This document shows, in pieces, positions 1 through 64,000 of a DNA stretch of 64,000 nt; the first letter of the stretch is position 1; each line of letters starts with the position of its first letter. Under the pieces are notes generated by a model that saw nothing but the letters and a program-made list of their open reading frames with translations, was not told where the DNA came from and did not search any database. This DNA is from Dudresnaya verticillata (Eukaryota): NCBI GenBank assembly GCA_977862235.1, contig OZ374563.1, forward strand, positions 620,001 through 684,000, in the 5' to 3' direction. The position numbers and the translations under genes were made by a program.

Positions 1-23
1 CGTCTACAGACGTTTGCACCACA
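1..23 (+). repeat. 3' end of the 5' LTR of element A
   Basis: Identical to the last 23 nt of the 3' LTR, ends in CA, and is followed 2 nt later by the PBS. Confidence 0.93.
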
Positions 24-25
24 TC

Positions 26-43
26 TGGTCTCCCGACCTAGAA
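26..43 (+). promoter_or_regulatory. Primer binding site, probably tRNA-Tyr
   Basis: TGGTCTCCCGACCTAGAA. The reverse complement TTCTAGGTCGGGAGACCA fits tRNA positions 59-76 (C61, G72, A73, CCA). Identical in element C. Confidence 0.85.
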
Positions 44-149
44 AGTGCTACGTTTCAACGAGTTTCTCCGTCGTGCAACGTCCGACTCTCCGTCTTCAGA
101 CGTTTGTTGCTAATCGTCCACGACGTTCAAGCAACTCTACGATTGTATC

Positions 150-2700
150 ATGGCCTCACGACCGCCGCCGTCGCGAGGCCCAAGTTCAAGAAGACCGTCT
201 TCGACGCCGGGGAGTGTACCCGGGTCAGAGACGTCGCTACAGCGGATGACAACGAGGTCTGGGCGCCTCGTGAGCCCCGAGATAGCGTCGGCGTTCCCAA
301 CGCTACACCCGGGCCACGGCCACGCAGGTTCCCACGCGTCGCTCAACGGAGGAGAGTTACCTCCCCCGCCGACGCGCAACCCCGTCGTCGTCCGCACCTC
401 CGTCCCCGAGGGATCGGCCCTCCGCACCTACCGCTCCTACGTTGACTCGGCTGATAGAGTACAAGCCGAGCAACAGGACGTCGTAGACGGAACACAAGCC
501 GACCTCGTCGAGGGACAACCGGAACTTCCGGATCAACCAACTATTCCCGTCAACGACGATCAAGCGCACTCCGCGGAGCGCAACGTCGTTGACGAACCAT
601 TGACACACGGGGCATGTTGCCCCACTTCCCACGGCAGTGCCGGTTGTTCGCCGGCTAAGCCGAATTCGCCAAGTCAAAGGGCGCAAGGGACGCCCGACCG
701 GTCAAACCGCGAAAGCCAACCACCAACGGCGTCACGCTCGGCCGTCCGCGTGAGTAACTTAACGATACCACGCGAACGGATCCGGGAGGTGTGCGTCTTG
801 GAAGACGATGCGATGCTCGCTAGGTTCGCCGGGTTGCTGGACGACAGTGTCGGAGGAATCGCAAGTCGTCTACAGACGTTGGAAGAGGATCGGAACGGCG
901 CCCTACAAGGGCTGCGCTCCGACCTCGACCGTCTGTTGACGAACCAAAACGCCCAAGGCGAGGGTACACAACCACCGCCGGCAGTAACGGTTCATTCGCA
1001 TTCGGAGCTTAGCTCACGCGAACGCTTCCAGCGACTTGCGACTCGCTTAGAGCGTCTCGAAACCGCCAAGTGGCGCAACGGTCCACCGTCGGGCGACGAA
1101 AGCTCAGGCGAGGATCGTCACGGACGTAAGGATTGGAAGAGACGCCGTCGTAAGCTGCGTCAGAGACGGAAGAAGAACCGTCATCGACGTGGAGACTCAT
1201 CCTAGTCCTCTTCGGACTCGTCAAGTGACGGAGAGTCATCAGACTCTTCGTCTGAAGATGAAGATTTTCCAACTCTTGGCAGTGCCGCAAGACCTCGCGG
1301 AAAGCGGTTCAAGGGGTTGAAGGAGCTACGCCCCTCCAACCCCCTTTTCGATTAGTTATTATCGTACAGGACGTACCGTCTCAAAGACGTAGGGCAAAAA
1401 CGCTCAGGGCGCGACACGGGTAAGGTCAAAGACCATATCAAGCGCTTGGAGCTGACCATGAAGGACGCCGCCTTCAACGGCAGCGACCCCGTCATGGTCC
1501 TCGAGTTTCTGACGCGTTACGCGGATGAAGCCGATACGCTGGAGATGAGCGAAGCCCAAGCGTTCGTCGCGCTGCCGTACTTCTTGCGAGGTACGGCAGC
1601 CACGCAATTCCGCTCCGTCAAGTCGACGTCTTCTCGCCATCGCGGCGGGGTGTCTTCGTATCCGGAGGCGGTACAATACCTCCTCCGTACGTATGCTACG
1701 CCAGCGGCGATCAGGGACGCTGTCCTCTCCCTACGGTCGACTGCCCAAAAGCAAGGCGAGGACGAGACGATCTATGGGATGCGTCTAGCCGGTGCGTGTA
1801 TTCGTTGCGGTAACGTATATCCCGATTGGGAAAAGATGACGCTGTAAATCGACGGATTAGACCCGTCGATCCCTGTCGCTCGCTTCCGAGAAGAAACGCC
1901 AAGGGCGGAGTTGTCATTTGAGCGGCTGGTCCACTTCGCACAGGACGAAGGGGATGCCAACCGCCCACGACAGAGCCGGTTCCGCGTCAGCACGACGTGA
2001 CCTACTGACACCGGCTCAAGCCGTACGCACACCGCGACCCGCCATTGGCGATGCCCGAGGGGTACTGCGTCCACAGACGAGAGGCACCAAGCCTGGAGCG
2101 CGCGCTATGATAGCGGAGTCCTCCGTCGAGTTCCGAGACGTTAGTCGCCCTGTCGATGACATGGAAACACACGCCGAAGGCGATTTGTATTTGGCCGACG
2201 AGCAAGCGTCGGTGCCAACCTCGGCCCTACCGACGGACAGTTACGTCGATGACGAGGACGAAAGGGATATGGACCCTGCTCTCGCCTTTGGGCGCTCGGT
2301 CGTACCAGCGCCACGCGTCCCCTATTCCGAGTACGCTCCTCACGTCCACCGAGCAAGGCCCGGATGGCAGGACAGAGGCCCACCCCGTCAAGACGCACGT
2401 CGGCAGCTGGTATGCCACTAATGCTACGCCCGCGGCCACATCGCGCCGGACTGCTTCCTCCGCATGAGCGACTTCATGAAGGTTATTACCAACTATGAAG
2501 GACTAACCGAAGCCGAGAAGGCTGGCGTCCCCGCTGATGCGTATGTACGTTGCAAGGAATGCGCGACCCGCGACGCTGCTCGCCGTGCTGCACGACCACA
2601 ATCGCCACGAGGCGGACCCATGCCGCACGCGGCAGAACGTCATCCGACGATGATCAATCGCTACGAAGCGCCACAACCACCGCCGCAGGCGAAAAACTAA
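150..2700 (+). pseudogene. gag: gag of element A (in-frame stops and a frameshift)
   Basis: ORFs 150-1205 and 1446-1847 share one frame, separated by TAG stops. Capsid-like FNGSDPVMVLEFL...EAQAFVALPYFLRG aligns with FDGSDPVSIIGFL in C. CCHC knuckle LVCH*CYARGHIAPDC near 2410-2455. Ends QAKN-stop at 2700. Confidence 0.88.
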
Positions 2701-5700
2701 CTCGGGCACCAACACCTGACACTGGGGTGTCGCACCACGACGAGAGGCCTAGGCCTCGGGTGCTGACACGGAAGGAGGGCCCGAAGTTAGTTACCGAAGA
2801 CGCCAACGGGCGGATAGAGTCGCAGACGTCATTAAAACGCCCATGGCGAAGGTACCAGCCCCCCAAAACGCGAGGGCAGTTGTTCGTAATGGCCAAGAGG
2901 AACTATAAGGTGTACGCCGATTTGGGCGCAACCGTTAGTACCTTGGCACGTAAACTCACTGTCCTCGACACGGGGGCTGGTCCGAATTTCATTCGCATTG
3001 ACGACATTCCGCTGGAAGCGCGACCGCGCATCGTGACAAAGAGCCTCCCCGTCATAGCCTACGCCAATAATAAGGCGATCCAGACAAGAGGCACCATCGA
3101 CCTGGTCGTTCGTCTAGGACGAAGAGTCGTCAAGTTGGAACTGATCGTTTGCGAACGACTCGCTGCGCCGGTTATACTCGGCTGCGACTTTTGCGACCGC
3201 TTCGTCGAAGCAATATATCCGCGAAGTCGCGAGGTTGAATTGGATGACGGGACTCGCGTCCCTATAACGCGCCGCCCGCTGAGCCGACCCCCGTCGTACC
3301 CTCCGTTACCAACGGAACAGGAATACGGCAAGGCCGAAGGGAGGACGTCACCCAAGATCCGAGTCGCCGAGCGCGCGATCATCCCGCCTAAGGCGCAGCA
3401 ATGGGTATCGGTGACCACCGAGCGCGCCGGCATCATCACAATCCAACCGTTCGGAACGCTGTACGACAAACAAGGTCTGGCCGTTACGAACGGGATTGCT
3501 CAAGTGGAGCCGCTAAAAGCGTTTCGCATTCTGGTCGCCAACTTCTCTCCCCGCCCACAGGCGCTGGCCAAGGGCCAAGTCGTCGCGACGGCGTTACCAC
3601 ATCCGACGGCAGTGTTCCCCAGTCACGTAAGTCTAGCCGATGTTTTGGGCCTCACCGAGGAACAAGCCGAGGAGGAGAAGGCAAACCAAGATTTCCGTTT
3701 TCAAACGAACGATAACACTGCGGCACAGCCGGATACTTTCACGAAGTCTATCGAGGCAACCACTGCCAAACCTCCGTCAGTAGACGATTTAGACCTGGGA
3801 CATCTCCCCGCCGAGCATCAAGGCCGGCTTAAGGAGATGTTGCGCAAGTATTCGTCTATGTGGGACGGTTCGTTGGGAGAAATCTCAACCACGGAGCACT
3901 ACATCGACTTGCTTCCCGGCTCTAGACCGATATCGTCCCCGCCCTACCGAGCGGGGCCGATGCAAAGACAACTCGCTCAAGCGGAAGTGGACCGCATGCT
4001 GCGTCAAGGGGTTATCGAACCCGCACAATCGCCGTGGGCGTCACCAGTGGTCTTCGCCCCCAAGAAGGACGGGACCCTCCGCTTTTGCGTGGACTACCGT
4101 CGTTTAAACGCAGTAACCATACGGGACACGTACCCGCTGCCGCGTATCTACGAATGCATCGACAGTCTAGGGGAAGGAAACGTCTTCACCACCCTAGACT
4201 GTAACAGCGGGTACTGGCAAGTGCCGATCAATCCGCGATACCGCGACAAGACTGCGTTCACGTGCCACGCCGGACTGTTCCGCTATAAGCGTATGCCATT
4301 CGGTCTCACGAACGCACCCGCTACGTTTCAACGAACGTTGGACATACTACTCGCTGGTTACAAGTGGCGTTCGTGCCTCGTCTACCTCGATGACGTAATA
4401 ATCTTCTCCAACGACATCGACAGTCACTTCCGTCATGTTGACGAGATCCTTTCGACATTGCACCACGCCGGGGTGACTCTGAAGTTGACCAAGTGTGACT
4501 TCTTCACCCCGACCGTCAACTACTTAGGACAGGTTATACGTCCAGGACGGTTAGAAGTTGACCGAACTGTCACTGCCGCGCTACGCGAAGCCAAGCATCC
4601 AGGGGATCAGAAGGGGCTACGGAGTTTTCTCGGTCTTTGTAACGTCTACCGACGGTTCGTCTCGCGATACGCGCACGTCGCTGCCCCCCTCAACAAGTTG
4701 CTGAGGAAGGAACAGGACTTCCGGTTACCACCGTTTGATGAGACACAAGCCAAAGCGTTCAGTACGCTCGTCGAGGCCGTGACTCATCCGCCTATACTGG
4801 CGCTACCACAACAGGGTCTCCCCTATTCCGTCGATTGTGACGCAAGCGAGTATCAGGTCGGCTGCGCTCTCTTTCAGACGCAGCCCGACGGGGAACGTAA
4901 GCCGCTCGGCTTCTGGTCCCGCTCGCTCACCGCTCCAGAGCGTAACGACTCGGTCTCCGAAAAGGAGTGCCTCGCAGTAGTATGGTCCGTCATGACGCTG
5001 CGACCTTACCTCCAGATGGAGTCGTTCACAGTCCATACAGACCATTCGTCGTTGAGGTGGCCGATGGAAATCAGCGATCCCTCTGGACGGTTAATGCGGT
5101 GGCGCCTTCGCCTTTCCGAGTTCGACTTTGTCGTGAAGTACAAAAAGGGGTACCTGAATACCCAGGCAGATGCCCTTTCGCGTCTACAGACGAAAGGAGA
5201 AACCGTCGAGCCCATTGACGATGATATACCGTGCTATCACGGAAGCTACGTCGAAGACGGCCATCAAACGTCACAGGACGATCTGTCAGACGCCGAAGGC
5301 GAGGTCGACTTCGCCGAACGAGAGTTCGAAGAGTTCGACCAAGTGTTGATCAACAACACGCCACCGTCGGATGAGGTACTCCTTCGTCAAGTGACGCATG
5401 AGGAGTTGGTACACGCCCAAGGCGATGACAAGTACTGTAACGATGTCAAGAAACGTCTGGATGACGGAATCATATTACCGTTCGCAACGGATGAACAGGG
5501 CCTGTTGGTCCGAACAGTGGAAGTCCGTCCGCAAGTGGTCGTACCCTCCGCGTTACGCGCTCGCTTACTCCACCTCCGGCACCACGCCAAGTTGGCAGGG
5601 CACCAGGGGGGCGTAAGTTGTATCATACGCTTCGACGCGAATACTATTGGCCATCGATGCCAGTGGACTGCTATGCGACCGTCCGCAACTCCGTAACTTG

Positions 5701-7424
5701 CGCTAAGAATCGCGTATTACTACGAAAGAACACCAAGATATTGAAGTTGTTCCCGGCAACCGAGCCTCTCGAATTTGTATCGATCGGCATCCTGGGCGAA
5801 CTCATACGCACGAAGCGAGGAAACAAGTTCCTACTCGTCATTGTGCACCGCTTCTCGAAGCTGGTCTGGACGGTCCCACTGCGTAGTATTACGGCATTGG
5901 AAATCGCTAAGGCGTTTGCACGACATTGGGTCTCCTTGTACGGCCCCACCAAGAAACTGTTGTCCGATAACGGACCACAGTTCGTGGCTAAGCTGTTTCA
6001 GGATATCTGCCGTCTTTTGGGAGTGGAGAATCTCTTCACTACGACGTACCATCCGCAATGCAATGGCCAGGTAGAACGATTCAATCGAACTATCCTGGCC
6101 TCGCTGCGTCACTACGTTGCGGATCATCCGAGAGACTGGGACCTGTTCACGGATGCCTTGACGTTCACATACAACACACAATTGCATTCGTCTACGCATC
6201 TCGCTCCGTTTGAATTGGTGCTGTCGAAGCCACCACGACCATTGTCGCTCGAAGCGGAACCGTCGCTCGAAAGCGTACCCACCGCGGGGCAATACTACAC
6301 CAAGTGGCGAACCTGGCTGGCCGCACTGATGGGAACCGCTAAAGCGTCGTTACAGAAAACTCAAGCACGTTACAAACGAAACTTCGATACCCGATTAAGG
6401 AAATCGAAGGAAACAATCGCCGTAGGCGACTTCGTATTCGTACGTAAGGAATACTTCGCCCGAGGCGGGAGCACGGATCGCGCAGAGCGTAAGCATAAGC
6501 TGGCGCCAGTGGCGGACGGACCATACCGGGTAACGCACGTTGATAACGAGACAGTAACCGTCGACAAGGGACGTGATGAGCGGGAACGTTTGTCCCGAGA
6601 CCGCGTGGTCTGGGCGCCGACCCCACCGGGTCAGGCGGCCCCTCCAATCGTCGTACCACCAGACCCGCCTGAGGAGCAGGGAGCAGTCGCCCCCACGTCA
6701 CACGACGAAGGGACGACTACCCCAAGCACGCCACCAGCGGACCCGGAAGAGGACGCAGACACTTCGCATACTGCGGCAGATCCGCAAGAGCGTACGATCG
6801 CTGCGTCACGCAGCCGTGGGTTGGCAGAGCTTTCGCCCTTCGCCGCCGATCCCAACGACCGCGCTTCGCAATCCGTCTCCAACGACGACAGTACCCCAGA
6901 GGCTCGCACCCGTTTGGAACACGTCGCTACGGCACCGCCGAATGAGAACAATGACTCCGCTGAAAGCGCGTCCGATAACGACGACGTTAACCGTGCAAGC
7001 ACGAATCAAGGCGCTGCAAGCGATGAACTCGTCTCAAGACGCAACAATCCGCAACAATCCACTGACCGCTGACCGAGCGTCCGAGGCCCAAGGCCAACGC
7101 CTTCGGCGATCAACTCGTCGAGTACGCTTCGCCGAACCGGAACAGACGCCCATCACGCAACGAGACAAACCCCCAAAGGCGCTAGACAGGCCCACGCCCA
7201 AGCCGAACGCTGTGAGCGGAAAAGAATACGTGATTGAACGCATAGAGTCGCACGCATACGCGGATGATGATGAGATCCTCTACCGCGTCAAGTGGTTTGG
7301 ATACCCCGCTTCAGCGAACACCTGGGAGCCAGTCTCCAGTTTGCCGCGCTCCCACGTCACACGATACCACCGTCGCAAACGTATGCAGCTGCCGCCAAAC
7401 GTCGACGACGCGCAACGCGGCTAA
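2691..7424 (+). pseudogene. pol: pol of element A: protease, RT, RNase H, integrase, chromodomain
   Basis: Protease VLDTGAGPNFI; RT FCVDYRRLN, MPFGLTNAPATFQR, YLDD; RNase H DCDASEY, EKECLAVVW. Frameshift near 5610 into the integrase (SDNGPQF, YHPQCNGQVERFNRT; SIGILG and VHRFSK look mutated from Asp). Chromodomain EYVIERIESH...YRVKWFGYPASANTWEP is in a third frame. Confidence 0.95.
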
Positions 7425-8747
7425 CCCTAGTCCGGAAATACCGCTGGAAGCGAATGGACGGACGATCGAGCCCACGTGCTCGCCCTACGATCGCCAACGG
7501 CGCGGAAGCTCAACCCATGCCCTGTGGATGCGGTCGCCGGAGCGACAGCGCCAACCACGGGTGCACGCCATGGGCGAACGCGGAGGCAAGTCGTTGCGTC
7601 ATAGACAGCCTCGCGCACGCCACCTTGCAGCAGCCCCCATACGGAACTTCTAGATGGGTGCGCTGTTGACAGTGGATCCAGATCGCAAATCGAGATCCGC
7701 CGCCGGCGACCCTCGGGTAATATGAGGCAGTAATTGGTCCAATTTTAATTTCCAAACACGGCAGCGCGCACCACCCCGCCGTCAACGCACGACGAACGCA
7801 ATTATGCCAAGTGGCTGAGCAGGTGCTACGAGCCCCAGCGACGACAGGCGCAAAGTGGCAGCGCACGACAACCGTCTCCGACGTCGAGACGTGCCTCACC
7901 CCACGGCCAAGTCCCTGGGACCGCCACCCTGCCGGCCACGGTCTCGCGCGCAAGACCCGTCGAACGTCTCCAACGTAACTCGCCGAGAAGGGGCGCACCG
8001 ACAAACCCACCCCCGAAGGGGGGGAAGGTGGTCGAAGACGCAGTTGCTGCGGGTTCCGTGCACGACGCGCCAACAAATCGCCAACGACTCCGCCGCTGCC
8101 TGCAGCCGCCGCGCAGTCGCGCGAGCGCGACCGACAACTCTACCCTACCCACAACGAGGAACGTCGAAGACGAAAGGGGCGGCAACGCCGAAGCGTCAAA
8201 ACCTACCTCACCGCCTTCGTGACCGTCGTCGAGGACGCCGACAAACCACGCCCAAGGCGCAGTGACCCAACAAACCACGCCCAAGGCGCTGTGCGACACA
8301 TGAACTACCAAAAAACAAAACGCTAAGTAAGCGGAAATACGCCAACGCCGCGCGCCTGACGCGCGTGAAACACGAAGAACAACGCTACTACAGCGGACCC
8401 TACTGGGCAAACAAAGCCAAGTGCCAACGCACGGCTAAGGCCAATGGCACCAAACAAAACGCCAATGCTACTGTAGCGGGCAAACAAGAACACGACGCAA
8501 AGTCGAAAGTGGATCACAAGTCACACCCTAAGGCCAACGCGAAACGCGACACACAAAGACGCTGACAATGTCCGAAGTTTACTGGGCTAAAAACAAATGG
8601 GGACAACCCCTCGCCCTAGCAATCGACCACTACAGCTACATTAATCGTCAAAGACGAGGGGGGAATACCCCGCTCATCGGCCCCGCAAGGGAGCCGAAGG
8701 GCAACTCAATACGCACCTCGCGTCCGCTATTCGTTGCTCAAACGACA

Positions 8748-11051
8748 TCAAGACTCTTTCGTCGCAGACGAATCGGATGGTACACCCACAGCGCCTTCGG
8801 CGGAATCACGCAACGCCTCTTCGTAGAGGTCGTCCTCCGTCCTCGACGGTACACTCACGGCAGGAGCCGGGGCGGACCGCAAAGGCCTTGCCACCGCAAC
8901 TGCCGGAGTGACTATAACATTCGCCGCAGGCGAAATGGGCGACTCATCAATCGCCTTCGGCGTCGTCGCGACAATATCCGCCAAAGGCGATGAAACAATA
9001 ACACTCGCCACGGGCGCAGAGCTCAAGCCATCGTTCGCCTTAGGCGCGGGCACAGCCCCATCCGCTTTAAGCGTAATCAACGACTCGTCGACCGCCTTTG
9101 GCGTCAGTTCAGAAACTGCCTTGATTGGCGTCGCTTCGTCACTCGCCTTCGGCGCTGTGAACCCAACACCCGTCAATGACGCAGGAGCCCCTGGCCCCTT
9201 TGGCACCGTCAACGACGCTATAGCGGCATTCGCTTCGCTCGCCACAGGCGGTACAGTCATATTCACGTCTTGAGACGCCGGACCATTTGCCTTAGGCGAC
9301 GAAGGCATCTCTGTCACACCGTCCTTCGACGCAGAACCTACAACACTAGTCGACTTCGGTGCGGGTCCACCCTGAGGTGGAACCGCAGTCGACAACGCTT
9401 GGCTCATCCACTCAGTGGGTGAGCCGCTCAGACCGCTAGTAGCGACGCCTGCCGCCTGCAATAACGCAAGCACGGTGCGGCGCTGTTCTTCGGTCCAAAC
9501 CGGCACCGAAGCTGGACCCCCAGAACCGTCTGCGACGTTCGATGCTTCGCCTTGAGGCGTCACGGTCGGCGGAGCCGACTCCACTATTGGCGTTGCCATA
9601 ACGGCATCGCCGTCATCGTCAGCGACGGGAACCGTGAGGTCCAGAGGAGCAACAGCTGGCAGGCCAGCTGGCACTCCACCGCCACTAACAGCGCCTCCGG
9701 GCAAAGCCAAAGACGCGGGCGCAGGCTCGGCAGTTGCCTCAACCGCCATAGGCGCAACAATGTCCGTCCCAGACGGGTTCTCCGGTCCGCCATCGGCGTT
9801 AAACGCATCCTCCTCGGCCATTAAGGCGCTCAAATGCGGAGGAAAATCACCGACAAAGTCGCAGCTCTTACGCAAACCACGCGGGTGATTACCCGGGGTG
9901 AAGCGGTCCGTTTTGCGATGGCGCTCCGCAATGTTCTTCGTCGTACGACGCTTAGTCCACGGGTTATAATGGACCCAATCGCCACAGGCGGAGTGAGTCC
10001 GACTCATCGCGAATCGCGGACGGTTCGCCTTACGGCGGTTGTTCGCATACGGCACCATTGCCGGGTCGTTCCAGTCGATCTCATCCGCCACAGCGCGCAG
10101 GTTCCAGAACTCCTCGGCGTTCCGGGACCCGCCAAATATTTCGACCAAGTCGAGGCTGCCAAGCTGAGCCACCACACGCGGGGGCAAGTGGTACATACGG
10201 AAGGTGTCATACACCTCCCATAACCACGCCAACGCCACATTGGCGACCCACTCCGTGTAAAACACGATCCAATACCTGGAATAGGGGTCGGTCATCAGCT
10301 CGGAACCAAGATACGTGACACACGGAGGAAGCTCTACGGAGAAACCCTCGCATATCTCAAACGCTCGCCATACAGGCGGTACCTTCACGAAACAAAACGG
10401 TAACTTACTATGCTCAATGCGATCGACCTACATGTCCTGGTAAGGTACGAATACGCCCTTTCGGCGACGCGTCTCGCACTCCCACCGGATACAACGCTCC
10501 CAAAAGAACGTACCCGTCCGATGCAAGTAACGAAAATCCGCTTTCAAGCGTACGCCTAACAGATAGGCCTCTCCCAACACGCGCGGTTCAACCGACACGC
10601 TCACGTGTTTGAGCGATAACGTCCCAAGACGAGCACCATATTCGGCTTCGCCGGCTGTGCGGTACTGTCCCGCATCATAATTGAACAGGGGCGGCGTTAA
10701 CGTCGACCCCGGATACCGCGTGAAGCGACGATACACGTCTGAGACGAACTGCGCGTGGACGTCCGCACGCGACTGTTCCGCTCGCACCCAAAGCCATTCC
10801 GCAGGAACGGCGCAGCGTAACTTCCATTCCAACGTCCAGACGACGCCGAGGGGCAGGCCCCCCGGCAAGCAACCGCTATTAGCGTAATGGGCAACCAATT
10901 CCTCCTCGCGCAAAGCCTCCTGGTCAAACCAGGGGGCTCGCGCGAAGAAATGTGCGTGATCGCGAGGGTTCTTTCCGACGAAGTCGACCGGCGAAGCGTA
11001 CACCGGCGCAGCCGCGGGCGCCGCCACCTGCATGCCATTGAACATCGGCAT
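8748..11051 (-). pseudogene. Antisense accessory ORF of element A (unknown family, 768 codons, one internal TAG)
   Basis: ORFs 10428-11051 and 8748-10388 are in one frame, joined through a single TAG (QDM*VDRIEHSKLPFCFVKVPPVW). Trp/Tyr-rich N-terminal half and Pro/Ala/Ser-rich tail with PKAxD repeats. Homologous to 59346-61649. Confidence 0.85.
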
Positions 11052-11536
11052 GACGTCAACGACGAGAATATGTTAACGCCAAAGGCGATGCTTGTGCAAA
11101 CGTCAAAGACGACTCGTGTTCTGCGCCACTGGCGAAAGCTTCAAGAAGCGTGCGTCGAAGACGATTACTGTTGTAACGCCTTAGGCGAGGAAACGAAACC
11201 CACGTCGACGACGTTCAGCAGCTGCGCCAATGGCGATGCTGAAGGCAAACGACGTCGATGACGATTAAGTTGCAACGAGGGATATACGATAGACGTCAAC
11301 GATGGAGCTCGTTATGCGCCACAGGCGGTGATGTCGGGGCAGCGTACGTAGCCGCACGAGTACGCAAACGCAACAAGAGCGGGGTTCTTACGGCACAGCC
11401 GAGGTCGCAGTCGCACGCGGCGCACCAATACAATACGCGAAGACGCGGGGACTCGCTCGCAAGGCGCGGAAGTCGGCAGGGACGCAACGGCAGAACGAAC
11501 GGCAGCAGGTTGAGGGTCGGGTCGTGTTCGCGTTTT

Positions 11537-11546
11537 GGGGGGGGGG
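11537..11546 (+). promoter_or_regulatory. Polypurine tract of element A
   Basis: G10 run ending 3 nt before the LTR start TGTGGTGCAA. Confidence 0.85.
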
Positions 11547-11549
11547 TCG

Positions 11550-12453
11550 TGTGGTGCAAGGGGAGGTGAGCCCTTTTTCGCTGAAAACGGGCAGACCAAA
11601 TACGTCGACCGACGGAGAAACCGCCACCGGCGCTCACCACCGCCGTTGGCGCGCGAACACGTCATCGACGGCTCACTGGGGCGCGCGCGCACACTGCGCG
11701 CCGCGCGCCACGCGGGCACTGTACGGTGATGGCCCGACGTGGCGCCCCGGGACACTGTAATACGGATCCGGATGGGATCCGGATCCGGTATCCAGATTGG
11801 CTATCCGGATCGCCTAAGATGTAAGATACGCGCCTGTAAGGCTGTGGGTATTCGCATTGCTGGCCCGATCCGGATGGGATCGGGATTGGACAAGTATCGG
11901 ATTAGATCTAATGCGCACGCTTTACAGTGCGCGCGCACGCACGGCTGTAAGGCCCACGCGTCCACGTGTGTGTGTAAGCACCCATACAGGGGATTGCACG
12001 GCAACCTGTCAGGCGCGCGGCTGCACGCAATCAGTGATCTGTCAGACGCGCCTCGGGACGACACGTGTCCCGAGTTCCCGCGCTACGCATACGCACCGCC
12101 GCCGCCGCACCGCCGTACTGTACTTAGGTAAGCCGTCCCAGACGTAACAGTAAACGCCCAGGAAAGCCGGCCTTGGCCCCAGACTTCCCTGTTCCGCACG
12201 CGCGTATCCTACCGCTGCCTACGGCTAAGCGTCTACCTCCCGTGCTTCCACCTCTACCATCGTCCTTGACGTGTTCCCTTTCTCTTTCCCTTTTCCTTCC
12301 TTTCCGCCTCGGGCGTTTACAGTCCGCCCAAGGCGTGCCCCTTTGCTCTACCACCAAGTTGCCCACGGCGGGACTACCTACCGCCGAGGGCGCAGCTACC
12401 CACTGAGCCCCGAACTGCTCGGCGGTCCATCGTCTACAGACGTTTGCACCACA
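11550..12453 (+). repeat. 3' LTR of element A (904 bp)
   Basis: Perfect 10-bp terminal inverted repeat TGTGGTGCAA...TTGCACCACA. Preceded by the PPT, and its end matches bases 1-23. Confidence 0.93.
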
Positions 12454-13181
12454 CCGAACCCAACCTTTTGGGGTGTCCTCTCAATAGAAGATATATGTTT
12501 TATACCTGTGTTAATCGAAGAGGTTCGGTATGCGCTGCATGGCCCCCGCGCGGTGATGGCAAGGAAGTGACCGTGCCTGGCCAGTAGTGAGAGGTTCTAC
12601 TTGACTCACATGGGTGTGATTACGGCAGAGGCCCATATGCGGTGGTTTTGTGTCGACAGATATGTCACGGCGTTTGAGAAGGTTTTCGATGCGTTCTGCG
12701 AACATGCATTTGATGGGAGAGTTAGAGAACTACATATATCCTCTTGGATTCACGGCAGTCAGTAAATGCACCTTGGGAGAAAGGAAAGACTGAGAGTCAC
12801 TGCCGAACGAGCACGGTGCAAAACACAAGTTGTCCCTATTGAATACAATAGAGCGTTTCAAGGTTGTAGTTGAGAACTTGTTCCGTAATGCTACACGACA
12901 ATATGTTTGTAGCCAACCAGAAGTGTGCCGGCACTATCTACGCTTCATTAAAGTTTTGCGTGTCACGCTACAACGACGGTTACCGTCTATCTCGCAAACT
13001 GCGAGAAGAGACACGCCACGCTCCCAACACGCGCTCGCCCGCGGCCGCCAACCGCAAATTCAACAGCGGCGCAATGCGCAAGCTGCCCGATCTGAGCCAC
13101 CCCGATGGATCACTTGGATATTAAATGTGCCAGACTTCAAATGATGCACCAGAAGCGTAAACATTTTAATGGTCTGTCGTG

Positions 13182-13630
13182 CTACGATTTCTGTAGTGAG
13201 TCTCGTATTTTCTTCTTAACGGCTTGGGGCAGGCATCTATTAGACAGCTTCTCAAACTCAACGAGGACAGACGCGGCATCAACACCGTCAGTCCATGCCT
13301 TCTTGGTTCTGGCGTAGACAAAAGGGCGATATTTACCGTCCCACGCGTCCTGTCCTGAACCAACCTCATACCACCTGATTGACAGGGTGCAAACGACACC
13401 CATGATATCCTTCTTCCAGCCCTGTACCTGTGCGATCCAGAAAGGCACATTATTGTCCTTAATGTTCAGGACCACGAAACGGTTGACACCATACGTCAAG
13501 TCAGCACGCTGAGTCTCGTGCTCAGCGTCATCCTGCTCCTCGGCGTCTCTATCTGCATCCTCCCCAGTTCACAATCGCTTTCGGCAACTTGCTCCGACTT
13601 TCAATATACAACCTTCTTCTCCAATACCTT
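13182..13630 (-). pseudogene. C-terminal fragment of an unidentified, probably transposon-encoded protein
   Basis: Acidic linker followed by a globular segment FVVLNIKDNNVPFWIAQV...IRWYE...WDGKYRP...WTDGVDAASVLVEFEKL. Truncated where element B sequence begins. Confidence 0.4.
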
Positions 13631-13769
13631 TGTCAGGTCTCAATTCAAAGGCTCCTCGCGATCGCGGAAGACCTCATCGCGCAATGTTTGTAACTCCTTT
13701 AGCCAGTCCGACCTTTCGTATACGTACACTCCGTTGGAAATCGTTCCCTCGGATACCGTCGGTCGACTC

Positions 13770-15923
13770 TTCTCGATGAAGGAAGTCTCCGGTGCAGAAC
13801 TACGTTTACTCTACGAAGAGGTCATCGATGCGCTTTCCACTGCGTACCGTATCACGCAGCTTTCAATTCGTAATACGCATAATCGAGTTCACGCAGAGTT
13901 CGACAATTTCCGCGCTGGGAAGGTCTGTAGAATCGAAGACTCACTCGAAAGTCTCCGGGATCTCGTCTCGGGAGTCAGCAACCGTTTCCTTGTGCTCGAG
14001 CGCAACGCAACCGACCCCGTGGGCAAAGCGAGTCACTCGCTTCCCCTTCGTAGCTCGCACGCGTTTACGGAGGAACAGTTAAACGCAATTCGTGACACCG
14101 TGTCCGCCGGGTTACCGAAGGAAAAGATTCGAAGTCGCGAAGATCGTCCCGATACACGTCCTGACCCCCGCAATTCGCCGCTAGTTCAATCCGTGCTAGG
14201 TCCGGGTGCCCAATCTAGGATACCGAAAACACGTATCCGAATCAGTCCCCGCGCCCTTCATCGCATCAGGCAACCGATGCCTTCCGCAACCCCCGTATCA
14301 ACCCCGCAGTATTCCGAGATTCGCTTCAAACACCGATATCCCCCGGAGGACCCGTAATCTAAAATCCTTTATCGCTCGAGGGACCCGTGTCATCGTTTTG
14401 GCACTGGGCACCGCTCGAGCCGGGCGTCGAACCGATTCCGACGCTCATTCCCGAATTCGCGCGGGCCTTTAGCTATTGATCGTGTCGACTCACGAATTCG
14501 TCACCTCGGGATAACCAACACGAAGTATTCCGAGGTAACACATCGAAAACGGTTTCGTGCATGCGTTCGATGATACCGAGACTCGAGAAGTTTACGGGAC
14601 GCGATCCGATTAAGGTTCTCGCATTTCTTCGTGATATTCGACAAGCGCTGAACGGAGTCGGGCTCACTCACCGAAGGAGCAGCAGTTCGAACTATTTCGT
14701 GGTTCCTCGACGAGACCGCGCTCAAGGTGTGTCAACACTATGCCTTCGGAGGCGTTCTTACTGGCAACCCGGTTTGCTGTTCCGCTATCGTGAACATATT
14801 GCTACAACGATTTCTCATGGAAGACGTAATCGCTGACGCACCCGATCGCGTGATTACCGCGAAGCAGAAGCCCGAAGAAGCCGAGATGGAATTCGCAACC
14901 CGTCTACAAGGCTACACGGATGTCTGCTCCGGTGTCTACGATTAATCTTCGTTAACACACCAATTTATTCGTGGACTATTATCTACTACATATCCTATCG
15001 TGGCCGACCAGGTTCTCCGATTACCGTTGTCCGAGCAAAAGAACTTCATGAGCGTACAACGAATCGCGCAAGCCGAAGGTATGGCGTGCCGAGCTCGCGA
15101 ACAACGTGACACCGCGGCCCAACAGTCGCGCGTGATTCGAAGAACCGAGCGTCTGCTACGTACCCGAAGAGTCGCCAAGCGCCCGGACGCACGATACTTA
15201 TCGAAGCTTGCGACACTCCTGGGAGTGAATTCGAGTACCCGATGAACGAATATCCGCAAATGGCCGTGATGATGATTCCTGCAGGAACAGGGTCCACCTC
15301 CGTTGCACCGAATACTTCGACAACGGTCTCCGTGGACGATAAGTTAGATCTCACGAGTCGCAGCGAGCGTTCCGTATCTGCACTTGTCCTCCCGATGACC
15401 GCGGAGTAGATCGAGATGGCGCGTTCGATGATCCCGAAGAACCAGGATGCGTGGCCGTGTTGGTTCTGTCGCGAAATCTTTCACCTAATGTATTCGTGTC
15501 CGTATCTCTCGAAGGAGCAAAACCTCTACTGCGCGTATCAGAACTATCTCTGTCAACTCGAGACGAGACCGTATACGCGTAATAACTTCTTGAATCGCGG
15601 TGCCGCAAGAGGTAATTCGTTCGCGTCCGTTGACAATCGAGGTCACCGTGGATAAGACTCCCGAGGATCGCGTGACAATCGCTTAAACCGAGACCTCCGT
15701 CGAGGCCATACACGCTACCAGAGGGGAAGAGCCCATCGTGAAGTCAGCCTTTGAGCGTCGAGGGCCGCCGACCGTCCTCCGCAATCCGAGACACGCGCAG
15801 GCCCCGGGCCGTCAATCGGTTCTCGCAGTCCGTGAAAACGTTCACGCGATTGAGCCGAGTCACCCGAATCTGCCCTCGGAGGCTTACGAAGACGTCGCGA
15901 GTAACGGAAGAGGTGATCGATAA
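13770..15923 (+). pseudogene. gag: gag of element B (fragmented)
   Basis: KFTGRDPIKVLAFLRDIRQAL and AKQKPEEAEMEFATRLQ match gag motifs of A and C. Knuckle CWFCREIFHLMYSC near 15456-15500. Confidence 0.75.
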
Positions 15924-16171
15924 ACCACCCCTTTGGACGCGGACGCTCGTAATTCGGATTCTAGTTCGAGTTCGGAAAACGAGTAAAGGCGAAGACGCCC
16001 GTTGTGTCGCGTACTTCGTCTGAATCCATTCCCCGAGACACTCCGCATATTCCGATTCCGAGAGCCGCTGCGATGCGAAGGAAGCGCGCTGCACGACGAC
16101 GAGACCGAAAGTGATTTCGAGTCCTCGCGAAAGCCGCTTCGTGCGAAAACAATTCGAAGAAGATACCGATC

Positions 16172-19100
16172 TTGAAGATCGAACCCGAAGTTACCACCGA
16201 GGGATACGTTTGCTCGATAATTTCGGAGATCTTCCTCGTGACCGGATCCATTGGCCTCGATGCCTCCGTAATGACGCCGCATACGATTGCAGTCGATACG
16301 TGTTCCGGTTACAACCTAATAGCCCGGGCTGCGTTACCCATCGGTTGGGAAGCGAACGCGTCCAAGATGGAATCAGCTCCGAGGCTCGCGTCCGCTGATC
16401 GCACCCCGTTGCGACTCGATGGTATCGTTTACCTGACAATTCGCCTTGGAAACGTTCGATACCGCGTACCCTTCGTGGTTGCGGAGAAATTCGCAGTCGA
16501 CGTTCTCCTTGGAACTTCATGGATGGACGCGCATTTACGAAGCATCGAGCTCAGCCCACGGAGGCTCTTCACGAAGAGTGGAAGCGCGATTCCGATTATC
16601 AATCGCATTGCTGTATCGGCTCCGCCCGCAATTAACTCGAAACATCCGAAGCACAAATTCGAGAAAACACTATCGAAGCGACATCACCGCGACCTCCACG
16701 ATTGGGACCGAGACACCCCCACCATTCGTTTGAACCGCCGCTTCAAAATACCGAGTTATTCGCAGAAGCTAGTCACCTTGACCTCGGAAGCACTCAGGCT
16801 AATTCATATCGAACCGAAACCTTCGTTACAACACCGACACGGAGTACGGTTAACGAACGGGATACACGAAGTCTGCCCGAATCGCGAGTTTTCGGCGGTG
16901 GTGGCGAACTTCACGGATAAGCCTGCAGCTCTACCGAAAGGAACCGTCATCAGATACGCAGCTCGAAACCGCTCGCGATTTCTACACCCGATCGCGAAAT
17001 CGCGGGTTCATTGGCCAAGGTCCTCAACATCTCTACCTTATGTGGTCACGACGACTCGAAGTCAGCCGAAGAATCCGTATCCACGAAGGAAAACAGCTCA
17101 CGAAGGGCGCCGCGACTGCAGCAGCCGAAGCCACTTCGAGGTCCCGCGATTGGGAAGACCGCGTAGACCTTTCGAACATACCCGACGAAACTATGCGAAA
17201 CGAGGTCCTCGAGATGCTATGTAAGCACGAATCGATGTGGAATAGAGACCTCGGAACGATCACAGCCACGGAGCATCGGATCGATCTACAACCCGGGACT
17301 CTACCCATTCGTTCGATGCCCTACCGTCAAGGGCCGCAATACGCAAAATCGTCCGTAACGAAATCGACTGTATGCTTAAAGCCGGAGCAATCGAGCCAGC
17401 CACCGGTGGCCGAGGCCTCGGAGTGGGCGTCCCCCGTAGTCCTGGCACCGAAGAAAGACGGAACACTTAGTTTTTGTGTAGATTACAGAAGAAGCAATAC
17501 GAAGACACTATCAGACGCGTACCCGCTTCCCCGGATGGAAGATTGTATCGATTCACTCGGAGACGCTTCAATTTTCTCGACACTCGATTGTAACAGCGGG
17601 TACTGGCAGATTCCGGTTGCCCCGGAAGACCGCGATAAGACTACGGTTACTTCGTTTCTCGGAACTTATCGTTATCTTCGTATGCCCCTCGGATTGAAAA
17701 ACGCACCGGCTACGTTTCAACGTGGACTCGATATCAATATATCCGGAGTCCGTTGGCAGTGCTGTCTCGTTTACCTCGATCACGTGATCGTTTTCTCCGC
17801 GAATCTTCGTGAATACATCGCGCACCTCGATCAAGTCCTCACGCTACTTCGTAACTCCGGGGTCTCGCTCAAGATGAAGAAGTGTTTCCTTTTCCGCAAA
17901 CGAGTCGACTATCTCGGACACGCAATTTCTCCGAGGAAGCTCAGTATGGCCGACAAGAGCTCCGAGGCATTCCGATACGCGAAGTTCCCGAAGAAACTCA
18001 CGGAAGTCCGTTCTTTCCTCGGCGCGTGTAACGTATACCGAAGATTCGTGGAAGACTTCGGGAAAATTACGCGACCGCTGACGAACATGACACGAAAGGA
18101 TGCCGATCCTGACTACGAGAATCCCACGGACGATCAGGTTGCCGCATTCGAAACGCTCAAACGGGAGCTCATGTAACCGCCGATACTCCGGTTACCGCAA
18201 CTCGGGAAACGATGCGTCATCGATACGGACGCGTCTGCGTATCAACGCCGGTGCGCATTGCTACAGGAGCAAGATAACGAAGAGTTCCAACCGGTGGGAT
18301 ACTGATCTTATTCGTTAAACGAAGCCGAGAAGAACTACTCCGCAACCGAGCGCGAATGCTACGCAGTCGTATGGGCGGTTTCTTCGTTACGTCCGTATAT
18401 CGAAGGGACCCGGTTCACCGTGCGTACTGACCACGACGCGCTCCGCTGGCTTCTTTCTCTCACCGATTCGTCAGGGCGACTCACGCGATGGAGGCTGCTC
18501 TTAGCTGAATTCAACTTTGAAATAGTGTATCCCCCGGTCGCGTCCACCAGATTCCCAATGCCCTCTCGCGATTGTTACTCCCGCATCGCGAACAACCCGT
18601 AGTCGACGACGAAGTGCCTACGTTTGCCTCGGATCAAAACACCGGAAATAACGAAGCACGCTTCCGAAAAGACGTCCCGAAAACTATCCAAAAAGCAAGA
18701 GACCCGGTTCTCATCAATACGCGATCTCGCAAACGTCAATCGAAAGTTACGGTGATTCTCCACGACTCCATGCGGACGACTACGCCCTCAAAACGGGTAA
18801 TTCGAGCAGGCACTACGCAAAGACCCACGGAGGTCCCGAAAGATTACGAAGCTCACCATCCTCAAAGCCACGAAGGTTACGCCCACGCACACTATGGAGA
18901 TCTACGTGATGAATACGCAGGACAAAACTATGTCTACGATGACTGCGATTTATGGGACGATATCGATGAAGATGATCCGTTTGACCTTTACCAAATCGAT
19001 CCTAACGACGAACCGCGTGACCTAACCGACGTCAAACCCGTAGACCTAACCGCGCCGATTACCGTATCCGAAATCCTCGAGGGACAGCGTATTGATTCGT

Positions 19101-20603
19101 TCTGCCAAACGGTGCAAGCACGACAATCGAAAACGAAGGATAGTATATTTCCCGAAGATGGAGACGGTCTCCTGCGATGAACGCATCCGACAATTCCGAA
19201 GTTAATGCAAATCGTATTGCCCGAAACGCTCCGACCGCGGTTACTTACGCTAGCGCATCATTCGTTACTAGCTGGCCACCTGGGGCAGAATCGCATGTTC
19301 TACTCACTTCGTTGAACGTATTGCTGGCCTTAAATGGCTTCCTATATCGCATCTACGGTCCGAAGTTGCAAGCACTACCCGAGAAATCGGATTCGCTTAC
19401 GAAGGAACATTCATCGCTTGAAGCTCCTCCCCGCTACGCGCCCACTCGATTCGGTCGCGATTGACATCTTAGGCCCGTTGCCACGAACGAAATCCGGACG
19501 CAAGTTCATCCTCGTGATTACAGATCGATATTCGAAGCTGACCCAGGTGGCTATACTACAAGTCATAACCGCGTATTACGTCGCAGTCGCGTTTTGCGAA
19601 GTTTGGATCTTCAAGTATGGACCGCCAGCCTCGGTGCTCTCCGATAACGGAAAACAATTTACTTCGAAGTTCTTTCAGGGCGTCTGCCGCCTACTCGGGT
19701 TAACGAACGTGTTCACCTCCGCATATCATCCGCAAACGAATGGACAAACCGACCGACGTAACCGGACTATCCTCTCGCTGCTTCGAAACTACATGAACGA
19801 CCACAAAACAATTGGGACAGATATGTCTCCCCGTTAACGTGTTCGTACACTTACCACGATCATCGGTCTACGAAGACAACTCCGTTCCATCTCGTTTTAT
19901 CGCCACCGCCGCCCGAATTCACCGTCAAGCATCGCTCCGGTAAGCACCGACCGAAATCCACGGAGTATATTCCAAACGATTTAATTAAGAGACTCGATGT
20001 CACAATCACCTCCGCAAGAACTTCGTTACAACGCATGAAAAACCGATACAAGCGCGACTTCGACAAATGCATCCGACGCACGAAGAGCCGCGTCAAACCC
20101 GGAGACTACGTGTTCCTCGATACCCACGATGGGAAAACGAAACTTCCGAAGTTGAAATCCCAGCGGACGGGCCGTACAAAGTGCTCTTCAACGATACGCG
20201 TACACTTGTGAGCGATCGCAAGGGCCTCGTTGAAAGCGTCTCCGCGGCCCGCTGTATCTACACGCCACCACCTCCGATTTCGCGACCGTCCATTACGAGA
20301 CCCGAAGACATTGCGGAAAAGGTCAACGAAGGCCCCGAGTACATTGTAGATCGTATCCTCGATCACTCGACGGACGAAGACGGGAAATTCGTGTTTCGTA
20401 TCAAGTGGGACGGCTACGCGATGCCTACGTGGGAACCTCGTACGCACGTGCCGGAAGAACTCGTTTCGCGCTACTTCGCAAGGCTTCGAAGCCAAGCGTA
20501 CCCGCATGATCCCGTGCTACTCGCCCACGAATGGATCTCCGACTGGGACCCCGTCTGGTTTCGTGGCCCCGACTTTGTGATCCGCAACCCGCAGCCCGAA
20601 TAA
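16172..20603 (+). pseudogene. pol: pol of element B (fragmented)
   Basis: Protease AVDTCSGYNLI; RT WASPVVLAPKKDG, LDCNSGYWQ, YLDH (mutated YLDD); RNase H TDHDALRWL; integrase AIDILGPLP, SDNGKQF, YHPQTNGQ; chromodomain EYIVDRILDH...FRIKWDGYAMPTWEP. Confidence 0.93.
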
Positions 20604-20788
20604 CGCCTACGCCCACTCGAGTCGTCCTACTAGAAGCTACCAGTCGCCCCACCAGTTGTCCCGTGCTGACAGATCACTGCGATCGAGGACGGAAATATAC
20701 CGCAGGGATGTAACATTGCGAGAACGTTTCTCGAGTTGTCCGAACTGGAAAGAAAAGACGGGTAGGGTGGGGCACGCTTCCCCATTTG

Positions 20789-23700
20789 TTACGCATGAAA
20801 ACGTACCTTGCGTCTTTCTGCTTCATTGGGGATAGCATACGCTAGCACATGATCTTGAAGAGAGCATAACTGCAGATGAAAACCTCCAAACGTAAGTATC
20901 TTCCCGAAATAGAGGCTTCTGAGATACGTACCATAACCAGTCCTGTGCAAACGACAGAGGATGTCAACATTGCGATGGCATGCACATTGCTCCATCCGCC
21001 GATCGATGTCCGTTTGTGCGAACGGCCGCCAGCCAAATGCGACGCCACTTGAATGTCGCGTACGCGAGATGCTGGTGTTGTTTCGCAAATAGACATACCA
21101 CAGAGATAGGTTAGGTAGGGAAGTACTCTCTGTAATCGCGAACAGAGGAACATGATCTTCCTCCAAACTGTGGTCAGAATCTCTGACATTTAGCCCAGGC
21201 TTCAAGTAGCCTAAACCAAGCTTCGCAAACCTCAACGACGTGAGAACTCACCATTAAAGTGGCAACGTTTGCCAATTGTTACGAAAGCCCGATTAACAAG
21301 GCCGAAAGCGAGCATTGCAGCATGATCTTGCTCGAAAATGTGCGCAGACTGTTCCATGTAAGTTGGCTAGCTACTCAAGTGGCTGAATCCGAACGGAGCT
21401 TGGAGAGGCCTAAGAGATGCTTCTCAGATATTAATGACTTGATAACTTACCGGTCAACAAGACGACACGCTTCTCCACCACTTCACTCGGTAGATCCATT
21501 CGAAGCGGCTGATGGGGCAGATTGTCTGCATGCCGACGACTGTGTCGAGTGCCGCCGCGGCTGCAGTCCCATGCGACGGGAAGTCCTATGAAGAAGATTT
21601 GACAATGTGATGTTCTAGAAATCGTTTCCTGGATGCATTCAAAGGTCGCCCGCAGGTGTGTGCGCGCGCACAGGCGGGCAAAAGGGCACCCAACATCTTG
21701 CGGGATCAATGTACTCCCGAAAGTCCGCGTACGCGGAACATTTGAAATGAGATCCATGCCGAAAAGCGTTGTCTGCAGACAGACAACGCCCCACTGTACT
21801 GCATCCAGAGAGGGTTGCAACCGCAAAGATGCTCTCCTGGTTTGAAACGAACGTTCTCTTTCGACACGTACTTGCAACGTATTATTTCTGTGTTACCATT
21901 GGCTAGCGCTGTTATGGTGAATAGCACGATGATGATCTCAGCGCACACATCAAAATTTGTGGTCAAAAATATCTCCACGTAGTGTGGCATGCATTGAATA
22001 CCTGTGCGGGTATGATAGCCGTGCGCACGTGCCATAACGCCTCATACTGTTGGCCAGATGAGGTTTGCCTGATTTCCACGAGGGAATTGCCCGCATGCGT
22101 CCATGGCGATGCAGTGCATCAGGATTCGATGGACGTCCATTGAGTACTCAGGATGAAGACGACTTTGAAGAGTGGCATCGATTTGGATTGCAGTTCAATG
22201 CATCCATCGGATGATAGAAAACAATAATATAGTCTTGCGTTTTCAATATTGTTACGGGAGAAGCTCATTTCCGATCGGAACTGCTCGAGCACTATTGTAC
22301 AAGGTTAGCCGCATGGAGACAATTGTGAAGTTCTGTTCTAGTCTATTTCCTTCGGGCTTGCAATCCTACATTTTTATCGGAACTACCGGCGAGCACTTTA
22401 AACAAAACGTCATCATTGGCTAAGCCACCTATTTCGCCACAGAGATATTGCCCTACCACTTGGATAAACGACAGCGAAATTTCAACAGTACCGAATACTT
22501 CTGCAGCGTTCGCTCTTTCTCTCGACCAAGTCCGTAATGACGCATCAGGAGCCCTTTTCCCAGAAATTGTAAATGCGTTCAGTTCTGAAATGGGCCACGC
22601 GAGTTTTTGCTCCTGTTCCTGCTTCAACACAAGCTCATGGATAAAACGACTCTCTACAATGTTCCAATCTCTGCTTTTTCGAAGTAATACAGGATATTTC
22701 CGCTTGAATTCCTCATTAGTGCCATCGCCCGCTGAGTTGTCTTGAATATGTGAATGTCGTGGAGGGTACACAACGTTGGGTGCAAAGCTCGAGGCGATAT
22801 GAATTCTAGAAGCTTGTTGCGAGTCTGAATCAAACTCATACGATCACCATATCCTGAGTAGATCTCCTGTCGGTGAGGAGCCACATTTCTCGCACATTTC
22901 CAAGCGATCCGTAACGGAGTTAATGCCAATACAATCTCACAAGTGCGCAAAAGACAGAAAGGCAAGTGTGAACGAAGTGCTTCCCGATGCTGGGACTTGC
23001 GTATGGGAGAACGCCGGATCGAAGTGTATTCGCATACCGTTTGGTCTCGTCTTCATTTCTCGTGCCATACACTCGAACTGCTGTAGATTGCAATCCACTC
23101 TTACCTTGATCGTTCCCTGAAGTACTACGTCTACAGATACTCCCCTGTTCACTTGACTGCCCTGAGCTCTTCCCTTCTTCACCGGGTTCCCGTATGTACT
23201 GTCTAAATGGGGACCTGCATTCTGATTGCGAGTTTGTGCCGCAGTCGAGTGGTCACGCATCCAGCAGAAAGACATGGCATCGTCGAACCTCACGCGCTGA
23301 GACCACGAGGTAGGGAAGATTGCTCCACTCTGCACAATCTCTGCGATTGAAGCACGAGTTCTCGTTTCACTCTTTCCAGTTCAACCGTCACGTGTGCATG
23401 TGCCTCACGAAGCCTATCCACTTCCGTACTACGAAAGGAAGGGTCTGTACATTTCCCATCGCTCTTGGGTCCCACACTTTCTACTCTAGAATTCGTATGA
23501 AAAGATTCCCCCCAGTCAGCATTCGACTCGGACTCCGGCTCTGTTGCACCTCCGAGATATCGCGCATAGCGCCAAGAAATCGTCGGATGGGATAGGCTTT
23601 CGGGATCGGCTGACACACCGTCATTATTACCAGAGAACGCAATACTCGGAGCGACTTGTAGCAAATAGTCTTCCAGAAACAGGACAACGGAAACATATTC

Positions 23701-24020
23701 AGGCCAGTGCTCACTGCTTGGGTAGCGTATCGTTCCGCGAGCAAGACATTCCCTGTGATTCAGTTCTGATTCTTCTTCGTCAAACATATGAACGAAGTCT
23801 GCAAGGCACCATTGATCCGGACATCCGGAAAGTGTCTCGATGGACCACAACACTTCTATGAAGTCGTTCTTTCGCGGTACCGCATACTATTTTGTTGCTC
23901 TTCGAGTTCTTGAAGCGGTAATACTTGGATCTCTCGTCACAATCTTTACGTGAACACGCGTGTGCGTGACGGCCGTCTATTCGATCAACTCAAAATTCTT
24001 CTTCAGTACCTTGAGCATCA
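20789..24020 (-). pseudogene. Fragmented gene of unknown function
   Basis: Chain of minus-strand ORF pieces (23290-23853, 22937-23335, 22343-22771, 21706-22035, 20789-21235) with protein-like sequence, including a short coiled coil. No family recognised. Confidence 0.35.
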
Positions 24021-24025
24021 TGTTA

Positions 24026-24084
24026 ACCGGTAGGCCATGGTGCACCATGACCATGATGGTCATGGTGAACCATGGCCTACCGGT
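24026..24084. repeat. 59-bp near-perfect palindrome
   Basis: ACCGGTAGGCCATGGTGCACCATGACCAT-G-ATGGTCATGGTGAACCATGGCCTACCGGT: 29-bp arms with 1 mismatch and a 1-nt centre. Confidence 0.95.
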
Positions 24085-25162
24085 AGGATTACTTGAACCA
24101 GAAGATTTATATGAATATAGCTATACGTATACTGAAAAGAGGAGACAATCTCGAAGACTCGAACGCGACTGCCTCTGGTTTTTCGGAGAGAAGCTCTTGC
24201 TGTCTCAGCGGAGATCTTCGGTGTGCATGTATATAATCAGTATACAGTCCAACAAGGCACTGTCCTGAACCAAAAAAGACACGCGAGCGTTCAAGGCTTT
24301 TCTAGGCCACAGAAGCCACCATATACTACTGGCCCGTGCCAGTACGACATAAATGCTTCATTTTGATCGCTTCTGGCTTCCGAAGTGTGCTAAGACCACT
24401 AAAACATATTGCATTGAGACGACATTGGCATGCTTCTGAGCAGCAGTGCAGATGGAACATGCACCAAATGAGATTCAGCTCCTGAGATGATCACATTGAT
24501 CGCATATTGAATGCTCGGTTGCTCTGACCTGTCGAAACTCCACGTTCGTGACACTCGTGTCTGCTGTTGAAGCGACACTGTTTTTGCTCCTCATCTGCAT
24601 CCAAGTCCCTATGGGGCCCCATCCGTCCGGACTGGGCTTCGCGACAGATAAATGCTGAATAAGGAGGGGCGCTGGATGAATCGATCCAGTACCCTGTGCA
24701 ACACTCTGAAGTTGGGATCTCATTTTCCTGTAATGATTCTATTTGTTCTTCCGCCTTTCTGGGTGTGACTGAGATTGTCCGTGGTGTCGCGCCATCGTCG
24801 GCATCGATACGTTAAATGGAACCAATTCAATAGTCTTTATTGAGAACTTTGAATCGCAATTGATCGCATTGCTGGTCCATCGTGCATTAATGCAGTGTCA
24901 GGTACCTGATCCTTGCTTGCGACCTCTCGAATTCCCGCCAACACAATGGCGCGAGAGCAATACCGAAAAACGAACCATTGAGAGACAGATACTGGACAGG
25001 CAATTTCACTGAATTCATGACCTCATGAGGCCTCAAGAGCAGTTCTGCATATAACCTCTGGTACAGTATGGTCACGAAAAAGAAGGCTAGTAATAGTTCA
25101 TCTGCGAAACCGTGACTGGGAACGAGTAAGGTACCTTAAGGTCCAACACTATTCAGCTGTAC

Positions 25163-27666
25163 ATGATGAAGGGTCGCTCGACAGCTCGCAAGAAGACAGC
25201 TTCCGCAAAAAAGATGAAGGCTTGTCAAGATGCTGCCGCGGTCCAACGCGTAGCGTCCGCATCTAAGGCTGTTCAGTCTACTAGAGTTTCCCCTCGATCA
25301 AGATCAAAAGGTACAGATTCACCAATTCAAGACGTTTGTTGTATTGAAAACGAGCATTCGCAAACTACGGCGGAGGAATAACCATTTACAGTAGCTCGAG
25401 CGGGTGGCGACAACCACACCCAAAACATTATCCGTGTCAAACGGCGACGTGACCGCGCGACGCTCGTCGTCCGGTTCCGGTTCGAATAGAATATTGGCTC
25501 CATCCCCTGAGAAGCCTGAAATGGAAACGAGTAATGGTGACATGCCAACAAGGAAACGAAGGTCTTTGAAGACCCCGCTTTCCAACTCGAGATCACAAGA
25601 AAGGTCAGCGTCTCAGCGTACGCCGCAGAATCGCTCCCCTGGAAAAGGGAACCCTTCAATCCTTGAAACCGACAACGATAATTAAGATAGTCGCTCTGCA
25701 ACACGCAGCGATGAGGTGAAAAATAATACAGATGATGAGGATGGGGAGGATGACTTGTTGGCTCCGCTCTCGTGCCGTGGATTGCCACCGACCGGATCTG
25801 GTTCTCAAAACGATGGACATGGCGTTCGACACCCTGGGCGAATGGACAATGAAGGTCTTTCTGCAGAAACGTCAGTTGAAACTCCGGATCTTCGAGATAT
25901 CCCTTTCTTTAAGGTCTCGCGTCCGCGGTTAGAAACATGTCCATCGGACCACTCAGACTACGCTGCGAAACAGATTTCCACGAGCAACGGCAGCAGAAGA
26001 ATGCTTCAGGCTTTTAGGAAAGAACTTTTGGAAGGTTTCAGGCTGCAAAGCCGGGAGAATCTCCAGGTTAGTCGGAAAATGCTTTGACATTGTCAAGCAT
26101 CTGGAAGGAGATGTTGCTGATCTTCGTGGAAACGTGAATATGCTAGGGTCGAATGTGAAAGTGGGAGGCACTTCGAACGCATCCAAACGAATCACAGCTG
26201 CTCAATTCCGAAGAAAATTGGATTCATTGACACCATCTATGAACGCTGTGTTTTCTTCCAGTCTCCTTTCCCGCGTTCTCGCTTACAACGTTCCTATCTT
26301 TGTGAACAGAACATTTCGCTCGAAAGAAGGCAGCGTCGAAAGAAAGTCAGCAGCTGTGATGGCCGCTTTTCTGTTCAGCTTACAGCCCAAGGAAACTCGC
26401 AACTTATGGGAGACGGGAATTGGAAAACTGCATGGCGACTTCCGCTGCACAGTTGTACGCAACCTTTTCTTTAACGTATCCAAAAGACATATTTCACTTG
26501 TTCAGAGAAGAACATTCTTACAGCGGAAGAGTGTACGGATCTGTGAACAGTCTAAGTGACCGGAAACAAGCTGCACATAAATGGGATAAGTCATTTCGGA
26601 GTTCTCCAATACGGAAAGGCGAGAAAATCGGTTCGTTGCAGCGAAGCGATCAAGCAAAGATAGCCCGTCAGAAGTGGCTCGCCCCCGGATATGTCAGTTC
26701 TGACAACGTTCTCCAGGCTCGGGTTATCCAGGAAAGAGTCAAGAAGAGTCGAGATGGATCCTGTTCAGGGCTTTCTGTAAAAGAAACACCCACACGAGAT
26801 GCCATCGATACTCATGGAGCACTTCGAGTTTATCGAGTTCTCGGATCACACCTCCACGCCTCCCGTGAGAACGTCAAGCAATCCTTCTTTCATAACTTAG
26901 GATTCCTTCTCGTTCCATGGAATGATCTCGGAACCAAAGCCATACAGGCTACTTGCGAAATGAAATGGGCTGACCCTTCGTTAATTCAAGCGTCCCCTAC
27001 GGAAAGTGACACGGATACAGTTGGCACCTGGTACGTTTTCAGAATGGAAGATGCGCCTAAACCATCGGTTTGCCCTGCAGGGAGTGATGCAAAACGTATT
27101 ATGGAAGCGGACGCTGAGAATAACCGAATCATGAAAGGCTGTTTGAGAGCTGGGGTTACATGGTACTATACGCAAGTTGTCAGGTTCAAGTGGTATCGGG
27201 TTCTGGTAATCAGAAGAGAAACGACAACACTGAACGCAAGGTATTGTCTCGTGCTATCAATATGGTTGAAGTGTCGCTGTCATTCATCGTGGAGTATTGC
27301 CACGCACCAGACATTTCATTGTTCCTGCGAACGCATGAATATTCCTTTCAGTGCATCATGGTGATCGCGAACCTATTCAAGAGCCTGACTGTACAGTTTC
27401 TGAACAAGAGTCATTTGAGAGCTGGTCAAGTATGCTCGCCGTCAAGTGTTGTATCAGGCGTTCTCAGCTTCCAGGATTTACTCCCCGGTGAGTACAACCG
27501 GAAGTCTCTTTTTGAGAACAAATGCGTACGCATGACTATGAAGGAGGATGACAGGCTACATTACGCTAGGACGGAGGAAGATAACCCTAATGATGATACT
27601 CAGGACGGTGGAGCAAAGGGGAAGGAGATAGCTGAAGACGATGATGAGGGTATAGGGTGTATTTGA
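25163..27666 (+). pseudogene. Fragmented gene of unknown function, convergent with the transposase (possible CACTA accessory gene)
   Basis: ORF chain 25163-25381, 25404-25685, 25716-26087, 26134-26559, 26420-27364, 27160-27666. Basic Ser-rich N-terminus, coiled coil, helical region, acidic C-terminus. Confidence 0.55.
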
Positions 27667-28131
27667 AGACTTTGAAAAGGCAGCATGTCATGAAGTGGAG
27701 CAAAGGGGAAGGAGATAGCTGAAGACGATGATGAGGGTATAGGGTGTATTTGAAGACTTTGAAAAGGCAGCATGTCATGAAGTGGAGCAAAGGGGAAGGA
27801 GATAGCTGAAGACGATGATGAGGGTATAGGGTGTATTTGAAGACTTTGAAAAGGCAGCATGTCATGAAGTGGAGCAAAGGGGAAGGAGATAGCTGAAGAC
27901 GATGATGAGGGTATAGGGTGTATTTGAAGACTTTGAAAAGGCAGCATGTCATGAAGTGGGGCAAAGGGGAAGGAGATAGCTGAAGACGATGATGAGGGTA
28001 TAGGGTATATTTGAAGACTTTGAAAAGGCAGCATGTCATGAAGTGGAGCAAAGGGGAAGGAGATAGCTGAAGACGATGATGAGGGTATAGGGTGTATTTG
28101 AAGACTTTGAAAAGGAAGCATGTCATGAAGT
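27608..28131 (+). repeat. Tandem repeat, 87 bp x 6
   Basis: Units start at 27608, 27695, 27782, 27869, 27956 and 28043. About three single-base differences in total, no spacers. Confidence 0.98.
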
Positions 28132-28178
28132 AAACACAATCGTTTTTAACATAGGAGGTTGTTCAGATATACATGTAT

Positions 28179-31100
28179 TTATAGATGCATGTCGTACAAT
28201 ACGAATTTCTGGAGGGCTCCATCTCTCCATGAAAACGCTGCACCCTCAGGCCAATCGGGGTGGGTACCCATTCCGTCTCCTTTGAAAACGACTCCTTCCT
28301 CCCTCAAGCAGGGTCTTGGTATGCAATACCACTCTTCTTGTAGCATCAATGTGACATTTTCTTGGGGTTCCCGGTTCTTGGTCGCAAGCATGGTACAGAG
28401 CAACTCTCCTTATTTCAGTATGGAGTTGCAAAAGTTGGACTGTGGAGGAATGAAACGGATTTTCCAAATGAACGTATCCTCCTTGCTCCATGCGGCAGCG
28501 CACCCAAATTGTCCAAGAGACCTCTTCATATCGCTGTAAAATTGCAACGACAGCAAACCGTTGGAGTTCTCCATCACGATTTGTAACGGGCTGAACTAGT
28601 TTTCTCTCCCCCATAACCGGTTCCAGATAGGTCTGTATAGTTTTTCCCGCATAGATGGTATCATAGCCCGCAGATTTTCCTCCTACAGATCCGTCGTTCC
28701 TTATTTTGTACATTCCCGCACTGCTGTAGAGTCGGAACTGATCTGTCCCACTCTCTTCCAGTCGTTGGTTAGAAGGAAACCAGGTGTTTAGCCAATATTT
28801 CATCTCCGAAAACAAACTTGTCATGTCTTCTTCGGAAATTGAGACTTATTTGGCTACGCTCTCTGCAGCTGTTATATTTCTGAGTACCACATAGAGCTTC
28901 TATCAAGAGCGAAATTGCAAACTCGCTCATCCTTCTGCATTTGCCATAGGCAAGGTTTTGTAAATTGCTGCACAATAGTTGAGTCAAGTTCGTCTATTAA
29001 ATCTTTCTCTTCAGATTCTTTCAGCAGATCAGCAACTTCACCATAGAACAGACACCTCAGATACCGCTTTTGTAAGCGATTGCATGAGTTCTCATAATTC
29101 CTAACAGCCATAATTCTCCCCTGCCAGTCGTTTGCTAGGCAGTGTTCCACTGCCGAGAGGTGAGCGTCTTTCTGGTTGCTTCTAGATATACATCTTTTCA
29201 GAGGTTGATATGCGCACTCAAAAACGAGCTCCATGAACTCCCTTACGTGCCCAAAAGAAGGTATGCTATGTTCATACAGTTCCAAAAGTCGGTGAAGGTT
29301 CGGCCTATCCAGATGCTGCGTAATATCAGTGAACACTGAACACAACGACTCAACACTTTGCACATACTGCTTTGATAACCACCTCAGTTCTGAAATATAT
29401 TTCTCATTCTCTTTCACCAAAAACGTTTCAGCGTTAGCCCCGTCAAGCTCCTTTTCAGGTCATCAATAAGTGAAAGCTACAAGGCGCTGTAGCGTTTGTA
29501 GTAGCTGGACCACTTGAGAAAACTTCCCAGCTTCACCAGAAACATGAGAACTCATTGAGAGAAAAACAGGTACGGAAACCAAAAGGACGCAGAAGACAAA
29601 GGATAAGCTCATATTGTGAAGCTTTTTCTTGTTGTGGTTGAATACCTGCTTCTGTGTCAGTAGTCCATTCTCTTGTAGGGAGGCGCATATGCGCACATCA
29701 ATTTCGGTACGCATTTCGTTCGAAGGTAGAGACGCGTAAGCGGCATTTAAAATGTTCTTGGACAACCCTGTTAGTAAATGGCCCGGAGCCACAAAGTTAG
29801 ACCTGTAAGGGTCGAATAGTCCGGACACCACGAGATGGCCTTCCGAGTTGAGAGGAACTGCGCCCCTTCTTATTTTGATTGAACGTTGTAGGTAGAGAAG
29901 AGGGCAAGAGTTGTCTTATGTTACTCCGTTCGGATTCATCCCCAGCTTTTTCGCGTCTGTATCCGGAATTTGACACTTCCGCAAAGCCTGATGTCTTTCA
30001 CTTTGTCTCAGAAACGATGAATTGCTGGCATGCACAGCTGTTGTGTATGAATCTTGTGCCCTTCGCGTCCTGAACAGGTAGTCTTCTAAAAGCACATAGT
30101 GTACAAAGAGATGATCCTACGTGCCCAATGACATCAACGGTTGCAGCAAATGCCGGGTAATCTCCGATGAACCCAATGACGTCGATAAAAATTGTGACCC
30201 TTTCACCGTTCGGCGCAAATCCCTGAACACCGGTGGTGCCGGCTACCACCAGATCTTCTGTTATGTACCCGAGTATCTCGTTCGAGGAAACACCGGGAGG
30301 TGTAAATCCAATGATTCTAATAGATGAAGCTTTCCTTCTTGCATGTGGCGGCAAAGACAATGGCAGCAAATAACATCCCCCAGCTGATGAGGATGGACCC
30401 ATCATCATTGATGCTTGGAAGTCATCACAGTATAAGAGAACTCTGCACACGAAATACTTAGAACCATCCTGTAGACGTCCCCATGACCTTGTCGATATTT
30501 TTGGGTCAGGGCCTTCTTCCTCACCAGCCTGTCGCTCCATGTTGACTTTCTTGATAGCATGCCATTCATACTGAGAGTGACTTTCATCTATTGAGATGTC
30601 GGGTTGCTGTTCAGCTTCAAATGGTACCGAGCATAAAAATCTGGAGAGTATTCCGGGCTGTACTCTCCAGTATCTGTGAATGAGAACGGCGAACGCCGAC
30701 TGATTCGCTGTGGTATCTTCCGGACGGAGAAGGGTGCAAATGTCACCCGGAACAACCCCAGTTACGGAACTGTTCTGGAGCGTCACCCCTCTTCCAAATC
30801 TCCGCATTATATTTCTTTCCGCAGACGTAGAGTGCATCAAACGTATCGCCTTCTTGAAGCTGCTTGTATCATCGGGTTCCGCAGCAACACACCATGTGCA
30901 CAAAACGACGGCCCTGAAAATATACCCAGATCCTGTACTGGAGATGCGGTAACCAGTTGAGAAGCTCGGTCTTCCACTAGTGACCTCAACGGAAATACAA
31001 TCTCCTTTCATACATATTCCCTCTTCGTTTGTAATTTCCCATTCCGAAGATTGCACAAATATGTGTTTGCATGAACATGTCACTCGTTCACGTTTCCTAA

Positions 31101-32288
31101 CCATTTTGGACCTGTTCAGGAATTGTTCGCTGCAATGACCTTGTCGCTTCGAACACGAAGGATACATGACATTGAAGAAAAAAGGGGCTGCCACATCTAA
31201 CTTCGCCCATGAACTTGGAAGGATTACTCTCACCTTCTCATGTTCATCATCTTGTGTACACACAGAAGAGGGGATTTGCGTACCTGATGTTGCTACACCT
31301 ACATTACTGTCATCTTCTGTGTTATGTTCAGCGTCTTCTTCTTCAATCAAATCCAATACTGAGTCACGGGATTCATTTCTAGTCAGCAACCCACCTTGTG
31401 ATCCTTTTCTTGGAAGTTTCACCAGTTTGCTCGATGGGAAGCATGTGTTCACAAGCGAAATAAAGTATCTATGAAGCCTCTTGTATGGTGGCATCGTGAC
31501 CTGCTCCCTGTCATGTATGGAACCAGGACTTGTAATATCTTCAACCAAATGCTTCAAAAGCTCATGTTGTAGTACTGTAAGGAGAACGCTTCCGACAACA
31601 CAGAGTATTGAAGTCAAATGCAATGGCTCTGCCCACATTTTTTCATCCTCCTCATCAGACGCTTCATCCTAGAGGTTCCCAGGGTGCACACAGGCATGCC
31701 TCGAACGTTCTCATCGACTATCGGATGCGGACGCAAAAGGGGCCGCTGCTCTTCTGTTTCATGCTCTGCATCAGACTCGAGCCTGCCATTTAGCTCTTCA
31801 AACCTATATAATCCGCTCGGAGGCAGGTCATTATCTTGTGCACAAGCAGATGAAGGAATGACTTCATCGTCTCCGTCTCAGAACTCAGCAGAATAGTTTT
31901 CTCGCAATTATTTTAAGATCGTGGCAGCATTACCCAATTCTTCATCCCTGAACTCTTGAAACTGATTATCCTGGTCAGGTTCCGCTGCACATTCTGGCGC
32001 TATGTGCTCCTCAGCATGTTTTGTTAGCCTATATCTCGTTCCTAATAGTAGACTATCGTTGCTCCCAACGCGTCCTTCCGCACCGTTCGGTTCAACAGAG
32101 GGATTGTAAAGACTTGTATGATGAGGGTCCACTTGGGGACCGTGTGATCCTCCAGGCTCTGCACCAGAAGAAGAGTACTCAGTTCTGATCTTTTTCCTTA
32201 TTCGTCTTGCCCTGATATCTTGAAGCCAGGTAGATTGATCAAGTATGCTGCGACGTCTTCTTCTCTTCTCACTCGGATCGTAATTCAT
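28179..32288 (-). pseudogene. CACTA/CMC-superfamily-like DDE transposase (fragmented)
   Basis: Motifs LLYCDDF...SAGGCYLLPLSLP, GFIGDYP...GHVGSSLCTLC (CxxC), APGHLLTGLSKN and PNLHRLLEL...IPSFG...ELVFE...LKRCISRSN appear in the order seen in CACTA-type transposases. Spread over ORFs 31908-32288, 29998-31638, 29463-29831, 28872-29420 and 28246-28824. Confidence 0.75.
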
Positions 32289-33563
32289 GCTTTCTGACTT
32301 TCGGAACCGTACGGTGTAACACTCTGAACAAAATGGTGACGTTTATCGAATGATAACGTCTGACACAGCCGGTCAGATGGGAACAACTCAGTTGCAACAC
32401 ATGTGTTCACAGCATCAATTGTTGGGATAGAAGTCAAGTAGTAACTAAACAGTCATAAGTGGCTCTGGCACCACAGCAATATTGTAGGGGCAGTAGTGAC
32501 ACCAGTACCAATTTCTTCTCTTCTGCGTCCCAGTATTTCTGTACAGGTGGATGAATGATAAGGGCAGGTGATACATCATAGAGAATGTAACAGTGCTCCT
32601 GTTAAGGTAGGGTTGTTCAGGGAAGGTTGTTCAGGGAAAGGGGGTGTCAATTAGTAACTAGTATTGCTGTACGGCGCAAGAAAATGTAGCTACATTCCTA
32701 GCAACCCCCTTCAAAAGCAATCGTTCGATTACGCTACGGCACGTGATTATAACCTGCCACGGCCGTTCTTGCCTGCATAATAAATCAGTGTTTCAAATAT
32801 CTCGCGTACGCAATGCCCAGGACCACCCTTTTGAAGCAGCAAATAGCAGTGGCATGTTTTTCTATATCAAGCCTGACACGGAAACAATTACTTTTCATTT
32901 CTATGCTTATGAAAATGAAAGCCTTAATAAATACATATGGCTTTCAATGCATGGCATGACATGCCAAGGTTTACAAAACAATTGTTTTATGATTAATCAG
33001 TATATGGTGATTGTATACTAACACGTATCGTTATTGTAATTCCAATCCATTTCAAAACATGTTCACATACACATGAAGCGAGGTTTCCAACATGTTGGAG
33101 TTACAACTTGGGATGATCTATGGCATGGAGGTTTCGCTCCTATTGTTGCACCAAACTGATTTGATTACTATTAATAATAGGATATATATAGGGTATTGTC
33201 TATAGCCAGATCTTACTGCTTACACGCAGTCAAAACAGGGGATGCAGAGTGTACACGAAGAAAGGTAACTATGATGTCAATTGGTATGTGGGCCGTGGCC
33301 ACAGATACCCATATGGACTGATATCAGCCCAGGCAATAAATGAATGCACGCTTGGAGCCAAGGTTTTAACACAGTGGGAGGAAATAATGTAACGAAACTT
33401 TCGCTAACGAAGGATTTTGTTGCTTCTGTTCCATCATTCTCTATAATAAAACGTCCAGCATATTTTTTAATTAGCGAAGTTTTATGCCGTAGGCACTGCC
33501 AAAACGCATTTATACAATTGTATCAATTAATTGATATGAGTGTCGCATACAAAATTACATATG

Positions 33564-33623
33564 CATATGAGACGCTGGAAACAACACAACACAACACATG
33601 TGTTGTATTCAGCGTCTCATATG
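33564..33623. repeat. Hairpin with 14-bp perfect outer arms
   Basis: CATATGAGACGCTG (33564-33577) and CAGCGTCTCATATG (33610-33623). Inner CAACAC repeats can also pair with GTGTTG. Confidence 0.85.
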
Positions 33624-33648
33624 TAACACAGGGCGCGACGCAATAAAA

Positions 33649-33858
33649 ATGGCATGGATACAGTACTGTTATGTACAATAAGGGTTATCAATGGCATTGT
33701 CCCCGGGGCGATAAAAAGTGATGGCTCTAGATACTTTATTTATGTACGGTCATAAAAAATACATTTTTGCCATGGCACGGATACAGTACTGTACAACAAG
33801 GGGTTTCAATGGCATTGTCCCCGGGACGAAAAAGAGGGATGGCTCTACATACTTTATT
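33649..33858 (+). repeat. Two diverged direct repeats of about 90 bp
   Basis: ATGGCAyGGATACAGTACTGT...TCAATGGCATTGTCCCCGGG...GATGGCTCTAsATACTTTATT at 33649-33740 and 33772-33858. Confidence 0.88.
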
Positions 33859-34369
33859 GTAGGGTCTTCGGAGGGATCAGCGTACGCTTAACCGTAGGCA
33901 ATGGCCTGCCTATCGCCGCGTTGGGGCCAATGTGGTACATTCTATTGGTTTCTTTCAAAAGCGGTGGCCAGATCACTCGCCCCGTGACGAATTAACGATT
34001 AAATCGTTGCGTCTCCTTGTGTACACATTCCAATTTGGCCAAGTGTTCTCGTATTGGAAACACCGGCCTCTTACTGGCACATCTCTTTTTCATATCATTT
34101 CATATCAAATCTAAGCGACAGTGGCCGGAAGAGTGCCTCGACGAGCGCTCGTGTGCGCCCGTGGCCGTCGCGCGCGAGCGCCGCGGCGCGGGATCTTTGA
34201 GCCGCATCCGCGTGCGGCCGAGCCCGCTCGGGCTCTGGCATCATCAGCGAACGCTTGATATCAGCGCTTCGAGACCGGCCTCCTCACCCGCCGACTATGA
34301 TTGCGTAGCTGTTCTTCCCTTTTCCATCGATAACGCGCCCGCTTTGCTCCCGCATCTCCGCGGATTCTG

Positions 34370-35060
34370 TTACTCTGCATTCCACGCCTTCCTTCCCCGC
34401 TCGCCCGCTTTGCATCGCCCGCGTCGCCCGCATCGCTTCTGCTGCTGTGCTACTAGAGCTCTACTCGCCGCGTCCGCTCGTCTGGCTCGCTCGCGCGCCT
34501 GCTTCGCGTCGCCCGCGTCGCTTCTGCTGCTGTGCTCTACTCGCCGCGCCCGATCGTCTGGCTCGCTTGCTCGCCTGCCTGGGTCGTTCGCGCGCCTGCT
34601 TCGTCTCGCCCGCGTCACATCTGCTGCTGTGCTTCACTCGCTGCGCACGCTCGTCTGGCTCGCTTGTTCTCCTGGCTGGCTGGCTCGTCCGCCCGCTTCG
34701 CATCGCCGTGTTCGTTCGCTTTTGTTCATCTACTCGCCGCGTCAGCCCACCTGGCTGGCTTTCTCGCGCGCCCGCTTCACGCGATCGCGTCGCCCTGGTC
34801 TCTCTCTGCTGTTGACCTACTCGCCGCTCCCGCACGCCTTGCTGGCTTGCTCGGTCGCCCACTTCGCGTCGCCGTGATCGCTTCTGCTACTCTGCGTTCC
34901 GCATCTACCTTCCTCGCCCGCCCGCCTCTCGTTGCCTGAATCACTTCTGTTACTAGCACCTGTGCTCAACTCAACGCGCCCGGTCGTTTGGCTCGCTTGC
35001 TCGCCTGGCTGGCTCACTCACCCGCCCGCCCGCTTCGCATTGCCGTGGTCGCTCGCTGTT
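34370..35060 (+). repeat. Degenerate GC-rich tandem array (units of about 60-90 bp)
   Basis: Recurring blocks TACTCGCCGC, TCGTCTGGCTCGCT, GCTTCGCrTCGCC and TCTGCTGCTGTGCT. Very A-poor on the + strand. Confidence 0.8.
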
Positions 35061-35074
35061 GTTTGAATATCGAT

Positions 35075-37694
35075 ATGTCCGGGAACCCTTACCAGCATGG
35101 AGATGGAGCTGGACTGAGCAACGCCCATGTTAATAGCGGTGGGAACGGAAACTATCATGGTCACGCGTACGCTAACCAGAACGGCTTCAGCCCCTGCAGC
35201 GGTCGTAGGATGTATGATGAGTTCTCAAGAGGTGGATATCGTGGAAGAACTCAAACTGGCCTTGGAAAGGGACGCCGCATCCGCGATCGCCGATATGTTT
35301 ACGGCAGACCTGATGAGGACCGGACACTCGTGACGAATATTGACGCCGAGCTTCTCAGCGGTCGCCATGAGTGGAACCTGTAACCGTCTCAGACGGACAG
35401 CTACCGCGATCTTGTTCAAGGAAGCACCAACGCTCGAACCGACATGGTACTGTTCAAGAAGGCTTCCGAAACAGTTGGAGTACAGAAGTGCATGAACGAG
35501 TTCTCGAAGTTCATGCGGTCTGAGCGTCGTTTGGATGTGCCCACAACTCTTCGAACTACACGGACGCATGCGCGGGAAGCGAAAAAGTGTTACTAACTCG
35601 AGAAAATGGAGGCATATCTGGACATGGAGGCTAGCTGGGGAGGCACCTGGCGTCACTGTAGCCGACTTGAAGCCCCAGGACATTCCTATGCTTGAGCATT
35701 TGCTCATTAAAAGGCACTTCTACGCCTTTAGCAAGCGTCCGGGCTTCTTTAGGGAGCACGTTTAACCGCAATAAGAATAGACGATGGCTCCCGTATGACA
35801 GCCCCGAAACGTCAATGCCGCCAATCGATGTTCTGTCCGGATACTATCCCAAGGTCCAGAACTGGGTTTGGGATATCGAGCAGCCCCCCGCACTTCCTGT
35901 TTACACGCCGCCAGTTGTGTACTATTTATTTACGGAGCTGAGGGATGCCGTGCAGTGTGCAGAGAGTGTGGTCCCCGAGTCTGGAAATCCGCTTTCGGAA
36001 CGCTCAAGAAGGATTCTATTCTTGCTTCGAATCGAGTACAATGTCATGTTCATGCTGGTCTGGATCAATGAGGCGGTTCACGGATCAAAGATGTTGTGCT
36101 CACCAGAGACACAATTGGAGTTCTCGACGAAAATGTTGACGGACTTCAAGACATCGGGGGGTAGCTGCGGCCTCCATTCTGAAGCTGATGCGTGACGCCG
36201 AGGCCATCCACAAGGATTGGCACAATTGGATCGGATTTGTGAACGAGGAGACGGTTTTCAGTAAGTTTGTATGGGCCGTGAGTGGCCCTAGCTTTGAGCC
36301 TACAATCGACTGCGTACGCGATTCTGGAAGCACAGCTTACTACAGTTACAACACTACAAGGACCTGGACGGAGGAAGAGTATGAGATGGAGTTCTCCGAA
36401 GGTGATGTCAATGAAACCATGGACAGTCCAACTCTGGAAAGCAAGATGGGCCGACACGGCATCGACGCAATTTGCGGGCTTCGCCACCATGTCACTGCGT
36501 ACTGGAACGTTTCAAACGGTGATCCCAGTGTACTTCAAGTGCTTGGCATCATGATGCAGGTCAACGCTAAAGAACATGCGATCGCAGAACAGAAAGCTAA
36601 AGATCATAAGGACACAGAAAGGGGGTGCAGCAGGTTCTTTACGGCATCGTCGACAGAATGATGTACCCGAAGAAGCCCGATCTGGAGTATGGATCGTATG
36701 GTGAACACGACAGGGGCGCTGGTTACGGTCGCCGAGTGTACACCACGGATCATTACGCAAATCGACGCGATTACGTGGGTCCTTGCACTCGTACAGCTGC
36801 CAACCAGTCAAGCTACCCATCGTTCGATTTCAACCAGTACGCTGGTGATATGGGAACTCCTAGGGCTCCGCGGAGCAGGTATGCCAGTCGCGAACGCGGT
36901 GAGGGTGTCCGAGGATATAGAACTTCAAGTCAAGAGTATCAAGATCCGTATGCCAGCGAGGGGCGAGGCGGTCACCACGACCCTTTCAACGCCATGGCTC
37001 AGTCTGCTATTGGGCAAAGCGTCCATAAGCAGCCAACCCCCCGTGGGAAACAGCTATTCAAGATCGCAGCACAGCGGCCAGAGAACAACCCGCCAGCTCC
37101 GCTGAACAGCTTCCAGTACTTGAAATTCGCTAGCCGGATACTCGTGGCACGCATACGCGTTCTGCAACTCCGCTGCGAAATGAAACGGGAACCCGCACGC
37201 CTCGGGGCACTCCTATTCGATGAATTGACAGTCCATTTCAACCCACTGCAAGAACGCAGACAGCGGCCATCCCCCAGTGCCGATGCCTGGCAGCATTTCC
37301 AACAAATTAGGAGACATCACGGCAGGAAAGCGTCCTCTTCAAGGTGCAGCGAGCACAGTTACGAATGAGGCGAACGCCGGCCCGAGCAGTGCTGCAGGTA
37401 ATGGCTTTGAGACTAGGATCGGGGATTCACGATCGAACAAGGTATCTAGCACCGAATGGGGCTGTGTCCCACCAGACGTCAGAACCGAGCGTAGCTATTA
37501 CGGACCATGCTATCGCATCTGCAGCCAACCAGGGCTCCAGTAGTGTAATGGATAGGCAACCACCAACAATGGACTCGGAAATGCGCGCGGTACTGGAGGG
37601 GTCTGCCCAGCTTGCGGACGATGGCCAGCGTAGTGCCGGTTCCGGACCTGCAAAGAGTTTGGGAAGTAAGGTCGGTGTACCAAAGAAGCATTGA
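35075..37694 (+). pseudogene. Fragmented copy of the accessory protein family
   Basis: ORF chain from the ATG at 35075. Core YPKVQNWVWDIEQPPALPVYTPPVVYYLFTEL...LLRIEYNVMFMLVWINEA in 35692-36195, then a low-complexity tail. Confidence 0.6.
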
Positions 37695-37750
37695 GTAGTG
37701 TAGTTCATCAGAACTGATAATCCCGTTGAATGAGTTGAAATGCGGGCAAT

Positions 37751-39787
37751 CTATAGCAAATTGTGCAACAGTAAAGCTAGACCCCAAAGAGCCTCAATCT
37801 GCCTGTGAAAGGTTGCAGAGCTCGGAAGGCTGCTCATCCTTACAAGCCGTCCCATACCCGCGGCGGATTCACAATGCGGAAAAGAAACGGAAAGGCGAAG
37901 CGGTGCACCTCCTCCGCTTGTACCACTGCCTACATTGCCGCCGCGTGTTGCTCCTGCCGATGCCGAACTCGTAATCGATGTAGGCCCTGTGTTAGAGCCT
38001 CGAGGAGGCGTTACACCCAATATCCTCATTTGCTGCCCTGCCCCTGAAGGCCCAGGACCTACTTGTTATTGAAACGCGCTACTTGAGCTGCCAACGTCGC
38101 TTGCGAGCGCATAGATGCGCGCACCTATACTCCCACCTACTCCTTCCTTCGATACCGCGTTGTCGCCTCCCTTTCAGTACTGCTTTTCGCTCACATTTGC
38201 CGGTTCCTGCGCAAGTGTTGTTTGCTTTGGAGCCTTTGAAATCGTTACTTCAGCGGGCGAAGCTGTCGGCAAAGTAGGCATCGTGACAGTTGTTGATATC
38301 AAAAATATCTCGCAAGCACGTCGTCACTCTTCCCCGGACCAGCTCTACATGCTCCGGGGGTAGTCGCGTCACCGCTACGCTTACTCAAACCAACCTTGGC
38401 GGGGCCTGCACCTGGCGCCTGTCAAGTAGACGCTGTAGCCCGGGCTGTCGGTGCGCCATGGCGTACCCCGTGCTAGCACGCTGGTTTGCTGGTTTCGCAT
38501 CCTTAATTTTCATCTGTCCACCTCCCGCTGCATTCGAAGAACCGCTACCACCTGCACCTTCCCCAGATGTGGCCATTTCGTGTGTACCATCCTGCTGTAC
38601 ACCAGTACCAGAACCAGAACCAGCACCTCCTCCTGCTGTTCCTGCAAGCTTGCAGACCAGCACTGTCACCGCGGCGACTGCGCGACAAGACATTCTTCAG
38701 TCCCCCCTGCAAGGCTGCTGCTGCAGCTGCCACAGCAGCAACAGACGCTGCACGCTGTGAGGCTGCTGCATACTTGCTGGAGGCGTTACTGCACTTATAG
38801 TACCCACTGCACAAAGCAGAAGCGGGGGACGCGAATCAGCTGTCGTTTGCGCCTGCCGGTGCAGCTCCATTCAATACAGCTGATTGCCCAAACCGGGACA
38901 AATCCACGCCGCTTTCAATCGCGTTGAAGCGAACCACTGGGGTAGAGCGCCCGTACTGCGGTGGGCCAGTCACAGCTGAATTGGCGAAATAAATTGGTGA
39001 TACAGTCTCTGGCGGCTGTACTCCAGCCGAAGATTGCTGCCATAGTTGGGTGGTATTGGTGGCCGAGGAGCCGTAGCGATCGCCATCATGATGGTGCTGC
39101 AGCACTAGGACGTACTTCCCGGGAGTTCACTGTAGAAACCAGGTGATAGAGACAACGATGCCGAGCTAGCGGAGGGTACGGATATTACTGATCAGGCTTT
39201 TCGCGAGCAAGCCACTGGCTGCAAGCGGGCGGCTAACTAACGGCGTCGTCGTTTGCGGTGGCGACGGTGAAGAGCCTAGGCTGAGAAACTCAAGCGGGCC
39301 CTGTATGCACTCAAACACGCTGGCCTCACACGGGATGTTGCTCTGGAGACCCCGCGTGGCGTTGAGGTAGTTGTGAATCCAGCGCAGCGTGCCGGAAACG
39401 CCGGCACGCAGCAGCAGAAGCACGACCAGGGTCACCGAGATCTCGCCCCCAAACATGGCCGTATCGTGCTGCATCGACACGCGGATGCGCAACAGAGCGC
39501 GGCTCTCCGTCAACACGCGGGCCGCCTTGCGGCGCACGCTACCCAACAGCGCGCACGCGCCGGGCGCGACGGCCACGCGCACGCGCGCGGCGAAGACAAG
39601 GGCGGGACTGGCGACGAAGACGACGGGGACGACGACTGCGGCTGTGTGATGGGCGGTGCGCCGCCCTGCGAGTGCGGCGCTGCGAGGGCGGGACAGGAGA
39701 AGAAGACGACGGGGACAACAACTGCGGCTGCGTGATGGACGGCGGCGAGTGCGGCGCGGCGTAGTCGAACATGGCGTCGTCGGTCAT
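37751..39787 (-). pseudogene. Degenerate host-like gene fragment
   Basis: Minus-strand ORF pieces (39539-39787, 39166-39582, 38836-39105, 38545-38814, 38385-38693, 37751-38029) with Gly/Ala/Ser-rich linkers. No TE motif, identity unknown. Confidence 0.35.
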
Positions 39788-40093
39788 ACGCTCTGGCGGA
39801 TGGGCGGCGAGCTCGCGCGGCTGAGCAGCGGATTACGGCCAGAGATTTCACTGCGGTGACTGCGGCGAACGATTTGCTACCCACGTGCAATGAAGTTGAT
39901 GAAGTGGTAACGCAAAAGTGTCCTCTGTCGCTTCCGTAGTACTCACCTGCCAGAAAGAACATCTGGTGCCCTGTGGCACCAATAGTGGTGCGCGTGAGCA
40001 GAACTGCGAATTGCGTTTCGGCGACAGGCGCCAATGGGCCGGGACAGGTGATAATATGGTTGAAAATATACGTTAAAAATATCGCAAATTTAG

Positions 40094-40110
40094 GAAATGG
40101 CCTTGTAGTG
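40094..40110 (-). repeat. CACTA-type terminus, copy 1
   Basis: GAAATGGCCTTGTAGTG, the reverse complement of CACTACAAGGCCATTTC. Confidence 0.7.
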
Positions 40111-41599
40111 TTGGGGGGGTGGTTTGCGGATACGCGCTCTTCGGAGAGCTGTGCGGGTGGGGCCAGGATCTCGCTGAGCAATTCGCGTGAGTTCCGGGGC
40201 TGTCGTGGGCGAGCTGCTTCGGGGGCGCATCGGGGCGCAGGCACACGCACCAGCGAGCTCCGAGGCAAGCGGTTGTAGGGCACACGTCGAGGACTCCGTG
40301 GTGGCGTCGAAGGTGCGTCGTAAAGGGGGTGAGCTCCATGGCTCAAGCGAGGGGTTGAGTCGGCATTTGCGTTGCGCCTCGGCAAGCGATCGAGCAAAGT
40401 TGGCGTGATGCGCGGGTTGTGAAGGCGAAGTGCGTGTTGCGGGTGGCATCGGCCTCGAAGTAGGACTTCAGGCGCGTATGAAAAGTTACGTATAGCTCAC
40501 CGTGTCCGTCCGTTGCGGTGTCAGCTCCTGTAATGCGAGTGCCGCGGTGCAACCGTGTGCGCGGATGAGCCAGTGTCGAATATTACGAAGCTCGTGGGAC
40601 ACAGTGTGTGTGCATCACCGCAGCCATGGGCGCGCCCATCGCGATACCGCGGAACGCTCCCGACTGCGTGAGAAGCGACTTCGTGTGGGCATCTTGAGGA
40701 AAGAATTCGGTTATCGATCGCGGATACGGTAGCGCGGAGAGGGCTTCGTGATGACGCCGAGGGCTTCGTTGTCGTGCGTCGCGCGCCATCGAAATTGCGC
40801 AGCTGCTGTAGCGTCATATGCGGGGTGGCGGCCGTCTGCGCCGACGCAACCGTGTGCATCGGGGAAGTTGTCGTGCGCGACGAAGGCGCGTCGCGAAATA
40901 CGGAGACGAGTATCACGAAGTTGGGGCGCCTAGCGGCACTTTGCAAACGTATGATCCGGGGCAATCGAAATGAGCATTTCGCAGTCGGCATGTGAGGAAA
41001 GAACGTGTGGGGCGCCGGGGCCGTTCGTGTGGTGAGCCTCGTGTACCGCGCAACTCGACAAACGCCACTGCGCACAACTGCTAGGGTACATTTTGAAATA
41101 AAGGCACTGAATGCTACCGCTTACGGATTACAAAATCTATGCATGGAGCGCAACATCTTAAGGTGTTGAGAGGTTCGAAGCCGTTGCGCTGAAGATGGCA
41201 GATCTGCATGCATAAGCGCGTTAGGAACTGTGGAACTTTCGAGCGGGGTACAGCACTGCGAAAGCTGCTAGCGCACTGCGTAGTTCGTCTGAGACATCAA
41301 TCTGAAGATTGCAGTGACACATTGGAATGCGAGCACTCGGTTGCACCTTATTGAGATATGGACACGCGACACATCTCACCGCAGTGTCCCCGTCTCAATG
41401 CGTCGGTCTGCTGCAGAAGAATGACGGAACCCTGAACAGCGAAAGCGCACGCGCCGTGCGGATAAATCAACCGTCGCTTGAGTGATAAACTATTGGCCGC
41501 GTGCAAGGCGGCAAATCAAAATTATAGATATGATTTTATCGAATTCGTGTTGGCCCATGCGAGATGGCCCACGTATTGCTCTATTGTAAAATCTGTTCA

Positions 41600-41616
41600 G
41601 AAATGGCCTTGTAGTG
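41600..41616 (-). repeat. CACTA-type terminus, copy 2 (right end of the inserted block)
   Basis: Same 17-mer, located where composition switches back to CGA/TCG-rich retroelement sequence. Confidence 0.75.
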
Positions 41617-42141
41617 AAGCACGTCGGCGCGGACGCCTTCGTCTTGAGGAGGGGGCCGTGCAAGCAGATCACGAAGTCTCGATGACTCAACTCCTCGAAG
41701 GAAATACGCGTAATTTTATTCGTAAGGGTCACACGTATCACGAAAAACGAAGCCGCGCCACGAATAAGTCCCAGATTCGCACTCTTGAGCACGAAGCTCG
41801 TTTACAAGAAGCTGCGAAGCTAAAGCTACGATGCTAGCAACTACGTGACTATCACTACGAGGCAAAAGAAGGTCGAGAAAGAAAAATCGTTTACTCGAGA
41901 CGATACCACGAGACCGAGATCCCGCCACCGTGAGCTCCGAGAACAAGGAGTTCAATACCAAAAACGAGAAACCACGCACCTACGAAGCTAAGATAAAAAG
42001 CCTCGGTGCTACCACTACATACAACTACGAGCGACCATACGGGTTCGCGGAATCGTAAGGCGGGTTATCACGAAGATCGTTTCCGTTTTCGTCTCGAGTC
42101 AAGCGAAGAAAGTTCAGCGCATACGGATCCGATGTCTGCGA

Positions 42142-44426
42142 TTATCCGCGGTGACCATCGTGACCGTCGCCACCGCTGGGTCCGAAGCCGGAAGGGCCTC
42201 CGCAGCCAGACCCGTAACGCGAAGTATCGTAACTCGGGTAACCGTAATCTTCGCGCCGACGCTTACCGCTCAACTCGAAGCCCCGAATACGATGACGAAG
42301 GTCCGCTATCTCCGCATCACGATCACGAAGCTTCCTACGAAGGCGACTCACCTCCATGACCGCGCAAAGGAGGCTTCCGCCGAGGTCGTCCAGCAGCTGC
42401 CGAAGAGTCCCATCGGGGGAGATGCCCGCTTCGCGACACGCATCTCTCACGGAGTCGAGAGTTCGAATATCCGTGGGACAGCGCATCTCGAAACTCGCGA
42501 CCGAAGAACCCGAAGCGCTCGGCATCAACGCAACGGCCCCGGTGCCAAGAGTTGACCCCGAAATCAGCAACGGCGAAATGGCCGGAGCTACAGAACGAGG
42601 CACACGCCGCAACGGACCAACCTCGCCTCCAATGGCACGAACCGCGGCACTCGGATGCGAAAACGGATCAACTCGCGGACCGCGGCCCACTCGTGAGGGA
42701 CGGTTGTGACGCCAATCGAACCAGGCCCCGGAGCCCACGTCGTGACCGACCACTTGGGACCACTGTCCCGTCGGAAAATCGCAACGAGTCGACTGGAGCT
42801 CCCTCCGATCCGCAGCTTCGATGGTAATCGAGAGTATCTTCGTGAACGGAATCGTGCGATTCGAGCCTCGGAGCGAAATATCTGGATACCCGCCATCCCC
42901 GGAGAACTACTTCGACCAACGATCACGAATAAAACTACGCAACGAAGCATCGAGCACCCATACGTATTGACGCTGCGTGGCATCCGAAATCAACGCGCGA
43001 CCAATTTCGAAGCGATATTCGGAATCCCGAAAACGCACGAAGCACTTCTTGGTATCTTCCACAAACAGGTCGACAACGAGACCGAAGTAACGAATCACCC
43101 TCGGAGGTGGCACGACTAAGCCCGCGGGGGCCCGAATACACGAGGTATACAGCCAGAACGAACTCGGAAACGCTCAGAGGCACGCGGTCATCGAGTCGAG
43201 AATTCGTATCCACGCGACCGGGCATCGAGCCCGTCTTGGAATGTCACTGAATCGAGAATTGCTTGGAGCGCTTCAACATGTGCGTGGCAAGTGAATCAGG
43301 CTCAAATGAGACTAGTATTGAATTGCATTGTCAGTTTAGGGAATTGATGCTCCCAGCCACTCTGCAACTTCTTGTATTGACTTTCACTATCCTTGCAGGG
43401 AATTGATACTCCCAGCCACTCTCAAGAACACTGCAAGTACAATTCATAGAATCCGAGCAGTACTACCTCAGTTCCAACGTAGTTAGCAATTCACCTAAAA
43501 CCAATACAAACATAAAAGCCGGGCGCGGAGCTTCACCACCTCGTGCCAAAAAAGGGCAACTCAACACTTCAAACAATCTCTTCCGTTCAACCGCTTCCAC
43601 GAAATAGCGCCCAGTCTCCGGCACCGATGTGCACTCCGAGGATGCAAGAAATCGAGCCTACGTGGCACCACAGGTTTCCCGCGGCGGACTCGAACTCTGG
43701 GTAATCACGAAAGCGAGCAACCGCAACCACCGGAGAATCCACGGAGATACCCGCGCCCGGTGCCAGGTGAACAAGCGCACACGTATCTACGTAAGCAACC
43801 TCGTCGACCGTGGTCACGTAGGAGAAGTCACATGGAAGGCTCATCGGAGTCGGATACACGGGGCCACGGGACCAGAATACTTGAAGGACATCGGCTCCGA
43901 TAGCATCGTGAGCCTCGCAAAGCGCACGAAAACGAGCGACATCCGGGCGAACTCGGCCATCGTAGTCAGCAACCTCTTCGTGAGTAACTCCGGATATCGC
44001 GAACTCATCCCATACGAAGTACAACTGCGCAGACGGAAGCCTGGGAGCACTCTCATCCTTTGCCCCGAATTTCGAAGGACCCAACGAAGCACTCGGCTGC
44101 CGATCTCGATTCACGAATTGCGGATTCGATCCGCCCGAACGTACGTACGGACTACCGAGGTCAGCCGCATCCGAAGGCCCCGAAGCCCCGATGTCCACAA
44201 CGTGCGGAATCGCGAGAGTCCGTAGCACGTATTCACGGGAGTCAGCCGCAGGACTAGCGACATTCGATGAAGGACCCGAAGCCCTCGGAAGCACCGAAAC
44301 ATCCCGCGTGGGCTCCGAGGCCACACGTTCCGCGGCAGCAGCGAGGTCACGCTCGAGGCGACGACGAGTCGCATCGACGCGCTCTTCGTGGGACTCAGTT
44401 CCCTTCTCATGACCCTTGTCCAACAT
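42142..44426 (-). pseudogene. Antisense accessory ORF upstream of LTR 44813-45722 (interrupted)
   Basis: ORF 43587-44426, an insertion, then FPSSFWLYTSCIRAPAGLVVPPPRVIRYFGL...FRDSEYRFEIGRALISDATQRQYVWVLDASLRSFI, then a coiled-coil C-terminus in 42142-42753. Confidence 0.72.
43243..43574. mobile_element. Small AT-richer insertion flanked by AAT
   Basis: Compositional break, AAT at 43240-43242 and 43575-43577, internal 25-bp direct repeat GGGAATTGATrCTCCCAGCCACTCT. Removal restores the surrounding reading frame. Confidence 0.65.
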
Positions 44427-44812
44427 TGCAGGATACGTGACACGAAGTTGACCTCAACACAACTCACGGAGGATCCGCAACATTTGCCCCAACACCGAGA
44501 CACGCAACCCACAACCGACCACCGCAAACCACCGAGCACAACGAAGCAACAATACGAACGCCACGGAGCGGAGTGAACGATGCGCGAAGGGATGCGCACG
44601 GACGCAACAGCGCACAAGAAGGCGCCATCGCACAAGTGATCCGAATTCAAATTCGTAAGCCCCGAGGCACCGCTGCGCGACGACGTGAGCTGTAAGCAAT
44701 CTCCGCACCGCCACTCGGATGGCTCCGTCCGCGCTCCACCGAAGGACGCCGGACCACGACAATTCGTGATTCGTGACCCGGAACCGGACGTTCGCTCTTG
44801 AGGAGGTGGCCG

Positions 44813-45722
44813 TGTGGTATAGACGCTGTGCGCAAAACGACTCCGTGGTCTACGTGAAAATAATCGAGAAATAAGAATTTCGAAGTGACTCCGTGAATGC
44901 GCACGCCACGGTGGCAAACGTATTGCAGTGCGCACACTGTTCGCGCGCCACGATGGCATTCGCATTACAGTGCGCACCCGATACGAAATCGCTGACACCT
45001 TCGTGATCTTCCCGTTGTTTCCTGCGCGTAACGGCACCGAGGCCCTCTGTGGTGAAGCGGCCGTTGTGGAGTGTCGACGACGGTTGAGCCGACTCGCGAC
45101 CAGCGCACCGGTGAGCTGGCGCCAAAAGCCGAAACGGAGTGCAGCGACACAATAGCACTATATGCCCTGCTGGAGTCTGCGTGCACCACCAATAGGAGTC
45201 AAGCAGTTGATTTATTTGTAAGTAGGTAATTGTAATGATGCTGTACAGTACGTAGTGTCAGCCGGCCAATGAGAATGCCGAGCATGTCCGCAACGGTGAC
45301 CGCGACCAGTAGGGCCGGGCCCACCTGGTGGACCAAACCCATTGGGGTCTGGCCCACACGGACCGGACCGCGGGGCGTATCTCCCAGTATATTAATGGGT
45401 GGCCACCGCGAGTCCTACAGTAAACGGGTACGCAACCCTGGGCAAAGCGAGTTACCCTAAGCCTTACCCTCATTCTCCTTCACGGTTTCCCCTCGCCAGC
45501 CCCGTGCACGGATTCCTCTTACCTCCGTCCCGGTGTAGCTGTCCTGGAACTGTACCGTCCCCCTTTTCTGTTGCGTCCCTTTACTCCTTACAAGTGTTGC
45601 CGCTCGAGGTACTCCCTTCGGTCTACGAACTAAGTTCTACCACCCCGGTGCGGTGTGAGATCACTCCTTATTGGGATTGCCTGATCAGCTCTCCTTACAG
45701 GTGTGCCTTTCACTACACCACA
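44813..45722 (+). repeat. LTR (910 bp), probable 3' LTR of element B
   Basis: TGTGGTATAG...CTACACCACA (9/10 inverted match), preceded by PPT-like GAGGAGGTGG. Homologous to the inverted copy at 63319-64000. Confidence 0.8.
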
Positions 45723-45894
45723 TCTTTTTGGTGACTCCCCTCCTTAAATGGCGACACATCCTCGTTCACCTCGGGCGTTGGGTACGCACTCCACTGAGGT
45801 GTACCGCAACATTACATAATCCACTCCCTTACCAACTGGTTCATCATCCTGCAGGTCAACCATCGCGCTCTTCCATTCCGGTGTGCCGCTTGCC

Positions 45895-48647
45895 ATGGCG
45901 GGTGGCAGCACTGACCGCGGGCGGTCCCCTTTTCAACCGACGCGCAACGCGCAGGCGGTAGGGGAGGTGCCAGCAGCGGAGATGCCCATACGAGAAGAAG
46001 ACGCGCGGGCGACCACCATACCGGAGTCTCCGAGCGTGGCGGCAGGAGCGCTAGGACGTCCGGCAAGCCCGAGGGTGCCACGCCGCCGCGTCAGGGGCGA
46101 GGGTCCGATTTCGAGTACACCGGTTCCGGATCGCCAAGTCGGAAACGGGGCGCATCGGCCTGGCAGGGCCATAGGTAACACTGAAATGGAGTGCCGCGCA
46201 AGCGGCGAGCCACGACAGGGGGCGCCACGCCGGTGGTGCCGGATCAGCAACGGTCGACTCTGCACGGGCGATATGATGCGCAGGAGCAAGCGCATCCATA
46301 TGGTCGTGCTGGGAGCGCTCTTCCGCTGCCCCTACCGACGATGGGTGGCGTGATGACTCCACCGGGGCCACGTTCGTACACTCTAACTGGGTATCGGGGA
46401 TTCGCGAGCTCGACCAAGTACACCGATGAGGCGACTTGGTTGGGTCGGGAATACGACCACCGCACAGGTTGGCGTCAACGCACCGAAAGGGAGCGCGACA
46501 TGGTCCGCCTCCCCATTCCCGTTTCGGTGTTCGTAATGGATTATGCCGACACGCTAGAAGGGCGTCGCTATGGTACCGTGACGGAGTCCAGTGGGTTGAT
46601 CAACCACAAGTGGTCTGTGAACCGGCGGGAAGAGATGTGGAAGTCCCGCTGGATTCACTCCGCTTGTTGGACGCGGGCTCCACGCGGGTGTGACATCGTG
46701 TGGGTGCGGTGTCAGGAAGAAGAGGGATACGCCGAGAAGGGGTTCCGCTTGTTGGTGTCCGCTCATCGGCTGCAGGATCGTCCGGTTGGTGTTGACTTCT
46801 TGTGCTACACCAAACCGTACGAACAAGGCGTACATTGGTTTGGAAATCCGCAACGATGGTCCGACGACGCAACGAAAGAACACCTACTCCGTCAGCGGGG
46901 TCGCGATGGACGCTGTTTAGGTAGAGCGTTACTCCACACTTGGAATACGCATGAATTCTTATAGGTGCCACCGTCGTCACACCGCAGTCTATACCTGACC
47001 GCACCGGAGTGGTGGGCCGAGTACGAGGTCACCCGCTGGCTTTCGGTGCCGACTCCGACAGTGGTGGGATATTTCACGAACCGGTTCCTTCGACACCGCA
47101 ATTGGAAGGAGTTACACCCAGGTGGAGAGAAGTCCATCGATCATCTACAGATGGCCGTTTTGGAGTTAATCCTTCGCTCGGAGTGGGCGATGTTCGTCCT
47201 CTTCTCGTGGCTGCAAGTCACCTATCGTGGTGTGCGGCGAACACGAAGATGAACGACTGGAGAGCCTTCCCGAAGGACAGCACCGAGCCGGTGGGTGGCG
47301 ACTGTGGGCGCATTTCCGAGTTGCCCGGCAAAGTCATCTCGCTCATACACCAAATGGGAGTAGCCCCGCTCGTGGAGGGGACCGAGTATCCGCTGGAGTG
47401 CGTGCAGCGGTTGTTCAAGATTCATGCGAACACCAACTGGAAGAAGACACCGGGTTTCGTTGGTTACCATTGGGACGACGACCGGGTGTTGTCAGTTCCG
47501 CCGCTGAGCCCAGGGTGGGGTATGCCGTACTACTTGTCGGCAGAAGACCCCAATCCAGTGTGGTTACTTGACGAGGAAATGGCCAATTGGCATGCGATGC
47601 GATCCCACGCAAGGCACTATCATGTTAAGGGAAGGGGCACAGAGACAGCCGCTACACCGCGAGTGGGGTATGACGTCTGGAGTGCGTGAGCGTAGCGGGA
47701 GCCCCTTAGCGGACCAGGAAGAAGTTACACCCGTGGGAATGATTGGCATCGAGCCAGCGCGCAAAGATCCGAGGGTGTTGGTGCCCCGCGAGTCGCCAGA
47801 GGTTGAGGCGAATAATCGCGATCGTGTGACGCCTTCTCCGAATAAGCCCGCAACGGTGTCTCCAAAAGGAGCAGAGGATGAGGGGCCGGGGGTTGTGTTA
47901 CCACCGCCGGCACCGCCGACGCCCACCAATGCGGTTCCGCTTAGGACAGCGGTACGGCCGAGGGTTAGCGAGGTACTTGCTCCACCAAGGATGGCAGCTA
48001 AGGTCACCAGTGTGGGGACCCGGCCAGTAGCGCGAATGGCCAAGACCGCTCAGCTGGGGCCCATCGGCACGCCGGAAGACTCCGATGCGGAAGTGGCTAC
48101 CACACCAATGGTGAAAAGCAAGAAATCTACACCGTTGGAGGTGAATCCGTTGCCTACATTACAGGGCGTTACACCAAAGCGGGGCGATGTGGTCAAGCCG
48201 ACGTCGACGGAGTCGAGTGACTCCTTGGTCTGCATCACACCCTTGGATCCAGCTGGTATCGCGCCACTGCATACCGATTACGTCACGGTCAAGAAAGAGA
48301 AGGACACAGATGTGGAAATGGAGACGTGCTGCGACGCGGATTTGCGTGTCGATGGGGCTGCACTTCAGCGACTCCACGAAAGGTGTAGGGATGCGGATCT
48401 GCCTCTACCAACGTCGGCGACCAATGCCATCAATGCTGCAGTGGTGTGGGTAGGAAGGCTTGTACGCCTGCGGCGGACCATTCCCGCCTTGCGTCGTCGC
48501 ATGACAGACACCGGTAGGAGGCTCACAATGATCACCGCAAGGGAGTATGGTGAGGACATTCCTGACTCGGAGGATGGCGCGGCAAAAGAGGAGGATATGG
48601 AGGCTGACTTGGCGCCACCAGCAAAGTGCCCGCGGAATGCAGTGTAA
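45895..48647 (+). pseudogene. Copy of the accessory protein family in a remnant (probably minus-oriented) element
   Basis: ORF chain 45895-46353, 46191-46964, 46965-47252, 47009-47689, 47568-48647. Core APEWWAEYEVTRWLSVPTPTVVGYF...ILRSEWAMFVLFSWL...ELPGKVISLI...NTNW. Pro/Thr-rich tail, AATAAA at 48670. Confidence 0.78.
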
Positions 48648-49035
48648 TTGCGTAGTGATGCCACTTGTCAATAAAATCTCGTGATTTGTGTGAGCCCCCT
48701 TCCACTGGCGGAAGGGAAGTGGAACAACACCACTGTGGAGTGAGCCCCGGAGAGGCAGGGGTAACACCCCACCATCCAAGGCTTTGCGTCCGAGTGGCAA
48801 TCACCTAATACCAGAGGTGGTTGTGCGCTTGCCAACGATTCACCAATATGGAGTAGAGCCCGATGGGCAAGGGTTCTGTGATTACAGAGTCCACATGTCA
48901 TGTCCGTTTTTGCCAGCGCCAAGTCACCAAGAGGGAGAAGAGAACCTTGGACAAGGGCTCTGCGACAACGGAGTCCACAGGTCATGCCCGATTTTGCCAA
49001 CACCACTACTGCTTGTGCGAGTAGCAAATGCCTAT

Positions 49036-49485
49036 TGTAATACAGTGAAGGGCTTACAGAAGTGGGCCCTCTGCCCGCGTGTATGCGCTGAAATAGCGTT
49101 ACCTATAGGGCGCCAGCAGGGACAAGACCGGTAGCCTATGATTGGTCCAAGTGTCACCCTGTAGGTCAGTAGCTTTGTATCTGTCTATTTATTTTAGAAA
49201 TTGTAGCTTAGGATAGGGGGCGTGTATATAGCCCAGTATGAGGGTTCCTGCCTGACAGTCGGGGTACCATATATATATATATCCTTATAAGGGTATCTCC
49301 CGTAGCGGTCACTGTCCAGTAAAGGTAAGCACCTTCCAGCCCCAACTACGTGTCCAAGCTATCGGCACCGCAGCACACTTGTCACCCGTGCCCGGTTAAC
49401 CGCCCGCCCAGTGAACTACCTTCAGTATCGTGCTTCCAATCAGGTTACGTGCCCTCGTCTACCCTCTGGGTTCCTCCCGCTCTAC
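49036..49485 (+). repeat. LTR-like fragment, target of the element C insertion (continues at 62836)
   Basis: Starts TGTAATAC and has ATTGG, a (TA)n/TATA region and a pyrimidine-rich 3' part like the other LTRs. No second copy in the window. Confidence 0.4.
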
Positions 49486-50135
49486 TGTGGAAGAATGAGC
49501 CGCAGCAGAAGTGCTGGCGAACTGTAAGGCATTTGTGCGAATTAAGGTGTAAGGCGCCCACGCGCATCAAGCTGTAAGGCGCGCACAAGCGCCGTGCGCT
49601 GTAAGGGCGATGCGCCCCGCTGGCGTCCCTGCTGGCACGTTATTTGATGGCAAATATTGCCATTGGATAATTTATCGTGGCCGCTCACGCGGCCCGACGC
49701 GGTACTACCACTAATCCGTATTTATAACTGACAGCAGTACAATTAGATTAATAATGACAGTTAGAATAGCTTAGAATAGCTCATAGGAGGTAAGAGCATT
49801 TTCGGCTCTGTATACTTAATAGGCCCCTGAGTAGTAGGGCCGGCCTCCTGAATAGAACCCACGGTGGGTTTCGGATCTTTACCCTTTTTCTGGAATTCAC
49901 GGACTCACCGTAACCTCCCTTTCAAGTGATTTACGAGCCTTGCCTCCACACGACGGTTGCTCTGTGCGAGCTGGGTGGCACCGCCCCTTTTCCCCCTTTT
50001 CCCTTAGGCTCCGTGCCTTTCAAAGTCTCTACCAACCCCTTTTCCCGAGCTACCTAAGCTAGTGTGTTGTGCACCGTCAGGACAGCTGTCCTTGCCGGTT
50101 GGCGGGTTTCCGCCTTGACGGGCCATACTACTACA
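49486..50135 (+). repeat. 5' LTR of element C (650 bp)
   Basis: TGTGGAAGAA...TACTACTACA. Matches 62200-62830 with about 14 substitutions and 2 indels (hand count). Confidence 0.97.
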
Positions 50136-50136
50136 G

Positions 50137-50154
50137 TGGTCTCCCGACCTAGAA
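50137..50154 (+). promoter_or_regulatory. Primer binding site of element C, probably tRNA-Tyr
   Basis: TGGTCTCCCGACCTAGAA(TCG), identical to the PBS of A. The extra TCG would pair with T-loop CGA. Confidence 0.88.
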
Positions 50155-50642
50155 TCGTTTTCAGGGTCGGCCCCTTTTTACTACCTCATCCGCAAGTCGT
50201 CGTTCGGACCTTCCCACGGGACGAGAATTCCCCGTGCAAGAATCCAAGGAACTACTTCCTGAGGGTGAAATCCTAGTCGGCCAAGTGTCGACGGTTTCTC
50301 AGGTTCATATCAAGCTTCGAAGTTGCGTTAAATTCGAGGCAAGCAACTGCCACCGCTTCTGCGGTTTTTAATCGTCTACAAGGGAGAAGATCCTGGTCGT
50401 GGAGTGACGCCCCTTCAAGGAACTCTTCCTGCAGGTTATCGTGACACCTATCATCAAAAACACGTCTGTATACGGGCTGTGCGGGCGCGCGCGCTGGGAG
50501 TTCCACGCGGACAGAATCGCCCATAACCCCGAGAACTACGGTTCTAAGAAGTTTGCCATCCTATGGAGAAGTTCCCCGATTAGTGCAACTACAGGATCGA
50601 GTCCTACGTTTTAAGGTTGTCGATAACAACCTCGTTTAGAAG

Positions 50643-53324
50643 ATGCCGACATCTAACGGTGAAACCACCCGCCCAGGCTTAACAAGCCGGGGTGGTAGCC
50701 GTACCGGCAGCTTATCCTCCGTGAGGACCACGGGAGCAAGAACCCGTGCTGTAATAGCCGCTTTGGCTCGAGGTCCTACAGTAGGAGAAGTGGAACGCCC
50801 GCCCCGAATGGCGGGCGCACCAGGAGACGAAGACCCGTCTGCCCAGGGAAAGGGACAGATCCCTGAAGGAGAAAATACGGCCCGGACTGCAGCCGCAAGC
50901 ACCGCCAACATCGGTGCGAATGAGGGTCCGAACCCTAGTATGCCGCCGCCGCCGATGTTTCAAGCTGGTTACAGCCAACACGGCACAGGCGGACTGGCCT
51001 TAGAAGAAGAAACAACTTCATCGCTTCCACCTGATATCGGAATGCCGATGAGAACGAAGGCAAACTCAAGCGACCAACGGTGCTTTACGGAGCGTGAAAT
51101 TGGTCACTTGGTTGAGACCGGCATAGAGAATGCTCTCGGAACTAGCGTATTGGCGCTGCTCGAAAGCCAGGCGGATGAAACCCTCACACGGGTGAAACGC
51201 TATTTCGACGACGCCACCGCTCGTCGAGACGACCAGCTACTGGCTAAGTTACAAGAAGTGGTCATTTCTCGTTGCCAACAACGCCCCCTGAGGGGTTTAG
51301 AAGAGGAAAGGGTCGAGACCCTACAAGCCCAAGTGGACTCATTGGGGGACCAATTGGAATCGGTTCACCTTGAATTAGATGAAGCCACGAAGGCTGCCGA
51401 CCTTTCCAGGATAGAAGCCGCAATGGCTATTGCGGACGTTCAATTTAACGTAGACAATGCACAGTGCGTTGAACAGGACAGAGCCATCGAGGTCCTAAGG
51501 AAAGAACGCGATGAGGAGAAGCGTCGTGTCGCTTTTCTGGAATTGCAGATGCGGCGCGTAATCCGCGAGAGGGATAATATCCCTGAAGTCATGCGACGGC
51601 GCTCACCAGTGCCTCGCGGTACGTGCGACAGGCGTAGGAGGCTACCCCCTAGGGGGTCGGGCAGTGGGTCCCAAGGTGAAGGAGATGGAGGCCGTTGCCA
51701 ACAGGGTTGCAAGTGCACCAGACCAATTGGGTCTTCCGCACACCGCGACCAAGTTGATTCTCATCGTGACAGATATTCAAGCCATCGTCACGAGGAGAAT
51801 CCTCGGTCAGGGTCTCACCCTAATCCGGGTCCCTTGGATGAAGAAGGACTGGGTTCCCGTTCGCATTCTAGACCGTCATGGTCTTCCTGGAGGGGTCCCC
51901 GACGTTCCGGTGTTAAGGAGCTGACTCCTAGGAATCCTGCTTTCATACAGGTGCTGTACTATAGAAGGTATAGGTTATTGAACCTGGATGATTACCGCGG
52001 GCCCGAGGTGACCGAGGTGACCACGAATAAAATCAAACGCGTCAAGTCCGTTATGCGGAGTCGCCGTTTTGACGGGAGTGACCCGGTGTCAATTATTGGC
52101 TTCTTAGCCACGCTGATGAGGCAGCTCGATCAGGCCCATATCAGCGAAGGTGCCGCTATCCTCGTCATCCCCGAGTTCCTCGAGAAGGATGCGAAGGATA
52201 TGTTTGAAGCGAAGTTTGACGCTGCGGGTGACGACAATGGTGGTTTCACCGAATGGCCCGAAGCCGTGAATTACCTTCTCCAGACCTATGCCAAGGATGT
52301 CTATATTGAGAGGATTGCCTCTGAGATGGACACGATGGCGCAGGAGCCAGATGAGGACGAGGTTACTTTCTCGAGAAGGTTGCAGAACAAAGCACGTCGA
52401 GTCGCTGGGCTGTACACCGAACAAGACTTGATAACCAGGTTTATTCGGGGGTTGTTACCAGCGGTGAAGCCGCTTTTAAGTACGTCGTTCTTGGACCCAA
52501 GGACTGCCAGACTGGCGGATTACGTCGAGCTTGCGACTGCACAGGGAGATTCCCATCGGGCGCTAGTGGGTGGCGGACGAACGCCAAAAGCGAATAGGAC
52601 GCTACCAAGGAAGACCTTAAAGAAGGTTCGTACCCACAAGTCAGGGCGGGCGCTCCTAATTCGCCAGGCGAAGGATGCATCCGATTCGGATACTTCAAAG
52701 AGCAGCGGCTCTGACGCGGAAAGCGAAGACGCAGTCGTGGCCGCCATCGCTAACGAAGCGCCACCATCCACCGCGACCCAATCGGATTCGTGGTCGACAC
52801 AGTATTACTACGACCAACCGTATCACGGTGAAGTTGACGCGGTACTGCAGAACTACAATAATAGGCTCCCAGCCTGGGCACAGCCAACCAGGACTCAACG
52901 CCCTGGTTGGGTAACGCTTGAAGACCAACCCAATGATATCTGCTTCGAATGATACGCCATTGGCCATAAAAAGCCCAACTGTCCACATTTGGCTCGAACC
53001 GATGAGCAGTCTTTTGAGACTTTAAAAAGAAGACAGTTTCATCAACTATCACACCAGCAAAAAGCGTGGCTGGCGACCGTTGGCCGACTGCCGGAGTTCG
53101 CTAACGAGCGAGTGCCCGCCGGGCCGCCCATAGGGCAACGGATGGTTCCCCGTCAAAATTTGGGTGCAAATCAAGGGGGAAATCGACAGGTTCAATTTCA
53201 ACCTCGACTGAACCACCCCATCGACGCTCCGAGGCAAACGCTCAGGTCACCACGCCAAGGGTCTCGTCCCTTTCCACCACCTCCACCGCTACCGCGGTCG
53301 CCCGCAATGAAGGCGAAAAACTAG
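50643..53324 (+). pseudogene. gag: gag of element C (one in-frame TGA in the zinc knuckle)
   Basis: 769-aa ORF with a long coiled-coil N-terminus, KELTPRNPAF..LYYRRYRL, FDGSDPVSIIGFL and knuckle ICFE*YAIGHKKPNC. The same frame continues to MKAKN-stop. Confidence 0.92.
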
Positions 53325-56300
53325 CAAGGGGGGAACCGGTTAGGTACACCACATATCCCAGGTGACATCGGACCCCCCCGATCGGTACCTTGAGTCCAGC
53401 TCCTCGAGCTACCGCTTTGAAGGCTTCTCATCAACGAATCGACCGGTTGTTAGTGAATCTGTCACTTCTCTTCCCAAGAAAATCTTAGCGCGTCCCGTGG
53501 GCTTACCCCCCGGACGGAAGTATCACGAGTATTGTAAGGATCCCGTTTGCTCCTTGTCGCGCTACAATTATAAAGTAGCTGCGTCCATCGGGAATTCTGT
53601 TGACAATCTTACTCGTGTGCTCTCCGTACTGGATACAGGGGCAGGCCCTAATCTCATCCGCGCGGATGTTCTATCACCGAAAGACAAGAAACGGATTTCT
53701 ACAACACGGTCAATTGTGAACTTGACCTCCGCGTCAAGTCACCGGCTAACTACACTGGGAACAGTCTCCCTGATAATTAGGCTCGGGTCCTACACGGTTC
53801 GGCAACCTTTTGTTGTCGTAAGGGCATTGGCAGTAGATGCCATATTGGGTTGCTCGTTTATCGATACCCACGTGGAAGGGTTACGCGTCCGCCAACAGAA
53901 CATGGTTCTTCGCGACGGGTCCATTCACCCAATTCTACGCCGCCGATGCGGTATACCTCGTGAGGGCAGGTCTGACGAACCAATGGACGTTCCCCCGTTA
54001 CCTACATCGCGACTCATTCGCGTCGCACAAACTACTACCTTACTGCCCGGCAGTGAGTCATGGGTTCCTGTTACCTGTTCCGCCAAAGGAACACATTTCC
54101 TGGAATCCCTACCCCGCTTATACGAGCGCCGACAAGTCGTGTTGATGAATGGAATCGTCAACATTCAAGAGAACCGGCTCTTTCACTTCAAGGTCGCGAA
54201 CGTTTCTTCGCGTCCTCAACGGATTTCCAAGAATCAAAGCCTTGGAAAGGCTGTAATGGCGCCCACGCAGACGCCGGTCTACACTGTCTCCATCGAGGAT
54301 AATGTTCCCGACAGTGACACGCTTCCCTCGTCCGAAACATTTTCCGATGTAGGGGGGCGGGGCTTGCTGCTGCTCTGAAGACGGATATAGACTCTAAGCC
54401 TGGAATCAAAATCGCGACATCAGCGACAACCGCTATTACGGTCGATGACCTCGCGCTGGAACACCTGTCCACTTCGGATCGGCGCCGCGTGCTCAAAATG
54501 CTGACACCGTTCGTCGGTATGTGGGACGGACAACTCGGCACCATCAAAGTGACCGAACACCGTTTTGAGCTACAAGAAGGTTCGAAACCTGTGTTTTCGC
54601 AACCTTATCGGTCGGACCCTAACGCCCGTCAAGCAGAACAGGATGAGGTCGACAAAATGCTCAAAGAAGGCGTTATAGAGCCTGCACGCTCTGAGTTTGC
54701 GAGCCCCGTCGTCTTAGTTAAGAAGCCCGACGGGTCACTCGGCTTTTGCGTTGACTATCGCAAGCTGAACGCGATTACAGTGAAGGATACGTATCCTCTG
54801 CCGCACATGGACGAGTGTTTGGACTCCCTGGGCGAGGAGCAATATTTTACAACCTTGGACTGCAACTCAGGCTACTAGCAGAATCCGGTTTCCCCGAAGG
54901 ATAAGCATAAGAATGTTTTTAAATGCCACGTGGGCTGCTTCCAATTTTGCAGGATGCCCTTTGGGCTATGCAACGCTCCAGCGACCTTTCAGCGAACGGT
55001 TGACATCCTCTTATCAGGACTTCGATGGAAATCGTATACCTCGACGATATTATCGTACTCTCTGCGACTGTCGACAATCGCAGAGAATACGATAATATCG
55101 TCGATCGAAGAGCATGTCACGCACGTAAGAGAGATTCTCTCTGTATTACAAGAAGCAGGGGTCTCCTTCAAACTTAAGAAGTGTAACTTCTTCACAAAGA
55201 GTGTTGACTACTTAGGGCACATCATCCGTCCGGGTTTATTAGAAGAGGCCACTAAGAATACGCAAGCCATCGAAGGCTTCAAGGAGCCGACCACCCAGAC
55301 CCAGTTGCGGTCATTCATCGGTCTATGTAACGTCTACAGGCGATTCGTGCCTAACTTCGCTCGCGTGGCAGCTCCGCTCAATGCCCTCCTACAGAAGGAA
55401 GTGGGCTTTGAACTACCGCAGTTCAATGAACGTCAACGCGAGGCGTTCGGATTGTTGAAGACAGCGCTAATAGCGCCTCCTATTCTTAGGTTGCCACAAG
55501 AGGGTAAGGCCCTATCGGTGAATACCGGCGCGTGCGACTACCAAATTGGTTACGAGCTGATGCAAGCTGAAGAAGACGGGACTCGACACCCGATAGGCTT
55601 CTGGAGCCGAGGACTGACGAAGGCAGAGAAGAATTATTCTGTAGGCGAAAAGGAGTGCCTCGCAGTGGTCTGGGCGGCACAATTGCTCAGACCATATCTA
55701 GAAAGGTCCCACTCTGACCTGTATACAGACCATCAAGCGCTGAAATGGATGATGAGCATGACAGATGCTTCTGGACGGTTGGCCCGTTGGAGATTACGCC
55801 TCCTGGAATACGACTTCACGGTCCAGTACCGAAAAGGCAAAAAGAATCAGATTGCTGATGCCGTATCTCGGTTGCCTACGTATGGCTTCACGCCATGGGA
55901 ACCGGACCTGGAGATCCCGTGTTTAGTCCTCGAGACTGATCCGAGGGAGGAACCCTGCGAAAGGTCGCGACCGGAGCCCAACACGCGACCGTTGGAAGCG
56001 TGGGAAATCGAACCCGTCGATGAGTCCCATTCGGATGACGAAATGGTCATCGCCCAAGCGGCCGAGAAGGAATCTGGACAAAAGGGACTATCCCTCATCA
56101 CCACAGAAGAGTTGCTTCGTGAGCAGAAAACAAATGAATTCTGTATCTGGGTCCGAAGGAACCTCGAGGCCGGGAAGCCTAGTTGTTATCTCGAGGACGA
56201 ACGAGGGCTCCTAATCCGGAAGTCGTATATCGACAAGGCGATACAGGTTCTCATACCTCGTTCTCTCAAGGAAAGGGCGTTACACCTAGCCCACTATCCC

Positions 56301-57908
56301 GAGATGGCGGGACACCCAGGTGGAACCCGGATGTATCATAACCTGCGAAGACAGGTATATTGGCCAGAGATGGCATTGGATGTGTACGTCACAGTGCGTA
56401 ATTGTGTCAAATGCGCACAGGAGCGGGTGAAGTTGCGGAAACATGCTTCGCATATGAAACTCTTCCCGGCAACCATGCCGTTAGAGTTCGTAGGAATCGA
56501 TATCCTGGGCCCGTTACCCCGCTCCGGGAAAGGAAACGAGTTCCTGTCGGTTATGACGGACCGCTTCTCAAAGCTGACGCGAGCGATACCGATGAAAACG
56601 GTAACCGCCTATACAGTGGCGAAGGCGTTTTGCGACCATTGGGTCTTTATCTATGGACCGCCCCGTTACATCCTTTCAGACAATGGGTCTCAATTTTCCT
56701 CTAAGTTCTTTCTCGCTGTGTGCGATATCCTACGGATTCGGAACATGTTCACGTCGACATACCATCCCCAAACTAATGGGCAAACCGAGAGGTTCAACCG
56801 CACCATCCTAGCGGGACTTCGCCACTTCATAGCGGAAGACCAGAGGGACTGGGACGAGTTCACCTCAGCGCTCACGTACGCTTACAATACGACAGTGCAT
56901 CGCGCTACAGGGTTAGCCCCTTTTGACTTGGTTTTGTCAAACCCGCCGACTTCACTTCTATTGGAACAAGCGGAAACGGGAGACATTGACGGGATACCCG
57001 CTACGAACGTCAAGAAGCTCCTAACCGCTCGGCTGGAAAAGCTCATGGATACGGCACTACCTAGGATGCAACTAGCGCAAAAGCGCTATGAGACCAACTT
57101 CAATAACCGCATTCGACCGGCTAACCAAAGGGTACGTCCTGGGTCATGGGTATTCCTCGAACCGGAAACCAAAGTGAAGGACACTTCAGTTGTGGCGAGG
57201 GAAGGGAAACTGTTTCCGAAAGCCCTTGGGCCATATAAGGTTCTCGAGAGAGGAACCCATGTGGTGGTTCTCGACATCAAGGGCGACAGAGAAACAATCT
57301 CTTTGGACCGAGTCACTTTGGCTCCATCGCCACACGAAGCGCCGCTGGCACTAGACATGAGTCCCACGGTAGTGGAAATGCCACCGGAGACAGGTGTAGC
57401 ACCTTCAAGTAGCCCAACTGGGCCAAATGACGGGCACCTCACAAACGCCACTGGGCCCCCGATGAATACCGCATCAGGCGGTAATGGACCGGCGCACCCC
57501 GAATCCCCTAGTGCTGAAGGCGAGACACTGGCTGACACACTTGGGAATGGGCAACCTAGCGGTGCCCATACGGCGCCTGTCGTGCCACAAACCCAGGAGA
57601 ACGCTCCTATGGACGATGAAGTGGACGCGCCATCGCCTGCACCGACAGTCACGGAAGGGGCGTCAAGCCGCAAATTCTCGCGCTTCAAGAAGGCGCCATC
57701 ACGCGAACACGTGTATGAAAGGATAGTTTCCTATGACCCCGACACACACCTCTATCGTGTGCGGTGGTTCCAGAGCCCGGCCTGAAAGGACACATGGGAA
57801 CCAAAACGGCATCTCCCTCACAATTTAGTTGCAGGGTATCACCGCCAAAAAGGCGGTGATACATACCTTTCCCAGATAATTAGCGAGGCAAACACGCGCG
57901 TCGAGTAA
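53315..57908 (+). pseudogene. pol: pol of element C (frameshifts, stops, rearranged RT active site)
   Basis: VLDTGAGPNLI; FCVDYRKLN, LDCNSGY*; RNase H EKECLAVVW; integrase GIDILGPLP, SDNGSQF, YHPQTNGQTERFN; chromodomain YRVRWFQSPA*KDTWEP. Confidence 0.95.
55041..55104. repeat. 64-bp palindrome (inverted duplication) inside RT
   Basis: TCGACGATATTATCGTACTCTCTGCGACTGTC / GACAATCGCAGAGAATACGATAATATCGTCGA, 2 mismatches, no spacer. Confidence 0.95.
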
Positions 57909-58157
57909 GGCACCGGGCCTATGAGTGGTCTCAAGCGGGCGCACCCAACCAAAACAACAGTTGGGCTGTATGGAGTCGGATCTCCCGACTGTTAGACTCA
58001 CCTCATATGAGTTGAGGTAGAACTTGGTTCTGGATTCCGAAGCCGACGTCCTCGCGCAAATACGAACGCAGCCTATGAGCTAAGGACGGCATTCGCCGAT
58101 TACCGAACCCGGAAGTAGGGGTTAGCCTCTCAAGAAGATGAACCAATGTCGATGGCT

Positions 58158-58292
58158 ACAGAAGAGTCAAGGCTCTGAATAGATGTGGAAATGGATAGAT
58201 GAAAGAAGAGTCAAGACTCTGGATAGATGTATATCATGGATAGATGTTAGAAGGATTGGATCCTGGATGGATGCATGGAAATGGATAGATGT
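58158..58292 (+). repeat. Short degenerate tandem repeats between pol and the antisense ORF of C
   Basis: AGAAGAGTCAAGrCTCTGrATAGATGT twice, and TGGATAGATG four times. Confidence 0.75.
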
Positions 58293-59345
58293 AATCAAGA
58301 GGTGAACTCTGCAAGATGAGTTCTGCCAAAGCGAGCGGGCGCTTCAGAGCTAGGAGTTGATCCTACATTAGAGGAGCACCTGTGTACAGCGACTAACGCT
58401 ATGCATAAGGTTATCAACATGGCTCAAGGCCAGATACGGGTTGAGGCCAACCTCGAGCACAGAGGCTATTGTTAGGCAGAGTGGCCGGAACATGGCTACC
58501 CCAAGGACCCAATCCTGAAAAGGCAAAAGCTATGGCGACCACTCTCCCCTCGGTGCGGGTAAGGAACAGTGGCGATGGCCAACTGATAATTTATTTACAA
58601 TTATAACTACCAGCACTATGACGCTTGAGGGCGGCTGGACTGCCCAAAAGCGATACGCTACAATATGGACGGTACATTAGCCCGAGGTTGATCCAACTAC
58701 CTCCCACAAAAAGGGCGTTCGCGTCAAACCCAGTGAGGGTGTAAGGCACAAATACGCCCCATCCTAGACTGATGAGTCTTGATACTCCGACTCCCCCATC
58801 TGCTGGGGAGGACGTGTGGAACCGCGTAAGACCCATTGATAGGGAAGGAGTAAGCGACAAGCGTATTGACGTTGAGAATTCTGGAAGCCACGCCGTCGAG
58901 AAGCCGATGCCGCTGACTTATGCTTCTTGGTTGTGGTGATGGGCACAGTCCGTGGGCTGCCAGAAAGGACACAGCAAGGTGGCGGAGTGGTGTGGCCAAT
59001 TAACAGCCATAACGACTTCGCGCCAAAATACGCTACAGTGCGTCGCACTGAACTGTAGAGCTACTGTGGACATTGCTGGCACGTTCTCAGGCAGCGATAG
59101 ACGCTAGGAAGGCGTGATGGTCAACCAATAATAGGCTGTCCCACGGTGCCCGAACAAGCAACGGCACCACTGTGTCACGGGGAAGAAAAGTGGCACCGGA
59201 TGTGAAGGCTCGAAGCCAACCAAAGCAATGTGTTACGCATACAAGACGAAGTTTATTGCTAAGCGGTTATGCCGCTGGAGGGGGCTTCTAGCCCCTATCA
59301 GGCTCGATGCCTCGAGGCATGCCTCAAGACGAGGGCTCGACTCGG

Positions 59346-61649
59346 CTAATCCGAGAGGAGGTCAATGACCTCGTCATCGCCAAGGGGCGGGTTAGGTGCA
59401 GAAGGCGCCGGCGTCGTCACGATGCGGCGCACCTCGCGGATGATCCGCCTACCCTGGCCACGACGCGGTCCACGACCCCGGCGAGTACCCTCCATTGTCG
59501 TTCCTCGAGCCTCTTTGGCTGTCGTCTGGTCCACATCTATCGGCGCAACATCGCCCTCCACAGGAGCCAACTCCTCCTCTTCCTTGAGCACCAACTCAGT
59601 TTTCACGAGCACTTCGTCGGTAGGCTGCAAAGCCTCATCAGCTTGACCGGGAGCCACCGGCGTAGATGCCCTCTCCTCCACTTGGGGAGAATCACCAGTC
59701 AAAGACTTAGCAGGCGTCTCGAGTGAGGCAGGTGCTGTGACAGATGCAGCCGAAGGGGGCGGCCCTGAGGAGACCCCAACAGCCACCTCGGGAGTGGGGC
59801 GGTTAGCCGATGCTGACTCCGACTGTGGGTTATTCCCAGCGGGCGCGCCGCTAACGGTAGGAATCTGGCGTGGAACCACGGAGCGGAGTGGGACTCCAAC
59901 TCGAGAAGCCGATGGCTGGGAAGGAGGCACCGTGACTCGCGGAGCGATGTTGGGCGCGCTAGCATCAGCCGTGGCAAGGGGCTCCTCACGCGGGACCTTT
60001 GACAAATCAGCCGCGGTGGCTTCCCTCGCGTCGATAATCGGAAGGAGCGCTAAAGAGCCTTGGGCTGAAGAACCCGGCTTACCGTAGCCGATGCCGCGGC
60101 GAACCTTAGAGCCAGGCTCTTTCTTGACTTCCACTCCAGGCTCACCTTCAGCCTTGACTCCGCCCAGCGGGGGAAACTTATTCAGTTGAGTCAAAAGGCG
60201 GTCAATCGGACCTGGAGTTCCTATCCAATGAGCCTCATACTCGGCTAGCGCGTCCTCAACCCAGTCAGGGAGACTGTTAAGGTTGAGGGAGTAGATGCCC
60301 CAATGGGCAGCAAGACGAATAGCCAACCCACGACGGCCAAATAGATCACGGATCTCGGCATCAGCCCGGTGGTGGTGTGTCAGCACTGGAGCGTACGGAC
60401 CCTGCGGCTCCCCATCGACAGTTTCGTCGAAGGGGGGCACCTCATCAGGGTGCTTAGGCCCTTCATCGCGCCAACGCACACTCACCCAACCCTTGGTGTA
60501 ACCAGTGCGACGCTCGCCTTCATCCAGCAGGATGGGTTCACCCTCGGTGGGTAACGGTGCCATCAAATAGCCAGGAAGGACTAGGTGCCACTTGATGGCG
60601 TCGAAGTCAACCCAATCGCCGCGGTCGTACACCGGCGTCAGGTGGCTGGTGTTCTCAGGCAGATGCCTATTGCGTTTCGAAACGCCGCTCCAGCGAATAC
60701 GCTCAACAAAGACCAAGAGTTGGTCCAAGTCTGAGGCGTCGGCCGAGTTGGCGGTGAAGGCAGCAGCGCCTATAGAAAGGATGGCCCCACGAAGCTGGGC
60801 GCTGATGAAGTATAACAAGCCCCGACGGGCTTCGTAGACGAATACTTGCGTCACTAGCACGATCCACTCATGGCGAAAGATGGACCATAAGACGCTATCG
60901 TCTACGTTGGCATCCATCATCTCCAAGCCGAGGTATGCTATGATGGTCGGTGTACCGGCGGGCATGGAATAGGATACCTCCATCTCGGCGTGATCTCCCG
61001 CCACTTGAGGATACTTGATCCTATAGAACTCCGGGTGAATAGAGGTAACCTCTTGACAGTGTCCTGGGACGAGACAACCGGTGCGGTGACGATTCCTACG
61101 CTCAAAACGCATGATATCGGAAGGCATAGCCGTTTGTGGGTTGTCCATGGCAAACTTGAAATTGGACGTCTCGTCCCAACGGACGACCCGAGCCGTGGTG
61201 TAAGGGTTGTTGTCCCTGCCGCTGCGGATCAGCGGGCGCTCATGTGCCACCATCCCGAGGTCGAACTCACCCATATCGTGGACGTGTTGGATCTGCTCCA
61301 GCTCATAGTTGAGCTTATTACACAACGTGGCTGTGTAGCGCACCTCGTGGCGGAAGCGTGGGTGCGCTAAGTCCCACTGCCACGGACCCGTAAGGGCGGG
61401 CAGGCGACGGGTCATGCCGGTTAGCAGCGCCAGACGCGCTCGAGCATGGGAATTCCAAGTGCGGCGCTGCGCCTGCCGCGCTCCATGCCGACGGATGTCG
61501 GTGCGATCAGCGCCAGCATGCGCTTTGAGGTGCGCGAGGTCGGTGCGCACCCGCCAGTCGCAGCTCTCCTTGACCGTGAAAGGCACTCTTGCCTCATCCA
61601 CTTCAATACCCAGCACACCGGTCCTTGAGCCAGCGGCCCCATAAGCCAT
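59346..61649 (-). CDS. Intact 767-aa antisense accessory protein of element C (unknown family)
   Basis: ATG-initiated and uninterrupted. Core TPTIIAYLGLEMM...WSIFRHEWI...VYEARRGLLYFISAQLR...ERIRW...GDWVDFD. Pro/Ala-rich tail with a basic RRGRGPRRGQGRR stretch, ending EVIDLLSD. Minus-strand AATAAA at 59252-59257. Confidence 0.9.
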   Translation of the reverse strand: MAYGAAGSRTGVLGIEVDEARVPFTVKESCDWRVRTDLAHLKAHAGADRTDIRRHGARQAQRRTWNSHARARLALLTGMTRRLPALTGPWQWDLAHPRFRHEVRYTATLCNKLNYELEQIQHVHDMGEFDLGMVAHERPLIRSGRDNNPYTTARVVRWDETSNFKFAMDNPQTAMPSDIMRFERRNRHRTGCLVPGHCQEVTSIHPEFYRIKYPQVAGDHAEMEVSYSMPAGTPTIIAYLGLEMMDANVDDSVLWSIFRHEWIVLVTQVFVYEARRGLLYFISAQLRGAILSIGAAAFTANSADASDLDQLLVFVERIRWSGVSKRNRHLPENTSHLTPVYDRGDWVDFDAIKWHLVLPGYLMAPLPTEGEPILLDEGERRTGYTKGWVSVRWRDEGPKHPDEVPPFDETVDGEPQGPYAPVLTHHHRADAEIRDLFGRRGLAIRLAAHWGIYSLNLNSLPDWVEDALAEYEAHWIGTPGPIDRLLTQLNKFPPLGGVKAEGEPGVEVKKEPGSKVRRGIGYGKPGSSAQGSLALLPIIDAREATAADLSKVPREEPLATADASAPNIAPRVTVPPSQPSASRVGVPLRSVVPRQIPTVSGAPAGNNPQSESASANRPTPEVAVGVSSGPPPSAASVTAPASLETPAKSLTGDSPQVEERASTPVAPGQADEALQPTDEVLVKTELVLKEEEELAPVEGDVAPIDVDQTTAKEARGTTMEGTRRGRGPRRGQGRRIIREVRRIVTTPAPSAPNPPLGDDEVIDLLSD

Positions 61650-62187
61650 GTGGCTATGACTTATCCTGGCGCCACGGGGTGAACAGGTCTTCTATACAGC
61701 CATGGTGGCTATTCTTGGCGATCACGCACATGACGGCCTGGCCGTAGGAAGAAATGCACGGGTGGCGACGGGTTACAGCGGGTCCCGCTACTGCAAATTG
61801 CACAGACCGCCGCAACGGAAGAGGAAAGCGAAAGCTAGATGGCGTCGCCGGACGCAAGGCGTGGAATATCGGCTGACGATGGTTGAGCGAGGTGTGGATG
61901 TGTCCCGGGAACTGTAGCGGAAGCTGCTGTGACGCTGCTGAAGTATGCAGCCGCTTGGGGCTTTCCGCGCGAAAGCGCCCAAAGTTCGTCGCAATTATGA
62001 GACGGGCGCCGTCGAGATTGGGACCGTGAAGCAGTGATTTGTCACTATTGGGAACCGCTCCACAACGGCCGCCTGTGGCGGCGGTTACAAGTGAGCCGTT
62101 GGCCCAATACTCCACTGGGATTTCAAGCTCGCCCAAGACGGGGCCAGTAGAAACAGCCTTGCTGGCTTCGCGGGTCTCTCAGCTTTA

Positions 62188-62199
62188 ACGAGGGGGCAG
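62188..62199 (+). promoter_or_regulatory. Polypurine tract of element C
   Basis: ACGAGGGGGCAG immediately before the 3' LTR. Confidence 0.85.
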
Positions 62200-62830
62200 T
62201 GTGGAAGAATGAGCCGCAGCAGAAGTGCTGGCGCACTGTAAGGCATTTGTGCGCATTAAGGTGTAAGGCGCCCACGCACATCAAGCTGTAAGGCGCGCAC
62301 AAGCGCCGTGCGCTGTAAGGGCGATGCGCCCCGCTGGCGTCCCTGCTGGCACGTTATTTGATGGCAAATATTGCCATTGGATAATTTATCGTGGCCGCTC
62401 CCGCGGCCCGACGCGGTACTACCACTAATCCGTATTTATAAGTGACAACAGTACAATTAGATTAATAATGACAGTTAGAATAGCTTAGAATAGCTCATTT
62501 CGGCTCTTTATACTTAATAGGCCCCTGAGTAGCAGGGGCCTCCTGAATAGAACCCACGGTGGGTTTCGGGTCTTTACCCCTTTTCTGGAATTCACGGACT
62601 CACCGTAACCTCCCTTTCAGGTGCTTTACGAGCCTTGCCTCCACACGACGGTTGCTCTGTGCGAGCTGGGTGGCACCGCCCCTTTTCCCCCTTTTCCCTT
62701 AGGCTCCGTGCCTTTCAAAGTCTCCACCAACCCCTTTTCCCGAGCTACCTAAGCTAGTGTGTTGTGCACCTTCAGGACAGCTGTCCTTGCCGGCTGGCGG
62801 GTTTCCGCCTTGACGGGCCATACTACTACA
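62200..62830 (+). repeat. 3' LTR of element C (631 bp)
   Basis: Direct repeat of 49486-50135, followed by the TSD. Confidence 0.97.
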
Positions 62831-63318
62831 TCTACCACCGCTACCAGGTACCCGCTCTGTGGCTTTCTCATTAAGTGTAAGGGATGGCCTCGGAGCCTAA
62901 CGAATGGCCTCGTAGCCTAACGGAGAAACGAAAAGGGGTGGTAGCGTGGTAGAGCGGAGCGACCAGCACGAAGGACCACGGTGTCAACGTATTCGTGTGC
63001 GGAAGGGAGAACTCGAGCGATCGATCACCGGGGATGACTCCGGGTGCTCGGGGCTATCGGAAGCGAGGCTCGACCGTATCTGCGGTCACGAAGACGAAGA
63101 CACGGAACTCGAAGAAAAAGGCGTTTACCGAAGACCCCGAGGTCCGGGCGCTAGTCGCTTACTGGAAACCCTCGGAGGTTGTGCCAGACGACTGGCTAAG
63201 TAATACTACGTGAGCACGAATGCGCGTCAACACGGGAGACGGTTCGTACTCGAATGATTCGTAACGGCCTCGGTGCCAACGAACGGTCGCCTCACGTATG
63301 GTGGCGGTTGCGAAGTGC

Positions 63319-64000
63319 TGTGGTGTAGTGAAAACCCACGAACTCCGAGACGGACAGCTGGCCTCACTTTCCTTAACGGACGAGAGCAACACTACCTCCA
63401 CGGGGTGGTAGAGCAGTTCGCACCGTAACGGGAGAACAGCTAGCGGCTAACCGAGACGGATATTGGGAAGCAACAGACAAGGGGGTGGTACAAGTGCCGG
63501 GACGGACTCCGTAACGGTGGTGGTGGTAGACCGCAACGGGCTCGGCGCGGGGAAAACCGTAAAGGATTGGGCTAAGGTTGCTTACCCGTTTACCTTAGGA
63601 GCCGCTGCGGTGCCGCCCTGATATACAAGTCAGGGTGGCACCGAGTGGTCCGGTCCGTGGGGGCCAGACCCTAATGGTCTGGTCCTATGGTGGAATCGGC
63701 CCTGCTGGTCCCAATCTCCGACACCGACATGCGCAGCATTCTCATTGGCCGGCGCACTACTCTACATACTGTACATATACTCACTAAAAATAAAGAATAA
63801 ACACTACAAATACTCCGGTATGGTTGGTGCGCTACACTGCTGTACAGCAATGCGTACCAGCGTACAGCAACGCTCACAACACCGACACGGATACACGTTC
63901 ACACGTCGCACAACGGTAGAGACCACACTATATGCATTTCCACCGTCTTGGATGCCGAATCTCACTTCACCACAAGTGCGCCAGCGATGCGTACGGAGGT
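63319..64000 (-). repeat. LTR of the same family as 44813-45722, inverted, cut by the window edge
   Basis: The minus strand shares GCCGGCCAATGAGAATGC, GGGTCTGGCCC, ACGGACCGGACC, TAAACGGGTA, TCTACCACCCCG and the end TTTCACTACACCACA. No PBS follows, so it is a 3' or solo LTR. Confidence 0.82.

What the first reader, a model, noticed from the sequence alone, without database searches (positions are those of the whole stretch)
8748..61649. Unrecognised antisense accessory protein family carried by chromovirus-like retrotransposons, five diverged copies in one window
Seen: elements A and C each carry a 2304-bp frame antisense to pol, between the chromodomain and the PPT. By eye they align in colinear blocks (A vs C): IRWECETRRRKGVFVP / IMRFERRNRHRTGCLVP; LPPCVTYLGSELM / TPTIIAYLGLEMM; WIVFYTEWV / WSIFRHEWI; DEIDW / ERIRW; GDWVHYN / GDWVDFD. 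The same core recurs near 47.0 kb (TPTVVGYF...ILRSEWAMFVLFSWL), 43.0 kb (PPRVIRYFGL...FRDSEY) and 35.9 kb (TPPVVYYLFTEL...LLRIEYNVMFMLVW). Each copy has an aromatic-rich globular domain followed by a disordered tail. Established: canonical chromoviruses encode only gag-pol. Antisense 3' ORFs are known from plant Tat-lineage elements such as Grande and RIRE2, and TE-encoded anti-silencing factors exist (VANC of VANDAL elements). Inference: motif conservation without visible DNA similarity implies long-term selection on a third retrotransposon gene, possibly a chromatin or anti-silencing effector. It does not look like env (no signal peptide or clear TM anchor).
Basis: partly seen in the sequence, partly recalled or inferred. 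Interest (0 to 1): 0.9.

Follow-up and report, generated by a model that had tools for sequence, protein, structure and literature searches.

The report
Undescribed antisense gene of seaweed retrotransposons
Two jumping genes (LTR retrotransposons), likely from a red seaweed, each carry an extra gene on the opposite strand whose protein belongs to a large family that matched no known domain or fold in our searches and that likely helps the element stay active in the nucleus.

Summary
The family is real. Elements A and C are Ty3/Gypsy retrotransposons with an integrase chromodomain. Each carries a 767-codon antisense frame between pol and the polypurine tract; C's is open, A's holds one in-frame stop. 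A search with C found 114 protein clusters. The only named relatives are hypothetical proteins of the red algae Gracilariopsis chorda and Gracilaria domingensis (2 of 30 clusters looked up). A profile built without window sequences scores A 171 bits, the 47-kb relic 41, the 36-kb relic 22 and the 43-kb relic 3 (shuffle maximum 5.4). So 4 of 5 copies are confirmed and the fifth is only suggestive. Only A and C are shown to lie antisense to gag-pol; neighbour B lacks the gene. The conserved region is about 350 aa and folds confidently (core pLDDT 91.6), with no Pfam, Foldseek or VIA match (best Z 2.5 of 48,161 chains). Antisense 3' genes are known from plant Retand elements, but those encode TRP28. 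Function is untested; a nuclear regulator or anti-silencing factor is likeliest. Genomic context outside this window, expression, and identity with the red-algal gene PAG1 could not be tested.

The parts
1..41 (+). Element A: last 23 nt of the 5' LTR and tRNA-type primer-binding site (26-41), identical over 16 nt to that of C
   Evidence: 1-23 equals 12431-12453; PBS
114..7424 (+). Element A gag-pol in several broken frames: RT, RNase H, integrase, chromodomain (about 7227-7373, aromatic cage residues present)
   Evidence: Pfam RVT_1, RT_RNaseH, rve, Chromo E 9e-10; closest solved RT is Ty3
8748..11051 (-). Antisense accessory gene, copy A: 767 codons, one in-frame TAG at 10428-10430; folded region in the first ~380 codons, then Pro/Ser/Ala-rich tail
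   Evidence: 171 bits; 278 bits with the longer profile
11537..12453 (+). Element A polypurine tract (11537-11549) and 3' LTR (11550-12453, 11-nt terminal inverted repeat)
14667..20720 (+). Element B: broken Ty3/Gypsy gag-pol with chromodomain, followed within ~100 nt by a PPT-like tract; no family gene (internal negative control)
   Evidence: no profile domain in 20600-26300
35764..35961 (+). 36-kb relic of the family core; carrier unknown; about 4 kb from a Plavaka/CACTA-like transposase
   Evidence: 22 bits against shuffle maximum 5.4
42922..43880 (-). 43-kb candidate relic: two colinear weak pieces (43880-43770, 43128-42922); probable, not proven
   Evidence: 2.8-3.2 bits; chain 8.5 against 5.5 maximum in 67 controls
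44795..45722 (+). PPT-like tract and LTR-like unit (44813-45722, terminal inverted repeat 9 of 10 nt) just upstream of the 43-kb relic: same geometry as A and C
   Evidence: related copy on the minus strand ending near 63320
46680..47452 (+). 47-kb relic: stop- and frameshift-broken family member, probably spanning about 45.9-48.6 kb with its tail; orientation to its element ambiguous
   Evidence: 41-49 bits plus 7-10 bits; PPT-like tracts on both sides
49486..50152 (+). Element C 5' LTR (49486-50135) and PBS (50137-50152); 5-bp target duplication TCTAC at 49481-49485 and 62831-62835
50640..57870 (+). Element C gag-pol with several breaks; chromodomain-like end with a stop inside
59346..61649 (-). 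Antisense accessory gene, copy C: open 767-codon frame; folded region about aa 20-390, disordered tail ending in a SIM-like motif (aa 761-765)
   Evidence: chance of such an open frame 2e-11
62186..62830 (+). Element C polypurine tract and 3' LTR (62200-62830); the LTRs differ at 15 of 631 aligned sites

Best explanation
This is a conserved third gene of chromodomain-bearing Ty3/Gypsy retrotransposons, lying antisense between pol and the 3' LTR in elements A and C of a host that is likely a red alga, and it likely encodes a nuclear protein that helps the element stay expressed against host silencing. SHOWN: position and strand in A and C; membership of A, C and two relics in one family of at least 114 diverged clusters; protein-level conservation; absence from neighbour B, so gag-pol elements can exist without it. 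PREDICTED: a ~350-aa mostly helical fold plus a disordered tail. INFERRED: it is transcribed on its own from a promoter in the ~500-nt spacer or the 3' LTR (ATG 490-540 nt from the PPT), so it can be made while the genomic RNA is off and can act in trans; the Arg/Trp/Glu-rich domain binds the element's DNA or chromatin; the tail recruits host chromatin factors through SUMO-interacting and basic motifs. Confidence is about 0.9 that it is a real transposon accessory gene and about 0.4 for this mechanism.
For: 114 hits at E<=1e-3 among 1.84 billion representatives. A scores 171 bits on a profile that never saw it. Profile-profile match of the C-side and A-side groups: 100%, E 7e-43, 315 columns. 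Codon-position pattern of selection. A/C identity is 21% in the core against about 49% in pol, as expected of an accessory protein. Multi-copy behaviour: four G. chorda paralogues in one 90% cluster, on contigs of four different lengths; 16 of 30 clusters hold 2-9 members. No transmembrane segment. Conserved Arg residues R35, R72, R98, R184, R187 (75-99%). SIM-like motifs in 4 of 55 tails (shuffle mean 0.24, maximum 3 in 1000) and an acidic variant in 6 of 55 (mean 0.43, maximum 4); basic clusters in 9 of 55 (mean 3.7; 11 of 1000 shuffles reach it). Precedents read: antisense TRP28 genes of Retand, with predicted DNA binding and nuclear Grande protein (PMC11963269); VANC (PMC10398659); chromatin-type accessory genes of red-algal DNA transposons (bioRxiv 2025.02.11.637652); PRC2 silencing of TEs in C. 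merolae (bioRxiv 2022.10.24.513474).
Against: No direct evidence of function, location or expression. SIM-like motifs are missing from most tails and from A; the pattern was chosen after seeing examples, and seven patterns were tried. The HeH-like tail helix pair reaches only E 0.13 and 0.26 in 2 of 15 hand-picked segments, far below cut-off, and gave no LEM/SAP hit in the PDB profile search. No likeness to VANC, PMD or TRP28 was detected. The many invariant acidic residues fit an enzyme equally well. Among near-identical cluster members the domain is not clearly more conserved than the tail overall (1.4% against 1.7%, p 0.054, pairs not independent). No DNA context was obtained for any of the 114 outside homologues, and the 47-kb relic may be sense to the LTR-like sequence downstream of it.
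Confidence: 0.4

Rival explanations
1. The folded domain is an enzyme of unrecognised fold that modifies or cuts nucleic acid or chromatin, comparable in role to the methylase/SET and 2OG-oxygenase accessory genes of red-algal Plavaka transposons.
For: Invariant acidic and basic residues over ~350 aa: D93 95%, E102 89%, E183 91%, R187 99%, E200 90%, E224 96%, E261 88%, W320 99%, D345 84%. Red-algal transposons carry enzyme-type accessory genes (bioRxiv 2025.02.11.637652, section 8).
Against: No conserved His or Cys at 60% or more. No known catalytic fold retrieved.
Confidence: 0.2
2. The protein acts after transcription: it binds the element's RNA, suppresses small-RNA silencing, or assists particle assembly or nuclear import.
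For: Arg/aromatic-rich domain with a long disordered tail; retroviral antisense and accessory proteins include RNA-binding regulators (PMC11963269, discussion passage).
Against: No match among viral structure predictions or PHROGs; SIM-like and basic motifs point weakly to the nucleus.
Confidence: 0.17
3. The family is a mobile accessory gene shared between transposon classes and may be the already named, function-unknown PAG1 of red-algal Plavaka and Mutator elements, here captured by LTR elements. This bears on novelty more than on mechanism.
For: PAG1 has no InterPro or HHpred domain, and PAG genes move between TE families in Florideophyceae (bioRxiv 2025.02.11.637652, sections 8 and 21). 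The 36-kb relic lies about 4 kb from a Plavaka/CACTA-like transposase, with tandem repeats between.
Against: The sections read name DNA transposons and Fanzor-encoding elements as carriers, not LTR elements. Another long unassigned gene (about 25-27.4 kb) lies next to the transposase and does not match the family profile. The PAG1 sequence was not seen.
Confidence: 0.13
4. It is a red-algal host gene family picked up by 3' transduction and carried without benefit to the elements.
For: Named members are annotated as ordinary hypothetical genes; B lacks the gene; both window copies sit in decaying elements.
Against: Same position, strand and spacing in two elements whose pol proteins are only ~49% identical; 114 clusters at 50% identity and near-identical multi-copy clusters fit repeats better than a host gene.
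Confidence: 0.07
5. It is an env-like fusion or movement protein.
For: Position between pol and the 3' LTR.
Against: Antisense strand; no hydrophobic segment above 1.48 in A or C and none above 1.9 in 54 long homologues; no viral fold match.
Confidence: 0.03

Closest known systems
Antisense pol-3'LTR ORFs of plant Retand/Tat elements (Grande, RIRE2, Retand; TRP28, PF04195)
   Same: Ty3/Gypsy carrier, antisense strand, position between pol and the 3' LTR, unknown function with a proposed regulatory role (PMC11963269).
   Different: Retand is a non-chromovirus lineage of flowering plants; here the integrase has a chromodomain and the named relatives are red algal. No PF04195 match in the window proteins or homologues.
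VANC anti-silencing proteins of VANDAL (Mutator) transposons and the plant mobile domain (PF10536)
   Same: Separate TE-encoded accessory gene, fast-evolving, proposed to act on its own element; C's LTR has short repeated TGTAAGG units that could be targets.
   Different: DNA transposon carrier; no Pfam or structural likeness detected here; activity shown for VANC, untested here.
Plavaka accessory genes PAG1-3 of red algae (bioRxiv 2025.02.11.637652)
   Same: Red-algal TE accessory genes, mobile between TE families; PAG1 has no recognisable domain.
   Different: Described on DNA transposons. PAG2 and PAG3 have methylase/SET and ParB/2OG domains that are not seen here. Identity with PAG1 is untested.
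Chromoviruses (Tcn1, Chlamyvir, Galadriel and others)
   Same: Gag-PR-RT-RH-IN order with a C-terminal chromodomain; aromatic cage residues present in A and B.
   Different: In the plant survey read, extra ORFs typify the non-chromovirus OTA group (PMC6317226, passages). Lineage was not tested; brown-algal Gypsy elements gained chromodomains independently (PMC12477816, passage).

Membership tests
Ty3/Gypsy LTR retrotransposon | PR-RT-RH-IN order between LTRs, with PBS, PPT and target duplication | tested here: met
   Pfam order; Ty3 best PDB hit E 5e-71; LTRs, PBS, PPT and 5-bp TSD for C
Chromovirus | Chromodomain at the integrase C-terminus | tested here: met
   PF00385 in A (E 9e-10) and B (E 5e-8); C has a homologous, stop-broken segment
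Chromovirus | RT/RH/IN phylogeny inside the chromovirus clade | not testable with these tools
   No reference set of chromovirus RTs was available; a chromodomain alone is not sufficient (PMC12477816)
Retand-type antisense ORF (TRP28) | Antisense ORF between pol and the 3' LTR | tested here: met
   A and C
Retand-type antisense ORF (TRP28) | TRP28 / Transposase_28 domain (PF04195) | tested here: not met
   0 of 84 aligned members at E<=0.1; 0 of 51 proteins at E<=0.01, partly overlapping set
VANC / plant mobile domain | PMD (PF10536) or VANC sequence or fold | tested here: inconclusive
   No Pfam hit; fold searches list none, but a missing row does not exclude a fold
VANC / plant mobile domain | Sequence-specific binding to the own element and loss of silent marks | not testable with these tools
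   Needs ChIP/DAP-seq and reporter assays
Plavaka accessory gene PAG1 | Sequence homology to Bostrychia PAG1 | not testable with these tools
   The sequence is not in the main-text sections read; supplements not seen
Env-like protein | Signal peptide and transmembrane anchor, sense strand | tested here: not met
   Antisense; maximum 19-residue hydropathy 1.42 and 1.48; no dedicated signal-peptide predictor was run
HeH/LEM/SAP motif (tail module) | Profile match above the curated cut-off | tested here: inconclusive
   HeH E 0.13 (12.4 bits, cut-off 28.9) and Ish1 E 0.26, one segment each of 15; no LEM/SAP among 24 PDB rows

The most novel reading that the evidence does not exclude
Red-seaweed chromodomain retrotransposons carry their own VANC-like counter-silencing protein with a fold absent from the PDB. 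It is made from an antisense promoter, binds short repeated motifs in the element's LTR, recruits SUMO-linked chromatin factors, and has diversified into more than 100 lineages in an arms race with Polycomb-type silencing. No comparable case appeared in the literature searches run here.
Probability: 0.25. Interest if true: 0.9.

Novelty: new variant of a known kind. Interest (0 to 1): 0.68.

Why it matters
Extra ORFs of plant LTR elements are mostly heterogeneous and their function has long been an open question (PMC6317226, PMC11963269). Here one domain of about 350 aa is conserved across more than 100 diverged lineages, folds confidently and matches nothing in the searches run, which gives defined residues to mutate and an open reading frame (copy C) to express. 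If it counters silencing, it would explain how LTR elements expand red-algal genomes and would extend sequence-specific anti-silencing from DNA transposons to retrotransposons. Even without that, it reclassifies a set of 'hypothetical' Gracilariales genes as likely transposon cargo and offers a candidate new fold.

Tried and rejected
No whole genome is held for this window. The word-indexed protein search found nothing three times, even with an alignment of known members, so its blanks say nothing. DNA context for homologues: five scans of viral contigs (and 75 with the RT of A), two of JGI metagenome contigs (47, 76) and one of prokaryote genomes (77) returned no confirmed locus. Sequencing runs: none was listed and no RNA holder was listed. 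ESM Atlas did not hold either query. Pfam: no family above cut-off for the window copies or homologues; PHROGs 0 of 11; PDB sequences 0 at E<=1. Fold searches: Foldseek PDB and BFVD had no hit at E<=0.001. VIA wide gave best Z 5.5 (rmsd 3.8, 99 aligned, generic helical bundles) for the 490-aa model and best Z 2.5 (rmsd 6.3, 81 aligned) for the 217-aa core; the second look gave Z 2.0. The N-terminal 160 aa were not folded and searched alone. These absences do not prove a new fold. Homodimer prediction: no answer, score 0.00, alignment not used. Earlier scan notes: nothing. An iterated profile of the tail helix pair recovered 9 of 57 tails (8 seeds plus 1) and not A or C. No PAG2/PAG3 Pfam domain in six frames tested near the Plavaka-like transposase. 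Rejected: env (no hydrophobic anchor); shadow of a sense-strand gene (the sense frames hold 12-38 stops); meaning in the equal 2304-bp length; post-insertion selection on C (LTRs differ by only 2.4%, so an open frame could persist by chance).


Full report
1. The observation. Copy C is an open 767-codon frame on the minus strand, 61649-59346; its base composition gives about 2e-11 for such a frame by chance, and the other five frames hold 17-51 stops. Copy A, 11051-8748, has the same length but one in-frame TAG at 10428-10430. The equal length is probably chance: A has three possible start codons and homologues vary widely in length.

2. The carriers. A and C are Ty3/Gypsy elements on the plus strand (Pfam RT, RNase H, integrase; chromodomain E 9e-10 in A; Ty3 is the best solved RT relative). 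C is complete: LTRs 49486-50135 and 62200-62830 differ at 15 of 631 aligned sites, with a 5-bp target duplication. A's 3' LTR is 11550-12453; only 23 nt of its 5' LTR are in the window. A and C share a 16-nt tRNA-type primer site. In both, the antisense ATG lies 490-540 nt upstream of the polypurine tract and the stop 1.3-1.5 kb downstream of the chromodomain. Both gag-pol regions are broken, so these copies are decaying. A third element, B (about 14.7-20.7 kb), is about as distant from A as C is (pol 50% and 49%), ends in a PPT-like tract about 100 nt after its chromodomain frame and has no family match. The gene is therefore accessory.

3. The family. Pairwise A-C similarity is weak (E 2e-5) and there is no DNA match. 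phmmer with C residues 2-450 against 1.84 billion cluster representatives gave 114 hits at E<=1e-3, 40 at 1e-10, at 24-44% identity. I looked up 30 of the 114 clusters: 28 are unnamed ENA, Logan or JGI proteins, and 2 are named, as hypothetical proteins of Gracilariopsis chorda (four paralogues) and Gracilaria domingensis. The host of this window is therefore inferred, not shown, to be a red alga. A profile from 98 cores (out of 133 proteins then held; shorter ones dropped; no window sequence) scores C 210 bits, A 171, the 47-kb relic 41 plus 10, the 36-kb relic 22 and the 43-kb relic 3, against a maximum of 5.4 in 20 locally shuffled windows. C's score is partly circular; A's is independent. 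The 43-kb relic has two colinear weak pieces with a chain score of 8.5, above all 67 control segments (maximum 5.5), by a scoring rule of my own; I treat it as probable. A and C fall in different halves of a midpoint-rooted tree of 82 cores, and alignments of the two sides match at 100%, E 7e-43, over 315 columns. Selection on the protein is visible: over 188 aligned A/C codons identity is 0.43, 0.45, 0.31 by position, and GC1/2/3 is high-low-high as in gag-pol. Among near-identical cluster members the result is mixed: 1.4% differences in the domain against 1.7% in the tail (p 0.054, non-independent pairs).

4. Context of the relics. None has its own gag-pol in the window. The 43-kb relic lies upstream of a PPT-like tract and a 910-bp LTR-like unit with terminal inverted repeats (44813-45722), the same geometry as A and C. 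The 47-kb relic has a PPT-like tract on the minus strand at about 45735-45748 (antisense reading) and another on the plus strand at about 49209-49221 (sense reading), so its orientation is open. The 36-kb relic lies about 4 kb from a broken transposase at 28246-31668 that I call Plavaka/CACTA-like from a recalled motif; Pfam gave no hit for it. Eight scans for DNA around relatives found no locus, so the antisense-in-LTR arrangement is shown for two elements only.

5. Structure. AlphaFold2 with 84 sequences models C 1-490 at mean pLDDT 78.7, with 271 residues at 90 or more, covering about aa 20-140 and 175-390. The 217-aa core alone reaches pLDDT 91.6, pTM 0.87, mostly helical. Foldseek finds nothing at E<=0.001 in PDB or BFVD. 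VIA against 48,161 chains gives best Z 2.5 for the core, below the 7-8 the tool reports as typical for unmatched models; this is compatible with, but does not prove, a new fold. Conserved residues (C numbering) include W32, R72, D93, R98, E102, E183, R184, R187, E200, P217, E224, P234, Y239, W255, E261, W320, P339, G344, D345 (77-99%). There is no conserved Cys or His and no transmembrane segment. Tails are Pro/Ser/Ala-rich and largely unalignable. SIM-like motifs occur in 4 of 55 tails (shuffle mean 0.24) and at the end of C, not in A; basic clusters occur in 9 of 55 (mean 3.7) (patterns recalled and chosen after seeing examples). A short helix-Gly-helix unit recurs in several tails and resembles HeH/LEM by eye, but reaches only E 0.13 and 0.26 in 2 of 15 segments.

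6. Mechanism. Shown: strand, position, conservation, dispensability. Predicted: fold and disorder. Inferred: separate antisense transcription from the spacer or 3' LTR, action in trans in the nucleus, binding to the element's DNA or chromatin, recruitment of host factors through the tail, and relief of silencing. I put this at 0.4. An enzyme of new fold (0.2) and an RNA-level role (0.17) are the main rivals. C's LTR carries four TGTAAG units at 25-27 nt spacing and A's carries four, possible targets, untested.

7. Comparison with what is known. Antisense pol-3'LTR genes are typical of plant Retand elements, which are non-chromovirus and mostly encode TRP28 (PMC11963269: part 1 of 5 and passages). 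The plant survey found extra ORFs heterogeneous and typical of the OTA group (PMC6317226: passages). VANC is the tested anti-silencing case (PMC10398659: abstract) and derives from a MAIN-related protein (PMC13547354: passages). Red-algal Plavaka DNA transposons carry PAG1-3, of which PAG1 has no known domain (bioRxiv 2025.02.11.637652: abstract, sections 8, 21, 32 and passages); its supplements were not seen and could show that PAG1 is this family. PRC2 silences TEs in C. merolae (bioRxiv 2022.10.24.513474: passages). Brown-algal Gypsy elements gained chromodomains independently (PMC12477816: passages), so 'chromovirus-like' is as far as the evidence goes. PMC3605345 and PMC6431247 were read in passages and add nothing on this gene. 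Ten full-text searches showed no description of this gene in their listings; Repbase Reports and most subscription papers are outside the library.

8. Verdict. A real, apparently undescribed accessory protein family, shown antisense in two chromodomain-bearing Gypsy elements, with two further confirmed relics and one probable. It works like the Retand antisense genes in placement and possibly like VANC in role, but is a member of neither by sequence. New variant of a known kind; interest 0.68.

Noticed in passing
window 28246-31668 (-), with 24900-27400 (+) and 21400-23900 (-): Broken transposase with a CACTA/Plavaka-like catalytic region (recalled motif, no Pfam hit) flanked by long unassigned broken genes, an 87-bp x6 tandem array (27608-28131) and a 29-bp hairpin (24026-24084); may be a degenerate giant Plavaka with accessory genes.
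   Followed up: partly
window 23290-23886 (-): 198-codon frame whose N-terminal part looks by eye like a Tudor/SH3-type barrel; no Pfam or PHROGs hit.
   Followed up: partly
window 49523-49606, 62237-62320 and 11820-11978: TGTAAG repeated four times in each LTR of C (25-27 nt spacing) and four times in the otherwise unrelated LTR of A; 12 of the 32 occurrences in the window lie in these three LTRs.
   Followed up: partly
window 26-41 and 50137-50152: A and C share an identical 16-nt primer-binding site that is not the usual plant tRNA-Met type (recalled); the tRNA was not identified.
   Followed up: no
window 44813-45722 (+) and about 63320-64000 (-): Two diverged copies (about 73%) of another LTR family in opposite orientation; element C is nested inside a further LTR-like sequence starting near 49222.
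   Followed up: partly
window 34300-35050 (+): Degenerate pyrimidine-rich repeats of 85-97 bp directly upstream of the gene that holds the 36-kb relic; possibly its 5' leader.
   Followed up: no
window 43270-43580: AT-rich stretch with a 52-bp direct repeat that separates the two halves of the 43-kb relic; insertion or intron.
   Followed up: no
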